In this document: in pieces, positions 1 to 64,000 of the stretch
Numbering within the stretch: the first letter of the stretch is position 1
Layout: every line of letters starts with the position of its first letter
DNA from: Gekko japonicus
Taxonomy: Eukaryota
DNA: 64,000 nucleotides
Assembly (NCBI RefSeq): GCF_001447785.1
Contig: NW_015164664.1
Location: 774,274-838,273, forward strand
Direction of reading: 5' to 3'
The notes under the pieces: generated by a model
The model's database searches: none
Seen by the model: only the letters and a program-made list of their open reading frames with translations
What the model was told of the DNA's origin: nothing
Made by a program: the position numbers and the translations under genes

Positions 1-77
1 CCCTTTGACCAATTTTGCATTAATAACAGGAAGCAAAATAGTGGGGACTGGCCTTGACAGCGCAAAGAGTGTCTTAC

Positions 78-185
78 CTGAGCCCCCTCCCTGCTGAGAT
101 GCACCATGACAGCCGAAGACTCGTGGACTTCGCTACCATCATACACCCCGCAGCCTGAGAGGACAACAGCAACTTTCTTGCCCAT
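78..185 (-). CDS. First coding exon of a GATD3/ES1-like (glutamine amidotransferase-like class 1 domain-containing, ElbB/DJ-1-PfpI superfamily) gene; the gene continues off the left edge
   Basis: Minus strand ACCATGG (ATG at 185) reads [36 protein letters not shown], then a GTAAGA donor at 77. It matches the ES1/GATD3/ElbB signature [28 protein letters not shown]. Absent from the ORF track because the frame runs off the window edge. Confidence 0.92.
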
Positions 186-249
186 GGTGAGCAGTGGGGA
201 GGAGAGTCCTGCTGAGCTGATCACTGGCAGGCTTCTGCTCCCTTGAGGC

Positions 250-404
250 TTTTGTAGACACAGCCTCCGCCCACAACAGTGAGGCTGGGCATGGTCTTTA
301 CTGGCAAGAGGCTTTCCACTCCCTGCAGGCAGGCTGGGGCTGTGTTCGTTGTCCGACTGGTTTCTCCTATTGGTTCCTCTTTCAAGCCTCGGAGCCTGGC
401 CAAT
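250..404 (-). promoter_or_regulatory. Putative proximal promoter of the GATD3-like gene
   Basis: On the minus strand: TATA-like TACAAAA (256-250), GC box GGGCGG (272-267) and CCAAT (373-369). A further CCAAT lies on the plus strand at 400-404. All are 65-220 nt upstream of the ATG. Confidence 0.45.
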
Positions 405-3189
405 CCACTGCCAACCAGGGCTGGTTTGGCACCAGTTGGCTTGGGTCTGGACTCCTTCCAGGGCCATATCAAGATGTTTTGCCAGGCAGCAACCTCTCAC
501 AACCAGTCACTTGCAGCCCCAAAAGACCTGCCTTCCTAGAGAGGGTGGTGGTGTGCAAACTGAGATTTGGAACATGGCATCCTAGGTTGCCAGGTTGCCA
601 GGTTGCAAAGGACCCTGGGCTGTGCCCCCTGTGTGGCCATGCTGCTTTCTTGGCAGCCCTGAAAATAGCAGTGCCCCCTTCCATGTGATGACCACTTGGG
701 TACTCAGAGCTTGTCTTCTCGGGAAGAATAATTGTGTAGTACACTGTAGCATGAGATGACAACATTCAAGGATTTTGACTTCATGTATGCCAGCAGTGAG
801 AGCTGCAATTGCATCTGGCTTTCTGAAGCCTGCACAAAACACCATCCTCTGTAATGTAAATCCTGTTGAAAGGCTTCAGTGATGGGGACACATACTGAAG
901 TGGTTACCTGGTAATCGTCCTTGTTGTCTGCTTAATATAAAACAAAATAACTTATTCTCATAGGTCTTACTGGGTCAGATTGAGGGCCCATCTGCTTCAG
1001 TCAAGGGAGAACTGCTCTCACATGCCTTTTCAGGCTTCTACAGCACTCTTCTGGGCTCACTGCTGTCAAAGATTTAAACCCTTTGAGCGGTCTGATATTA
1101 AGCCATCCTCTAACAGAGGTAGGTGTCTATTGGGTTGGGTTCTTCTACCAAAAGGGCCCATGAACTGTTCTAGTCTCTGCGAGACATGGACTCTCCCTTT
1201 AACATTTCATACATTCTATAGCATTCTGTGTGCACCTGGTTAATGGATTTGTTTGCACCCAAAAAGTATAAAATTTATTTCTAAGCACAGAGGTAGAGGA
1301 ATGAAGGGAAATGTTGGAAAACAATAACAATTCCAAGAGAAAATCAAACATACAGTTTCTGATCTAGAACAACATGGACATTCAGTGGAAAGGAGGGGGT
1401 GATTGGAACTAACCAGGAAGTGGGGGGACTATATGCAAACCTTCCTTATGTACCCCTCCTCAGCCAATGAAACTTAATACCTAGAATTTTGATGTATTTT
1501 GCACACAGTACTTTGGGGGTTGCATGAAAATCCTTTCATGGGGTGCAGATGGTTTTTGAGCAACATGCACCAGAAGTATCAGTGGGTTTCCCCACTGTTT
1601 TCTTCCCACGATGGCAATGACAATTAATGGAGCGCTTGGCAGCCATCCATGATGTCATGTCTTTGGGGCTTATGTGGCCATGTTAAAATGAAATGGCTTT
1701 TCTTGTGGTTAAAACTGAGATGGATTTGTGTGTGTGCTTGATCCATTACCACTTCAGTATCCTGTTCCCCTCAGTGACCAACTAGATGCTAACAGGAACC
1801 TCACAAGGAACCCCATAAACAAGGCACCCCACCCACATCTGGCCTTGCCTGAGTTTGTTCTCCAGCAATAGCAATTCAGAGGCATGCTTCCTGTAACCTT
1901 CCCCAGTGTTTGTCAGAGGACAATAGGCTCACTTTTAGGAAAATCAAAGATCATCCTGGTATCAGGAAATGCATAGCTCTCTTCATATTTGGCATACGTA
2001 TCTATTCCTTGCCTGGTTGAGCATCAAACTGCTTAGTCATGCTCACTGTAAATGTGTTTTGATATCTTTCCCAAACTTGACTTTGGTTGTCTAAATAAAT
2101 CAAAGAAACCACAGGTTGTGTCAGACAACTTGAAACAATAACATAAAGCTAAGGTCCTTTTGTAGACCAGAATGCTGTTCGACCTGCTGGGATGACTTGC
2201 AGTTTTTAGGCGGTGTAGTTGCTTGATCCTCAGGGGGAACTGAGGGCTCTGCCTCTGCAATGGGCTGCGGCTGCCACCCCAGATGCTGCATGGGGGGAAG
2301 CTAAGAGGGCCTCCTGTTGCCAGTTGACATCCTATGGCCTAGTAGAATTATTCATTGCTTATTTTATTAAAATTTCTCACTCCGGCTCTTATATCCTATT
2401 CCTGGATCTCCAGGGTAGCATATAGCAGTCTTAAAATGATTCAAATAGGGTTTTTTATTATTAAGAAGAGCCCAGTGAAAAATTAGGCCACCCTTTTTGT
2501 ATCTTAGTCCTCTTGCAGAAACTCATGCCCTATTTGCTAGGCTGTTTGTGAACAAAATTGCTTGCATCCCTACTGATCTGGATACAACTATTAGGTGAAT
2601 GTGGAAACGTCCAGGCAGTACTTCTCTTTTCAGGAGTTCCAGCTGCTGATAACCAAGGCTGTGGAAAGGATACTTGGCTCTGTTTGGGACGTGGCTTATT
2701 CTCCTGACCCATAACCATCCTTTAAAAAATAATAATAATTAAATTTTCAACTGTTAACAAGACCATAACAAGAACACAATGAATTCCAAACTGCAACATG
2801 ACATAACCCAACATTATATCCATACAGAATAAGCTCAAAAACATAATACAAAAATGATAGCATGTAGCAAGAACAGGTATAATAAGAAAACATGAATGCT
2901 AACCATTTAACAACAACAGTACAAAAGAAACCTTAGCCAATATTGATGGACCATAGTAAGAGCTAGAAGAAGGCAAATAATTTATAGTAGTTATTTTTGG
3001 GATCTTCCACATGCGGACCTTTATTTGTGTTAAGGTAGGATAGGACCGTAAACCATTCTGCAAAAATTTGAGTTCTATTTTGAGGATTTGACAGAAGGAT
3101 TTGGTCAGAAAATTTTAGCCATTATGAAGAAGTCCCTTAGTTTATTGATCCATTGAGTGACTGTAGAGGCTTGCCTATCCTTCCAGAGT

Positions 3190-3960
3190 GAGGCCGGGCC
3201 AGGTTCACGGCTCGCGGTCCGCATCCCGCATCCCGCCAGGCCAGGGAGGAGCGAGGCGGGAAGGCTATAAAGCTCTTGGCTGGGCGCGCTCGGGACGGGA
3301 CATGGAGTCGCTGCACCGCGCCGTCGGGTTCCTGGCCGTCGCAGCCGGTAAGCAGCCCGCTCGCCTCTTGCTAACTTGTCCTCGCCTCACTCGCCAGCCG
3401 CAGGCGGAAGGGACTCGGTACCGGGACCCTGCCTGTGGTGTCCAGGGTCTGTGCTACGGACCCGGTGGGAAGCTGGGGTCCCTCCCTCGGCGCCTCCGCC
3501 TGCCGCGGAAACGAGCAGCGCCGCCGCCTGTGCGCCTGGTTTTCGCCGCGGCGCTCCTTCTGCGCTCTCCGCGCCTTTTGCAGGACTCGAGCGGCACGAC
3601 ATGGCTGCGAATCGCGATCCCGCCTGACGTCGGAGCAGTTTTTCAGCACGATATTAAACCGAGTTATAGCCTTTGTTGTTGTCCATGGCTCAGCGGGTCA
3701 AAACTTTTGTGACGATCGCCCCGTTTTTCTTTGTTCCTCATCCTGCAGCTCAGCGCAGTCCCGACTCCCGCGGCTCCTGGTTTGGCCCTTTCTCCTGCAG
3801 GTCCCCTTCGGCTTCGCGCATCTCACTTCTCACATCCCCACCCGCGCGCCCCCCCTTCACCCCCCACGCACGGCGGCTTGTTTCCTTGCACGTCTGAATA
3901 TTCGTCTTGGGTATCTGGCTGCCACGTAAAGGCCTTGAAGTTGCCAAAGATCCACTCCCC
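3190..3960 (+). promoter_or_regulatory. CpG island promoter of gene A with TATA box
   Basis: CpG-dense GC-rich block; GAGGCGGG at 3253-3260 and TATAAA at 3266-3271, 31 nt before the ATG at 3302 (GACATGG Kozak). Confidence 0.75.
3302..3347 (+). CDS. Gene A exon 1 (MESLHRAVGFLAVAA-G)
   Basis: Kozak ATG after the TATA box; G|GTAAGC donor, phase 1. Confidence 0.75.
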
Positions 3961-6900
3961 GCTTGTCCGATTAACGGCTTCAGTATGTGTCCCCTTCCTC
4001 CCTTCCAGGATCTCTCTTGCTGGCGGTCCATTTCTACAGCTCCGCCGGGCCTACTCCGCTGATCCCCAGCTCTGCTCTTGGGGTCCTTCTGCTCCTTTTA
4101 TCACTTCTTCTGGCATATGCAGGTGAGAAAATGGTAGATGTTCTCTGGAAGCTTTGGAAGGCAGACTGTGTTTTGCTCTGTATATGTTGATTGATGTTAG
4201 TGTACTTTTGCCAGTTTAACTGACCTAATGTGTAGGGAGAGGCCAGGGCTTTAGTGGAGGAGCATCTGCTTGGCATGCAGAAGGTCCCAGGTTCAGTCCC
4301 CGGCTTCTGCAGTTGAAAGGATCAGGCAGTAGGTACTGTGAAAGACCTCATCCTGAGACCCTGGAGGGCCTCTTCCGTCCAGTGTTCATGTGGACCACAG
4401 ATTTCAGCTCCCATCACAGTATCTGGAAACTTGCATACAATGCCAATGAACACGTGTGCCAGGTTACTAGTTCTCATGGCTGCAGGCACACGTTTTGTTT
4501 ACTTTGTTTATATTCCCCCTTCTCTCTAGTGGGGATGCAAAGCAGCTTACATAGGTCTCTCTCTTCTCCATTTTATTCTCACAGCAGGTCCGTGAGGTAC
4601 ATTAGATTGTGCTGTTTGCTCGAGGTCATACAGCAGGCTTCCATAACAGACTGGGGATTCAACCCCGGGTCTCCTGGTCCAGCCTTCTAACTGCTACACC
4701 ACAGTGGCTTCATCCCTGGTTCCCAAGTATGGCTTCCATGGATGGAGTTGTGTCTCTTTAATTGCTCGGGGCTGTCATTAGTTAGGTTGAGAGGCCGTTT
4801 ATAAAACCTGTGGCTAAAGATTCTGTTTATGCATTGTACTGACTTACATTTTGCAGCCCTACAAGTTTGGTAACAAAACTGTTGCTTGTCTTTTTTCAAT
4901 CCTCCGTCAACAGGGGTACGGAAGAGCCGCCAGAATGCCTCCTTGTTTGTGTCACTCTGCCTGACGGTTTCAGTGCTGTGGTGTGGCTATGGAGTGATCC
5001 AGATCCTGGCTGGGCAAGGGGTCCTCCCCGGCACTGCTGACCTGCGCAACGCAGCCGTGCCTGGACTGGTAGCCTTCAGTCTGGGGCTGCTCCTCATCAG
5101 CCTGGTGGGCTTCCTCCACAAAGAGGTCCACCTTGCCATGATGGCGTCTGCCATTTCTCTGGCCTGTGCCCATGAAATCGCAGCCGTTTATGATGCTGCC
5201 TTCGGATCGTCTGCTGTGGCCTGCAATTACATGGTTGTCTGCTTTGTTGGGGGCTACGTCGGGTTGGGGAAGTGCCTCTTTTTTCTAAGCCAAGAGAAAA
5301 TTGCCCTGCCTGGCACAGACCTGCCCAAGAAAGAGGCCAGCAACAGGCAGGGTCCAGACAGTGGCACAGGCTCAAATGACTTGACTGCATTCGGCTTGAT
5401 CCTGAACATGCTCTCGGCCAGTGTCTTGGGCTGCCGGCTCCTGGGGGTGACTGATGATCTCTTTGTGGGGCAGGTCCCCTGGCTCTGGGCAGGAGGGGTC
5501 TACCAGCTTGGCGCCTCCATCTTCTCCTATCGTTCCCTGGATGCGCTGACTGCCACTTTTTTGGGCTTCACCTCCCTCCTGAAGTTTGGGGAAGGCTATT
5601 CCCTCTTGATCCTGCGCTGGGTGCCTGAGGAGCCCAGCTTCCCCATTCCATTCTCAGTGGCTTTTGCTGTCCTCTTGACCATTTTGGCCGTTTTCATTGC
5701 TATTGACAGCCTGGCTGATGGCCTCTATCTGCTGTTCTATGTGGCCTTGTGCATCGCACTTGCCTGCAGTCCACGAGGCTTTCTGGAAGGGGGCCCTCAG
5801 GGTGTGGCAGTGGCCATTTTTGTGGCCTCCACGCTCCTGACTCTTCTTCACCTTTACAATGGGAAAGCAGAAGTTAAAATCCCGAGGGGGGAGGGAGTGC
5901 TCAAGGCTTTGCTCTCACGTCTCCAAGTTTGCAAGCTCCGGGAGGGGAATGACCTCCACACTCCCTATCTGGGTTACTCCAAATATGCCGATGCCGAAGT
6001 ACTGGGCTATGCATGCAGTGTGCTTGCTTCTTTTGCCATCACAGTGGCAGCAAAGCCAAACTCCCCTCTTGCTACAATAGTCCTACCTTGGGTGGTGGCT
6101 GCAGGGGGGCTCTTGAAGCTTCTGTGTGGTTCTCTGGCTTTCTCCCGTGGCAAGACTTTAGAAAGCAGCGCTTTCATTGTCTATGGGTTTATGTGGATTA
6201 TCTGGGGCATTGCCAGGTATGGGGGGCTGTATGGTGCTGCACGGGGGTTCCAGGTAGCTGTGGGCATTGTCTCGCTCATGCTTTTCAATGCCTTCCTCGT
6301 CCTTTGCACCCTTTTCCTGAGCATCTCCTGGTTCATCTACTCCCTCTCCTTTGAGCTCATACTCATCAGCTTCCTGTTGGATGCGGTTGGTGCCACCTCC
6401 ACTGGTTATGACATTGCTGTCACCATCATCTTTGGCTTGGTCAGCTTCTACTGCTTTCTGAGTGCCCTGGTCAACTGCACTTTTGAGAGTCCTCAGCTCC
6501 CCGTGGGACGTCCCATTGTGAGGCTCAGTGGCTTTGGGGGAGGAAGCACCAAATGTCTTCATTTGCCAGCCAGGAAAGCATCTTCAGTCAAGCAAGTTGC
6601 AGGTAAGGAAACAGTACAGCTGGTGAGGCTGTTTTCTGGGCCATAGGCAGAAACTTTGATCATCTACCTTTATTAAAGCTCCTTCAAAAAGCAGTTTGAA
6701 CACATGCCTTACACTAAGTGAGACTCTAAGTCTATCAGGGTCAGTATTGTCTACTCTGAGTGGCAGTGACATGCCAGGGTCTCAAGTTGAGGTCTTTCAC
6801 ATTATTTACTACCTGAACCTTTTAACTATGTAGTATGTCTTGAGTCCCAGAAAGGCAGATTATAAATAACATAAATAAATAGTTTAAAAAGTGGTGATAT

Positions 6901-9900
6901 TGGGGATCAAATCCAGGACCTTTTGCATGCAACACTGATGTTCTATCACTGACCCACACCTCCTCTTTCAGTTGATGCTGTACACTATTCACCAGATTGT
7001 ACAGGGAGCTCCTATCTTGTCAGCAGACTTGGCTTTTTGTTCTGATTTTGGACACTTAAATCCAGGGGTCCTTTCGTAGAAAAAGAGCTAGGGGAACTCA
7101 TTAGCATAACTCATTAGCATATGCCACACCCCCTCACATCACCGGAAGTGTGTCATAAGGCCACACCTCCTGACATCACCGGAAATGTGTCATAAGGCCA
7201 CACACCCCGCCCCCAATGGTCCCGGCTGCCGGTGCCGGCCTTGCAGCTCCACTGCCGAGCCCCATGAGGGGCCCGGCGGTGGACCTGCAAAACTGTGTTC
7301 CCCCGCATCCCCCCCCCAAATGACCTCTGGAAACTGCCTTTGGAAACCTTAAGAGTCAGTTTAAAAGTCCAAGACAAGTACTGGTGTTTTAAGAGAAGGG
7401 GTTTGACTACTGGAAAGAGTGTACCAGCCTTCAGGAAAAGGAAATGACCTCTGCTTAAATCTATTTTGCCACCTCAGACAAAACAGCCCTAAGGCAGTGT
7501 ATAAATTTAGCATATAAATGCACACAGCTGAGCTTAGTTGTCTCTTGCAAGTCCTTGCACCAACAAGCTAAGCAGGGCTTGCCTAGTTTATAATCTACCA
7601 ATGGACAGAAAGAGTCAAGGTACAGTGTCCTGCACTCCCTCATCTGTGGGTCTGTGGCCTGGCATTGTTAACCACTAAGCCCATCCTTTGGTTTCAGAGA
7701 TAATGAAGAAAGGGGGCGTGTGTGGGATCCCCACAGACACGGTATATGTTCTTGCAGCAGCCTGCTGTCAACCTGATGCTGTGGAGAAGGCTTACAAGTA
7801 AGGGGCAAGTTCTCCATCCAGGGTTCCTCTGGCGATCTAATGCTGGGGGTGGGGGAGCTGCTATGTTTCTTGGGTCTAACACAGTCATGGACAGAAACCA
7901 GTGCAACTCACCTTCCCTTAGCAACAACCAGGACACCTTTTGTAGCAGGAACTCCTTTGCATATTAGGCGACACACCCCTAATGTAGCCAATCCTCCAAG
8001 AAGAAGAGCTCTGTAAGCTCTTGGAGGATTGGCTACATTAGGGGTGTGTCGCCTAATATGCAAAGGAGTTCCTGCTACAAAAAGAGCCCTAGAACCACAC
8101 TCCTGCACAGTGTCTCTCTTAAACTCTTACTGATACTCTCCTCCATGTAGATCTCCATGTGATACTCTCCTCCATGCAGATCTCATCCCTTTGCACATGC
8201 TTGGTTCACAACTCGCATCTACATAGCTCTTCTCAATGACACTGGAGTAACCTGCCAACTTCACACATTGCTTCCCTTCCTCATTCACACGCCAATAGCC
8301 ATGACTTTGTTCTGAATCAGCAACCCAGGAAGAGGCATGGGAGATAATTCTTGGGTCCGGGAGTTGAGAGGATGGATTGTGTAGGCACGGTTACCATGAT
8401 CAAGGAATGTGTCTACTTTCAAGGCATGGCTAGGGTCTTCAATCTGAACTTGCATATTTGCTAGACTTATTGAACCTCTTTGTTCTCTCTCTCACCCTAG
8501 CACAAAGCACCAGGCTCAGGACCGTCCCATGTCGCTCTGGATTTCAAGTCTGAAACAGCTGGAACCGGCCAAGCATCTGTTCAGCCCTGTCCTCTGGGAT
8601 TTCATGGATGCTGCATGGCCATCACCTATCAGCTTGGTGATTCCAAGGGGTTAGAGAATCTCTTCTTTGCTGCTCAGACTTCTCCTCTTTAACCCTTCCC
8701 TGTTTTTTGGATTCCACTTCTCTGTGTGGTGCTCCTGTAAAGGGCCATTGGTCTCAAGAATCTCTTCTGAATGGGAGAGCTTTGATGCTGAGCAGCTCTT
8801 TTGTTTTTTCCAATGTAGGTGAATGGGTGGATTACCTGGGCATGAAAGACTCTGCTAAATATGTTGGTACCCCTCAGAGCGTAGCTATTCGCATTCCAGA
8901 TTGCTCGGTCACTACCCATCTGATTGACTTGGTGAGCTAATCTAGAACCTCTGCCTTTATGTGTCTCTGCCTTTAGGGTTGTGAAAGAGCATGGAGAACT
9001 TTGGTGAGCAGTCCAGGGATACACTCTACCACTCACCTCTTAAATGATAGGCTTAAAATAAAATATAGGTGAAATCTGTGGGGTTTGTATATCTGAGCCC
9101 TGCTTTGATAGCTTGTTCTGTACCAGGCTTTTCAGTTTTAGAGGGGTCTGAGACCTTGGTTGGTCAAGACAGAGGATGGAAGGAGAAGACAAGTACTACA
9201 TCAGTGTCCAAAGGACAGTAGGGGTTTATGTCAAATCAGGGAAACTGATGGGAGGTAGTTAAGGAAAGTCTGGTTGCCTAGGGTCAGAAACTGCTTGTTT
9301 GTTTTAAAAAATGTCCCCTCATAAGGGCAGGAAACCTTTTTTTTAAAAAAGCATGTCATCTTTATTTAATATGAATTCCTTGACAGGTGCAGTCCATAGG
9401 GAATTGCCTCATTCTAGGATTTGCTCTAATATGGGAGGAAAAGCCACCCCCTGTAAATCTAACCCTATGCATGCAGTTCTCCTTGATCTTATGAACAGCC
9501 TTATGCTCTCTTTCTCGGTCTTCAGGTTGGCCCAATTACTGTCACATCTGCCAATCCGACAGGAGAAGCAGACACCACTCACCACAACCAGGTGTATGCC
9601 AAGCTAGGAGACAAGGTAAACTCTATGCAAGTGGTATCAAACATGTGGCCCGGGGGCCAGACCAGGCCCTCGGAGGGCTGCAATCCGGCCCGTAAGGCCC
9701 TGGCTGTTTCCTGCTTCCTTTCCCAGTTCTGCTGCTGTTGTTACATTACAGCTTACTTTACCAGACTCTCTCAATCACACAGGAGAGGTAGATAGGCAAG
9801 CATCTCCTGTTCTATTGAGAGAGGCTGGTAAAGCACTGGCTGAGGCTCCTCCCCCTCCTCCTCCCAGGGGGAGGGAGGGAACCCAGAGCTCGCTTTCAGG

Positions 9901-12900
9901 CCAGTCTGCCTCAATCATATTCAGGACACAAAGGGAAGCCTTTCTTTTCTTCCACTGGCTGAGGCTCCTTCCTGAAGGGAGGCAGGCAGGATGTTGTTGC
10001 CCATCTTCAAGAGGTCGGCTGATGGAGAATTTAAACCGGTACACCGGCTCGAACGGCTGCTGGAGAGTTGCTCGGCAATTGCCTTCTTCGCGGGAGGAGA
10101 TCAAAGCCTGTTTCCGCTTCTTCCGAAGCGGAATCACGCCAACCTAACACTCCCTCTTAGGCGCTGCTGCCTGCTTGTCCCCCCCCCTCGCTGGGGAGCG
10201 ATGCGCTGGGCTAGAAACTGCCCAAACTGTCAAAAGCAGCCGTCGCCCACTTCGCACAAAAGTGAAAGTGCGTCAGTCCTCCATCTTGGCTCGACCGGAA
10301 GCCCTGGCATTACATTTTATGACACACATGGCCCGGCCCAACAACGTCTCATTTATGTCAGATCTGGCCCTCATAACAAATGAGTTCGACACCCCTGCTG
10401 TATGCAATTGCTTGTCCTCATGGCAGACCCAGCTCCCATGATTTTAAAGGGAGCTTCTTAAACCTTTAGGTTACCAGAGCTTGAGCTCAGTGCACCTCTA
10501 CTGAGTGGAACTTTGTGGGTTCAAACATCTAGAGCAAGAGTCCCCAGTGTGATGCCCATGGGTACCAACACCTCTCCTGGTGCCTGCCGAGTGTCTTTCG
10601 AAAGTGGAAGGGGCCAAATGGGGCTTTGCCCTGCAGGGTTTCTGGGTGGCCATCGGAAATCTGACTGGCTCTGCAGATTTTTCTAAAATGTTGCTTTGGC
10701 AGCAGCTGCCACCACATCACAAGGATCTTAAGCACTGTGTTCATTTTAAAAGATATCCTGTTAAACAGAACTTTTGCCCGAAGCGCTGAAGAGTTATACA
10801 TAACCTCGCTCTATGACTCTGCCTCCTGTGGCAGCCATTTAGTGGCTGCAACTACCACCCTGTGTCAGACTTCCAAAGGTGCCTGCAGGTTCAAATAAGT
10901 TGAGGACCCTTGTTCTAGAAAGACCCAAAACTTAAGTGCTTCTGATTTGCTCAGGATCGTGAGCTGCTATTACAGAGAGATGCATTCACTACAGCTGTGA
11001 AGGGGTGGGGGGAGGCAAACAACTGAGCCTCTTCAGTTACCTATCCTCTTTCCCCCCAGGAAAGAAGAGCAAGACCCAAGTTAAACTGGAGAAGAGAGAG
11101 GGCACCCCCCTGCCCTCCACTCTCCATTTGTCATATGAAAGAAAAAGGCAGGAAGGATGCTGTTTTCCATCTAGCTCAGAAGTGTGTCCATGACATTGGA
11201 AAGCACTAAGGCAGGATGTACGTCTTGTATAAATTACCAGACCAAATCTGGAGAGAGCTTCCTCTCTTCACTCAAAAAATGTCTGATCCTTTCTAGGTGG
11301 ATGCGGTTCTTTGTGATGGACCTTCTCCAGAGAACATAGCCTCCACAGTGGTGGACTGCACCAAGATTGGGAGTGGGCACATTGGGTTCTTTAGAGTTGG
11401 CCTTGTCCCTAAATCCCAGGTCAGCATTATCTCATTGTTCCTTCTCTTGTACAATAATTTTTGATGTGTTAAGTCAGTCACATTGTTTATTAGAAGCCAT
11501 GTATCATTGCAAGCACAGCACTATACGTACACAAAGTCTGCAACCCCCAATAGACCTGATTAAATATAGACAGACAGATAGATAGATAGCTATAGATATA
11601 GATATAGAACTTCTATACAACAGGTAGTACAATTGGGGGCCTTTGGGCATATATACAAAAATGTAAATATATTGGCACTCCAAAATATCTACCATCCAGG
11701 GCCACAAAGGATGTTATCTTTCTTTTAATAAATTGTTATCCCACCTTCTTCAAGGCAGCTTAGAGCAGGGGTGTCAAACCTACGGCCCGCAGGCCAGAAG
11801 CAGCCTGCCCAGGGTTTTAATTTGGCCTGCGAGTGGGGCTCTCTTCTCTCCCCCCTCCACTGCCCATACTCACCCTTCTGAGCTGGAGCTGCCTCTGAAT
11901 GCAGGGAGCAGAGGATGGGGCTGCCAAACTTACCAGTTCGCTCAGCCATTGAGTGCGTTCCTCTCTGCCTCCCAGCCACCACTCCCAGCCTCCATCAACC
12001 TCATCAAAGGTAGGGGACCTGGGGTGTCTTTCTGCTGTGATCCTTGGGCTTCTTCTTGTTTTTTTATTTTAAAAATTGCATTGCCAAATCCCACTATTCC
12101 CCACCTTTCCATTTTAGGCAGGCATCTTTTAAGGGTGGGAGGGAGCGTTTGGGACCAACCACAGTTAAAATATAGAATTCTACAAACTCAAGGAGCTCCA
12201 GTTTTGCAGAGAAATATTAGCTTTAACATCACGATCCCTCCTAATATGGGGCTCCAATGGCATATCTCTGCTGCCTGGCATTATATTTTATGACACACAT
12301 GGCCTGGCCTGACAAAACCCCATTTATGTCTGATTGACCCTCATAACAAACAAGTTCAACACCCCTGGCTTACAGGCTGTACACATTTTTTCCATTTTGT
12401 TCTCACAACGACCTGTGAGGTAGGTTAGGCTGAGAGAGAAAGCGATGGGCCCAAGGTCACCCAGGTGGCTTCAGTGGGAGTTTGAGCCCAGGGCTCAGGC
12501 TGACACATTAAGGACTACACCACACTGGCTCTCTGGAAGAACAATCTCATAAATGCTTTCCTTGAAGCCACGCACGTATAATCTCTTGATATTAACTTTG
12601 CTGAGAAGAGTCCCTCTTGCTAACACAACATCCCTGCAAGCCACAAGTATTCTGGAAGATCTCCATTTCTGACAGAGATTACCCAAAATCAAATGGGTGC
12701 ACTCAAAAATCTAGAGGGCTTGCCCTCTGCACTTGGCAGCTCACAGTGCAATAGTATTGCTTTGCCCAGCTCCTAGAAATCAATGCATTTTATAGAGCAT
12801 CAACTGTGCTGGTGACTTTTGCAGTTGGAGTCTGAATGTAACCCTGTGTAGTCTGTCTTCTAACTGCAAGAAAGTCAGCCTGTGTATGCAAAATACCTAG

Positions 12901-13454
12901 GGTTGCTAATCTCAAGGTGGTGGCTGGAGATTTCTCACTCTTACAACTGATCTCCAGGTAACAGAGATCAGTTCGCCTGTAGAAAACTGTGGCTTTGGAA
13001 GGTGGACTCAATGGCATTATACCCCATTGAAGTCCTTCCCCTCCCCAAATCCCACCCTCCTCAGGCTCCACCCCCAAATCTCCAGGTATTTCCCAATGCA
13101 GAGCTGGCAACCCTAATAATAGCAGCAGCTGTGCCTTGAGACCAGGAACTCTTGAATACTGCCACGACTTCATTCAGAGGAGACTAAACTAGGAGGAGAA
13201 GGCTACAGACCCATGGAACACTCATCCAGTCTTGCATTCTTTGTCTCCATTCTCAGGTGTTACAGATTCTGGAGCGGGTCCAAAGAAGATACCAACCAGG
13301 CCACACCAATAATGCCCTGGTCATGGAGGGCAAGGAAGAGCAGCAGACCCTGTGCAGAGCCTTCCTCAGCAATGATGCTCATGTTCAGGGAAACTCACCA
13401 ACATCATATACCAACAAAGCATTCTGTACTGATGAAGGAGGTGCCCCTCAGTGA
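3302..13454 (+). CDS. Gene A: 873-aa multi-pass membrane protein, 3x GPR1/FUN34/YaaH (SatP)-like repeats plus C-terminal Sua5/YrdC-like domain (9 coding exons)
   Basis: Manually spliced exons 3302-3347, 4009-4122, 4914-6602, 7698-7797, 8501-8649, 8819-8931, 9526-9615, 11297-11419, 13257-13454. All introns are GT-AG and phase-compatible; total 2622 nt with no internal stop seen. YrdC motifs: GVCGIPTDTVY, AIRIP, TSANPTG, ASTVVD. Confidence 0.88.
4009..4122 (+). CDS. Gene A exon 2
   Basis: ttcctcccttccag acceptor; SLLLAVHFYSSAGPTPLIPSSALGVLLLLLSLLLAYA; G|GTGAGA donor; phase 1-1. Confidence 0.8.
4914..6602 (+). CDS. Gene A exon 3 (bulk of the membrane domain)
   Basis: Lies within the 586-aa ORF 4886-6646; acceptor cag at 4911-4913, donor G|GTAAGG; highly hydrophobic, with SatP-like repeats. 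Confidence 0.93.
7063..7329 (+). mobile_element. Non-autonomous hAT-like MITE (CAGGGGTC...GACCTCTG family) in gene A intron 3
   Basis: Imperfect TIRs; near-identical inverted copy at 34031-34476; partial copies near 23627 and 38526. Confidence 0.7.
7698..7797 (+). CDS. Gene A exon 4 (start of YrdC domain)
   Basis: tttcag|AG: EIMKKGGVCGIPTDTVYVLAAACCQPDAVEKAY; AA|GTAAGG donor. Confidence 0.92.
7929..8090. repeat. Palindromic MITE (perfect ~64-bp arms) in gene A intron 4
   Basis: 7938-8001 is the reverse complement of 8019-8082, separated by a 17-nt loop. Confidence 0.85.
8501..8649 (+). CDS. Gene A exon 5
   Basis: ccctag|C: TKHQAQDRPMSLWISSLKQLEPAKHLFSPVLWDFMDAAWPSPISLVIPR-G; donor GTTAGA. 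Confidence 0.88.
8819..8931 (+). CDS. Gene A exon 6
   Basis: tgtag|GT: EWVDYLGMKDSAKYVGTPQSVAIRIPDCSVTTHLIDL; donor GTGAGC. Confidence 0.9.
9526..9615 (+). CDS. Gene A exon 7
   Basis: ttcag|: VGPITVTSANPTGEADTTHHNQVYAKLGDK; donor GTAAAC. Confidence 0.92.
9628..10397 (+). mobile_element. hAT-type non-autonomous element
   Basis: Degenerate left TIR, right TIR gttcgacacccctg; 3' part shared with 12270-12367. Confidence 0.65.
11297..11419 (+). CDS. Gene A exon 8
   Basis: ttctag|: VDAVLCDGPSPENIASTVVDCTKIGSGHIGFFRVGLVPKSQ; donor GTCAGC. Confidence 0.9.
11766..12367 (+). mobile_element. hAT-type non-autonomous element (CAGGGGTGTCAAAC TIR)
   Basis: TIR caggggtgtcaaac / gttcaacacccctg; 8-bp TSD gcttagag/gcttacag; related copy at 9628-10397. 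Confidence 0.75.
12899..13114. mobile_element. MITE with AGGGTTGC/GCAACCCT termini; family copies at ~27512-27720, 33309-33520, 57240-57449, 63696-63895
   Basis: Terminal inverted repeats and a shared core (acaactgatctccag...ctggagaaaatggctg...ggagggtggact). Confidence 0.7.
13257..13454 (+). CDS. Gene A exon 9 (terminal coding exon)
   Basis: ttctcag|: VLQILERVQRRYQPGHTNNAL...YTNKAFCTDEGGAPQ*; its start aligns with the gene B tail VMQIFEKVK. Confidence 0.85.
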   Translation: MLQILERVQRRYQPGHTNNALVMEGKEEQQTLCRAFLSNDAHVQGNSPTSYTNKAFCTDEGGAPQ

Positions 13455-14323
13455 GCAAAACTAGTCCAGATGTAAAAATGAGTTTGTTCTCAAACCAGGC
13501 CCTAAGGCCCATTTTGTTCATTGAAGAAAGTCCAATTGCACTTTGAATATAGGCTTCTGAAGTAAGATAGCTGTTGCCCCAATGACTGCAGCTCCCTCCT
13601 TTCAGCTGCCTGCTCAGCAGATGGGGGGGGGGGACAAACATCTGTTAACCAGGAGAGTGTCCTGGCCTGGAAGTGGAAGCTGGATCATCACCAGTTGAGA
13701 TCTCATGACAGCTACTCTGGGGCTTTCTTTTCAGCCTCAGTTCTCAATCTGTAAATAGTATTAGTGACTCACCTGGCAGGGCTCTTGTGATATTATGGGG
13801 AATGTTTCCAACATTCATAATATCATATGGATATTTAAATATTAATGAGCTATATATAGTTGTTTTGGGTTGCATTCCAAAACTGTTGTCCTTTTCTTAT
13901 AACTTTTAAAAACACATATTTCTTATATACAAGATTCTCTTATCTAAATTATTTTGTGTCCTTTAAAAAAAAAAACAACACTCCTAAGTTAAATACTGCG
14001 AATGCTGATTTTTTGATTATTTGGTACAGGGAGCCTGTGATCTCTTGTAACATCAGTTTCCCCCCCTCATAATTTTATTCAGATTCTTTTCTTCTTGTGT
14101 TATTCACTGTGTTATTCAGTAGACCTGTTTAAAGAAGAGGAGGCTGCTTACCTGACAGGTCATTAGGGGGTCCCACATCTTTGCAGAAAGAATGAAGTCC
14201 TGCAAACAGAGACCATTTTCTGTAATTGCCTAATACCTGTGATTCCACGCATATTCATTTTGAAGTTCTGTTGGAATTAATGGGATTTGTTTCTAAGGGT
14301 ACTCTGGAATCAATAGCTAAAAT

Positions 14324-14716
14324 CAGGGCTCTTTTTGTAGAAAAAGTCCAGGAACTCATTAGCATAATAGGCCACACCCAACACCAGAAACTCATTAGCA
14401 TATTAGGCCACACCCCTGACAGCACAGCTCATTAGCACATTAGGACGCACCCCCATGTTACCAGAAGTGTGGTTATCCAGCCACACCCACCTTTTGCTTG
14501 TTATTCTGTTTACCTTGTTTGTTGTCAAAACCCTGGGCTTTTTTTGTACCAGGAACTCCTTTGCATGTTAGGCCACACACCCCTAATGAAGCCAATCCTA
14601 ATGGGTTTCTGCTGTTGGGTGTGGCCTATTATGCTAATGAGTTCCTGCTGGGCGTGGCCAACTTGTGAGCCAGCTGGAACTCCGTTCCTGTGCGTTCCTG
14701 CCCAAAAATAGCCCTG
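14324..14716 (+). mobile_element. hAT-like MITE, CAGGGCT family (composite)
   Basis: Same termini, degenerate TSD gctaaaat/agtaaaat; its first ~260 nt are nearly identical to 30649-30905. Confidence 0.75.
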
Positions 14717-15870
14717 AGTAAAATAGTGACAGGTGAGTTCTCTGAGGAGTGCCTCCTCCTGTCCATTCCTCACATTCTTCACCTGATTAGGCCTTGCTTA
14801 GAGTTCCCTTGTCATGTAGTTGAAGAGTGCCACATCTTGGGCCTTATGGCTACTGCCACTGCCCACCCACTCAGGGGACAGAGGGATGAATGCTTCTTCT
14901 CACCTCCACCGCCTCTCGAACTACTGCAGCAAGCCGGCATATGGAGGACTTCGCAAATTCTCACAAGATTTGTTCTCCTCTGATGATTATGTCCAAAGTC
15001 TTGCAAGTGGAAATGATCCTCAAGAGAATTTAGGAAGCCCTATGGGGCATGTGGTTTGGGGGGAGGGGAGATTATGCTCCTCTGGGTCCTGAGCAGAAGG
15101 GAAGTGCGTGGCAAGGGTGGGGATGGCAGGGGTGGAGGTTGCCACCCTTCCCATTCCACAGCCTGAGGAGACCCAGCACCCTTGGTATGTCTAGCAAGCT
15201 CTCTTGTAAACTTCTAAGGACAGGCTTGACACTTCCTCCTTAGGAAGGCTAATGGACTGTTAGGCTACCTGGAATTCTGCTTTACTCTCTTATCAGTTTG
15301 TTCTTGTTTCTGCTTCCCATTGATAAATTATCATATTAACTTTACTGCATTGTGTTTTTCTAGTTTGGGAACTGAGAACTTGCCTCTCATGTCTGAGGCT
15401 CCACTACATATTACAATAGGGATGCCAGCCTTCGGGTGGGACCTGGAGATTTCCTGGAATTACAGCTTATCTCCATATTTAAATATATACAATCACCTAT
15501 ATGAAACAGTCCCGGCTAGGTAACACTGAGGGTGCCCGAGGGCAGCAGCTGGGTCAGGTGGAGAGGCCAATTTAGGCCACTTTGTTTTTTCACACGAGTA
15601 TATAAATGCAATATAATCTGCTTTCTCTGGCTGATCAACATTCAGCGCATTTGCATCAAACAGCGCAAAGAAGAAAGGAGGATCAGCTGGCACTCTTGGA
15701 GGGAGATCTCCTCAGCCCAGAGTCCTGCTTTAAAGGGAGTAGGAGGAGGGTTGCTCTTCAAGTGTGCTTGGCTTCCTAGAGGGGTTGCCAGCTTTCAGTT
15801 GGGGCCTAGAGCCTTCCCATAATTACAACTAGGGTTGCCAGCTCCAGGTTGTGAAACACCTGGAGCTTTT

Positions 15871-16105
15871 NNNNNNNNNNNNNNNNNNNNNNNNNNNNNN
15901 NNNNNNNNNNNNNNNNNNNNNNNNNNNNNNNNNNNNNNNNNNNNNNNNNNNNNNNNNNNNNNNNNNNNNNNNNNNNNNNNNNNNNNNNNNNNNNNNNNNN
16001 NNNNNNNNNNNNNNNNNNNNNNNNNNNNNNNNNNNNNNNNNNNNNNNNNNNNNNNNNNNNNNNNNNNNNNNNNNNNNNNNNNNNNNNNNNNNNNNNNNNN
16101 NNNNN
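15871..16105. other. Assembly gap (N run)
   Basis: 235 N. Confidence 0.99.
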
Positions 16106-16270
16106 GTATAGTGGTTAAGTGAGCAGACTCTAATATGGGAGAACCGGGTCTGATTCCCCACTCCTCCACTTGCAGCTGCTGGATGACCTTGGGCAAGCCA
16201 TAGTTCTGGCACAGCTGTCCTTGAAAGGGCAGTTCTTGAAAGAGCTCTCTCAGCCTCACCCACCTCACAG

Positions 16271-16477
16271 GCAATGTTCCCCCTAAGCTGTGGAGTCTTG
16301 CAAGCAAAAATTCTACTCTGTGAGCTACTGGCATTAAAGTTGTGAGCGAGTGATTTGGCTGCTGCATAAATTAGTTTGCTCTGGAGCCATCCTTCCTGAG
16401 CTAAGACAAAAATGTGTGAGCTGGAGGCTAAAAAACTGTGAGCTAGCTCACACTAACTCATCTTAGAGGGAACACTG
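16271..16477. mobile_element. MITE with GTTCCCYCTAAG TIR nested in a SINE-like repeat; inverted copy at 40383-40590
   Basis: gcaatgttccccctaag ... cttagagggaacactgc; the sequence matches 40383-40590 in reverse. Confidence 0.7.
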
Positions 16478-16572
16478 CTCACAGGGTGTCTGTGGTGGGG
16501 AGGGGAAGGGAAAGGAGTTGTAAGCTGCTCTGAGACGCCTTTGGGTAGTGAAGGGCGGGGTATAAAGCCAAT

Positions 16573-16742
16573 NNNNNNNNNNNNNNNNNNNNNNNNNNNN
16601 NNNNNNNNNNNNNNNNNNNNNNNNNNNNNNNNNNNNNNNNNNNNNNNNNNNNNNNNNNNNNNNNNNNNNNNNNNNNNNNNNNNNNNNNNNNNNNNNNNNN
16701 NNNNNNNNNNNNNNNNNNNNNNNNNNNNNNNNNNNNNNNNNN
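16573..16742. other. Assembly gap (N run)
   Basis: 170 N. Confidence 0.99.
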
Positions 16743-18989
16743 TCCAAAGCGGCCATTCTCTCCAGGTGAACTGATCTCTGTTGAATTGACTTTGAATTCA
16801 GTCCATTTAAGAACTGACTCAACTTTCAATAAAATTTGCTGCAGATTATCCAGCAGCATATATTAAACTTTAATAGAGGCATAAATTCCCAAACATTTAA
16901 AACTGGCTGTTTGCCATTTAGATCCTGTGAGCAAAGTAATCTCTTTTTGTTTCCTCTTTGTTGAAACTCATCAGGACTGATTTTTAAAAAAAGATTAAAT
17001 AAGTTTTAATCTCTTGTTATTCTCCAGTGCATCATTCATAGATGCTATTTTTAAAAAAGTAGAAGTTAAATTGGGTTTTTCTGCCACTCCCCACCCCCTT
17101 TTTGGGCATAATGCATTGTCAAAAAGCACATGGATTACTTCAATTTAAAGTTCTCAGTCTACACTTTTAGTAGCCATCAGCACAGATAAACATAAAATAC
17201 ACAAAGATTAGGTCAAAAGAGAAAGAAGCATAGCTGAATTAAAACAGAAGTAAACGTAGATCTGGAGCTCTACTAGGATGACATGAACATAGGAACTGCC
17301 TTGCTGAATTTTCAACCATGGCCGGGCCAGGCCAGTGCCTCGAAAAGTCCACAAGCATATCATGAAGGCAGTAAACTTCTCATTTGTCCCCAACATTTGG
17401 TAGTCAAAGGTGGTTTCTGATCGTATACCCTGAACCTGCTGGTTGGTAAATTACTTTATCATACATATCATTTGAATGCAGTGAAATTACTGGGAGGGGA
17501 TACAGGAAAGACTAGGAAACAAATGTTAGTCATACATCCAGGGCTCTTTTTGTAGCAGGAACTCCTTAGCATATTAGGCGACACACCCCTAATATACAAA
17601 GGAGTTCCTGCGACAACAAAAGCCCTGAATTCTGTGCTTTTCTTCAGAAGATAATGACAGTTCTGTTATCTGTATACACTGCAAAGACATCAGAGTTAAG
17701 GTCATGTTATTACCACCTTAGTTTGCACTAGCTATTCTTGTTTGTTCCTTCTTTGTTTTATAGAGAACTGTGATCTCAGATTTTAATTCTTCTGTAAACT
17801 TCTCAAACAACTGTCAGAAATCAATACTGGTACATTTTGAAATACATAAATTAATCCTGAGAGAATCACCATTTTTAGGGATATAATTTTTCCCCAAAGG
17901 GGAAAATGTAAATAAGTCAAGAGCTATAGTTTCTTTTTAAAGTATCATCTACTACAGAAACACTGTTAAGTTCATGAAGAACTTGGTTATTTTTAGGTAC
18001 TACTATTCTGAAATATCTATTATTTCCCTCATATTTCACTTGCTGAAATAAGCAGTCAAGAGGTAAATCATGGGAATTTATACTATATAGAAACATTTCA
18101 GATTTTACTCTGTTCAGTTTGTGACCTGCAATATTCCATATGAACATCCATAAGCACTTTGCTAGAGCTGACTATAGCAGCTAAAAAGATCACCACATCA
18201 CCTGCATAAAGGCTTGAGTTTAACTGAACAGATTCCCAGTACCTTTCATTTCCTCCGACAGTCTCTTCCTAAAAGCTAGAGGTTCTAAAAAAATTACAAG
18301 TAGAAGAACAGAAAGGGGCATCCTTGCTGAGTACCCCTTTACAGCTCAAAGGTTTTTTTAAAAAGTGTGTCCATTAACACATAAGTGAACTGGTGCAGAC
18401 TGTTTCAATTCAGCCTGAAAGGAATCAACAAATCCGAATGCCTTCAAGCAAGAGAATTTTTTTCTCTCCAGTCTATCAAAAGCTTTCTCAGTATCAAGAA
18501 AAAAGCATAGCAGCCAGTGTTCCTTCTTTTTTAACATTCTTGAACAGCTATAAATGAATGCTTACAGTTCCTTGTCTATGTGGTATAACCCTGTGTTGAT
18601 CAAGATTCACATATTTACACAAATAGTAGGATTTAATCTGTTTGCTAAGACTGATGTTTAGATTTTATAAACCTGGTTCAGCAGATTTTTGGGATGATAG
18701 GAATTTACACTTGGAGGGGGTCTTTTCTAGCATTTAGGTAAACAAAAAGCATATGAAGATAATTGAATGCAGACAGCAGAGTTTTACTAACAGAGTGATC
18801 CCAGCTTTGATAGAATTCGTTGGTGACCCATTAGGACCTGGTGCTTTGTTACTTTTTAGTTCTTTTACAGTGGAAGAAAATTGGCAATTCCATGAATTTT
18901 ATATCTTCCTCTGATGGCTTTGGAATTGCTGAATATTTGGTCTATGATCATTCTAAGAAAAATATTATTCAAGATCAGCAGAATGTATA

Positions 18990-20490
<1,501 letters not shown>

Positions 20491-21004
20491 TTATAGCATC
20501 CTAATTTGGATTTTCTGAGATATACAGTTTTTGTAATATTTCATAAATTCTTGGATTATCTGGGAAGAGTCAGCTGTCATGAAGTTGTCTCACCTTCTGA
20601 TGGCACTAATCATTTCTCTGTTTAGGATTGCCCTGGAAATCTCTCCATTGTATAAAACATATATTTATATATTTTCTGTGCTTGTGTAGCTTTCAGCTTC
20701 TGACTCTCTGTCTTTGAGAGTGTTTATAGATTGATCTAACTTATGCTGAACATATTTGTTTTCATGACATTCCCTTTTAATTTCTTCTTTTTGATTATGT
20801 ATAAAGTTTGCAATACTCTCCTTATATAGACTTCCCTTGGTTCTCAGACAGTATTGTCAGAAAACTAGATATCAGCCCTTTCTTCCATGAATATATATAA
20901 TTTAAAAGTAATTCAAAGAAGAGGGGGGACCCTGCACCAACAGGCTGAAGTATATTATACCTAGATTTTCTACAACACATGATTGACGTAAACATGAATA
21001 ACCC

Positions 21005-23030
21005 ATTTTTATTATTTTATTGGAAAACTGCACAAAAATAGTATATTATAGCAATGCAAAATCTAGAACAAGAAAAAAGAATTCAATAGTATATTTACAT
21101 GTACAGTTATAAAACTTGAGAGGGAGCTAGGTAAAGGTAAAGGTTCCCTTGCTCGAAAGCTAGTTGAATCCGACTTTAGGGTTGCGGTGCTCATCTCTGT
21201 TTCAAAGCCGAAGAGCCAGCACTGTCTGAAGACATTTTTGTGGTCATGTGGCCGGCATGACTAAACACTAAGGTGCACAGAACGCTGTTACCTTCCCACC
21301 GAAGTGGTACCTATTTATCTACTTGCAATTTCTTGCTTTCGAACTGCTAGGTTGGCAGGAGCTGGAACTAGAGATGGGAGCTCACTCCGTCATGTCGCAC
21401 ACTTGGGTCTCGAACTGTTGAACTACCGACCTTCCACAGCCTGCAGTTCAGCGTCTTAACCACTTGAGCCACTGCAGAGAGGGAGCTACCAGGAGGTTAA
21501 TTATTGAAAACCACAACTGTTAGAAAGAACCAAAACCCAACAAACAAAAAGGAAAAATGAGAGGAGGAGGAAAGAAGTTAATGGGCCAATATAAATTAGC
21601 TAGTTAGCACAACAAGACATCTATGTAGAAACATTACCAAAACCAAAAAGTTAAATAGTTAGAGGAGAGAGGGTTTGTATCATGTTGGGAGACCTAGTCT
21701 GGATATTTTTCATTGTTAGAAATTCCGAAAGGGTCCTGTACCATGCTTTGAGAGAAGGAAGGGAGGGTTTTTTCCATGAAAAAGCTATTACTGACCTGGC
21801 AGCAGCACATAGTACTATAATCAAATCTTTCCGTACAGGGGAAATATGAAAGGCATCCCGCATATTTAATAACATCAACTCAACATGAAGAGAGTATCCT
21901 GTGATGATATAGATTTGGTCTCTGTTGGTATTCCAGAATTTATGGATTAGGGGACAATACCACCAACAGTGCAAAAAAGAGCCAGGTGCACTGCATTTCT
22001 AACAGAGAGGGGAATAGAAAGGATTTATGTGGTATAGTTTTGTATGAGTGAAATACCAGCAGGCCATGCTTTTTTAAAAAATGGGTTTTAATATTAATCA
22101 CCTTATTAGACTGGTTAATATTGGACCACCAAATAGTCTTCCAACGAGCTTCAGTTATATGGTTAAATCCATCCCTGTGCCACATTTTCGTGTAGGAAGA
22201 GAGAGTCCTTCTAAAGAAATCAAAATTTTATATAAAATAGAAATTAACCCATGGGAACCTGCATGTTCTTGTAGAAGTAAGAGTTCAGAGTCAGTAAAAT
22301 AAGTGAATAACCCATGTTAATGGTAGCAGGAGAAATAAATACTGTCTCTGTTCCAGTAAAATCAGTGCAAAACATTGTAACACTTAATGGGATTGCAGCT
22401 ATTAACCATTTTTAACTTGATCACTGAGACATATTCAATGTTTGAAGAAATGTGCATGCACATGAAAGCTTATACCTTGAATAAAACTTCGTTAGCCTTG
22501 AAGGTGTCACTGGACTCAAACTTTGTTGTACAATTCATACTGTTAGCATATGGATTCATAGCTGACTAACCATGCAGGAAGCTGCTAGCACATAAAATCC
22601 CAACTGTTCCTCTTGGGTCACATGCCCTGAGGCCTCAGGTCCATGTGGTACTGTTATCACATATATAACATATATCTTTTAAATGCAATGAAGTTACTGG
22701 AACAGGGAAAGACATGAAAATGAAAGAGAAACATACTCGTTATCACGAGACATGAAAATGAAAGAGAAACATACTCATTATCACATATCACATATATCAT
22801 GTATATCTTTTAAATATGGTAAAGTTACTGGAACTGGAAAAGACACAAAAATGAAACTGAAACACACTTGTGCATTTCCCAGTTATCTTTATATGTTTCA
22901 AAGAAATTGGACTTAAGGTCCTATTATTACCGAAATCTATTTTTAATTATAACTGCTATTCTTTGGCTTCCTTGTTTATTTTATAAACAACAGTGATCTC
23001 ACATTTTCAGGTTACCTCCATTGCTGAGTC
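21005..23030 (-). mobile_element. 3' part of a second decayed L1 (ORF2 C-terminus and 3'UTR); boundaries approximate
   Basis: ORF 21651-21974 HCWWYCPLIHKFW...LCAAARSVIAFSWK...PSLKAW is the typical L1 ORF2 C-terminal Cys-rich region. T-rich end near 21005; 22670-23000 resembles 17460-17790. Confidence 0.75.
21130..21476 (-). mobile_element. Sauria SINE, full length
   Basis: (AAAGGT)n tail at left, tRNA-like head at right; perfect 12-bp TSD gagagggagcta (21118-21129 / 21477-21488). Confidence 0.9.
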
Positions 23031-23709
23031 AAGTGTTTGTTCTGAAGAAATGGATTAGGAATATCAAACAAGACCCCCTTAGACATGTTTCACTGTGTTC
23101 AGGAGAGAAATAGCCTTTTATTGTTGCTTTTATGTACTGAATTATTTTTGTGTCTTTGTAAGTATTTTAGCTCTTGTTTTAATTGTTTTAATAATGTGGG
23201 TTGGTTTTTGTTTTTAATAATTTTATTATATATGTTTTAATTTGTTAACCACCTTAATGGCCCTTGTGAGGGTAGAAAGCCATGATATAAATGTTGTAAA
23301 ATAAATAAATAAATACATACATACAAATTAGTAGCCTGCCATGTAGAAAGAGGCAACTGAAGGAAGTTATACTAAAACTGGGTGCCAGGTAAATTACAGC
23401 AAATTACAGAACATTAGATAAAGCAGTGAAAACTCTCAAAGATGGGAACTGTTATAATTTTTAGCCTGAATGAACAATACCTTAAATAATTTTTTAATTT
23501 AATTATAAAAAACAGACATAAACATCAAATGCATACCCCACTCCCCATATAGAAAAACAACCTACAGTATATACATAACAACAACAAAAAAGAGAGAAAG
23601 AGGGGGGAAAGGAAAAGTGAAAAACAAGCAGAGGTCATTTCGGGGGGATCGTGGGGGATCGCAGTTCCCCCGGGTGAGGTACGGGGGGCGGGGCACATGA
23701 CGAAGCCCC

Positions 23710-23861
23710 NNNNNNNNNNNNNNNNNNNNNNNNNNNNNNNNNNNNNNNNNNNNNNNNNNNNNNNNNNNNNNNNNNNNNNNNNNNNNNNNNNNNNNNNNNN
23801 NNNNNNNNNNNNNNNNNNNNNNNNNNNNNNNNNNNNNNNNNNNNNNNNNNNNNNNNNNNNN
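23710..23861. other. Assembly gap (N run)
   Basis: 152 N within a GC-rich MITE. Confidence 0.99.
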
Positions 23862-25938
23862 GCATTAGCCACGCTACAGAGGCGGAAGATAGGCGGATTT
23901 TCCGGGCGCGATCACACCGCAACATCTGGGAAGCGTAGCGCTCCCGTGGTGAACCCGAGGCTTCCCGCCGAAGATGCGGCTTAAAAAACTAGTACCTCCG
24001 AGGTACTAGTTTCCGGAAACCGCGGGGCAAGGGCGGGCGTCTGATTGCGTTTCCGGTTCACACGTTTTTTGTCTCCGCTCAGGAAGGAGGGCTCCAGAGC
24101 AAACTGTTTGCTGCAGCAGCCAAATGGCTCGCTCACCACTTTAATGCCAGGAGCTCACCGGATTTTTGCTCGCAAGACTCTGCAGCTTAGAGAGCGCATT
24201 GGTGGCCACCCTAGGATGGCCCTCCCTCCCTCCCACGGTGCATGGCTTACTTCTAAGGAGACCTGGGGGGGCTTTTCAGCTGCTGCACCGCTTCTCCCGG
24301 CTGTTGCTTATCCTTCCCTGTTTGCCCTTCCCTGTTTGCCCTTCCCCCCTCCCCGGACACGCATGTGCGCGCGCAGAGCCCCTTCCTCTTTTCCGTACTC
24401 CCCCCACTCCTGGCTCGGCCTGCTCGAAAAGAACTCTCTGCACCGAGCGTCAGAGGGGGAGGTGCAGGGGGGCATTTGCATTCCTCTGCAGCCCTGGAAG
24501 GGGTTAAACCCACAGAGCCTTTTGCTGGAGAGGCCGCTTCTTTGCCGCGTCGCAGGATTGTGGTGTGATCGGCACCTCCCCCCTAACCATGGGACCTCGA
24601 CGGGACCTTGATGGTACGTCTGATTGCGCAGCCGCACGTTATTTTGCTCCGGGGCAAACGGCCACACTCCCCGCCGCATTTTCCAGCCCGTGTGACCAGA
24701 GCCAAACTTTCCTTCCTGAAATAACAATACCGATCAGCTAACAGCTGCCTTGCTGAAAGCTATGGCACACAGGTGCCTTCATCTGCCCCAAGTGCAGAAG
24801 TCATGCCATTGCCTGCAGGACCCACTGGCAATGACCAGCGGGGAGGTCATTATAGGTTTGCCAGGTCTCCTGCTGTGTCAGGAGATCTCCCAGCAGCTTT
24901 ATGAATCTCTGGAAACTCTGGTTTTACAATGGAGTGTCCATCGATTCTTAGAGTGATGCAGCATCATTTCTATCTGTTCATCTTTATTGTAGCCCATGAG
25001 TCATATAGAAGCAGAACAAACACTGCTAATTAATTACCTAAAATTATATCTCTACATATCATTCAACCCAGGATCTCAGACAATGAAAGGAGTTATCAGA
25101 ATAAATTATAAAGACATTATTTCAGCCCATATTTTCACAGCACAGGTCAGAAACTTGTACAGTGAGTCTTTAGGTATTAACACAAAGCAGAAAAAAAAGG
25201 CCTTAAAAAAGAGAAAGGAATTGAGTATGCAAATATGACCTTCTGATGTCTTTGGTTTCCCCCAAAAGTGATGCCACAGTGCACAAGATGCTGATGGCCC
25301 CCCATGTTCTCCCCCCCCTCCAAGCTCCTGGCAGCCATAATTCTGAAGGATTTGGAGAGTTCCACAAACTCTCAAGGAAACAGTGGGTAAAAGAAGGCGG
25401 CTTGGTGTAGAAAGCACACTACACTTTAATCTCCAAGCTTCTTCTGCTGCTACCAGGGAGGAGATGTCTGGGTCAGGTTCTTTCCCTTTCAACTCTCCCC
25501 CCATCACCTGGGGAGTGGTGGTGAGATTTTCGCCTCCCATGAATCTTGCAGGTCCTCCAGTTATAATTTGTGATAATAATTTTGTCACATGGAGTCTCTG
25601 TGCCAACTGGCAGTCAGCAGAACAGCTGGATGAACTCCCCCTGAGAAGGGCAACCAACTGCCTGCATACATCCCTTCGATGGGGCTTGGTGACCCTCCTC
25701 CGACCCCTTAGCGATGACTCTTTGCCACAGAGCTTTCCAAAATTCTCATCCCTGTGTCCATCACTCCAACACAATCTTCCCATCTAGTTTTTAACCCCAC
25801 CACTTTACATCCAAGTATTCCAACCCCCTTCATGTACCAGTGATGGGCTGCCCATGTCTGCCAGCTCTACGGGTTGAGCAATGTGGGACTTAAAGGAGGA
25901 AACTATGTTTTATTTAGGGTTCTTTATGCCTTCAATTA

Positions 25939-26275
25939 GGAGCTGCGGTGGCTCAAGTGGTTAAGACGCTGAACTGCAGGCTGTGGAAGGTTCAGCAGGT
26001 CGCACGAGTGTGCCGCATGACGGAGTGAGCTCCCATCTCTAGTTCCAGCTCCTGCCAACCTAGCAGTTCGAAAGCAAGAAATTGCAAGTAGATAAATAGG
26101 TACCACTTCAGTGGGAAGGTAACAGCGTTCCGTGCACCTTGGTGTTTAGTCATGCTGGCCACAGGACCACGGAAATGTCTTCGGACAGCGCTGGCTCTTC
26201 GGCTTTGAAATGGAGATGAGCACCACAACCCTAGAGTCGGATTCAACTGGCTTTCGAGCAAGGGAACATTTACCT
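25939..26275 (+). mobile_element. Sauria SINE, full length
   Basis: tRNA-like head ggtggctcaagtggttaagacgc; 16-bp TSD tttatgccYtcaatta (25923-25938 / 26276-26291). Confidence 0.9.
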
Positions 26276-29200
26276 TTTATGCCCTCAATTATAATTCTGC
26301 TTCCAGCTGATTTTGGAAGAGAATTGGCACCGGTTGTTAAAAGAACCTATTGTAGAAAGGTCACAGAGCCAATTTGCAGCCATACCAGGAGACGTGGCAG
26401 CATTAACAGTTCTTACAATTATTAATGCAGAGCCTAAAAAAATCTGTGTATTTCATTTATTTCTAAAACCTAGAGGTCACATATAAAGCTGTCTTATACC
26501 GAGTCTGACTAATGGCCTGTCTTGCTTAGAATGTTCTATTTCAACTAAGGGTGGCTCTTCAGGGCCTCAGGCAGACAGTGGCCTTTCAAAGAACTGGCTA
26601 CTTGAGATCCTCTATTTGGAGGTGCCAGAGATTGAACTTGGGGGGCTTTATACACAAAGCAGGTGCTCTGCCACAGGTCTTCTTAAAGTAACATTATCAT
26701 AATGTTACCATCTGAATCTTTAATGTGTTCTGAAACCCTTGAGTTTCAAGTAACAGCTTGTCAAATAGGGGTGTTTACTTGAACTTGTAAGGAGCAGCTT
26801 CTGTGGCCAAGCAGATAGTGTTATGGGAACAGAGTAGCAAGGAATTCCTGTAGACCCCTTTTGCTGCTCTAGCTTGGGACACATCACACAGAGGTCCTTT
26901 GCCCACCTCCATATGTGATGCAATATTTCTTGTGCAAAAGTGTCTGTGTGCGTGTGTACGTGTGTGTGATGCAATATTTCTTGTGCAAAAGTGTCGGTGT
27001 GTGTGTGAGTGAGTGAGTGAACCAATTACTGCAGGGGTCTGTGTGCCATTCATTCTTTGTTTGCATGAGGATGAAAGATTATACGTTTCACTTCATGGTC
27101 GTCTTGGCCTGATGGCAAAACAAACAGTGCTGGAGGGGCCTTCTGCTCGCTGGAAAACCTTGCAGACTTTTGACAGATTGGGTGTGTGTGTGTGTGCAGT
27201 TAACTTACTCAGCACCTACAAAATTGCCTGCAGCAAGGAGGCAAGGGCAGGTGGGAAGGGGCGAACCCTGTCTAGCCATCTTTTCTGTGGCATGAGGCAT
27301 CCATGAAGGAAGCAAAGGGTGGGTTGACAGCAGGGAGAGCATCTATGTGCCTGCTGAGGAGCCTTTGAGGTAGTAAAGCAGAAACAACTGTCCTACAGGG
27401 CAGGGGTTAAACCCCTTCCCTTGCTAGAAAGCATTGGACCCAAGAGGGGGAAAGAATGAAGCAGTGGCTAAACGTGTTTGTTTGTTTTTTAAATGTGGGG
27501 ATGACTTGAACTAGGGATGCCAGTCTCCAAGTGGGACCTGGGGATTCCCCGAAATTGCTGATAGCCTCCAGACTATGGTGATCAGTTCCCCTGGAGAAAA
27601 TGGATGTTTTGGATGGTAGACTCTATGGCATTGTACCCCACTAAGGTCCCTGTCCTCCCCAGGTTCCATTCCCACATCTCCAGGTGTTTCCCAACCTGGA
27701 TCTGGGAGCCCTACTCCCCATCCCCTGCCAGTGGCCAAGGGGACCAAGCACCACCTCAAGGAGTGGTGAAATAAACCAGGGTTTGTCCAAGAACAGGCGA
27801 TGAATCCAGTTCTATTTCTGGATTTACAAGGCCTAAGGGCCCTAACTGCAAATATTCAGCAACCATTTTACAACAACCAATCCCTGCTTCTTCTTCCCAA
27901 ACTCTACTGGAAGGTAGATGGCCTCTCCTCCACACATTAACTTTTTGTTTGTTGTATAAAAACTGTATAATACTCCTGTGACAGTCCATAGATGCTGTAA
28001 CTGAATCTGAGAACCTGGAGTGACATGGGATTCAAATGGAATTCTTCAGTTGAGCGAGTCAGTTAAAACTGACAGTTAAGAAATGACAGTTGACTGGGAA
28101 GGAAGGCTAAGGGAGTGGAAGGATCAAGAATGATCCCCATTCAAGCCTGAGGGAAATAGTTCCTAGTAAGGGGGGGGGGGCTGATCCCTATCCAGTCTGC
28201 AGGAGGGGATCAAGAAGGATCCTGAGTTAGGGAAGTGAGAAGCTTAGCCCATCCCTAAGAAGCCTGAGCTCTTAAAAGAAGGGGGGTGATCCTTAGCTAG
28301 TGGATAAGGAAGGAAATTGGAACTTGTTTGAAAGTTCCTGACTTCAGCAGCTTAAGTGTCTGTAAGACAAATGGTTATTTGTGAACTACCATCAGCCTCT
28401 CGTGTGCCATTTTCAAAACAGGACATAAAAAGGATTTTAGTCTCTCCCCACAGTTCCTTCGGCTGGGTCAGCATATATCTAAATATATTCAAATGACTGG
28501 GTAGGACAGCCAGAGAAAAACAAAGCAGAAAAGGAAATAGGGGCTCCTTAGCCAGGAAGAAGAGAAGGGGAAATCCTGTGAAGAAAGGCAAAATTGTCAT
28601 AACTCTTTACCACAAAAATCAAGATCGCATCTCTCGGGTGCTCTTAGATCTAGCTCCAGGCATCTGCAGTATCTACTTCCACCTTTAGTTGCTTTACTGG
28701 CTGCATCCAGTCCTGGAAAGGAATGATATTATCACAGTCACTCATGCTCTAGTAATGCTTAGGCTTTGTATTATTTGTACTATTATACAGGATATCCTTG
28801 AAGTCATCAGAAATTTCAGTTGATTTATGGTGTAATTCTAAGCAAAGTTGTGCCATTCTAAGCTAGGGTTGCCAGCCATTACCAGAAGTGTTGTCACATC
28901 ACCAGCATGATGCTCTGGGATTGTCAAGTCTGCATTGTATTGGCAATGTGGTGTCACTTATGGGACTTTGCCAGAAGTCGTGTCATGCTGTTGGTGCAAA
29001 GCCACCCATCCTGCAATTTTTCCACCTGCTGTTCAGCCAAGTGGTGGCAGGCAGCAGAGAAGGCTTCCAAGAGGTCTTCTGCTGAAGCTGGAGACTGGGT
29101 CTCCCTATTCAGATTGACTCTGCTTAAGATGGCACATCTCTTTTTTAAAAACTCTGTAGGCTCCCAGGTTGTTTCCGGGCAGCCTTGAAAGTTCAGATGT

Positions 29201-30648
29201 TGACCTCTAAAGTTATAAAGAGGCTGGAACCAGGCACCCAAAGGGCTGCTCCCTCCTGTATGAAACTGCCTAGCTGTGGAGGTCAGCTTTGGAGTTTCTC
29301 TTCAGCTTTCTTCTGTAACTAGTTAGAGGGTGACAAAGGAGGGGACGTTTTATATGGTTGTACTGCACACTTGGTTTTTCTGGTTTAGGAACCAAGCAAC
29401 CTTTGTCTTATATTGTTCATCTGGTGCTTGTACTGTAGAAGCTACTGTGTTCAGTTTTGTTCTTTTCCTTTCCTGTTACCCATCTCGCAATCCATCTGGC
29501 TATTATGCTCCTCCTGACCTGATTTTAAGTATCTCTTTAGTTTGATAACTGGTGTTTTAAAGTTTTTAATGGATTGTAATGTTTTGTTTTATTGGTGATT
29601 TGTGAGGTGCCTTTGATCTAATGCTTAAAAATACAACTTAAAAACACAAAGCAATGGCAATAAAAACTCATACTTAATGAAATGATTAACAGTTTAATAA
29701 TAGTAACATCACAGCTAGAAATCCAAACCTGTGTTCATACACAACCACCCTCAGTATGAAGCCAGGGAAAGAAGGAACAGGTTCACCGGACACCTAAAAA
29801 ACTAACAAGGCTCTATGCCAAGAGAATCTCCACCGGGAGGGAGCTCCATATTGGAGACCTGTTAGGCTGTTGTGACTGGAATGAAACGGAATGTTGGTGA
29901 CCCGGGAAGTGATTCAGAAGGAAAGAGCCACTGAAGGGCCACAAAGGAGATGCCTGTTAGCTTTTCAAAGAGGGGGGCAAAATGAGGATTTCCATGTACC
30001 CTCAAAGGGTAATTCCCCTCTATGTGGAAATGGGTGCCTCTGTTGTCTGGGGAGGAAGAATTTTGTTAACTCCCTTACAGGAAAGGATGTATGCATTCAG
30101 GAGATGTCTGGAGTTGTTGAAAATATGCAGATCTGTTTTAGGTGGTACCAAGAGCAAAAGCTAACAGAGGCATTTTCCAGATTGCCCTAATGTTCCGTTT
30201 TAACTCCACAGTGTTACTGGTTTTTTTCTCTTGTGTCCAGGCAACTTTGTTAACATCCTCATGCTGTTCCAGTCTTCCTTTGTTTCCCCCTGCCCCCATC
30301 CTTTCCTAAACTAGTTTTTCCCATACCCCCCCCCCCCCCCCAGTGTGGAATGAATTCACAAGATAGCCTCCTACTTGGAATTGGAACATTCCCCCTCCCC
30401 CACCTCATGGATTGCCACCCACAACCGGCCCAGAAAGATTCTCATATTTGCTTGCCCCCGTCCCCCCCTGCCCACAAAGCAACTGGCAGTCTGAAAAAGG
30501 ACCAATTAACATACGCTGTCTTCTTGTTTGAAATGTTATTAATGTTTTAATAGTTTTATCTTGATGTTTTTATAAATGATATACGTTGCTTAGAGCCCTG
30601 CATTGCAGGGATTGGGCGATTAACAAATTTAATATATAAATAAATTAA

Positions 30649-30939
30649 CAGGGCTCTTTTTGTAGAAAAAGTCCAGCAGGAACTCATTAGCATAATAGGC
30701 CACACCCAACAGCAGAAACTCATTAGCATATTGGGCCACAACCCTGACAGCACAGCTCATTAGCACATTAGGCCGCACCCCCATGTTACCAGAAGTGTGG
30801 TCATCCAGCCACACCCACCTTTTGCTTCTTATTCTGTTTACCTTGTCTGTTGTCAAAGTTCCAGGGCTTTTTTTGTAGCAGGGACTCCTTTGCATGTTAG
30901 GCCACATTCCCCTACTATTCCTGCCCAAAAATAGCCCTG
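30649..30939 (+). mobile_element. hAT-like MITE, CAGGGCT family (composite)
   Basis: Shared termini and internal ctcattagcat repeats with 14324-14716. Confidence 0.75.
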
Positions 30940-33621
30940 AATAAATAAAAAATCCACTCTGGGTGTTAAATACACTCAGTACGCCACTGGAGCTGAGTAC
31001 CTAATGCAAGTCAGGTAAAGGAATTCAAAATTTTTGGTGGGGAGCCAATCAGAGAGACTGCTCAAATGTGGGAAAAGAGGCAACTGATAAAGGGTGAGAT
31101 ATGTACAACAGGAACGACCCTTGGTTGTAGTGTGATGGTCAGGGAATGTACCTTAACGGGTGTTGCGCAACCCCTTGAGGTTGCTGAAATGCAATGCTTC
31201 AGCACATGCACAACACCTCCCCCAGGAAAAAACTAGAAAATCAGAAAAATGACAGGGGAAATAAATCATGTAAGTGTGAACTGATAGCCCCAATAGCGTG
31301 ACACCCATGAAACACCGAAAGGTGGCTGCAGTCTGGAAAATGCCAGAGATGCCTTAGGTGAACTGATGTCTTTCTTTCTGGAATGCAGCTCTGAGGGAAC
31401 AAAGGATGACTCTCCATATCTGCCCGCCCCATGTCAGGGAAAGAAAAATAGCTTGAGAGGGACTCTGGAGTGGCTGTTCACCAGTTCAAGGAAGTTCTAA
31501 TGTAATGCAGGCCTGAAGAAATGTCTTAATAAACGTTCACCTGAGAGGAGGAACAATGTGGCAGGGGATAAACATGGTATTTTCCATTTTGATAATAGGA
31601 AATACTGTTCATGTAGGAATTGTTTTGCCTGAAAAGGATTTTTTTTTTTTGCATGAGGGCAAGAACATTCATTGGGTTGGGGAACCAATTGCAATGACCT
31701 GAAGTACTTGACTGGATGAGAAGAAATACTTTTGGAAATAGCTAACCACGAATAATCTCATATGGTTTTTAACTTCTCTGTCTGTCCATTTATCTTCTTT
31801 TCCAAGAAGAACTCTAAGCATGGCTAAAGACTTGTCTAGGGCACAGACCTTTTTTAAGGGTGGTGGTAGTTGATACAAATTTGGCTGTCTTGTTCACTGT
31901 GAAAGAACTTCCAGGGACCTTCATAATGACTGGAGGATATTCTTCCTAATGATCTGGAAACCAGGCTCAAAAAGCTAGAGCAGGGATAACCAAAGTGGTG
32001 TCCGTGGGAACCAGGGCATCCACCAACACCTTTTCCAGTGCCCATCAATGTTTTTTGAAAGTGGGTGGGAGCCCAGTGGGTCTTTTGCTCAGCAAGGCTT
32101 CTGATTGGTCATTAGAGATTTGATTGGCTGTGCAGATGTTTAAAAACACTGCTTTGGCAGCAGCTGCCACCACAGCACAAAGTTCTTCACTGTGTGACTG
32201 AAGGTGAGCTGCTGCAGCTATTGTGTGACTGCGCCTCTTGTGAACCCCTGAGCTGGAGGGAGGGGCAGAGAAACAGCTTGAAATCATATTTGTGGTTTGA
32301 TTTTAGAAAAAATGGTGCAGAGTCAGGCAGTTTAGAGCTGTGTGTGTTGGCTGAAGGTGAGGAACTTTGGGGTCCTCGGGATCTCTTTGATAACCTGATA
32401 CTGGGAAAAGCTGATGCTTCAGGAATGCAAAAAATTGCTTCCACTGTTTTCTGCTTGTATAGCTGTAAATAAAGCAAAACTCAAAGGTACCCCAAGTCTC
32501 AAGGGCTCTGTCTCAACAAAAGGAAACAGGTCCCTGTAGCATTACTCTTGGAACTTTTCGTTGCTCGTGGAAATGTGTGATGAGAAACAGTGTGGGTCTT
32601 TGTGCCTTATATTTTTTTTAAGTATTATGCTAAACTTTCTCCCCATAGCTGTAAATATCTCTGTCCTCAAACCTGCAAACCAAAATGAGGAAGGATCAAA
32701 GGCTTGATCACTAAAAATGGTGTTCTACGGGAACTGGCATCTACCCTTAGGTGGTGTGTTCCATTCCATGTCAATGGCCATATGGCTTCTGGAGTACATG
32801 GACAGAAGAAGAAGAAGAGGTGGTGGCAGCTACAAGCATGGGCAGCTACAAGCATGGACAGCTGCAAGAGGAAACTGGATAAACACATGGAGCAGAGGTT
32901 CATCAGTGGCTATTAGCCACAAGGTATAGATAGGAACTCTCAGGCTGGGGCAAGTGATGCTCTGTATTCTTGGTGCTTGGGGTGGGGGGCGCGAGTGAGA
33001 TGGCATGCAATATGAAGGTGGATAGAAGGACATAAGTACATCATGATAAAGTTTGAGTCCGGTGGCACCTTCGAGACCAACAAAGTTTTAGTCAAGGTAC
33101 ACTTCTTCAGATACAAAGATAACAGAGAAGAGGAGGAGGATGATTTATACCCTGCCCTTCACTCAGAGTCTCAGAGTGGCTTACAATCACCTTCATGAGG
33201 GGCTCTGTACAGAACCAGCTACTGAACAGAAGCTGGTTTTGAAAAATAAAGTCGGTATAGATGCAGAGGCAGAATTTTAAAAATTGAAGTGACCTTAAAA
33301 CACCAATCAGGGTTGCCAGCTGGCAGGTGGGACTTTGAAATCTCCCAGAATTACAACTGATCTCCAGACTGCAGGTAACTGTTTCCCTGGAAGAAATGGC
33401 TGTTTTGGAGGGTGGACTGTATGGCTTCATACCCCTCTGAAGTCCCTCCCTTCCCAAAATTCTGCCCTCCCAAGGCTCCACCCCAAATATCCTGGAATTT
33501 TTCAGCCTGCAGTTGACAATCCCAACTACCATACTGACCCAGAGTCATATCCACCAGACTTGGCCTTAGATGTTTCTGGGTCATTTCATACAGTTCTTGA
33601 GTGTGGACCTATGGTGAGAGG

Positions 33622-33999
33622 CAGGGCTTTTTTCATAGAAAAAGCCCAGCAGGAACTCATTAGCATAATAGGCCACATCCAACAGCAGAAGCTCATTAGC
33701 ATATTAGGCCACAGCCCATGCTTTCCCTTGGCTTGCTCGGGCAAGCCCCCCCCCTTGAAGGGAAGGCTGCGGGGAGCCTGGGCAAGCCAGCCCTCGGACA
33801 GGCCGGGGAAGGCATGGGGAGGCATTTAAATGCCTCCCCAATCCTTCCAGGACCCCCCTTGGCCTGCCCGCCTTGGGGTCGCTCTCCAGGCCTTCCCTCT
33901 GTAGCCAGGCACGCAGAGGTTTTGGATGTAGTGGGTGTGGCCCACTCTGAAGCCAGCCGGAACTCCGTTCCTGTGCGTTCCTGCCCAAAAATAGCCCTG
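33622..33999 (+). mobile_element. Non-autonomous hAT-like MITE (CAGGGCT...AGCCCTG family)
   Basis: TIR cagggcttttt / aaaatagccctg; perfect 8-bp TSD gtgagagg; relatives at 14324-14716, 17539-17627 and 30649-30939. Confidence 0.85.
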
Positions 34000-34030
34000 G
34001 TGAGAGGAATGGATAAGGAATGGAGAAACC

Positions 34031-34476
34031 CAGAGGTCATTTCGGGGGGGATCGCGGTGGATCACAGTTCCCCCAGGTGAGGTACGGGGGGGTGGGGCAC
34101 ATGACAAAGCCCTGCCCCCTGCTTCCGGCCGCCCCGCTTCCGGCCCTCATTCAGCCAGGAGGAAGCAGGAGAAGAGGGAGGGTAAGTTGCTTCCTCCCTG
34201 CCTCTCCCCACCCCTGCCTGCCTGGGGCCAGGGAGGGCCTTCGCGAGGCTTCCTGTCCACCGCCGGGCCCCTCATGGGGCTCGGCAGTGGAGCTGCAAGG
34301 CCGGTGGCGGTGGCCGGGACCGTTGGGGGCGGTGTGTGTGGCCTTATGACACTCTTCCGGTGATGTCAGGGGGTGTGGCCTTTTGACACACTTCCGGTGA
34401 TGTCAGGGTGTGTGGCATATGCTAATGAGTTATGCTAATGAGTTTCCCTAGCTCTTTTTCTACGAAACGACCCCTG
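34031..34476 (-). mobile_element. Non-autonomous hAT-like MITE
   Basis: TIR cagaggtcatttcg / cgaaacgacccctg; perfect 8-bp TSD gagaaacc. Confidence 0.85.
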
Positions 34477-35673
34477 GAGAAACCTTATGTGGAAGACAAG
34501 AACAAAGGGAAATAGAACTTAGAAACTTAAGGAGCAAGTGAAAAGTCAAGTATGCCAAAGTGAAAGATAAGCTTGTTCGAGGAAGATGTTTAATAGAGAA
34601 AGCAGTAAGTATTCTTACCCTTGGTTTGCTATGTAATGTGTGTGAAACCAATAAAAGTCTATTTTTTAAAATGATGTTGCTTCAGCAGTAGGATAGAAAA
34701 GCAACATTTTGATATTTCCCCCCAAATGCCAAAATGTGTGTCCCCCATACAGACTTTTGACAGACATGTTCTAAAAATTCCCAAATGGACAGTTACTTCT
34801 TAAGTACGTGAAAGCTCAAAATTAGATCAGAACAGTGGTGTATGTGAGGAAGGGGTGGGAATCCTTCTCACTGCTCCTTTCCCCAGCCTGAAATGGCCCA
34901 GGCAGCCCCTATTTACCCATTAGGGAAACTTACATTTACCACTGGGTACACTCTAGTGGGGCAAACAGCAGGTCCCTGTTTCAGGATTCAAAAATGACTG
35001 GGGGGGGGGAGATGAGGCTCAAATCTCTTCTCCCTCTGTACTGTGGTCTCACTCAGAATTGCAACCATGTGTGCCTGGAAACCATGTTCCTGTTGAAGAA
35101 CTCCTAGTATACGTATTATCATAAGTCCTCATGGCAGCCAAGTGGTGAACTCAAGGACTTTGTACAGTGTGACTCTGTAGAATTCAGGGGGTTCTCTTCA
35201 TTGACCTTAAATTCACCCCAGAGAGTCTAAGTGGGTAATACAGAGAAGAGAAAAGCAGTTGAAAGGGAAAAATCTAGCACTTGCAAACCAAGCAGACCTC
35301 CAACAAAATCACTGTGATCCTTCTGGTATATAACAGTGTCGACTATTTTAGTATAGTTTACACTTTAAATATCTGTTTTAAGGGTTGCTTCTTTACATGG
35401 CATGTGCAGCTGATCTAGAGATCGAAAATAAACTATCAGTGAATCTGGATCTAAAAGTTAAAAAAAAGTTCCAGTTTTCAAAATTAAAATTTTACTGCTG
35501 GATCTGGTTTGATTTTGAACAGCAAAGTGGGAAAAAAAAGGTAGCGAGCTTTTTTTCTTTTACCAGGAAGCTCATAAGGACATAACAAAAGAGTCCTATG
35601 GTATGACTAATCCATTTATATGAGGAGGAATGTTCTTAGGGAAGCTGAGCTCTTTTAATTCTGAAGCTTTCTC

Positions 35674-36271
35674 TCTTTATATATAAAGCTAATTTTGTGT
35701 GAGTCCTGGAACACGCTGCCACAGGCTTTGGCCAGGAGACCTGTCGATCACAAGGTCTCGCCATCCATTGTTGGTTGCATTGGCAGGGTTTCGCCATCCA
35801 TTGGTGACTGCGTGCCCATGTGTTCTCAATGTCCCACCCACCCTCCCACAGAACCGCTACCCAGCCTTTCCGCCTCAGTAAGCTGCGAGGCGGTGGAGGC
35901 GGCCCGTGCTTCGGCGTCTGAAAGGGCTTGCTGCCCGGTGCCCTGCCTTCTCGCCTCCTTCTCCACCACCCTGGCAGCTCTTCCGGCCTCTGCGGCCCCT
36001 CACTCACTCCGCCTCCATCAGGGCCCGTGGGCCAGCTCTGGCGCGGCCTCTAGGTGGCCTTCTGTCCCGCCGTCGATTGCCTGCGGTGACCAGTGCGCAC
36101 CAGTCCCCGCACTCCTCCGCCCCTCCAGGTGGTTCAGGGGCCACAGGCCGCCTTGCGCTCAGCCGGGGCTCCGGGAGGGGGGGGAACATGCCTCCTCCAT
36201 GACGCCATGCTCACCCAGGCCCTCTGCTAGAAGCTCGTTGCATTTCTGGCCGCAACGGGCCTTCCTCCTAG
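35674..36271 (+). mobile_element. Putative non-autonomous Helitron
   Basis: 5' TCTTTATATATAAAG; 3' hairpin gctcgttgc-N10-gcaacgggc (36233-36260) followed by CTAG|T (36268-36271); no TSD; GC-rich interior. Confidence 0.6.
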
Positions 36272-37770
36272 TTATATAATATAACCAGCAATGACATGTT
36301 TGTACATCTTTGCAAATTACTCAAAGCAAGTCTTTACTTTGCTTGCTATGTACCATGGTCTTTGCGGTCTGAACATTAGATACAGCTATGGACAGTGACG
36401 ATAATTGCACGCCTCATAAAATCTGATTGATGCTCAAGGAAGCCAATATGCTCAATATCTTGGTGAACTTTGGGTACACTCAGCCCAACCCGAAAGTTCT
36501 AAACAACTTAAGCAAGGAAGCAGGAAGTGACATGTCAAATTAAGAAGCACGTCAGTTTCTTCCACTCTAAAAACTGAGCAGGTGGAATCTCAGGAACAGG
36601 AGTGTGTTTCCTGCAAATATGAATGCACAAAGGAGGAACGGCCTCATTAAGCAACATTTCCCAAATACAGTCTGTTGTGCAGTGTTTTAAAGGGAGAGGA
36701 ATACTTGTTGGAGCTCTCCACCAGCTCTCTGCCCTTTCTTGCATCCTCCTCTCCTGAGCCTACTACATGTTTGTAATTCCTATTCTTGCCCTGGGTTTCT
36801 TGCTCTCCCTTCCTGGTGTTTGTCTGTTTTGTGCCCATGGAGTTCTGTCTAACCTGCCAAATAAAAAAACATGAAGGAAGGAGTTAATTATATACATGCT
36901 CGAAAAAGAAATGTTTGAGTTTCTTGGCTAGCATTTCAAAAAAAGAAGATTATTATAAGAAAGAGCAAACACCAAGCAAGAGACAAAAAGGACTGGTAAA
37001 AAGTTCCCATCAAAGGAAATTGGTTAAAGCCAGCATTTCAGATGGGGAAAGGAAAAACAACTCTTCTTCCTGGAATGCCCTTCTTCCCAAATAACACTGA
37101 GATGAGCAGGCAGTATGGGAACAGCTACTTCTCCCCTTACAAATCCAACACGCATTTTCCCAGGTCTTGGCTAGTGTCAGAGAAAGGCAGAATCTGCCTT
37201 AAGGTCCTCTTCACTCTCCATCCCATGAGGTGCCAAACAAGCCCTTCCCCCCCAAAGGGATGCATTTCACTTTGGGAACCACTGGAATAAAATTAACAAG
37301 GATGCTTCCTTAGAGGATGGGATGTACCCTGACTGGGCCCATGTAAGTGCATCAAGCCCTGGCTTTGAGCATTCATCGGAACATAAGAGGAACCCAGCTA
37401 GATCAGACCAATGTTCCATCAAGTTCAGGATCCTCTTTTGCAAAGTGGCCAACTAGCTGCCCCAGAGGGCCAACAAAGGACACAGAGGTGTTGCCTTCTG
37501 ATCAGGCACCTTTACTAACAGGAGTTGATTGCTGACTGCAGGCCTGAGCACAGGGCTCTCTTGTTTGGGATAAGATTTTACAGACAGTACTGTTAGGTAT
37601 TCCCCAGTTCTCTTAAGAAGTGAGATATTCCAGAGAGCAGCACTTCCCTGAACTGGTATTCTTTGGAGAGCACTGAGGGTATTTTGTATTATTTGTGTTA
37701 TTGTGTTAAGTGGAAATCAAGAGATGCTTCTTCAGGGCAGTAAACTCACTACCCTACAGAGGCTCCCGAG

Positions 37771-38080
37771 TGGTCCTTTCCGCACTTGGATCTCATCCCT
37801 GGTTTTATCAGAGTTCAACTCACGACACAATGCCTTTCATTTATCCCTGGTTATAACAGCATCTGCTTATCCCGGGACAAGTGCGGGGTGAAACCGGGGT
37901 GACCTCAGTGTAATGTGGAAACAAAAAATACCCCGAGATAATTACAGGGGTGAACTCAAGTATAGTGTAGAATGTAAAAATACCCTGAGATAATTGCAGG
38001 GGTGAACTCACGTGTAGTGCAGAATATACGTTTGGGAGCACAGTTGAACCAGGATTTAAGGTCTAGTGTGGAAAGGACCA
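37771..38080. mobile_element. Palindromic non-autonomous DNA transposon (possibly PIF/Harbinger-like)
   Basis: TIR tggtcctttccgcact / agtgtggaaaggacca; internal ~60-bp direct repeats (aaaaatacccYgagataattRcaggggtgaactca). Confidence 0.6.
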
Positions 38081-40654
38081 TTGTGCACCCTCAGGGTGCT
38101 TCAACCAATTCACAGCAGCCTCTGCCTGCTTTTCTCTCCCAGAATCCAAACTGTTCTTTCTTCACATAGAGACATGCCTCTCCCCCTCCCTTTGGTTGAG
38201 TGATTGGTTCACTTCCTCCAAACCCTGACTGGAGGCTGGACACACCCATTTCTGAACAATGAAGACCCACTGATATCAACAGTAGTTAGGAAATATTACC
38301 ATTCTTTTGTCATAAGCTCTGGTTTCCCACAGGCATGCTACTCTAGACCAAGCCCATAGAATAGACCAGCTTAGAGGAACCAGACTCCCTAACTCCCAAC
38401 ATCAAGATGGCTCTGAGCACTGCATTCCACCTGAGCCCTTCCAGTTGCTGCAATGACTGATCTTGAGAAATGCAGAGTTCCAGCATTTATGCATCCCTTG
38501 CAGGTGTCTCCCTAGTGTTGTCCCCAGGGGTCATTTCGTAGAAAAAGAGGTGCAGGAGCTTATTAGCATAACTCATTAGCACAACTCATTTCCATATGCC
38601 ACACCCCCTGACATCACCGGAAGTGTGTAAGAAGGCAACACCCACTGCTCAGGCTTCACTGGACTGTTTTGGATTGCTAGCTATTGGGGGGGGGGCGTGC
38701 AGCTCTGTCCTCACAGAGGAGGGAGAGCTTGTACCTGAATAAAACTTGGTCTTAAAGGTGCCACTGGACTGCTTTGGACCGGGGGGTTGGGAGGGCTCTG
38801 CAACTTACCTGGCTGCTTCTTGCTCTGACTGAGGGCTGCTGGGAGCAGGGGGTGGGGCTTGTATGTGCCTGCCCCCTGGGCTCTTTACTGCCGGAGCTCC
38901 ACTCCTGTGCGCTCCTGACCTCCTATAAAATAAACCTTTTCCTTGTTGTACTCTGCCTGGTCCTCACGCCTATTATTTGGCCAAAAGGGATGTCTGAAGG
39001 TCTTGGGAGGGTGCTCTGGGCCTTCTCAAGGGATCCTAAATGCAGAGTGCTGGCAGTGTCAGGTGACACCCCACCTGAGCCTTGACACCAGGCTGTGGAC
39101 TGCATGCAACCTTGCCCTTTTCCTGAGTGTGGAACATCATCAGGAGAGCATGGCTTGGTGCTCATGCTGCTTCAAAAAGGTGTGGCCTAAGTCACACCAG
39201 AAATACCAAGGCTCTATGTTTGTGGCAACTGTGTTCTTATCATTGCTTGTGATATCTGTCCTTTTCTCATTGCAAAGGTTTTGAGGTTAGATTCTGGGGA
39301 AATAGGCCTTTGAAACAGCAACTAGTCTTGTTTTTCTGTGTCAAGTGAGTTGAAACTCCACACCAGGCCAAGACGTCAGGTACAAATAGATATATTCTCA
39401 GGGCAACCCCATCCCCCATTCTAGGCAAAGGCTCACTGTTTCCATATGCTTAATTTGAGCTTTTGAATAATTGGGGGCAATGCCAACAACAAGAAGAGTT
39501 ATTTTCCTGGTAATTTGTAGGCCCTTGTTTTGCTTAAGTCTGCTAGATGGGCTGATTTTTCAAAGAAGGCTTTTCATAGGCTGCAGATCTGAAACACTAA
39601 CACTCTCATATATTTAGAGCAATGCTATTTTGGAAGCAAAAGTTGGTACCATGAGAAAACAATCGCTGACATCGAGAGGCAGGTTTTCACATTAAGGGGC
39701 AGTTATATAGTTGTGAGCATTGTCAGGTAGCACTTGTTTCTGTGGTCAAACGTGGCCCGCCCCATTGGCTTGTGGGCAAAACTACTATAAACAGTTCTTG
39801 CTGTTTCTTTCCTGACACTCAACTTCAGCAGTGTAAACAGAAAAGTTTCTGTCCATCTTCCAGTAATCAAATTTTGGGAGAGTTGGAGCAGGCGGGGATA
39901 CAACATGGAGTGCAGGGTTCTATATGGGCCTAAGCACCAAGGCTGTCTTGGCAGCATGGAAAGATGCCGACACAGACATGCCTACTTGATTCCCACCTGT
40001 CTTGGCAGCATGGAAAGATGCCGACGCAAACAGACATGCCTACTTGATTCCCGCTTATACTTTCTCATAAAGGGGTGGTGAATACTGTGCCAAAGTTTCA
40101 TCAGAAATACTGCAGCTAGTTTTGGTCTCATAGTTTCATTTTGTCTTCTTTTTTGTCTAGTACAGTTTGCCAAGATATCTGTAGCTCCTCACCTTGGAGA
40201 CCAAAATAGACCAGCCAAAACAGAAGATGACTTGTTCAGGAAGTGCAGGCCCTCCCATTTACTTGTATGACAAATGGTTTCTGTAATTAAAACCTAAAGT
40301 ACACAGATGATGTCAATACCAAATAGAAAAGTTTGAAAATGTCCGTTGTTGGTAGGTGGTTGGAGGAGAAGATGAATCACGGGCAGTATTCCCTCTAAGT
40401 TGAGTTAGTGTGAGCTAGCTCACAGTTTTCTAGCCTCCAGCTCACACATTTTTGTCTTAGCTCAGGAAGGATGGCTCCAGAGCAAACTAATTTATGCAGT
40501 AGCCAAATTGCTCACTCACAACTTTAATGGCAGTAGCTCACAAAGTAGACTTTTTGCTCACAAGACTCCACAGCTTAGAGGAAGCATTGGTCACAGGTGA
40601 ATGCTCTGGGGAGCACACCATGGTTACCTAGACAACTTAATCTTTGTTCAAGGG

Positions 40655-43600
40655 GATGAGAAAACAGAGTTGTACTTACCTGTAACTGTTGTTCATCAAC
40701 GTCTTCTGTGCAGACACACAATGGGACTGTGCCTGTGCAGGCCAGCCACGGACATTTTGTTTCTAGCTCAAAAGCTCCAAAATGGGGGCGCCCCACCTCT
40801 CTCAGGGCTAGTGGATTTGCAGGATTCCTGCCCAATGCATCACATGCTCTGACAGTGGGCACCCCCTTCCCTCAGTTCCTGCTAAGCCTCCATGAGTCCC
40901 CCCTCCCCTTTTGGCACAATAGGCCTAGTGAGAACTCACAGCGGGGCAGGAGGGAGGGAATTTGTGTCTGCACAGAAGATGTAGATGAACAACAGTTACG
41001 AGTAAGTGCAACTCTGTTTTCATCTTCTGTCTTCTTATGCAGCCCCACATTGGGACCATTAGCGAGCTACTCACTGGAGGTGGCGGCATGAGTCTCTCAT
41101 GGGAACAGAGCCTGCCGAATAACCTTGCCCATATCTGCTTCTTTTCTTGCCTGTAGATCTAGAGCATAAGGTTCTTGCCTGTAGATCTATCGACCAGGTT
41201 GCTGCCTTGCAGATATCTAGCAGAGGAACCCGCTGATTAAAAGCGGTTGATGACCCCTGGGCCTGGGTAGAATGTGCCTTCACATCAAGAGGACACGGCT
41301 CTCTGGATGCTCTGTAGCAAGAACAGAAGGCAGCAACTACCCAACTAGACATGGACTGGGTCGATGCAGCTCTGCCCTTCTTGGGGCCCCAGTATTAATA
41401 AATAATGCTTTATCTTTACAGAAAGTTCTGGTTCTTTCTAAATGATCTAGGAGAGCCTTCCTAACATCAAGGGTATGTAGGGCCTTTTCTGCTTGTGAGC
41501 TCAGAGTGGGGAAGAAAACCAGTAGGACAATTTCCTGTGCCAGGTGGAATTTGGAAACAACCTTAGGAAGGAAGCCTAAACTTGGGTGTAACACAACCCG
41601 CTCATTGAATATCTTAAGAAAAGGTGGATCAACTCTGAGCACAGCCAGTTCGCTAACTCTCTTGGCCAAAGTAATGGCTACTAAAAATGCTAACTTCCTA
41701 CAGAATAAGGTTAATGAACAGGAGGCTAAAAGCTCAAAGAGAGGTTTCATCAGGCTAGCTAACACTAAGGGTAAAGACCACTGTGGAACAATACAGGATG
41801 CAGGGGGAAAGACATTGGGCAGTCCTTTTAGAAAGTGCTGAGCCAATTTATGTGCAAAAACAGTAGTCCCTTGCACTTCTTCATGAAACATAGCAATGGC
41901 TGCCAGGTGAGTCTTCACTGAGGACACAGGTAGACCTGTTCATACTAGGGACGATGCCAATGGGCAGGTGAAAGGGCATTCCCCTCTAGCAGAAGCCCAG
42001 GACTCAAACCAAGCCACTTCCTGGCATAGGAATACCTAGTTGGTTTACGGGCCTGTAGTAGAATATTCAGAACTCCCTGGGAGAAGGAACGCACTAGGGC
42101 TGGATCCTCCATACTATTAAATATAGCTTTGCTACATCATGATGTAGTACTGGACCATGCATTAGCAGATCTGAAATGGGGCGGTGGGGGGAGGTATGTA
42201 GTCTCCTCTTGCTAGGTGTACTAGCTCCAAGAACCAGATCTGGTGGGGCCAGAAAGGACACCATTAATTTGATCTATCATTTTCCCTATGACCTTGTTCA
42301 GGAGAAGGAAGGAAGGAAAGAAATAGAAAAGTGTGCCTGACCAAGGGATCTGGAATGCATCCCCCAGAGAAGTTGGGCCACTGCCCACCAGGGAGCAGAA
42401 CTCTGGTGCCTTCCTGGATTTTGCCATTGCAAACAGGTCCACCTGAGGGTATCCCCAGGAGTTGAAAATTGCTCTGATGGACTTGTCCTGGATAGACCAT
42501 TTGTAGTTGGTCTGATAGACCCTGCCCAGATTGTCTGCCTCTGTGTTTGAAGAGCCTGCTCTATGGATGGCTTTGGGAACAGCCACAATGCTTATAGTCA
42601 CTTCCCACACTGCAGTTGCTTCTAAGCAAAGTCTCTGGGAACCAGTGCCTCCCTGCTTGCTGAAATAATACATGGTTGCGGTGTTGTCCGTCTGGATCAG
42701 CACCCTCTTGTTCCTGAGAATATCTGAGAAGGAGGTAAGGGCGAATCTTACCACATGAAGCTGCAATACATTAATATGGGGAGTCATTTGCATTAAAGGC
42801 TATTGGCCCTGTACCAGAAAACCTTGACAATGGACACCCTAGTCCAATAAGGATGTATCTATGGTCAGAGTGACCTGAGGAATCCAAAAAGCAAATTGGA
42901 ACCCAGAAAAAAAAATTAGTGTCATCCAGCCACCAATGCAGACACCTGACCCACCACCCTTGGTATAAAAAAACCCCAGTATCCTGAGTGGTGCTAGTTA
43001 GGGTCATACTTCCTCACAAACCAAATCTGCGGACTTCACATATGCAACCTAGCTAGTTGAATTACCATGGTAGTTGTGGCCATTAGCCCTAGTAACCGTT
43101 GAATGTCCTTCACTGATTGCCAATGCTTTCTAATGCAGCTTGACATCATAGCCTTAATGTTCTTCGCTCTGTTGGTAGGCAAATGGCATCAAGGAATGCA
43201 CCAATGATTTGTACCTGCTGAGAGGGTATGAGATGGGACTTTTCCTAGTTGATCACTAGACCTAGGCTGTTACAGGTGGAAATGATAAAGTGAACTTGAT
43301 CACTCAATAGTTCATGAATGTGGACCACAATCAGCCAGTCATCCTGGCCCAGGAATATAGAGCAACCCTGTGTATGTAAATGTGTTACCACAACAGCCAT
43401 ACATTTGGTTAAAATCTCTGAGTACTGTAGCCAGCCCAAATGGGACAGAAGTGTACTCAATCACCTGGGAACCCTGACTGAAGTGTAAGAACTTCCTGTG
43501 AGACTGGTGTATTGAAATATGAAAATAAGCGTCTTTTAAATCAAGAACTGCGAACCACACACCTGGGGCAAGAAACTCAATGACAGAAGAAAGTGAAACC

Positions 43601-45881
43601 ATTCTGAATTTCGAGATTTTAATGAACTTGTTTAATTTTCTAAGATCCAACATTCTTCTTGTCTACTTAAAAAAAAACCTTGAATGAAAACCCCAGGATT
43701 GAAGTCCCTCTGGGACCTGTCCCACTGCACCCTTCCTGAGGAGCGCTCCTAGTTTAACCTTGAGCTCTTGGGTAGGGGTTATCTACAGTGGTTGGGATAC
43801 CAACTCTAACCTGTAGCTATATTGAACTACTGATAACACCCAACTATCAGAAGTAACTTTGTGCCAAGCCTCTATAAATTTGTGCCAGCCTATCCTTGAA
43901 ACTGAAAGCATCTTCTGCTATTGGGATGGCTAGTCAGAGCTTTGTTGGTTGTTGGCCTTGGTCTCTCTGTGGGTTCTGCTGAGGGAGCCTTGGCCGTGAT
44001 GTACCCTTTAATTTTGGAAAGGGAGAGTGACTGGAATGGGCATTGAGGATACGTGAATGACAGCTGGTGCTGGTCGTCTCTGGCTGTTATAGAAAGGGGT
44101 AGCAAAGCCATGCTGCCTTTGTAAGAAGCGTTGCCTGTGAGCTGGAGCTGAGGAGAATATGTTCAGCGACCTGCCTGTTCTTTTTCATGGTAGCAAGGAA
44201 ATCCATTAGGTTGTGAAAAAAGAGTAGATCCTTCAAAAGGGAGATCCTCAACTTCACTGTGTGTCTCTGTTGGGAGTGGAGAGCAGTATGGTGAAGCCAT
44301 GAGCCTCTTGAGAACTGTAACAGAGGCCAACTGCCTGCATTAATTTCCCACTTTGAAAGCTTAATTGCCTTGGATTGGATAAGTCTTGCCAGGGATTCCT
44401 CAGGTAGCTTGTCTAAATACTGGGAAAGACTCTCCCAGAGGAAAAGCTGGTAGCCTCCCATAATCACTTGATAATTTGCTACTGAAAAACAGAGTAGAGG
44501 AAGCATAAAACTTTCTTCCCAAAGCATCCAGATGGCGGCTTCCCCTGTCCAGCGGATGAGTGTTTACTGGCTCATTGGCACACCTGCATGTTCTCTGTAA
44601 TCAATGAAGATGGTGGAGGATATGTAGACAGAAAGTCACAAAAGTGAGATGCTGTGGAAGCCTCCTCCTCCGGCTCATAAAATGGTGATCAGAAGGGAAC
44701 CATAGCTTAACAAACGTCCATGTGTTCTCCTATGTTAGGGTCATATCATGTCCCTCCAATATCTGAGGGTGATGTTCTGCCCATCTGTTCAAATAGGATG
44801 GCGACATGTTGTAAGAGTGTTGAGGAGGGTCAGCTGGTTGCCAAAGGAGGTCTCGATTCCAATGGCAGCAGGGGGCCCGCAGGGATACTAGTCTTTGGGA
44901 TGGATTACACATTCTTCTCCTTATGCTTTGGCTTTTTATGTTTTTTTGCAGGGGGTTCCAAATGAGATCAGGTCTTAGTCGAAGGTCCTGGGGAAGGTGA
45001 ACCTGAATGTCTAGGTTCTGCCTCTGGGGTGACCAAAGCGGCCCTCTTTGGAGGAAGTGGTCATTCTGATGGTTGGGCTCGCTGGAACTGAATGGACCAG
45101 TGGAGGTCCGGAGTGTGGTTTGGTAGTCGGAGCTGAGGGAAGTGGACCTGAAGCAGTCAATTCTGAGCTCAGAACTACTTTGGAGGGAACCAAAGAAAAG
45201 GGCTTTTCCCACAATGTGGCCTTCAGTCTAGAGGCTCTATCTGACCAAGCCTTTGGAGTGAAGCACTGGCAAATCGAACAAGCTTTGACATTATGGGCCT
45301 CTCCCAAGCACAGGAGGCAGAGCTCATGCTCATTGCTGTGTGTCACTTGGAGTACTTTTTGAACAGTGCCTTGGACACCATAGTGAGGGACCACAAGCAC
45401 AACAATCGGTGAAACCCAGATAACTGTGGGTTTACCTTCCTCTAAAATAGAATCTTGAAGCCTGAAAAGCAACTCTCTGATGACGAATGAGAGTCTGTTC
45501 TTTACCAGACGAATACCAACAGAGCATGCTAAAAAGCTTCCAGTCCTTGTGGCGACAAAAATGGAACTGAGGGAAGGTGGCGCCCACTGTCAGAGCATGT
45601 GATGCATTGGGTGGAAATCTCAAGCATGAGCTGGTTCCAAGAGGGGTGGGTTGCCTCCATTTTAGAGCTTTTGAGCTAGAAATAAAATGTCCATGGCTGG
45701 CCTGCGCAGGCATAGTCCCAAAGCATGTGATGCATTGGGTGGAAATCCCAAGCATGAGCCGGTTTCAAGAGGGGTGGGTTGCCTCCATTTTGGAGCTTTT
45801 GAACTAGAAACAAAATGTCCATGGCTGGCCTGTGCAGGCATAGTCCCAATGTGGGGTTGCACAAGAAGACGGAAGATGAAA
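40655..45881 (-). mobile_element. DIRS1-like tyrosine-recombinase retrotransposon (decayed ORFs, intact terminal architecture)
   Basis: Gag-like CLLCLGEAH..C..C (45011-45472), RT LDLRKLNKF...LDLKDAYFHI...PFGL (43245-43653), RNase H/MT-like TDNTAT..KQGG, VDLFA..DAF (42221-42793), and tyrosine recombinase KRVSEL...LDVRKAL...AHST..ICKAATW (41071-41927). Inverted terminal repeats ~40720-40880 / 45563-45850 and an internal complementary region ~40962-41057. Confidence 0.92.
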
Positions 45882-46289
45882 TACATGCTTGGCAGGGTAC
45901 AGTCATGGGCAATGAGATTATTGATGGTATAAGATTGTGCTTCGGCAAGCAAAACATTTATTATATAAGGCCAAGGCCATTACACTTAGGACACACAGTG
46001 GGACACACAAGAACATAATAAAGTTAAAAGCTCTTGAAAACACAATTAAAAGCAAGTAAACCCTTTCACAATATACAATTTTAATAGTTCAGTCCTTTAT
46101 TTTCTTGGCTGCCAAGGCAAATTGTACCACTCTAAATGAGCAGAACTATTGTAAATACAATGGAGAATCCCTTTGTGTCTTGATCATTTATAGGGTCAGA
46201 GCCCACCATATATATATATTGCATCTTAACTCTTTACTATCTGGCTGCAGTCAAAAGATTATGGTAGAAGATTTAGAATCTGTATCCTG

Positions 46290-47000
46290 GAACTCATCCT
46301 GTGGAGTGCCTTGGTGCTCTTTGTAATCTCCCATATTGATCAATATATGTGTAAGACCTTTAAATGAGATTGTCTGTAGTTTTGGCATTTGTCAATATGC
46401 TGATGATACATAAGCCCAGCACTTGTCTACTGTGATTAAAATGGCTAAGGGAGAACAGGGTGAAGCTTAATCCAGACTTAAGACAGGTGTTGCTTGGAGA
46501 AGTTGGGCCTTGAAGAGAGTTGTGATGCCCACCCTTTGCAGAGTAAGTTTGACCCTGATAGACTCAGTTAAGAGCTTGGGGGTAGCTTTGGATCTGGCTT
46601 TTTTACTAGAAAAACAGGTTGAATGGGTAGCAAAAAGAGCCTTCTTTCAGTTACATCTAGGTTGGAGACTGCCCTCCTTGATCAGCAAATCTGACCGTAC
46701 TGATTCATCTAGTAATAGCTGCAAAGCTAGACTATTGTAATGTACTCTACATGAGGCTACCATTGAAGACAACTGGAAGCTTCAACTGTTGCCAAATGCA
46801 ATGCCCTGCTTTCTACTATAGTTGTGGCTAGTCACTTGGCACATATTTTGCCTAGCTGTGATTTTTACAATGGTTGCTGGATTGTTTCTAAATTCAGTTC
46901 AAGGAACTGGTTGTAACCTTTAAAGCCCTTTGTATCTGGGAACCATTTATCTGCAGGGTTGTCTCTCCCTGTAACAACCCATGAGATAGCGCCACTCTTC
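46290..47000 (+). mobile_element. Decayed L2/CR1-group LINE RT fragment
   Basis: QYADDT at ~46393, KLNP, VKSLGVALD...AFFQL, RLDYCN motifs in broken frames. Confidence 0.7.
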
Positions 47001-49784
47001 AGACTGACTATATATTATAACTTCAGGCAGGTAGCTGTGTTGGTCTGAAGCAATAGAGCAAAGTTTGATTCCAGTGGCACACAATCTTTGCAAGAGTTCC
47101 AGCAGCCTCCAGACAATGGCTTTCTTTTTGGTTGCTGTTGGACTACTGTCCCTACAGGTTGAAAAGTCCATCTCATGGTGAGTCCTCAAGTGAAGAAAGA
47201 TTCCAATGACCATGCTCCCATGTGATAATACAGTCATCTCATAATCAGTCATCTCATAAACAGTCATCTCTTTACCCAGCCCCCAAACTCGATCCTTCCT
47301 GATACTTGAAGCATTTTAGAGACAACTTTCTGATGCTCTTTTTCCATTCTCAGGGGTCACTTTAGTAGCTCTGGCTGCCCTTAGAAGTACTATTTTCTGA
47401 TTGTTTCCTTAACAACTCACATCTGGGATGTCAGGAAATGGGTTAGTATGAGGGAATGGATTCATGGATGTCCATTAATATCCAAGCGATCCACTTTGGT
47501 GTGTCCCTAGTCTTTATATAATTCCTGGAACAGTGCTCCCAAGCACAGCGTGACCCATGCCCTCCAGATGTCATGTGAAAGTACTAGACTCACATTGCGT
47601 AGAAGTTAGGAATCCCTTTGATGAACTGTGGTTATTTGGTCAACGAAACAAGTATGGCCATGAAAACCTCCAGATAATTTGGAAGGCATGATATTGGCGG
47701 CAATGGACTAAAGGGATGGAACACCTTTAACATGGATATCAAAGAGGGTATTATAGCAATGGATTTTAAAATGTCTGTTTCACTGGCATAAGCTATGTCC
47801 ATGTTCTGGCCCAAAAGAGCAAGAATGAATCTTGACCAAGACTTTAAGAAAAACAAGAACTGTTTATACAACTCTGAAGAATGTTCTCCATTTGACCAAC
47901 CTAGACAGGAATGTAGCGGACCTTGAGCAGAAGGGATGGGCACAGCACTTAAATGAGAGTTCCCATTTTTAAAACATGCTGTTCCCCAAGAAACCCTGGG
48001 GAGATTTAGCAAAGCAGGAAAATTTTCTAGCTTCAGGTCAATAGACAAACAGCCAATTTCTTTTTATGTTTACTGTCTGGAACTGTTGCCATTCAGGAAG
48101 AGCCACGAAGGGCCAAAAGGTTATTGGGGTGGGAATAAAACGGTTTATCTTAGCATGGGATTCACTGAGGGATTTTTTTCATCGCCCCAGGAAGCTTGTT
48201 ACACTTTTGAATTGCACCTAGATTATATTTATACAACAGATGAAGACATATTTCAAGTATCATGGCTTCCAAATGATGAATTCTGGGAACTGTAGTTCTT
48301 TGAAAGGGCTGTGGAGAGTGTTACTCTTAGCATCTTAACAAAACTGTGATTCCTTGGATTCTTAGGGGCATGTATTTCCAATTTGTAAAAGTGACTCTGT
48401 GCAATTTAAAATTGTGGCTTCTTGATATATCCTCAGAGTATTCCTTCTGCCGTCAGACATAGCTTTCAATATCTGAATGCTCTCAACAAGTCTTCCTGTA
48501 AAGTCTTCTTCTCTAACCCAAACATGTTGATTTTGTTTGGCTTTTCCTTGTGTGGATTGCCTTCCAGCCCTGCAGAGAATCTCCATAGCTTCATTACTTT
48601 GGGGTCTGATTCTGATGTGACAAACAGCAGACTCGCAGAGACCTTATTCCTGCATATAAATTTCATTCTTGAGTCAGGGTATTTTATTTCCTTCAAATTC
48701 TGTATTATGAAATATTGAAAAGACATGGCAAATATACAGTTGAATGACTTTACGTTTCAGCTGACTTTATTATTAGTGTTTCAATAAACATAGATCCAAA
48801 ACCTCAATGCAGTCATTATATACATAAACAAACATCAAATACACACATCAAAGTACATGATGCAAGGTACACAAGTTAATTTATTTACAGCACTCCAGCC
48901 TGATCCTGCAGGCACAGCATGTCCGCATTTCCTGCTGCTTACAGACAATCTACAGTTGCAAATAATAAGCCAATAAATAGCAAGAAGTGATGGAAGAAGA
49001 AGAGTTTCCAATGAGCATCAAAGAAGGCACTGATGGAGCTGATTCAGAAGGTCAAAGGGACAATCTATTAGGCTCAGGGAAAAGGCACAATTACAACCTG
49101 ATCCTAGTCCTGTTCTAAGTGTTTAATAGGATTTACTCCTAAGAGCTGCACACAGGCTCACAACCTTGGGTAATTCATAAATAAGCCATCGGCCAGCCTG
49201 CCAGCAGCATCTGCCTGCTTCCTTTTATAACAGAGAGGGAAGGTGGGGTGAAGGAAAACCAATGAGGCTAAGGATGCAGTCCTAAGAATATGTCCCTGGG
49301 AGCAAGCCCCTGTGAATAAAATGGGACATAATTTTGAGAATGCTTGCTTACTAAGGCAGAGTAGTAACTATTTTGGCTACTTGGAGTTTATTGTAAGGCT
49401 GGGAATAAGTAGTTCCTCAGCCTACACTGCATTGACTTTTCTGGTCTCTGCTTTTGGGGAAAGGGCGATGTCAGCTGTCTCTTCCATTCACAAGTTTCCT
49501 TTGGCTATGGCCAAGGTGATTTAGCGTATTCTTTCCAGTTGCTTGGAAACTCTTTTGTATTATTGCATATTCAACTGTTGCTACTGTCCTGCTGAGAAAA
49601 TACACTTTGGTTGACCCAAGTCACCCTTCAGAACACAGCAAATAAACAGCCCCCACCCAGCAATATACAGTACATCTTAAGAGCCAGCAGAGGCCTTATA
49701 GGAAGCGGCCTTCCGAAAAAGCCGGGTCCCTGAGTTGAAGAGCAACAAAGAGTTTGTCTGGGACTGGACCCATTCTTCTTGGGT

Positions 49785-49870
49785 TCATACTATTTGGTTC
49801 TTCACCTTCTCAAATATCTGCATCACCTTGGCTGCTGGGACACATCCTTCTCTCAGTATCGTGATACTAC
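49785..49870 (-). CDS. Gene B exon 10 (terminal coding exon)
   Basis: ctcctag|GT: SITILREGCVPAAKVMQIFEKVKNQIV*. Confidence 0.9.
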
Positions 49871-52800
49871 CTAGGAGAGAAGAAAAGGCAGATGAATGCT
49901 CGATCCCGGAGGAAAAGCAAAGGAATGTGGGAAAAAGTCATCCTGGCTGCCTCACCTTACTGTACAAAAGGGCATTATTATATGAGCTTAAATGAGCAGT
50001 CCTTCCTTTAGCAGCCACCCATCATTCAAACTTGCCAGTTTTCCAAGCTGAGTTTGCATCTTAAACATGTAGCCTAACTTCTGCCCAACACAGTGTTCAA
50101 GATAGAGGTACCCCTACTAGGTCAGTCTCTAATGAAAAATTCAGGTAAATATAGGCAAGACTTGGGAGCTGGGGTTTAAAAGACTGAGAGCAGGCAAACT
50201 GCAGAGCAGATATAGAAATGCTGTTTGACTAAAACAGTACCCTGAACACTAGGACATAAATCTGGTGCTCACCTTCGTCTATCTTGGTGCAGTTAACCAC
50301 TGTGGATGCCACCACTTCATTGGACTGCCCGTCACAGAGAACTCCATCCAGCCAGTGTCCAAGGCGCCTGAGGGCGAAAAGGAGAGTAAATGCCACTGGG
50401 TCACTTAAAAACATATGCCCCATTTCACTGGTGTGGCTTGGCATGCCTCCAAGCTCCCTTTGCTTGGGCATAAAGGCTATTTTATAACATTGACTGAGCA
50501 GGAGCACTCACAAGATGACCATGTCATGGTGGGTGCTGTCAGTTTCTCCGCTGGGATTAGCCGAGGTGATTGCCAGGGGACCTGTCATGTCTATGAGATG
50601 GACAGTGACTGTTTGGTCAGGGACTCTGATCATGATGCTGTCTTTTGTTCCCACTCGGTCATATCCATCTCCAACCCCTGGAAGAAAAGAAATGGGACAG
50701 CAGTGGTTCCAAAGCATCTGGTTACCCACACTGCTGTCATTGTTTCATATTTTGGAGATATTATCTATTTGTACCCATAACTCTCAGCACACAGTACATT
50801 AGAATGATGCTCAAGATATTTCCATAGGATTTATCCATTCAGACCTTGTCCAGGACTAGGCATGCTTAGCATCAGAAATGGAATGGAACATGATAGGATC
50901 CAAACACCTTCCTGAGATTAAAATTCCATGGATTGTTGTTAAATGTATTGAAAGGAAAAATGACAATCTTGCCCAAAAGATGGGGGACAGAGTAACTTCA
51001 TGAGGCTGACCCATGACTTTGGCAGAACTTTGTATTTTTTGATCATTCAGATATTTGGAGGGGTTAGGAAAAGGGCAGCAAAAACATCTGCAAGATGGTT
51101 TTGACTCCTGGCCTTCTTTCAAAATAGTGAAATGAGAAAAGATTTTGCTGAAAGCAACACAATGTTATTATGTCTTTGTTGTTTTGAACAACTCCCAACA
51201 CACTATATTCAAGGGAAAAAGGTTTCCCTGTGGACTGTGTCTCTAAGTGGCAGCAGGAGCTGACGTCTCACCTCCTCATCATACTGCTGAATGAGGGAGA
51301 AAATGATGTGGAATTTCCAAAAGAAATAGTGAAGACCAACTAGGATGACAGACACTTTCTGAAAAGCTGAACCAGATTTTAAGAGATGTTCATTCACACT
51401 TTGAAGTTAATGAACAGAACCTGCTCTGGATGTGCTTTAACCATCCATGGGTTTCCCAAGTTGTCTTGACAATTTAGCCTTCATTTCTGGCATTTTCCCC
51501 ACCCTTCCTCCTGAGCTCCTTGTGGCCTTGACAGTCTCCCCATTTTATGATAACTCTGCAAGGTAGGTTAAGCTGAGTGATGATGACTGGTCCCAGGTCA
51601 GCCAGTGAGCATGTCTTGAGGCACCTCTGGCATCGCAAAACAAGAGATGGAATAAGTGACGGGATGCCCAGCCAACCCACCTAACGTCTTCAGCCACTCT
51701 CCTTTCTTGACAATGCATCCAATACCTCCAGGGTAAACATTCTCCATAAATTCCCAGAGCAAAGGGCTGAAGGGTGGAGTGGCAGCCCGGAGCTGGTCTA
51801 CGTTGGAGATGAAGATACAGATGGGTTTCTCTTGAGGCCTGTCCTGTGAGGACGAGAGGCAACAGGTAATCCTGGGAATGGATAGGCAAGGTGAAATAAG
51901 CACCACTGAAAGGGCTCTACTCTGCTGCTCTGGTCCAGCCCAAACATCCTGGCTACTCCTGTGTCATCTGAGGTCTTGTTTTGGAGATGACTGAGCTGCC
52001 AGCACTGAATACTCAACCCACCAGGAATGTATTTATTTCATGTACCCTCTCCCACTCATGGTGCTCTGGACTTGGCACTCGGGGGATAAACTAAAGAGAG
52101 GATCTTTGTTAACTACCTGTGTTTAGGATTCCTGACTAGGAAACCTCTACCTTATTTTCCCCGTAGCCAGGAATGTCTTTAATAGAGGATAGTCAAGGGT
52201 AAATAAACATGGGGCTGAACTGCAGTGGCCGGATCTGGGTGGTTTTCAGTTTCTCCAAAGTCTGGAGAAGATCTCAACTGGATCAGCTATTTATAAGGGG
52301 AGGGGCTCAGATGTCTACAAAGTACTTTTGGATCCTATTCTGTTTTCCAGATTATTTCCATTTATCACAAATGTCTCCTTAATTGCTGAGGTTCTGCTCT
52401 GAAAGGTGTTTGGTATATGCAGAAGACGCCATAGAACTGGAAGCTGATGGACTTCTGTTGCACTTGGCAGAGCTTCAGGGATAACGGAAGGGAGACCAGC
52501 CCTCTGGTTTCCCAGTATATATTTGGAAACTCCATAGCAACTAATACAAAAACACAGAACTGCTGTTAAAATCCTGATCTTTCCATACCTGCACTTTAAA
52601 AATAAGTTTCTAGTCCACAGGGATGTTTGATAATGTTATGGGAACAAATACGGGTACAGTTGTGGAAATGGGGATCCAAATTCATTCAGGTTTCCTACTT
52701 CATATAATGTTAACATATGCATATATAATAAATAAAATAAATGTGTAGCTGGACACACAGTGTCCTGTGGCTTGCTGTTGTTGTGTTCATCGTGCATACC

Positions 52801-55800
52801 TTGATTTTGTAGATCTTCTCAATGGCTTCTGGGTGTTTGCATGAGGCAGCTAGAGCATAAACCGTGTCAGTGGGAACTCCACACACCCCTCCTGCATTCA
52901 ACTTTTCAGCAATGGTCCTCAGGCCACTGGTCCGATGGGAACTGGGGCTGATGCAAGGAGGAGAGGAAGGTGCTTCCTTTACAGCTGTCTCTGCCTGAAA
53001 ATGATTGAGCAAACAGGATTTATAGAACTAAAGGAGCACCCCAAGGAGCCATGACTCATGCCTACTAGGCAGGAAAACAGTAGCAGGCAGGGCCTGGACA
53101 GGGTCAATTTGGTCACTCTTGCAAGTTTCAAAATAGAAATCATCCCAGCTGATCTAACTGAAATGCAGAGTTCTAGGGGGACATCTCTTACCCTGAGGAG
53201 GGAGGGTCCCATCAGGATGAGCTCTCTGCCAAATATGCCATTTGCAAGAGATGCTGTCGCTCCATAGATGCAGAGAATGCTGAAGATGATCAACATAACA
53301 ACTGTAGAAAAAAGGACACATGTCAGTGTCTTGTCTCATGGGCCTCTTGGCATTTCTTGTTGCTAGCAAGCATCAGGACTTACTCTCAAGAGGCACCGGA
53401 AGGCTTTCCAGTGTGAAGAGAAGGAAGCAAACAATCAGCACCTCCATCACAGCTGTCAAACATAGGAGCACCAGGTTCGAGTAGGAGGCTGTGGGCAAAA
53501 GAGGAAGAGATATACTTAGTGTTACTGTGGGAGGGCCATAGGCAGGTATGAACTGATGAGTGAATGAGGTTCTCCCTCATTCCCTAGAATGCTCAGTGTG
53601 TTGGCAGGCTTTGATTTTCACAAGAACTGAACATGTGAGTAGGGGAGCTAACAAGGGGAGCTGTGCAAGACAACTCTATGTGTCTTGGCTGCTGGCTAGA
53701 GAACTGGCCTTGAAGCTTTCCCTTTGAGCATGTGCAAGAGCCACAGCAACTGGCTTTCACCCAATGAGCCACAACTCTGCTGGCAGGAGATCAACAATCC
53801 CATATTGTACTTTGGCTTACCTAAAATCATCAGAAACACATTGACAACCAAAAAGGCTACAGCTCCTGCTGTGAATCCCCCATCATTCCTTGGGTCAATG
53901 TTCAGTAAATTGCCTACAAAAAACCCAGCAAAAGAGCTTGTTGGAGCAAAGCAGACCAAGGACAAGGTCAAAGGAAGTGGACAATGTATTGTGTTGTGCT
54001 GCCTTTTAGCAGGGAACTCAGAACAGCTTGTGCAGAGTGGATTTCCTTTGGAGGAGGAAGGACTGGGTACAAGTGGTGGCTTTAAAATATTTGGTTTCCA
54101 AATTGGTTGGATGGGGTATTATGAAAGTACAGAAGCAAGCAGACTGGAAGGCTGTGCTAGTCCCAAAGCATAATCAGATCTGCAAGACCACTTCTCAAAT
54201 GAGAAGCATCCTAGCAGTTCTGCAAGCCACATCCAGACTCTGAAGAAGACTTTCAGGTCTCATAATGGCTGCACACACTCCCCCCCCCCTGCCATCAGAG
54301 CAGGTTCCAGTTTGCTTTTCAGCCCTCCTCCCATGCAGACATGTGTGACTCATATTCCACAAGTTAAAGGTTTCCATACCTCAGTGGTAAAGCCACAAGC
54401 AACCTGTAGCAATAGGACAGAATGCCTGCACTAAATCATCACCCAGGAACATGCCCTATTAGTATCTAATACAAGGACTCTATAACATGATTTTGCCTAT
54501 AGGGCCTCCTGCACTGGACTTTCTTTGGTCATCTGTTGCACCCATCCAGAGGGACAGTTGGGGAACCAACACAGCTTGCGTGTTTGGCACTGTCCCAGGT
54601 AGGTGGTTGACAAGGGATCATCCCACACAGCATATTTTCATTGTGGCCAGCACAGTCAAGAAGAATACAAAGTCAATAGGAAAGAGGGTTATTACCTGCA
54701 AACAGGAGCCAGGTCCAGGTTGCCCAAACAGCTGCATAGCAGAATGGCAAGACTGACCCAAATCTTCTCCCCCTCTGCACTTGCATTCTGCACACGTAAA
54801 GCTGGAATATGGCTCCTGGGATCAACACTGTGGGAATGCTGAGGTGCTGCCTGATGGGGTCTTTCAGAGACCCTTGGAGGGCAGAGAAGGCAGCCAGGCC
54901 ATTGCAGATGAAAAACAAGGCATTAGGAGCATCCGAGGGGGTCAGGTTGGGGGATTTGTTCGACTTTGATAGGCAGCTTTTGATGCTCATCAATGCTTTC
55001 TGGAGCTTTGAACTGGACATAACTTGAACCCCTATGGGAATCAAAGCCTTCTCAGCAACTGAGTTTACCAGGCTGGCAAAAGTGGTGTAGAGAGAGGTGG
55101 CTGTGTAGATACTGCAGGCAACCCCCCAAAATATATAGGCCCCTCTGATTGGAATCTGCTGAATGGTGGAAACTGTCAGAAGGACAAAGAGAGAATTGTG
55201 CACCACCTCGAGAACATCCCTGTTGAAGGACATCAAGAGGATGACACAGGCAGTGGCCAAGAAGAACCAGCCACCGACCATCCCTGCCCGGCTCAGCTGC
55301 ACATTCTTAGATTGGATGAAAACCGTCAGTGTGAACTCTTCCCAGGACATTACCAGCCAGAAAAGGCTGTGGACACCTGACTTGGTGGTATAATAGACAT
55401 CACCTCGCAAGTAGCCATAATAACTGGACAAAACATGGCCGATAGAGTTGATGCTCACCCACACAGTTCCTACATAGAAGTTACACATGTAACCAAAACA
55501 GTAGAAAGAAAAGATAAAGGAACTAATGAAGTCACACAGATTGCCCAGGGCCATGGGCTCAGCATACTTGGTGTTCTTCTTCTCTTCCCTGACATTCTTG
55601 GAAGAACTGCGGCTGGCTGACCCAAGCAAAAGGACATTGAAGAGAGGGTTCCCAAAGCCTGGCAGAATATATCGTTGAGTGATGCCCTTGAAAAGGAGTG
55701 CTATTGCACCATACAACCCACAGATGACAATGGCCAATTCCAAGACTCCTGAGACCACCAGAGCCCACTGGGCAAAGAGTCCGACTGCTTCAAACACCAA

Positions 55801-56770
55801 AGTCAAAGTGATGGCTCCAAAGACGAAGGGCATTATGTAGTTCACAGTTGCAGAACAGAAGGACAGGATGAAAGAAATGAAAATATAGGCCACCAAGCCT
55901 GCTACAGCACCATCCCTGGTGGAGAAACAGGCAGGGTCGAGTGAGGGGAGGGCAGAGACATTGCTGGGACTGAGGGATACATTCCCTGGCAAGAAATATG
56001 CCTCGGAAACAATGCGCGTGGCCCCGTAACTGCCCCATAGGCCAGCAAAAGCCAGGAAAGCTGTGCCACCCAAGTGGTCATACTTCCGGAAGGTCAACAA
56101 GCCAGCTAAGAGTTGAGACAGGCCTCCAATCAGGATGAGGTGAACTCCTAGGGGACCAAACAGAGTTAACCAGCAATGAGAATGGTTGTTAAAAGAGCTG
56201 AGCAACTCAAGGTTAAGACACTTTTGTTTCTGTGCAAATTCTGTGTTATAACTGGGGCATGCAAGGCGCTTCCTCTGGACTTTTAATCAAGCATTTAACA
56301 TAGATGTTGTGAGAGCTGAAAATGTATATTCTAGAAAATAAAGAGAAGATCCTTGTCTCAAAAAGACTTGAACTTTCTAAACAATTTCCCCAGTGTCCAA
56401 AGCTAGTGAGATCATCCCTCTATTTCCTGGTCCGCCCTTATTTATGTCAATGACAAGGGAGCCATTTTGCACAAGAGAGGTTGGGGTAGCGCCAGGTGAA
56501 GGACCCCTGCATCTGAATACAGCACCCACAGCAGAATGATGCTAGTGTTCATTGCTCTGCAGATGCACGGCTTAATTGGTAGAGGTGAAGGGTGAGGCTG
56601 GCTCTCTACTCACCGGCTAAGATGTTTTCCACCCCCTCAGGTTGGATGTTGCTTTGAGCAGAGGAGAAATTCTGCAGGCACACAAGGAATGCACTGATGA
56701 CATTCGCCAGAAGGCCCAGGACAGAGGGCTCGCTATAGAAGACAGCTGCAAAGCCTTCGGTGCTTGCCAT
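49785..56770 (-). CDS. Gene B: 873-aa multi-pass membrane protein, 3x GPR1/FUN34/YaaH (SatP)-like repeats plus C-terminal Sua5/YrdC (threonylcarbamoyl-AMP synthase-like) domain (10 coding exons)
   Basis: Exons 56770-56614, 56147-54696, 53913-53821, 53488-53384, 53301-53192, 52994-52800, 51843-51681, 50677-50512, 50367-50273, 49870-49785. All GT-AG and phase-compatible; total 2622 nt. GGLSQLLAGLLTFRKYDHLGGTAFLAFAGLW resembles SatP [31 protein letters not shown]. YrdC motifs: PTDTVYAL, KxRPxxKP, IRVP, TSANPSG, STVV, LREG. Confidence 0.9.
50273..50367 (-). CDS. Gene B exon 9
   Basis: RLGHWLDGVLCDGQSNEVVASTVVNCTKIDE-G; GTGAGC donor. Confidence 0.92.
50512..50677 (-). CDS. Gene B exon 8
   Basis: VGDGYDRVGTKDSIMIRVPDQTVTVHLIDMTGPLAITSANPSGETDSTHHDMVI; GTGAGT donor. 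Confidence 0.92.
51681..51843 (-). CDS. Gene B exon 7
   Basis: DRPQEKPICIFISNVDQLRAATPPFSPLLWEFMENVYPGGIGCIVKKGEWLKTL-G; GTGGGT donor. Confidence 0.92.
52800..52994 (-). CDS. Gene B exon 6 (start of YrdC domain)
   Basis: AETAVKEAPSSPPCISPSSHRTSGLRTIAEKLNAGGVCGVPTDTVYALAASCKHPEAIEKIYKIK; GTATGC donor. Confidence 0.92.
53192..53301 (-). CDS. Gene B exon 5
   Basis: ttctacag|TT: VMLIIFSILCIYGATASLANGIFGRELILMGPSLLR; GTAAGA donor. Confidence 0.9.
53384..53488 (-). CDS. Gene B exon 4
   Basis: cccacag|CC: SYSNLVLLCLTAVMEVLIVCFLLFTLESLPVPLE; GTAAGT donor. Confidence 0.88.
53821..53913 (-). CDS. Gene B exon 3
   Basis: ttttgtag|GC: NLLNIDPRNDGGFTAGAVAFLVVNVFLMIL; GTAAGC donor. Confidence 0.88.
54696..56147 (-). 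CDS. Gene B exon 2 (membrane repeats)
   Basis: Lies within the 510-aa ORF 54673-56205; ccctag acceptor, G|GTAATA donor; phase 1-1. Confidence 0.93.
56614..56770 (-). CDS. Gene B exon 1
   Basis: ACCATGG; MASTEGFAAVFYSEPSVLGLLANVISAFLVCLQNF...ENILA-G|GTGAGT. Confidence 0.88.
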
Positions 56771-59700
56771 GGTCTTGGACCTTTCCAGATGCAAAAAAAC
56801 AGGCAGTGAGAGCACAAGTCAGGGTGGGGAGAGGATTTTGGCACTAAAGGACAATTTTGAGACTGGAGCAAATGCCTGTAAAGTGGTGATTAACGAAGCC
56901 AGCTGGGCAATGAGGAGAAGGTCGCTCCTTCTTAAATGAATGTGCCTTTCATGGGGTCAGTGGAGTTGTGGTGCTCAGGAGCCATTAAACAGAACTGAAA
57001 GTGAAATTTGGTGATCTATAATTAGAAGCTCCTGTGTTCCAAAGGTTAAATGGGTCCATTGCATGAGAAGCGTGAGTGAGCTCCACTCTAACTCCTAGTT
57101 GGCATTTTCAAACTTTCTCTCCTGTGCACTCCCCATGCATATGAATGTAATTTTTAAAATGCACTAAATTGTCTAGAATTTATTACACATTTAGAATAAG
57201 AGGCAGGTGGGGCTTCTTTTTCTATCCTCTGCTGCACACACTAGCCTCAGGTGGGGCCTGGAGATCTCCCGCTTTTACAACTGATCTCCAGGTGACAGAG
57301 ATCAGCTCCCCTGGAGAAAATGGCTGCTTTGGAGGGTGGACTCTATGGCATTGTACTGTGCTGAGGCCCCTCCCCTCCCCAAACCCCACCCTGTCCTGGA
57401 TCCATCCCCAAAGTCTCCAGGTATTTTCCAACCCTGACCTGGCAACCCTATCCTCTGCTGTTGTGTGCATAAAACCCTGTGGGCAAACATCTTCTCAGTT
57501 TCGCATTCCCAATCTGAGGCTAAAGAAAGTGGACACGATCCATTGGGAAATGAGTAGGAACTGTGTAAGACCACTAATTGTTCCCTTTCACTTTCAGTTC
57601 AGTTCACACAACAAAATGATGTGAGTTAGGAAGGAAGAGGGAGCAGAAAAAAGTTGCAGAAAAAATACGAAAGGTGTAAGGTCTCATCTGATGAAACCTT
57701 AAGTGAAACGGTCTATTGAGTGCTGTACCGTCAGAAAAACTTGAGACCAATTTACTTCAAAGGAAACACCTAATGATTTGTCACTCACTGGATGATTAAA
57801 GAAGATATATATTTTTCCTAACAAGGTTTCGTTATCTTATCACAGTTGTTTTTCCTTACTAAGTACCACCTGGAGGTTGGCAGCCCTAATTGTACTCCTT
57901 GTCATTGCAGAAAGGATTGATAAATCCAGCTCTCCAAAAGCAAAATCTACGGGTGTTTGCATTGCAAAATGCATTGCAAAATAAATGCTATCAAATTGTA
58001 ACCAATTCATGGCGACCCCAGCAAGAGGCTTTCAAGGCATGTGAGAAGCAGAAGTGGATTGCCATTGCTTTCCTCTACAGAGTCTCCCTTGGTAGTCTCT
58101 CATCCAAGTATCAACTCTGCTTAGCTTCCAAGGTCTGACAACACTGGGTAATACCATGCCACCTTCCCTCCACTATGTTTCCAGAAGCACCATCTTAAAA
58201 GGACACAAGAAGAACCCTGTTGGATCCAATCAAGGCTCCATCTTTGTAGAGCCAGTAGATGGTCGGAGTTGTGGCTAAAGGGTTAGACCTGGGGGGGGGG
58301 GAGACTTGGGTTCAAATTCCTACTCTGGCCATGTAGTGTCATGGTCAGTCAATCAAACTAACCCACTTCACAGGGTTTTTGTGAAGGTCATCGAACTGAG
58401 TAAGGAAAACCATAAAAGCTGCCTTGAGCTCCTTGGAGAAAGGGCAGGATAAGAAATGTAATAATCTAGCAGTGGCCAGCCAGTTTTGGTGTTTTTTTTT
58501 TTTTAATCCTTCACAGGCTTAAACATCTGAACAAAACTAGATTGGGTCCAATTTCTTCTGAACCTTAGCTAGTATCTCTAAAATGGACCAAATAACATCA
58601 AAATGAGGAACAATCATAGATGCCAAAGAGTTAAGGGCATGGATTTGGGAGGCTAGAAGTTTACTCCCTGATTTTGTAGTATTTGACTCAGACCCAGTTG
58701 GCTCTTCCCAAAAGGTCCTTCATTGGTTCAGTCCTCTCTCTTTTTATCCCACTGGGATTTTCCAGCTCCACAACTCTGTTTTGAAACTCTGGATTGTAAG
58801 GACAGTACTTCAGAACCCTAAAGTTCCATTCGGGTTTTAGCATCACAATTTTGTGCACACAGTTGTTTCCCTCCAGACTTTTTGTCAAACCACAAAATAC
58901 TAAAAATAACACCAGACAGTTGATGATTGTTCTTTTGAAGCTGACTGCTGGCCGTTAAGGGGACAACAGATTTTCAGCTGCATCCAAAGATGCCTTTTGG
59001 GAGGCAGCCTGGGTGTGGTGGACAGGGAAGAGATGACACAGAAGCCTGCAAAAGCTTATCTGGGCATGAAAAGAGATGTTGGCTAGGGAAACCTGGTCAT
59101 GTTAGGCTATACATGAGTTCCAATTATTAAACTGAGCTGAGTGACTAGTAAATTTATGATCTGAACGGACTTTCAGGGTACCTGCAGACCTCTTGCTCTT
59201 ACAAATCTAAGGAAGCAAGATTAAGCAGGTCTACTCTGAAGTAAGTCCCATTTCGTTCAGTGGCCCCTGCTCTCAGGATTGCAGACTAACCCCCAGGGGA
59301 TATTCGGTTGGTCAGTATTTGGCATATGCTTGTAGACCTGAATCCCTTTGACGTGCTATGTATATAATAATACTATCAAACAAGGTCTTTATTGTATTGC
59401 ATGGCCATGGAACCGCCAGGCTTCCCATAGATATTTTCCGTTAACTTATTTGTTTAGGTTATTTATATGCCACCTTTCCAGTCTGAAGAACTGCTTGCAT
59501 TCTCCTGAATTAATAAGTACCTGGAGGTCACTCCATCTGGCCTCTGATTTAATCAGAAACCTTCATGCCCAACCCTACAGATTATATGCCATCAAGGCAC
59601 ATAATGTGCTACTAACACTCAACAAGTGTCACCTCTATTCCATGGGATGCTGGAAAAAAATTAATTAAAGGAATAAATTAGATGATTCAAACAGCACACT

Positions 59701-62700
59701 GTGAGGGATGGCTAGCAAAAGAAATACCCTATTTTATATCCTGGGAGTATTTGGAAGTCTTTATTGTTTGTTTAAACAGTATCACTAAGGATTTATGCGA
59801 TAGGCAAGTTTTCAGTTTCCTCATGGCTGCTGAAATACTTATGATTAGGATCGTTATGAACCTTTTTTCTGTGAATAGTTTTCCATAAGTCTGCCAGCTT
59901 GGCAGTATTTCCAAAGGAAGACAGGTCCAAATAATACCCACTTGGCTCCATGAATCATAATATATTTTTTTCACCTGGTGGGATTTTTAAATGTATTCCT
60001 GGGATTCCATTTTTTTTTAAGCAGCTATTTATTTCCTTGTTTAGACTTGGGGCCTGGCTGATAAGCTAGCTGTTCCTCAGCACAGTGTGATATGTCCAGT
60101 TTGGCTCCTCTCTCCCTCTCCTTCTTTCTAACATGATTTCAAATACCCCAGACTGTCAGACAGCAGCAAGCTGTATGGAAACACAAAGAGATACTGAACA
60201 GTTTCTGGGTTCAGGATAAACCTGAGGTTCATCAGAACCTCTGATCAAGCCCTCCTGGACAACTGCCTTTTCCTGTCTCACCTAAATCTCTTGATAACAT
60301 CTCTCCTTATTTTGCGGTATGGCTGAGGCTGTTAGTCACAGAACTAGATTTTACATATTTACATTTCCAGTTAATAATCTTTCCAGAGCATTCACATTTT
60401 AGCCATTCTTGTAGGTGAGTGAAATCCTGTCCAGAGTACAATGCAACATGTCTTGAAAAAGGTGGTGAAGTCAAAAGGTCTGTCATGATATGGACAAGCA
60501 TTCATACGACCAGCCTAATAAATTCAATACTGATAGAACTTTAGGGCCAAATCTGTTGTGTGAACCAGGCTCAGATTTGGGGAAAGTCATTTTCTTGCAC
60601 TTCTTTTTCATGTTGCTTATTTAGAGAATTTATACCCTTTTCCACCGAAACAGATATTAAGGCAATTTATGAGTAAAGATATAAAAACCAAAATTAAATA
60701 GCTACAATACGTAACACCCATCCCTTTAAAAAAGGCAATGATATTTTCAGATTTTTGCCTCTTTACCAAAGATTACACAACATTTCTCTGAAAGAACAGA
60801 TGCTGGGTTGAATTAATACTTCATATAATATCTATTTCTATATTGATGGAAATACACACACACACTGTTCAGTGTCATAACCAGATAAGACAGTGTGCAA
60901 TAAATGCCTTCTATTGAGCCAAAGATCAAGTTTTCTAAACACACAACTTGGTATATCACCATTATCAGTGCATAAGCACAACATAGATTTGATTCCTCTT
61001 CATTAGATATAAAGGGACGAACCACCAGGAGATAAAGATTCAAGGAATAACAGAGATAAAAGTCATGTCAGCAACAAAATATATCAACCTCAAGCAAGGG
61101 ATAACAAGCACCACAGAATGCAGGCAGAGGAATGTCTCTTCTAAGAGAGTTATTACCTGATCTGCAAGATATTTTGAATGAGTGGCAGCTCTGTCTTCTC
61201 TGCCTGTCATTTCCTGGTACACAACAGCTTTTATAATCCAGAGAAAATGGGAGGAGCCCAAGATATGTTTGGGGTCGTGTCATTTCTGGACATCTCTAGT
61301 ATTTGAATTGCTCTATGTTCCCTGAATTCTGCCCTCAGTATTGTTCTCACCCCTTCAATTAACTTCCCTGAAACAGGAAAAACCACCATCTGGGGCCCCT
61401 ACCACAAAGTGGCTGATGTCATCACCTGAAACCCGTTTGCAAGAGAGATATAAACCCTGACATCCATGAGCCCTTCAGACATAGCTCCAACCTCTCTGGA
61501 ACAAGGACATCCAAGAACTACAAACAGCCACCAGAATGGTCTATCTTACCCTGCAGGTAAAGGCTGCCTCTTGAGGTGAAAGCTGCTCCAAGTCTATTCT
61601 GTGACCAAAGTCTCTCTCTCTCTCTCTAAAAAAAAATAGGTCTACTTTCCAACCAAAATACAATATTTGATTATCTCATTGGCAAGTTTGCATTTGTATC
61701 CTTTGTGAGAAGATAAAGTCTGTCTTGTCAACTGCTTTTTGGAGAACTTCAGAATGTGTCTTGTTCTTTGATCTTGAATTCTTACATTACATATTTCTCT
61801 ATGCTGCTGCTTCTGACCAACTTGGTTACCTTCCTTGACAGCCAGCCAGGAATCTTGAAAAGATTTCCCCCCCAACCAAGCTTTTCTTCCTTACTCTACT
61901 TACTCATACAGACTGTTTGCTTTTTCTCCGCTTCTTGATCTAGGAGTCTTTTAACAGCTATGAACTAAGAGAGCAACAGAGGACATGTTTATCCAAACCC
62001 ATCCATTCAATTGCAGTGACCAATTCCATCTCTTTATGTTCCAGAAATCTCAGAAGGTTTTTGCTACATCCAGGCATGTGCACAAAGTGGCTGCTAAAGG
62101 TTTGTCTCTCTTTTGTAAAGACATTTACATATTTCCAAACAAATCTATTACTTGTTGCATTCTTTCTTCTTAGACAGCTTTAACTGCTGTAGAAATATAT
62201 CTCTCTCTCTCTCTCTCTTGGAGGGGGTGTAGGCATGCAGACTTGTCCTCAGGATCCTCTCTCAGCTTGGGAAAGAGCTCTGTGAGTTTGTCCCACCATT
62301 CAGCAATACGAGGAAATGAAACCTTGTTTAAGCTATGAGTCCAATTCTGTACTTATTCACATTGGTCCACAGCTTCAGTCTGAAGCCACTTACTATGAAG
62401 TGAGTCCCACTGAACTTGGTGAGACTTCTAGGAAATCAGGTTTAGGATTGTGCTGAAAATTTGCAGAGATTCAGATTAGAACAGTGGGACAGGATGTGTG
62501 TTTGTGTACTAGCAGATCTGTGGTCTGTAGGTACAGGATAAGGTTCCCTATCAGAAACTAATGCGGTCTGACCCTCCTACCCGGTCACCTACTCCCTGGG
62601 AGTCAAAGCAAGCAGCTCTGAGCTCCTTGATGAAAGAAGGGGAACAGACTCTAAAGCAAGATAATGTAAGAAAACCATGTTTGCCATCTTGTCTTTTTTC

Positions 62701-64000
62701 AGATGTGTTTTATATGGCAGTTCTCTTAAAAAGAGCAATAGAGAGAGCACTATGAAATCCAAAGCATTATTATTTTTGTCCCACACATTCCTGTGTACGC
62801 AACAAATGACTAAGTGTCCGTTTCCTCCCAAAAACAGACTTTGAGAAATGGATGGAGTGTGGCAATTGGTACTAGATATCTAACATATTTTCTTCAATGC
62901 TCACATTAGTATGATGTGAGTCAGAGCTAGCGGTGTAGTGGTTACAGCATCTGACTTAGGACTGAGGGGATCTATCTCCAAATACCTACTTGGCCGTGAA
63001 TCTCCTTGGGTGACCCAACCAGCCTCCAAGGTTGTTCTAAGGATAAAATAGAGGCGAGGAGAATCCTTAAATGAAGGATGGGGGGGGGGAAACCATAACA
63101 GATAGATGTGACTGAATGCAAGTGTGGTATAGTGGCTGAAGGGCCAAACTAGGAGGTGGGAGACCCAGGTATGAATCTCCACTCTACCATGAAAGCTTGC
63201 TGGGTTGGGACCTTGAGCCAGTCACACATTCTTAGCTTATCCTATCTCACAGGGTAATTGTGAAGAGAAAACTGAGAAGAGGGGAACAATGTAAGTTGCT
63301 TTGGGGTCCTCTCAGGGGAGAAAGGTGGGGTATAAATGAAGTCAGTAAATAATGTATGAAGCCGCCTCATACTGACTTGGACCGTTGGCCCATGTAGCTC
63401 AGTCTTGAGTCCAAATGGGCTTCCCAAACTCTTGTTTAAATTGGAGATGTTGGGGATTGAACCAGATACCTTCAGCAAGTGCTCAGCCATTGATTTATGA
63501 CCCCTTCCCAAACATCTATGAACACATGAAGCTGTCATGTTGAGTTAAACCATTGGTCCTTCTTGTGCAATACTTTCTACTCTGAGGAATGGCAACTACC
63601 CAAGACTTCAGGCAGAGAAGTGTCTTCCTCAGCCCTCCTACCTAAGAGCCAATAACTGAAAATAGGCCTTCTGTGTGCAATGCTGGTCCTGAGCTAGGGT
63701 TGCCAACCTCCAGCTGACACCTGAAGATCTCCTGCTATTACAATTGATCTCCAGACAACCAAGATCAGTTCCCCTGGAGAAAATGGCTGTTTTGGAGGGT
63801 GGACTGTATGGCATTATACCCTGTAGAGGTCTTTCCCCTCTCTGGCTCCATCCCCAAAATCTCAAGGTATTTCCCAGTCCAGAGCTGGCAGCCCTATCCT
63901 GAGCTATGGACTACCCCTGGAAATGGGAGGGAATAAGTGACAGGTAAACTCTTCCTCAGTTCCACCACAGTGGTTGCAAAGAGCATCCTTGTTCCAGCCT

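Follow-up and report, generated by a model that had tools for sequence, protein, structure and literature searches.

Three linked genes lie on a 64-kb stretch of Gekko japonicus DNA, hereafter the window: a short GATD3-like gene and two paralogs, A and B, each of which fuses an AceTr-like polytopic membrane region to a YrdC domain. Their zebrafish orthologs are si:ch211-153b23.4 for A and si:ch211-153b23.3 for B, which bears out the similar neighbouring zebrafish genes mentioned in an earlier note on this DNA, and A and B are members of a published vertebrate ATO family. The best combined explanation, to which we give a probability of roughly 0.45, is that this vertebrate ATO pair forms a carboxylate channel with a YrdC module, embedded in an IRG1L-linked infection neighbourhood.

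The layout proposed in the earlier note proved accurate for all three genes. The GATD3-like gene (minus strand) stands head-to-head with gene A (plus strand) at an ATG-to-ATG distance of 3.1 kb, and gene B (minus strand) converges on A tail-to-tail, with the two stop codons 36 kb apart across a repeat-rich spacer that holds three assembly gaps (Table 1). All three gaps fall among spacer repeats and leave the exons untouched; no exon of A or B mapped to 15871-23861, a Pfam search of the spacer ORFs tested there returned zero matches, and IRG1L is absent within the window. Gene A (LOC107108494; 3302-13454) has nine GT-AG-bounded coding exons that sum to 2622 nt and encode 873 aa, and the window is identical over all nine to the Gekko japonicus database protein for this locus, P0001, also of 873 aa. 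Gene B (56770-49785), with ten GT-AG-bounded coding exons, also comprises 2622 nt and 873 aa with the frame kept throughout; its identity to A in the membrane part is ~23%, and its exons match the Sphaerodactylus ortholog P0121 at 86-96% identity, one lower tblastn segment overrunning an exon end. One exon of the GATD3-like gene lies inside the window, the remainder being to its left. This exon matches the short GATD3 paralog of Heteronotia at the N-terminus with 100% identity, aligns to ElbB and SCRP-27A structures from their residue 5-7 onward (E 1e-9), and has in common with ES1/GATD3A/ElbB of the DJ-1 superfamily (glyoxalase III/deglycase; PMC8935817, PMC10209487) an N-terminal strand-helix motif. 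The linked short paralog (224-226 aa) begins at the first strand, lacking the 30-45-aa presequence of mitochondrial GATD3A, and is likely cytosolic.

Table 1. Coding exons and spacer features in the window.
Feature	Position	Strand	Evidence
Short ES1/GATD3/ElbB-like gene, first coding exon (36 codons)	185..78	-	ATG at 185 in CACCATGG context; GT donor after 78
Gene A coding exon 1, start codon	3302..3347	+	exact match to P0001 aa 1-16; GT donor
Gene A exon 2, TM helix 1-2 region	4009..4122	+	exact match to P0001 aa 16-54; AG/GT
Gene A exon 3, nearly whole 18-helix membrane region and linker	4914..6602	+	exact match to P0001 aa 54-616
Gene A exon 4, YrdC domain start, PTDTVY motif	7698..7797	+	exact match to P0001 aa 617-649; aligned to Sua5 structures
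Gene A exon 5, K652-H-Q654 at TsaC/Sua5 K-x-R position	8501..8649	+	P0001 match; Sua5 alignment
Gene A exon 6	8819..8931	+	exact match to P0001 aa 700-737
Gene A exon 7, S745-A-N747 motif	9526..9615	+	exact match to P0001 aa 738-767
Gene A exon 8	11297..11419	+	exact match to P0001 aa 768-808
Gene A exon 9, stop codon	13257..13454	+	exact match to P0001 aa 809-873, then TGA
A-B spacer part with gaps	15871..23861	.	gaps 15871-16105, 16573-16742, 23710-23861
Gene B exon 10, stop codon	49785..49870	-	93% to P0121 aa 846-873, then TGA
Gene B exon 9	50273..50367	-	polypyrimidine tract before acceptor; frame kept
Gene B exon 8, S-A-N motif	50512..50677	-	PF01300 28.7 bits
Gene B exon 7, opens with D-R-P (KxR arginine)	51681..51843	-	PF01300 match
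Gene B exon 6, linker and YrdC start, last residue K of K-D-R	52800..52994	-	PF01300 37.6 bits
Gene B exon 5, last TM helix	53192..53301	-	ORF and P0121 comparison
Gene B exon 4, TM helix of repeat 3	53384..53488	-	P0121 comparison
Gene B exon 3, TM helix of repeat 3	53821..53913	-	P0121 comparison
Gene B exon 2, AceTr-like repeats 1, 2 and start of 3	54696..56147	-	89% to P0121 aa 53-538
Gene B coding exon 1, start codon, EPxVLGL	56614..56770	-	87% to P0121 aa 1-53; GT donor

Both gene models have 18 predicted helices, which we interpret as three SatP/AceTr-like units of six helices each, arranged in tandem. The two Pfam matches anticipated in the earlier note were obtained in part: Sua5/YrdC (PF01300) scored above threshold, whereas Gpr1_Fun34_YaaH (PF01184) remained slightly under its 25-bit cut-off for the large membrane exons of A (18.5 bits) and B (24.8 bits, on the first repeat, in exon 2 within the 510-codon ORF 54673-56205), and the fold test was clear. 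The AlphaFold model of a B ortholog superposed on SatP with Z 20.8 (VIA; rmsd 2.7 Å, 175/182 residues aligned) against 9.6 for the runner-up, its best six Foldseek matches were all SatP (target-normalised TM-score 0.73-0.78), and SatP was the sole membrane-protein match in profile searches of the PDB. The fold test covers repeat 1 of the B ortholog, and repeats 2 and 3 are assigned on weaker profile evidence: hhalign paired B repeat 2 with repeat 3 at 96% and the third repeats of A and B at 99.5%, and repeat 3 of A, in exon 3, gave weak PF01184 and NCBIfam AceTr matches, while repeats 1 and 2 of A showed similarity below significance when aligned with the other repeats. The family profile of that exon, which lies inside a 586-codon ORF (4886-6646), matched full-length SatP 5ZUG at E 0.095. 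The structure model of gene A is poor (pLDDT 53), and that of B has low confidence in its YrdC part; an independent published AF2/TM-align comparison gives 0.82 (PMC13316224). B repeat 1 has the six-helix fold of SatP/YaaH and fungal Ato1/Ady2 (AceTr, TCDB 2.A.96; 5YS3, 5ZUG), and the NPAPLGL and GGxxQxxAG motifs have recognisable counterparts in it, the former as EPxVLGL in exon 1. Sequence identity, however, is ~20%, with Pfam scores at or below threshold, and SatP is a homohexamer with one unit per chain and no fused enzyme-like domain, whereas A and B, whose channel role is predicted, carry three units and such a domain in a single chain.

The YrdC exons exceeded the PF01300 threshold and matched experimentally determined structures of TsaC/Sua5 with E-values from 1e-16 to 1e-22, indicating the same fold by sequence as TsaC/YrdC and Sua5 (COG0009) in its single-domain TsaC form, without a SUA5 domain. 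The KxR/SxN tetrad of TsaC is K704/R706/S797/N799 in B and is invariant in 54/54 B sequences; the equivalents in A are K652/Q654/S745/N747, and the arginine is missing from all 40 A-family sequences (Q in 35, H in 3, K in 2, never R), as it is from the mollusc A-like sequences. The residues of the Pa-Sua5 threonine/bicarbonate pocket, T35, R121, S181 and R195 (PMC6004061), correspond to the invariant T683/R776/S835/R852 of B and to T631/R724/S783/R800 of A. B retains every TsaC/Sua5 residue for ATP/PPi, L-threonine and bicarbonate. Judged from these residues, B is probably an active adenylate-forming enzyme whose product would be TC-AMP or a close analogue, and A probably serves as a subunit for binding or regulation. 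With the threonine and bicarbonate pockets intact, TC-AMP-like chemistry is favoured over adenylation of the permeant, and the complementary loss of the arginine in A alone suggests a division of labour between the two. TsaC and Sua5 are housekeeping proteins with a t6A role, whereas the A/B domain is tethered to a putative channel and, in zebrafish, infection-inducible.

Other readings of these proteins are less probable. That annotation pipelines misjoined separate channel and YrdC genes is scarcely credible, even though the junctions are unseen in gecko RNA reads (nearly none fell over B in the runs sampled) and some database entries are fragments of the membrane exon alone. The nine and ten GT-AG exons stay in frame, neither a start nor a stop codon separates the channel and YrdC portions, the membrane exon of A continues into the linker, and several 867-880-aa proteins with both Pfam domains are encoded whole in relatives on 2.9-3.5-kb Logan contigs, which are transcript-sized and too short for introns, so in relatives the fusion is transcribed as one unit. 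Amphioxus and molluscs share the membrane/YrdC architecture, and a metagenome protein (P0401) has both Pfam domains. The fusion claimed for A and B is real. We regard as decidedly unlikely the idea that the YrdC domains are non-enzymatic, gating the channel as cytosolic sensors of ATP, threonine or bicarbonate/CO2 with A and B tuned differently. It would suit A, in which the entire ligand pocket is strongly conserved although the PPi-binding arginine is gone, and the fact that no Kae1/TsaD-type partner domain is fused; moreover, TC-AMP is described as highly unstable (PMC6004061), so its free release at the membrane would have no evident use. The complete KRSN tetrad in every B sequence, and in amphioxus, bivalve and protist relatives, is nevertheless the pattern expected for retained catalysis. 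The full tetrad and threonine/bicarbonate residues of B, like the automatic UniProt name threonylcarbamoyl-AMP synthase, would also fit a true TC-AMP synthase of the t6A pathway in B (perhaps also A), with the membrane part an anchor and no channel; we consider this very improbable, as an 18-helix, three-fold SatP-like assembly with 60-90% identity from sharks to birds far exceeds an anchor, expression is strongly infection-inducible and not housekeeping, therian mammals appear to lack the family and have not lost t6A, and a soluble YRDC exists separately in vertebrates.

The fusion is already described in silico: Ghasemi et al. (iScience 2026, PMC13316224; bioRxiv 10.1101/2025.05.26.656167) reported ~900-aa "vertebrate ATOs" with three tandem Gpr1/Fun34/YaaH six-helix domains and a C-terminal Sua5/YciO/YrdC domain, forming two vertebrate clades, and proposed a dimer that forms a six-domain ring. 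The earlier note's view that no functional description was known stands for function and has been overtaken for the fusion itself, for the triplicated AceTr unit and for the two clades, to each of which one of our genes belongs. That computational description leaves synteny, catalytic residues, expression and immunity outside its discussion. It states that the family is absent from mammals, whereas platypus has both genes here, and it places protostome sequences in separate clades without a YrdC domain, whereas amphioxus and several molluscs here carry the full fusion, across both clades. In a maximum-likelihood tree, three mollusc sequences grouped with A (100/100) and amphioxus with two bivalves grouped with B (100/98), and on these sequences the A/B split looks pre-bilaterian. 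With members in microbial eukaryotes as well, the family outgrows the vertebrate cluster originally envisaged.

Linkage and co-expression, both raised earlier, have support from other species. A and B have adjacent locus tags in Astyanax (AMEX_G12828/12829) and Phrynocephalus (JRQ81_007266/007267). In all 8 species that allowed the comparison, A or B lies on the scaffold that carries the short GATD3 paralog (scaffold linkage, not adjacency). In published zebrafish RNA-seq, si:ch211-153b23.3,.4 and.5 (the last putatively GATD3-like) are co-regulated: upon S. sonnei infection logFC reached 6.0 for.3, 5.8 for irg1l, 4.0 for.4 and 3.1 for.5, the si:ch211-153b23 genes and irg1l occur in common hub or top-5 lists, and pairwise r was 0.65-0.87 over 18 conditions. 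The earlier note suggested that anion flux might be coupled to adenylation and that the GATD3-like enzyme might make or consume the permeant, for example from glyoxals. What the published co-expression indicates is a setting of infection and itaconate and not one of glyoxal metabolism; the co-induction with irg1l may simply reflect a shared inflammatory programme. The IRG1L preprint reports loss of IRG1L in therians and retention in platypus, a pattern that the phyletic distribution of A and B matches, and it places YrdC and GAT domain labels on neighbours of IRG1L and paleo-IRG1, together with VOC and 2OG-oxygenase domain genes. It is possible, though in our judgement somewhat unlikely, that the linkage is historical: A and B would be old tandem duplicates in conserved microsynteny with the GATD3-like gene as a bystander, each ATO-YrdC protein a lone acetate/monocarboxylate channel, and co-induction the product of a chromatin domain or broad inflammation. 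Tandem paralogs frequently stay adjacent, the preprint's authors saw no obvious functional clustering, the zebrafish lists include many unrelated immune genes, and in Acnodon a GATD3-type protein (with presequence, not the short paralog) and B are on contigs that differ in length. Yet the pair is adjacent in fish, lizards and gecko despite its apparently pre-bilaterian split, and the same-scaffold placement of the short GATD3 paralog, the agreement with the IRG1L pattern and the catalytic arginine that A alone has lost likewise weigh against a merely historical linkage.

The itaconate cluster of Aspergillus terreus is cadA-mttA-mfsA, and that of Ustilago maydis contains transporters, a P450 and a ring-cleaving dioxygenase. 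In these fungal clusters the itaconate-making decarboxylase adjoins organic-acid transporters and tailoring enzymes, much as IRG1L reportedly neighbours YrdC, GAT, VOC and 2OG-oxygenase genes; the protein families differ, however, and the animal likeness is one of gene neighbourhood alone, with IRG1L outside the window.

Returning to the channel-module reading, we infer the substrate, assembly and enzyme activity of the A and B proteins. Two protomers (AA, BB or AB) would build a six-unit SatP-like ring predicted to conduct small carboxylate anions across a membrane that would be non-mitochondrial, because a recognisable presequence is absent from both proteins; the YrdC domains would lie on the cytosolic side, since an AceTr unit of six helices has its N- and C-terminus in the cytoplasm. 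A would have been without its PPi-binding arginine since before the bilaterian radiation, and both genes would sit within an old IRG1L-linked neighbourhood switched on by infection; on that ground, the likeliest permeants in vivo would be the immune-metabolic carboxylates itaconate, succinate and acetate. To the published ATO description, our analysis adds the tetrad kept in B with its arginine lost in A, a split that looks pre-bilaterian, the locus-tag adjacency of A and B, their linkage to a short GATD3 gene, and their co-induction with irg1l in zebrafish infection.

The best database match to a 586-codon ORF at 4886-6646 was the Gekko japonicus predicted protein P0001 (LOC107108494, 873 aa), which is 100% identical to it and which, mapped onto the window, resolved gene A into nine plus-strand coding exons totalling 2622 nt, with GT-AG introns throughout. 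A 510-codon minus-strand ORF at 54673-56205 proved to be part of gene B, for which the Sphaerodactylus ortholog P0121 served as a guide; the resulting model comprises ten GT-AG exons on the minus strand, likewise 2622 nt in total, with the frame kept. P0001, identical to the window exons, represented gene A at full length in subsequent analyses, and P0121 represented gene B, the gecko B exons being handled one by one. The two fusions proposed in the earlier note, each joining an AceTr-like membrane region to a YrdC domain, are real, intact and well delimited.

Coordinates of features in the window
Feature	Position	Strand	Basis
Gene A, exons 1-3	3302-3347, 4009-4122, 4914-6602	+	P0001 mapping
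Gene A, exons 4-6	7698-7797, 8501-8649, 8819-8931	+	P0001 mapping
Gene A, exons 7-9	9526-9615, 11297-11419, 13257-13454	+	P0001 mapping
Gene B, exons 1-3	56770-56614, 56147-54696, 53913-53821	-	guided by P0121
Gene B, exons 4-6	53488-53384, 53301-53192, 52994-52800	-	guided by P0121
Gene B, exons 7-10	51843-51681, 50677-50512, 50367-50273, 49870-49785	-	guided by P0121
GATD3-like exon, 36 codons	185-78	-	ATG in strong context, GT donor at end
Open frame upstream of GATD3-like ATG	186-506	-	open for 107 codons, another in-frame ATG
Retroelement-like region	41337-45472	-	overlapping 100-200-aa ORFs, one weak RVT_1 match
Gap-flanking repeat	15795-16367	-	translation near-identical to 24045-24611
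Gap-flanking repeat	24045-24611	+	translation near-identical to 15795-16367

The two paralogs are strongly diverged, with only ~23% identity in the membrane part. Gecko RNA reads over 50201-56200 yielded two read pairs in the membrane exon and intronic contig pieces, with no junctions, a yield too thin to speak to expression or splicing.

Of the two Pfam assignments expected from the earlier note, the YrdC domain holds (PF01300, 37.6 and 28.7 bits on gecko B exons, cut-off 25.1), whereas PF01184, the AceTr (GPR1/FUN34/YaaH) family, stays just under its cut-off of 25 on the gecko membrane exons, at 18.5 bits for A and 24.8 bits for B. NCBIfam AceTr_1 scored 23.2 and 19.8 bits on the gecko exons (cut-off 50), and precomputed PF01184 matches exist for many B orthologs and a few A orthologs. 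Repeat 1 of the P0121 AlphaFold model has the six-helix SatP-type fold: Foldseek placed SatP chains at ranks 1-6, and realignment with 5YS3 and 5ZUG over model residues 8-213 gave Z scores of 20.4-20.8 and an rmsd of 2.6-2.8 A for 172-175 of ~182 residues, the next match reaching Z 9.6. This model has pLDDT 80-95 across most of the membrane part and is poor in the YrdC part; the fold search covered the B ortholog only, the gene A model being poor (pLDDT 53) and left out. Both models contain 18 helices.

SatP was the sole membrane protein matched when the family profiles were searched against the PDB; single-sequence PDB searches with A and B returned no SatP match. By hhalign, repeat 2 of B resembled its repeat 3 at 96% and repeat 3 of A resembled repeat 3 of B at 99.5%; the first two repeats of A, too divergent to score, gave nothing significant. 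Against the AceTr signatures, NPAPLGL in helix 1 and GGxxQxxAG...F/YGxFW in helices 2-3 (as drawn from the literature), B repeat 1 carries EPxVLGL and GGxxQxxAG...W as likely counterparts, within which E14, P15, G19, G60, G61, Q64, G68 and W90 are invariant; the other repeats have diverged further.

The YrdC domains of A and B matched solved TsaC/Sua5 structures with E values of 1e-16 to 1e-18 for the single sequences; in PDB searches, profiles of the two families reached 1e-20 to 1e-22. The KxR/SxN tetrad serves as a filter for the TsaC/Sua5 family (PMC10321239); in Pa-Sua5, the tetrad, which includes K56, R58 and S143, is essential for ATP binding, with K56 and R58 contacting PPi, while threonine is held by T35, H67, R121, S181 and R195, the last of which also holds bicarbonate (PMC6004061). 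All 54 sequences of the B family have K704, R706, S797 and N799, and the gecko exons encode the full tetrad, the lysine ending exon 6, D-R-P starting exon 7 and S-A-N lying in exon 8. Family A, in contrast, lacks a complete tetrad: lysine, serine and asparagine are invariant across its 40 sequences, and the arginine position is occupied by Q (35/40), H (3/40) or K (2/40), never by R (0/40). Mollusc A-like sequences have L there. The two domains thus differ in a conserved way, constituting a catalytic asymmetry.

The threonine/bicarbonate pocket is kept in both families. Mapped by hand from HMMER alignments to invariant columns, the residues corresponding to Pa-Sua5 T35, R121, S181 and R195 are T683, R776, S835 and R852 in B and T631, R724, S783 and R800 in A; the H67 position is hydrophobic in both families. 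E. coli TsaC is likewise hydrophobic at this histidine position. An intron lies near the KxR lysine in both genes, at close but not identical positions: two codons before the lysine in A (7797/8501) and directly after it in B (52800/51843).

The fusion is not new to the literature: the "vertebrate ATOs" of Ghasemi et al. (iScience 2026, PMC13316224; preprint May 2025) are proteins of ~900 aa in two clades, with three tandem Gpr1/Fun34/YaaH domains and a C-terminal Sua5/YciO/YrdC domain. Their comparison with SatP gave a TM-score of 0.82, and they propose that a dimer would restore the ring of six units. At 873 aa and 18 predicted helices each, and in separate well-supported clades, gecko A and B share the domain architecture and clade membership of this family; the belief in the earlier note that no description existed is therefore outdated. 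The published study is computational, contains no demonstration of function, and leaves synteny, catalytic residues, expression and immunity undiscussed.

The range of the family widened when profiles were searched against 1.8 billion representatives, names being taken from cluster look-up. Full-length fusions were found in amphioxus, three bivalves, a land snail and an argonaut, and long YrdC-bearing proteins in microbial-eukaryote transcript and metagenome data. Restriction of the fusion to vertebrates is ruled out by the amphioxus and mollusc proteins and by at least one microbial-eukaryote metagenome protein, P0401, which has both Pfam domains (YrdC and a weak AceTr match); the MMETSP transcript P0271 has the YrdC domain only. 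These microbial-eukaryote proteins, with their animal-fusion-like YrdC domains and the one AceTr match, raise the possibility that the fusion may have originated outside animals. P0271, P0278, P0280, P0401 and P0397 are 900-1140 aa long, and their YrdC domains resemble those of the animal fusions in particular (240-260 bits). Separately, P0316 and P0343 (Logan, 544-546 aa) and P0330 (Pleurodeles, 664 aa) matched in the membrane part only (profile positions 220-670), with no YrdC match, and may be fragments or YrdC-less relatives.

In a maximum-likelihood tree, which carries a program warning of long branches, three mollusc sequences grouped with vertebrate A (support 100/100), amphioxus and two bivalves grouped with vertebrate B (100/98), and the protist group fell outside. 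Absence of the arginine and the DRPMSxWIS signature are shared, independently, by the mollusc A-like sequences. Together, tree placement and these shared features suggest that the A/B split is probably older than bilaterians. Among vertebrates, platypus has both an A-type and a B-type gene (P0102 and P0128) on one 51.5-Mb scaffold, and no therian appeared among the A/B matches listed; the published claim of absence from mammals is thus true for therians only.

At the left edge of the window, the 36-codon exon lying head-to-head with gene A encodes 36 N-terminal residues that align to ElbB, SCRP-27A and ES1 structures from their residue 5-7 onward (E 1e-9). The remainder of this gene, including the catalytic region, where a nucleophile-elbow cysteine would be expected, lies left of the window. 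Homolog searches used the stop-free frame around the exon, with the exon part alone being scored, and the closest full-length matches, annotated GATD3, form a distinct class of 224-226 aa found in squamates, turtles, birds, amphibians, and sharks or rays. Members of this class start directly at the first strand, whereas canonical GATD3A has a presequence of 30-45 residues. The gene is accordingly a separate short paralog, which rules out ordinary mitochondrial GATD3A as the linked ES1-like gene. The frame open upstream of its ATG resembles no GATD3 presequence; it is probably 5' UTR and, less probably, an N-terminal extension.

Between the A and B stop codons, the 36-kb spacer contains three assembly gaps among repeats and what looks like a decayed retroelement. 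No exon lies near any of the gaps, which were left unfilled. Pfam searches of spacer ORFs (19.3-20.3, 21.6-22, 25.1-25.8 and 41.3-45.5 kb) gave one weak reverse-transcriptase match only, an Rfam search gave no match, and no further gene was evident between A and B or at 56.8-64 kb. Two of the gaps are flanked by near-identical repeat-derived translations (QQPNxSLTTLMPxAHR...), so that both lie within members of a single repeat family; SINE-like strings of similar sequence reappear at ~12.9, 27.5, 33.3, 57.3 and 63.7 kb.

Linkage outside the gecko was judged by equal scaffold lengths, locus tags and published papers. A and B bear adjacent locus tags in Astyanax (AMEX_G12828/12829) and Phrynocephalus (JRQ81_007266/007267), and in many further species the two lie on a common scaffold. 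In eight species, the scaffold bearing the short GATD3 paralog is identical in length to that bearing A or B, one of them a 9.7-Mb turtle scaffold; direct adjacency to A, a narrower claim than this same-scaffold linkage, was seen only in the gecko window. Canonical GATD3A of Rhinatrema is on a different scaffold.

In fish, the orthologs of B and A are named si:ch211-153b23.3 and si:ch211-153b23.4. Infection of zebrafish larvae with Shigella sonnei induced.3 (logFC 6.0), irg1l (5.8),.4 (4.0) and the third co-regulated gene,.5 (3.1), all highly significantly (PMC6980646 supplement). The si:ch211-153b23 genes are also grouped with irg1l and noxo1a in one WGCNA hub module, stand with irg1l in one top-five list after PFOS exposure, and have correlated fold changes (r 0.65-0.87 across 18 conditions) in published data. 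Co-expression in published data is confined to zebrafish.3,.4 and.5, the last being a putative GATD3-like gene. According to a preprint on IRG1 evolution (10.1101/2022.06.17.496652), IRG1L produces itaconate within the mitochondrial matrix, was lost in therians and retained in platypus, and has among its neighbours, as do oyster and amphioxus paleo-IRG1, genes with VOC, YrdC, 2OG-Fe(II) oxygenase and GAT domains. To the authors of that preprint, no functional clustering was obvious. The phyletic pattern of A and B is the one reported for IRG1L, which is itself absent from the 64-kb window. The three-gene cluster proposed in the earlier note gains support and a concrete direction, as a hypothesis.

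How these parts might work together can be framed more specifically. We infer that A and B are putative six-unit carboxylate channels, that the B YrdC domain is a putative active adenylate-forming enzyme and that of A a putative regulatory one, and that their physiological context may be immune-metabolic carboxylates such as itaconate. A fuller reading, to which we assign roughly one chance in four, would place the window at one end of an "itaconate cluster" of ancient animal origin. Itaconate would be made there by IRG1L (paleo-IRG1 in molluscs and amphioxus); a heteromeric A/B six-pore channel of AceTr type would move it or related dicarboxylates; the TsaC-like domain, active in B and degenerate in A, would couple or gate this flux with ATP; and a cytosolic GATD3-like enzyme, with the products of VOC and 2OG-oxygenase genes, would alter or detoxify the acid. 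Infection would induce all of these genes, which therian mammals would have lost together. The main unexplained point is that the intact threonine/bicarbonate pockets do not fit a simple model in which the domain adenylates the permeant.

AceTr channels were formerly regarded as microbial. Few members come from animals, the A/B fusions among them; these are conserved from sharks through to birds and platypus, and the catalytically complete B versus an A without the key arginine offers a clear experimental handle. Itaconate attracts broad interest in immunometabolism, where the means of its transport are not yet fully worked out; if the IRG1L link is true, A and B would be strong candidates for itaconate movement or processing in non-therian animals. 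Zebrafish carry every one of these genes, all strongly inducible, and the hypothesis is directly testable there; the case also bears on whether animals retain functional multi-gene metabolic neighbourhoods for hundreds of millions of years.

What the first reader, a model, noticed from the sequence alone, without database searches (positions are those of the whole stretch)
3302..56770. Three SatP-like repeats per chain: A+B could rebuild the hexameric SatP ring as a heterodimer
Seen: each protein shows three copies of the AceTr pattern. The TM1 motif resembling ANPAPLGL appears in B as YSEPSVLGL, YAEPMALGN and SDAPNALFF, and in A as HRAVGFL, NDLTAFGL and YADAEVLGY. The GG..Q/K motif appears in B as GGLSQLLAG and PGAIFQL, and in A as GGVYQLGAS and GGLLKLLCG. 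A terminal LPIG-like motif appears in B as ILPGFG, LIPIG and LILMG, and in A as IALPG, KIPRG and QLPVG. Known: bacterial SatP is a hexamer of 6-TM protomers, each with its own pore. Inference: 3+3 repeats equal one hexamer, either as an A/B heterodimer or as homodimers, with divergent pores that may differ in selectivity.
Basis: partly seen in the sequence, partly recalled or inferred. Interest (0 to 1): 0.85.

Follow-up and report, generated by a model that had tools for sequence, protein, structure and literature searches.

The report
Triplicated acetate-channel genes, already published

Summary
Gene A (+, 3302-13454) and gene B (-, 56770-49785) are intact, convergent paralogues. Each encodes about 600 residues of membrane domain followed by a Sua5/YrdC domain.

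AlphaFold2 models of gecko A and of a bird B orthologue each show 18 membrane helices in three groups of six. Repeat 1 of each model superposes on SatP crystal structures (Z about 20, rmsd 2.6-2.9 A, about 180 of 182 residues). Family profiles of the three repeats align end to end (E 1.5e-5 to 1.8e-8), while reversed controls do not. The three assembly gaps lie between the genes and interrupt neither.

Ghasemi et al. (bioRxiv May 2025; iScience 2026, PMC13316224) already describe two vertebrate Ato clades, the triplicated Gpr1/Fun34/YaaH domain, the YrdC fusion and a "dimerization hypothesis" for a six-domain ring.

Supporting it, but only circumstantially:
- the two genes are linked or neighbouring from fish to gecko;
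- their zebrafish orthologues co-vary in expression;
- fungal Ato paralogues form hetero-oligomers.

The single complex prediction gave no answer. The scan holds another note on this same stretch (s1-827994); none on other DNA was found.

The parts
3302..3347 (+). Gene A exon 1 (start codon; first part of TM1 of repeat 1); phase-1 donor GT at 3348
   Evidence: Sequence read; exact match to P0001 residues 1-16
4009..4122 (+). Gene A exon 2 (rest of TM1 and TM2 of repeat 1); boundaries within one codon
   Evidence: Exact match to P0001 residues 17-54
4914..6602 (+). Gene A exon 3: TM3-TM6 of repeat 1, all of repeat 2 (about 5354-5947) and all of repeat 3 (about 5948-6601)
   Evidence: 100% match to P0001 residues 55-616. 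Repeat 3 alone matches Pfam PF01184 at E 8.6e-5.
7695..13454 (+). Gene A exons 4-9 (about 7695-7797, 8500-8651, 8819-8934, 9527-9620, 11298-11422, 13258-13454 including the stop): Sua5/YciO/YrdC domain and C-terminal tail
   Evidence: Exact matches to P0001 residues 617-873; Pfam PF01300 E 1.1e-33; Sua5/TsaC2 structures Z about 10
56614..56770 (-). Gene B exon 1 (start codon at 56770; TM1 with the best-kept NPAPLGL-like signature, and the start of TM2); phase-1 donor
   Evidence: Sequence read; tblastn to B orthologues residues 1-53, 68-89% identity
54696..56147 (-). Gene B exon 2: rest of repeat 1 (about 56145-55576), all of repeat 2 (about 55575-54952), and TM1-TM3 of repeat 3
   Evidence: Orthologues are 60-75% identical. 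The repeat 1 part matches Pfam PF01184 at E 6.7e-6, 26.3 bits
53190..53913 (-). Boundaries are approximate
   Evidence: tblastn matches and flanking splice signals
49785..53000 (-). Gene B exons 6-10 (about 52940-52800, 51843-51686, 50677-50512, 50368-50268, 49870-49785 including the stop): Sua5/YciO/YrdC domain with an intact K-x-R motif. Boundaries are approximate
   Evidence: tblastn to B orthologues, 50-90% identity; translations
15871..23861 (.). Intergenic stretch holding the three assembly gaps (15871-16105, 16573-16742, 23710-23861); not part of either gene
   Evidence: Runs of N located by script. There are no A or B exon matches between 13454 and 49785

Best explanation
The window holds the two members of the vertebrate 'Ato' (AceTr/SatP-like) family, arranged tail to tail.

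What each protein is: one chain with three diverged 6-helix Gpr1/Fun34/YaaH (SatP-fold) channel domains in tandem. That makes 18 membrane helices, with cytoplasmic linkers, followed by a cytoplasmic Sua5/YciO/YrdC domain. A is the orthologue of zebrafish si:ch211-153b23.4 and B of si:ch211-153b23.3.

Shown here: gene structure, intactness, the triplication, the SatP fold of repeat 1 in both clades, the homology of all three repeats, the YrdC domain, and strong conservation from sharks to birds.

Inferred: each repeat keeps a pore of its own for a small carboxylate or related anion. One chain is half of a SatP-like ring, so two chains complete a six-domain ring with the two YrdC domains underneath. 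I put the ring at about 0.55. Given a ring, I put homodimers and the A/B heterodimer at roughly 60:40.

The YrdC domain most likely binds or adenylates a small carboxylated ligand, or senses a nucleotide. This would couple passage through the channel to metabolism or gating. This last step is speculation.
For: Identity and orthology:
- Exon 3 of A is 100% identical to P0001, and orthologues run from 60 to 92% identity from sturgeon to geckos.
- B orthologues are 48-75% identical from sharks to birds.

Triplication and fold:
- Both models show 3x6 helices.
- SatP chains align at Z 20.0-20.8, rmsd 2.6-2.9 A, 176-180 residues, far above the next unrelated rows.
- Repeat-to-repeat profile matches have clean reversed controls.
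- A and B align colinearly over 545 columns at 99.2% probability, and one-repeat-shifted alternative alignments also appear.
- SatP is the only PDB sequence hit for single repeats.

Published agreement: PMC13316224, section 14.

Ring idea:
- SatP crystallises with six chains per entry and is described as a homohexamer.
- An even helix number keeps all three repeats in the same orientation.
Against: - Only repeat 1 of each model was matched to SatP by structure. The tool shows one alignment per chain, so repeats 2 and 3 rest on profile homology and helix topology.
- Pfam sees one repeat per chain, and for A that match is below the gathering score (22.7 against 25 bits).
- The NPAPLGL signature is degenerate in all six repeats, and no transport function has been shown for any vertebrate member.
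- No model coordinates were available, so the angle between repeats (half ring or closed trimer) could not be measured.
- The complex prediction gave no answer.
Confidence: 0.8

Rival explanations
1. Obligate A/B heterodimer. One A chain and one B chain form the six-domain ring, giving six non-equivalent pores and one YrdC domain with the canonical K-x-R motif (B) beside one that has lost the arginine (A).
For: - Conserved linkage. The A and B clades carry consecutive zebrafish clone names (.4 and .3). The perch locus tags are G00121340 and G00121360. In gar, Bagarius, Mastacembelus, Leuresthes and Odontesthes both genes lie on contigs of identical length. In the gecko they are tail to tail.
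- Co-variation. The zebrafish .3 and .4 log2 fold-change rows correlate at r = 0.79 over 18 contrasts. Both appear with irg1l, noxo1a and .5 in stress or infection modules.
- Both clades are old. Sharks have each, and both clades are reported in every major lineage.
- Fungal Ato paralogues interact or depend on each other.
- YrdC asymmetry. A has K-x-Q, with Q in 95% of A orthologues, where B has K-x-R.
Against: - There is no direct test. The complex prediction gave no answer.
- Linkage and co-regulation are what tandem duplicates show anyway.
- The expression table is a pre-selected list of changed genes.
- A alone has lineage-specific extra copies: Pleurodeles, Melanotaenia, Arapaima and Trachinotus.
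- SatP itself is a homo-oligomer.
Confidence: 0.2
2. Two separate homodimeric rings. A-A and B-B each form their own six-domain ring, and the paralogues differ in substrate, tissue or regulation.
For: - SatP is a homohexamer.
- A and B share only about 24% identity across the membrane part, which suits diverged functions.
- Copy number of A varies independently of B.
- The published hypothesis speaks only of two interacting protomers.
Against: Not tested here. Conserved linkage and co-variation fit a shared role at least as well.
Confidence: 0.35
3. No ring. The chain works as a monomer with three independent pores or sensor modules, or the three repeats close into a pseudo-trimer, with oligomerisation (if any) driven by the YrdC domain.
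For: - Each AceTr protomer has its own pore, so a ring is not needed for conduction (family knowledge).
- The pTM values of 0.64 and 0.75 show a defined single-chain arrangement.
- The complex prediction gave no support for association, though this is not evidence against it.
Against: Fusing exactly three protomers, half of the ancestral six, is most simply explained by keeping the ancestral interfaces. Every solved relative found here has six chains per entry.
Confidence: 0.25

Closest known systems
Vertebrate Ato proteins (Ghasemi et al., iScience 2026;29:116467, PMC13316224; bioRxiv 10.1101/2025.05.26.656167)
   Same: This is the same family. The proteins are about 900 residues long, fall into two vertebrate clades, and have three tandem Gpr1/Fun34/YaaH domains with a C-terminal Sua5/YciO/YrdC fusion. 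AlphaFold models superpose on SatP, and two chains are proposed to form a six-domain ring.
   Different: - The paper does not discuss A/B heteromers, gene linkage or co-expression.
- It says mammals lack the family, whereas a platypus A-type protein exists (P0102).
- It shows no per-repeat motif conservation for reptiles.
Bacterial SatP / AceTr channels (PDB 5ZUG, 5YS3, 5YS8; Pfam PF01184; TCDB 2.A.96)
   Same: The six-helix fold is shared (Z about 20, rmsd 2.6-2.9 A, about 180 of 182 residues). The motifs are colinear: the TM1 signature, the TM2 GG..Q and the terminal LPxG.
   Different: - SatP is a single domain of about 190 residues that forms homohexamers.
- Here three diverged domains share one chain with an enzyme-like domain.
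- The NPAPLGL signature is degenerate, and the position aligned with the constriction residue F17 is a serine in A repeat 3.
- Sequence identity to SatP is 10-22%.
Helicobacter pylori urea channel UreI (PDB 6NSJ)
   Same: A six-helix protomer of a hexameric ring, and the second-best structural match to A repeat 1 (Z 15.0, rmsd 2.9 A, 159 residues).
   Different: The score is lower and there is no sequence signal. UreI conducts urea and has no tandem fusion.
Tandem-domain channels such as K2P and two-pore channels (from established knowledge, not tested here)
   Same: The same architectural logic applies: several ancestral protomers fused in one chain, so that fewer chains rebuild the ancestral ring and the subunits can diverge.
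   Different: These are unrelated folds. Their repeats line one shared central pore, whereas each AceTr repeat has its own pore.
Sua5/TsaC/YrdC threonylcarbamoyl-AMP synthases (Pfam PF01300; PDB 9DSV, 6F89, 1HRU)
   Same: The C-terminal domain matches at E 1.1e-33 (A) and 2.9e-18 (bird B orthologue), and at Z about 10 to Sua5/TsaC2 structures. The S-x-N motif is invariant.
   Different: - The domain is tethered to a membrane channel.
- It scores below the NCBIfam equivalog cut-offs (108.8 against 123.2 bits).
- The A clade has Q in place of the K-x-R arginine.

Membership tests
AceTr / Gpr1-Fun34-YaaH (Pfam PF01184) | Match to the family HMM at or above the curated gathering score (25 bits) | tested here: inconclusive
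   - B repeat 1 alone scores 26.3 bits, E 6.7e-6.
- The B orthologues P0127 and P0140 score 28.2 and 27.1 bits.
- A repeat 3 alone scores 22.7 bits, E 8.6e-5, and whole P0001 scores 17.6 bits, both below the cut-off.
- Repeats A1, A2, B2 and B3 give no HMMER hit.
AceTr / Gpr1-Fun34-YaaH (Pfam PF01184) | Six-transmembrane-helix protomer fold superposable on SatP | tested here: met
   - A repeat 1: 5ys8_B, Z 20.4, rmsd 2.6 A, 179 of 181 residues.
- B-orthologue repeat 1: 5ys3_B, Z 20.8, rmsd 2.9 A, 180 of 182 residues.
- Repeats 2 and 3 have the same six-helix pattern and profile homology to repeat 1, but were not superposed separately.
AceTr / Gpr1-Fun34-YaaH (Pfam PF01184) | NPAPLGL(M/S) signature in TM1 | tested here: not met
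   All six repeats carry only a degenerate form. The closest is B repeat 1 (E-P at 95-100% and the L-G invariant). A repeat 1 has no proline at all. Each variant is nonetheless conserved among orthologues.
AceTr / Gpr1-Fun34-YaaH (Pfam PF01184) | Hexameric ring assembly | not testable with these tools
The partial job gave no answer, and model coordinates are not exposed.
AceTr / Gpr1-Fun34-YaaH (Pfam PF01184) | Transport or conduction of acetate, succinate or other small carboxylates | not testable with these tools
   This needs uptake or electrophysiology assays. No functional paper on a vertebrate member was found.
Vertebrate Ato family (PMC13316224) | About 900 residues, three tandem Gpr1/Fun34/YaaH domains plus a C-terminal Sua5/YciO/YrdC domain, in one of two vertebrate clades | tested here: met
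   - A is 873 aa with 3x6 helices and PF01300.
- B is recovered exon by exon with the same layout.
- The two clades are separated by the searches.
Sua5/YciO/YrdC (Pfam PF01300) | HMM match above the gathering score, and the K-x-R ... S-x-N tetrad | tested here: inconclusive
   The HMM criterion is met for A (116.6 bits) and for B orthologues (66-110 bits). S-x-N is invariant in A orthologues and is present in the gecko B exon. K-x-R is present in B but is K-x-Q in 95% of A orthologues.

The most novel reading that the evidence does not exclude
A and B are obligate partners. One A chain and one B chain form a pseudo-hexameric ring of six non-equivalent pores, with an active (B) and a degenerate (A) YrdC domain beneath it. 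The two genes have been kept linked and co-regulated since early jawed vertebrates. In zebrafish they are co-induced with the itaconate-synthase-like gene irg1l, which hints at a role in dicarboxylate handling in infected epithelia.
Probability: 0.2. Interest if true: 0.6.

Novelty: already known. Interest (0 to 1): 0.27.

Why it matters
If the ring idea holds, these proteins would be the first animal members of a microbial carboxylate-channel family, and a case where six ancestral protomers were condensed into two chains that can then diverge pore by pore. All of that is already in the literature as a hypothesis.

- an independent check on a reptile locus;
- statistical support for all three repeats at the sequence level;
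- evidence that the two clade genes are linked from fish to gecko and co-vary in zebrafish;
- a platypus member, which qualifies the published "not in mammals".

The function remains unknown. Open points are the substrate, the oligomer, and the role of the YrdC domain. Therian mammals, people included, appear to lack the family (my reading; I did not search for therian members).

Tried and rejected
- **Complex prediction.** I sent the sea-turtle A membrane part (P0010 residues 57-638) with B repeats 1-2 (P0135 residues 8-425), exactly 1,000 residues. The result was "no answer" (score 0.12, mark 0.34), the alignments were not used and the controls were not run. It counts neither for nor against binding. 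I have no gecko RNA evidence for gene B, its splice junctions or A/B co-expression.\n- **First exon model of A.** My first model joined exon 1 directly to the large exon. It was wrong: a 38-residue exon lies between them.\n- **Clade-specific thirds.** hhalign on these left A repeats 1 and 2 without a significant match. Pooling both clades and the full-length colinear alignment resolved this.\n- **Foldseek on the whole model.** This gave only weak E-values (best 2.6e-3; SatP 0.027-0.045). B was searched exon by exon by reference, and full-length orthologues stood in for it. No N stretch was filled.

Full report
**What is in the window**

The window is reptile DNA. The large + strand exon is 100% identical to Gekko japonicus LOC107108494, and the scan's other notes call the genome a gecko.

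Gene A runs on the + strand from the ATG at 3302 to a stop at 13452-13454, in nine exons. An exact-match walk of P0001 along the window gives 3302-3347, about 4009-4122, 4914-6602, and then six small exons.

Gene B runs on the - strand from the ATG at 56770 to a stop near 49785, in about ten exons.

The two genes converge, 3' end to 3' end. The three runs of N are at 15871-16105, 16573-16742 and 23710-23861. They sit in the roughly 36 kb between the genes, so neither reading frame crosses a gap. What the gaps leave uncertain is the exact A-B distance and, strictly, the scaffold join. I filled no N.

I did not build or search a joined model of B. It was searched exon by exon by reference, and full-length orthologues stood in for it.

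**The observation**

*Helix count.* A crude hydropathy scan finds 16 membrane segments in A. AlphaFold2 gives 18 helices grouped 6+6+6:
- Gecko A (P0001 with a 67-sequence alignment): pTM 0.64, low-confidence linkers at 194-207 and 392-412.
- Pigeon B orthologue P0127: pTM 0.75.

*Fold.* The VIA structural second look puts SatP crystal chains far above everything else.
- Model A: 5ys8_B, Z 20.4, rmsd 2.6 A, 179 of 181 residues, on model residues 1-189.
- Model B: 5ys3_B, Z 20.8, rmsd 2.9 A, 180 of 182 residues, on residues 8-228.
- The next fold for A is the hexameric urea channel UreI (Z 15.0).
- The tool prints one alignment per chain, so only repeat 1 is shown for each model.

*Repeats 2 and 3.* These rest on sequence profiles.
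- With A and B orthologues pooled, the three repeat profiles align end to end: R1-R2 93.9% (E 1.5e-7), R2-R3 95.4% (E 1.8e-8), R1-R3 79.7% (E 1.5e-5).
- Nine reversed-profile controls reach at best E 0.005 over 25 columns.
- A and B align colinearly over 545 columns (99.2%, E 1.2e-19). Alternative alignments shifted by exactly one repeat also appear.

*Family HMMs.* Plain HMMER sees less. Pfam PF01184 hits only A repeat 3 (22.7 bits) and B repeat 1 (26.3 bits; gathering score 25). Single repeats searched against all PDB sequences hit SatP and nothing else, weakly (E 0.079 and 1.3).

*Selection.* The signature positions are conserved within each repeat across orthologues. The glycine of the terminal (L/I)PxG is 98-100% conserved in all six repeats. 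The TM2 glutamine is 93-100% conserved in four repeats, and A repeat 3 has a conserved lysine there.

So three repeats, each under selection, are real in both proteins.

Both proteins end in a Sua5/YciO/YrdC domain:
- Pfam PF01300 at E 1.1e-33 for A and 2.9e-18 to 1.3e-31 for B orthologues.
- TIGR00057 below its equivalog cut-off.
- Sua5/TsaC2 structures at Z about 10.

The S-x-N motif is invariant. In the ungapped alignment of the K-x-R segment, B keeps the arginine, while A has glutamine in 95% of its orthologues. This agrees with another first-reader note on this window (s1-828117).

**Comparison with what is known**

[quoted passage not shown] Its section on vertebrate ATOs states:
- the family forms two vertebrate clades;
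- the proteins are about 900 residues;
- AlphaFold models show three six-helix Gpr1/Fun34/YaaH domains in tandem, fused to Sua5/YciO/YrdC;
- a fish protein superposes on SatP (TM-score 0.82);
- two protomers are hypothesised to form a six-domain ring like the SatP hexamer (Fig. 7C).

The finding is therefore already known.

The paper does not mention a heterodimer of the two vertebrate clades, synteny or platypus. It does argue for hetero-oligomers among fungal Ato paralogues.

**The one new element: A with B**

*Linkage.* A third protein search shows that fish A-type proteins are named si:ch211-153b23.4 (zebrafish LOC335392). B-type proteins are named si:ch211-153b23.3. These are consecutive gene models from one zebrafish clone.
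- In perch the locus tags are PFLUV_G00121340 (A) and G00121360 (B).
- In gar, Bagarius, Mastacembelus, Leuresthes and Odontesthes both genes lie on contigs of identical length.
- The gecko arrangement therefore reflects an old linkage.

*Co-variation.* In a zebrafish toxicology table, the log2 fold-change rows of .3 and .4 correlate at r = 0.79 over 18 contrasts. The table is a pre-selected gene list.
- .4 and .5 are induced by Shigella infection together with irg1l, noxo1a and mmp9.
- .3 and .5 are hubs of one module with irg1l and noxo1a.

*Weight of this evidence.* These facts fit partnership, but they are also what tandem duplicates show. It used the turtle A membrane part with B repeats 1-2.

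**How it most likely works**

*Shown:* two intact, conserved genes, each encoding three SatP-fold domains plus a YrdC domain.

*Inferred from family knowledge:*
- Each six-helix domain has its own pore.
- The even helix number keeps all repeats in the same orientation and puts the linkers and the YrdC domain in the cytoplasm.
- Three is half of the ancestral six, so two chains probably close a ring. My odds are about 0.55.
- The partner may be self or the paralogue. My odds for the A/B pairing overall are about 0.2.

*Speculative:* the YrdC domain adenylates or senses a small carboxylated ligand and so couples passage to metabolism or gating. The paper offers a similar thought.

**Verdict**

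- Observation: confirmed.
- Interpretation: partly supported, and its core is already in print.
- Heterodimer: open.
- Interest: low to moderate.

Noticed in passing
window 8500-8530 (gene A exon 5); gene B exon 7 near 51843: In the YrdC K-x-R motif, A has K-x-Q, with Q in 95% of 103 A orthologues, while B keeps K-x-R. S-x-N is intact in both. This matches note s1-828117 and suggests that the A-clade YrdC domain is catalytically altered.
   Followed up: partly
P0102 (Ornithorhynchus anatinus LOC100084527), orthologue of gene A: Platypus has an A-type protein of 878 aa, 61% identical to the gecko exon, with PF01300 and weak AceTr matches. The published statement that the family is absent from mammals therefore needs the qualifier 'therian'.
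   Followed up: partly
window 49785-56770 (gene B): The search with B's large exon returned no identical protein; the best hit was a turtle protein at 75% identity. The gecko B gene therefore seems unannotated, or annotated at a very different length, although all its exons look intact.
   Followed up: partly
zebrafish orthologues si:ch211-153b23.3, .4 and .5 (papers PMC6980646, PMC11140123, PMC8877790): The zebrafish orthologues are co-induced with irg1l (itaconate-synthase-like), noxo1a and mmp9 in infection and stress data sets. This hints at an epithelial, inflammation-linked role, possibly in dicarboxylate handling. The identity of the third neighbour (.5) was not established.
   Followed up: partly
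window 13455-49784: The 36-kb stretch between the two genes holds three assembly gaps, and its nine ORFs of 153-337 aa have no Pfam match. It has lower GC (0.34-0.44) around 16-24 kb. No gene was recognised there.
   Followed up: partly
   Followed up: no
hit tables: Several species carry two A-type genes on contigs of the same length (Pleurodeles, Melanotaenia with consecutive LOC numbers, Trachinotus), and Arapaima carries two on different contigs. The A clade therefore duplicates on its own.
   Followed up: no
P0001 model residues 5-179: After SatP, the best structural match is the Helicobacter urea channel UreI (Z 15.0), another six-helix protomer of a hexameric ring.
   Followed up: no

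Follow-up and report, generated by a model that had tools for sequence, protein, structure and literature searches.

A stretch of 64,000 nucleotides from Gekko japonicus, here called the window, contains two genes, A and B, which appear to be ancient paralogs, each encoding three SatP-like channel repeats fused to a YrdC domain. B has the full KxR-SxN site, whereas A lacks the arginine of KxR. The question that this locus raises is whether A can still catalyse, and if not, what its pocket is kept for. The first-pass annotation proposed that B may be catalytic and A a pseudo-enzyme or ligand sensor, which would fit an obligate heteromer.

Gene A (3302..13454, plus strand) encodes a protein of 873 aa and is a 100% match to Gekko japonicus LOC107108494 (P0001), which is of the si:ch211-153b23.4 type, this being the name on an A ortholog. 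Three Ato/SatP-like six-helix repeats are followed by the C-terminal YrdC domain, and the bulk of the membrane region is encoded by one large exon (4914..6602, +; 100% match to LOC107108494). The exon maps of A and B come from tblastn. In A five exons, all on the plus strand, encode the YrdC domain, i.e. 7698..7797 (PTDTVY, with Thr631 corresponding to Thr35 of Pa-Sua5, and AYN at its end), 8501..8649 (K652-H-Q654-A-Q-D-R658-P and W663), 8819..8931 (RIP, with Arg724 corresponding to Pa-Sua5 Arg121), 9526..9615 (TSAN and the family-specific D-x-x-H-H) and 11297..11419 (STVV and FRVG, with Ser783 and Arg800). They form one frame without a stop and agree letter for letter with P0001. The substitution lies in the second of these exons, where the codons at 8502-8528 encode T K H Q A Q D R P, with the lysine at 8505-8507, CAG (Gln654) at 8511..8513, where the KxR arginine is expected from the alignment, and CGT (Arg658) at 8523..8525. 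The AYN that precedes TKHQ is supplied by exon 7698-7797 across a GT..AG junction, and a single 906-nt contig of sequencing run X1, which is RNA by guess only, spans 6418-6599, 7695-7797 and 8501-8648 and thus two GT..AG junctions.

In the AlphaFold model of A, whose mean pLDDT is 75.9, 18 helices at the N-terminus precede a linker and a YrdC fold. The model's top Foldseek matches are Sua5/TsaC2, further matches being YrdC, YciO, HypF and SatP, the latter with a TM score of 0.72-0.73 by target length. The Pfam profile PF01300 scores 116.6 bits in A and 121.7 bits in caecilian B, whereas PF01184 gives only a weak match to A, with E 0.003, but passes the cut-off in B. Of the SatP-channel motifs only relics are recognisable, i.e. 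a very conserved EPxxLG in repeats 1-2 of B and AEVLG...YGxMW in repeat 3 of A. Upstream of gene A there are EF-hand exons (L004:325-1982, +), presumably centrin-like, and OGT exons (L009:1251-3012, +).

Gene B (49788..56770, minus strand), assigned by its tblastn exon map and ortholog names to the si:ch211-153b23.3 type, is convergent with A at a distance of ~36 kb. Its motif IYKIK|DRPQEKP is split by an intron (52799..51844), so that the lysine of KxR is the final codon of its exon (52800..52802, -) and the next exon provides D-R-P-Q-E-K (51826..51843, -) with the KxR arginine at 51838-51840. The codons and an ungapped alignment to Sua5/TsaC2 structures thus bear out the initial reading of K-H-Q-A-Q-D-R in A against K-D-R-P-Q-E-K in B, and the two genes do have PTDTVY, R[IV]P, TSAN and STVV in common. 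The reading of LREG for B and of FRVG for A was also correct, but this difference does not distinguish an active from an inactive domain, as both clades retain the arginine while the residue after it varies, with V or I in 5/132 B domains and E in only 21/70 other domains. In the sequence between A and B no Pfam family exceeded the cut-off in 259 stop-free stretches of at least 55 aa, a search that short exons escape. One stop-free stretch of 353 aa (19336-20394, -), itself without a Pfam match, might represent an exon of a gene lying between the two, and retroelement fragments occur at ~40900-45600 (-), with a below-cut-off RVT_1 match at 43342-43662.

How widely the asymmetry is distributed can be read from the relatives of both genes. 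When A is aligned by HMMER with P. abyssi Sua5 and with T. maritima TsaC2, Gln654 falls on the KxR arginine without gaps, and in the same alignment R658 corresponds to Asn62 and W663 to His67 (Pa-Sua5 numbering as in PMC6004061, used below). From 488 proteins 381 matched the YrdC profile, and only the 336 that cover >150 positions were counted. The arginine is present in none of 127 A domains (Q 115, L 5, H 3, K 3, gap 1), rows that amount to far fewer independent observations because the A set consists mainly of birds; the relatives of A that were sampled, all without the arginine, range from molluscs to platypus. In the B clade it is present in 132/132 domains, together with the KxR lysine (127, and five gaps) and with S and N of SxN (132/132 each), and it is found in 6/7 outgroup fusions and 67/70 other domains, the three exceptions among the latter being eroded frog copies of A. 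The contrast between the two clades is thus not a chance one. As to whether KxQ and KxR are each conserved in their clade, KxR is so in B, but the residue in A is not strictly Q, since molluscs have L and some members H or K. Two newt A copies (P0063, P0065) read KLKPKDAP, with Lys at the position of the KxR arginine and Arg62 lost. The outgroup to A and B is formed by metagenomic Ato-YrdC fusions of ~1100 aa with intact KxR (P0248-P0251, P0256, P0491, P0495), which end in an additional domain, GAF-like on visual inspection and with no Pfam match.

As the A and B clades reached a support of only 0.76 in FastTree, a careful tree was calculated with IQ-TREE from 36 YrdC domains (38 rows chosen, two dropped for motif mismatch), the full-length tree being a quick search. 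A and B are each supported at 100/99 and A+B at 97/94, and the state of the KxR position changes once. Molluscs and amphioxus are found in both clades. The clade-wide absence, the single change of state and the presence of molluscs and amphioxus on either side argue that the arginine was lost once, on the stem of A, after a duplication that would predate the mollusc-chordate split, barring joint horizontal transfer of the pair. This split is more than 500 My old. A substitution specific to one species, or A orthologs that generally have KxR, which would have spoken against the asymmetry, is ruled out by the A domains counted above.

Apart from the arginine the pocket of A is kept. Among the 127 A domains T35 is present in 124, K56 in 125, R121 in 126, S143, N145 and G148 in 127 each, S181 in 125 and R195 in 126. 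Four residues of the Thr-site set (T35, H/C67, R121, S181, R195) are thus retained, while position 67, which contacts the threonine hydroxyl (Pa-Sua5 His67, human Cys78), is Trp in 127/127. Position 62 is Arg in 123/127 A and Lys in 132/132 B domains, the pair 58/62 in A being QR, LR or HR in 123 cases and KA in the two newt copies. Between caecilian and scallop the YrdC domain is 66% identical in A and 64% in B, and between caecilian and amphioxus 78% and 69%, respectively, whereas the membrane parts are only 27% (A) and 36% (B) identical between caecilian and scallop and that of A 31% between caecilian and amphioxus. In 17+17 diverse rows 71 YrdC columns are invariant in A and 61 in B.

What decay looks like can be seen in amphibians. 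In A-derived copies of three frogs and one newt (P0225, P0260, P0502, P0508) most or all pocket motifs are gone, i.e. PTDT, RxP, SAN, STVV and the last Arg are eroded, and identity has dropped to 31-50%; because their branches are long, the placement of these copies is unsure. The copies P0225, P0260, P0271/P0502 and P0508 keep the membrane part while the YrdC pocket is eroded. The conservation of A and its contrast with these copies rule out that A is a decaying dead domain, and the kept pocket, the B-like conservation and the amphibian contrast together argue that A is under strong selection to bind something. D-x-x-H-H, located after SANPxG, has its D in 127/127 A, 132/132 B and 7/7 outgroup domains, its second H likewise, and is not present in canonical TsaC/Sua5, so that the ligand or the chemistry may be peculiar to this family. 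D-x-x-H-H is a candidate metal or phosphate site.

Whether such a pocket can adenylate has to be judged from other YrdC enzymes, and everything said here on the activity of A and B is transferred from distant homologs. E. coli YrdC (TsaC) R52A yielded zero transductants, Pandoravirus TsaN R455A formed no TC-AMP, and YciO, which lacks K50 and R52, falls short of TsaC by over four orders of magnitude in TC-AMP synthesis. In Pa-Sua5 both phosphates of PPi are bound by R58 (PMC6004061). As exchange of the arginine for alanine kills TsaC and TsaN, A is likely to be poor at adenylation, and by analogy with these mutants we consider it probable that this activity is impaired. For the same reason a catalytic B and a pseudo-enzyme or ligand-sensing A, as first proposed, is still the best reading, although the near-invariant Arg62 of A leaves room for rewired catalysis.

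The two genes may also work together. In the gecko they share a contig, A and B have the same longest-contig value in 5/5 further species for which, among the matches listed, NCBI has a record of each gene, and both genes are retained and linked from molluscs to reptiles. In zebrafish values given in PMC8877790 the si:ch211-153b23 genes.3,.4 and.5 shift together; from these values we computed r = 0.79 for.3 versus.4 over 18 conditions, a correlation that is not specific, as sult5a1 reaches 0.78 and si:ch211-207n23.2 0.86. With three repeats per chain a dimer is required for a SatP-type six-ring, as stated in a preprint (bioRxiv 10.1101/2025.05.26.656167) that also reports heteromeric dependence among fungal Atos, and human YRDC is described as a dimer whose disruption lowers activity (10.64898/2025.12.03.692196). 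Hence, from linkage, co-retention, co-regulation and ring geometry alone, we infer an A-B heterodimer; the proposed obligate heteromer draws on the same four points, but homodimers fit the geometry as well. No RNA data sets for A are listed on record. In four sequencing runs chosen by A, two contig runs cover A exons at a depth of 4-6, and the coding exons of B are represented by only one read pair (X20) and a 151-nt piece at the last exon (X1). Since the runs were chosen by A, this scant coverage neither shows nor excludes co-expression and gives no support to it.

A possible context for such a unit lies next to B. Just past the end of the window there is a MmgE/PrpD gene that matches cis-aconitate decarboxylase (E 4e-105) and is IRG1L/ACOD1-like (L005:170-3992, contig C4954 ~838,400-842,300, +); it stands head-to-head with B, ~7 kb from the start of B. 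Approximately 18 kb beyond it a VOC/glyoxalase exon (L007:2354-2593, -) scores over the cut-off (E 0.053), and we take it to resemble GLOD5. Searches of the genome for GATase, PhyH, DJ-1/PfpI and 2OG-FeII_Oxy found none on the A/B contig, which does not establish their absence. The VOC exon agrees with the VOC neighbour reported for IRG1L: according to a preprint (10.1101/2022.06.17.496652), VOC, YrdC, 2OG-Fe oxygenase and GAT genes are common neighbours of pIRG1 and IRG1L, zebrafish IRG1L produces itaconate and IRG1L was lost in therians. Zebrafish data listed elsewhere show irg1l co-regulated with.3/.5 (PMC11140123) and with.4/.5 (PMC6980646).

Taken together, we favour the reading that B likely adenylates, whereas the role of A is likely one of binding and regulation, probably within a single ring that serves the IRG1L cluster, and assign to it a probability of roughly 0.45. 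By analogy with known YrdC enzymes, B would adenylate a carboxylate or carbamate substrate, while A, having lost the key arginine and kept the rest of the pocket, would bind ligands and regulate B rather than do chemistry, as a near-inactive partner that would complete and regulate the six-repeat ring with B. Against this reading it must be said that a pocket 66% identical over >500 My is also typical of an active enzyme. We further speculate, although we regard this elaboration as unlikely, that the pair forms a six-pore carboxylate channel, a heterodimer whose two YrdC sites, one functional and the other degenerate, have been kept from before molluscs and chordates diverged, and in which B would adenylate a metabolite of the IRG1L/itaconate pathway with CO2/bicarbonate and A would sense the nucleotide or product and gate export. 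A and B would then provide transport and control for a metabolic gene cluster of animals that is induced by infection and was lost in therian mammals. If the pair serves the IRG1L cluster at all, it would point to a side of itaconate immunometabolism not yet explored, in fish, amphibians, reptiles and birds as well as molluscs, and to a YrdC domain acting as sensor on a channel. The fixed split into a presumably active and a degenerate site also guides further study, i.e. both proteins should be co-expressed, B assayed for chemistry and A for binding.

The conservation of A, equal to that of B, would also be explained if A were an active, rewired enzyme in which Arg658 takes over PPi binding and Trp663 and D-x-x-H-H set another substrate, the reactions of A and B being then either different or successive. 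One basic residue is retained across positions 58 and 62 in A, including the newt copies with Lys at 58, so that compensation is possible; the side chain at position 62, A-specifically Arg where Pa-Sua5 has Asn and TsaC Lys, is described as hydrogen-bonding PPi, with compensatory swaps known in the YrdC/Sua5 family (PMC10321239), and the Trp at the Thr-hydroxyl contact is invariant. However, B and most TsaC-type domains already combine Lys62 with R58, and 5/70 other domains have arginine at both positions, so that a change from Lys to Arg at 62 need not replace anything. Moreover, E. coli YrdC R52A failed despite its Lys at position 62, TobZ and HypF use other substrates yet retain KxR-SxN, and Trp663 is not tied to the loss of the arginine, as the KxR-bearing outgroup has it in 7/7 cases. 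We regard a rewired A as less likely than the favoured reading. A different division of labour would result if A were a ligand-binding pseudo-enzyme on its own, acting as channel or sensor in the form of a homodimer, whose cells or membranes might differ from those of B. Any dimer of three-repeat chains yields a six-ring, A and B share only 26% identity over their membrane regions, and their copy numbers vary independently, with three A-type copies in a newt and B doubled in several fishes, among the matches listed. In addition, a Shigella heat-map list contains.4 alongside irg1l and.5 without.3 (PMC6980646). This arrangement nevertheless appears unlikely to us, for the two genes have stayed together, retained and in linkage, from molluscs to reptiles, the joint movement of.3,.4 and.5 was seen in another zebrafish data set (PMC8877790), and the fungal Atos show heteromeric dependence (bioRxiv 10.1101/2025.05.26.656167).

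Finally, the change could be incidental, i.e. species-specific drift, or A and B could both be ordinary TC-AMP synthases for t6A. Databases indeed label both 'threonylcarbamoyl-AMP synthase', and most B orthologs keep the five Thr-site residues of human YRDC, of whose mutants C78A is the best tolerated in the data presented (10.64898/2025.12.03.692196). Yet the absence of the arginine throughout A with a single ancient loss contradicts drift, and D-x-x-H-H, shared by A and B and missing in canonical enzymes, argues against a role in t6A. Furthermore, the gecko has a canonical YRDC with KGR..KP on contig C6123, separate from the A/B contig, and since it is present neither A nor B is needed for t6A. 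We therefore consider an incidental change highly improbable, and the database label is doubtful for the whole A clade. An intronless partial YRDC copy on C11377 is likely a processed pseudogene.

Compared with known systems, A and B resemble most closely the vertebrate Ato family (three Gpr1/Fun34/YaaH repeats plus Sua5/YciO/YrdC), with which they share the architecture, the length of ~900 aa and the dimer-ring hypothesis. For this family two clades were reported and a dimer that rebuilds the SatP six-ring was proposed (Ghasemi et al., iScience 2026, PMC13316224), and in all likelihood A and B are these two clades. The main text of that paper has no match for KxR, heterodimer, catalytic, active site, IRG1 or itaconate, and no literature on the KxR asymmetry was found in a search that covered few subscription journals. 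As far as its text goes, the paper differs from our data in two points: it gives the family as absent from mammals, whereas platypus has an A ortholog (P0102), and it takes the protostome members to have possibly arisen by horizontal transfer, whereas we find molluscs and amphioxus in both clades. ESM Atlas matches comprise only the clusters of the A/B family itself. The asymmetry is real and ancient and adds to a family that has so far been described computationally only and whose function is not known. The IRG1L/pIRG1 syntenic block (10.1101/2022.06.17.496652) shows YrdC and VOC genes beside IRG1L, as here, over the same range as A and B, i.e. molluscs, amphioxus, lamprey and vertebrates minus therians; in its discussion of the block the preprint sees no obvious functional clustering and names YrdC merely as a neighbour.

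With TsaC/Sua5/YRDC (EC 2.7.7.87) both A and B share the fold, SxN, the TsaC signature Thr and Thr35/Arg121/Ser181/Arg195, but only B has the full KxR, A being without R58 and having R62 and W67. Unlike these enzymes, A and B are fused to a membrane part, contain D-x-x-H-H and exist beside a separate canonical YRDC in the genome. E. coli YciO is like A in that it is a YrdC paralog without the KxR arginine and with the rest of the pocket largely kept, and a missing partner or another substrate has been suspected for it. In YciO, however, K50 and R52 are both gone and the protein is soluble and bacterial, whereas in A the lysine is present and a paralog with intact KxR is linked to it. Although the folds are unrelated and the likeness is one of working only, not of membership, the pair may be compared with heterodimeric ABC transporters, CFTR and kinase/pseudokinase pairs, which combine, within a membrane complex, one active with one degenerate, ligand-binding site.
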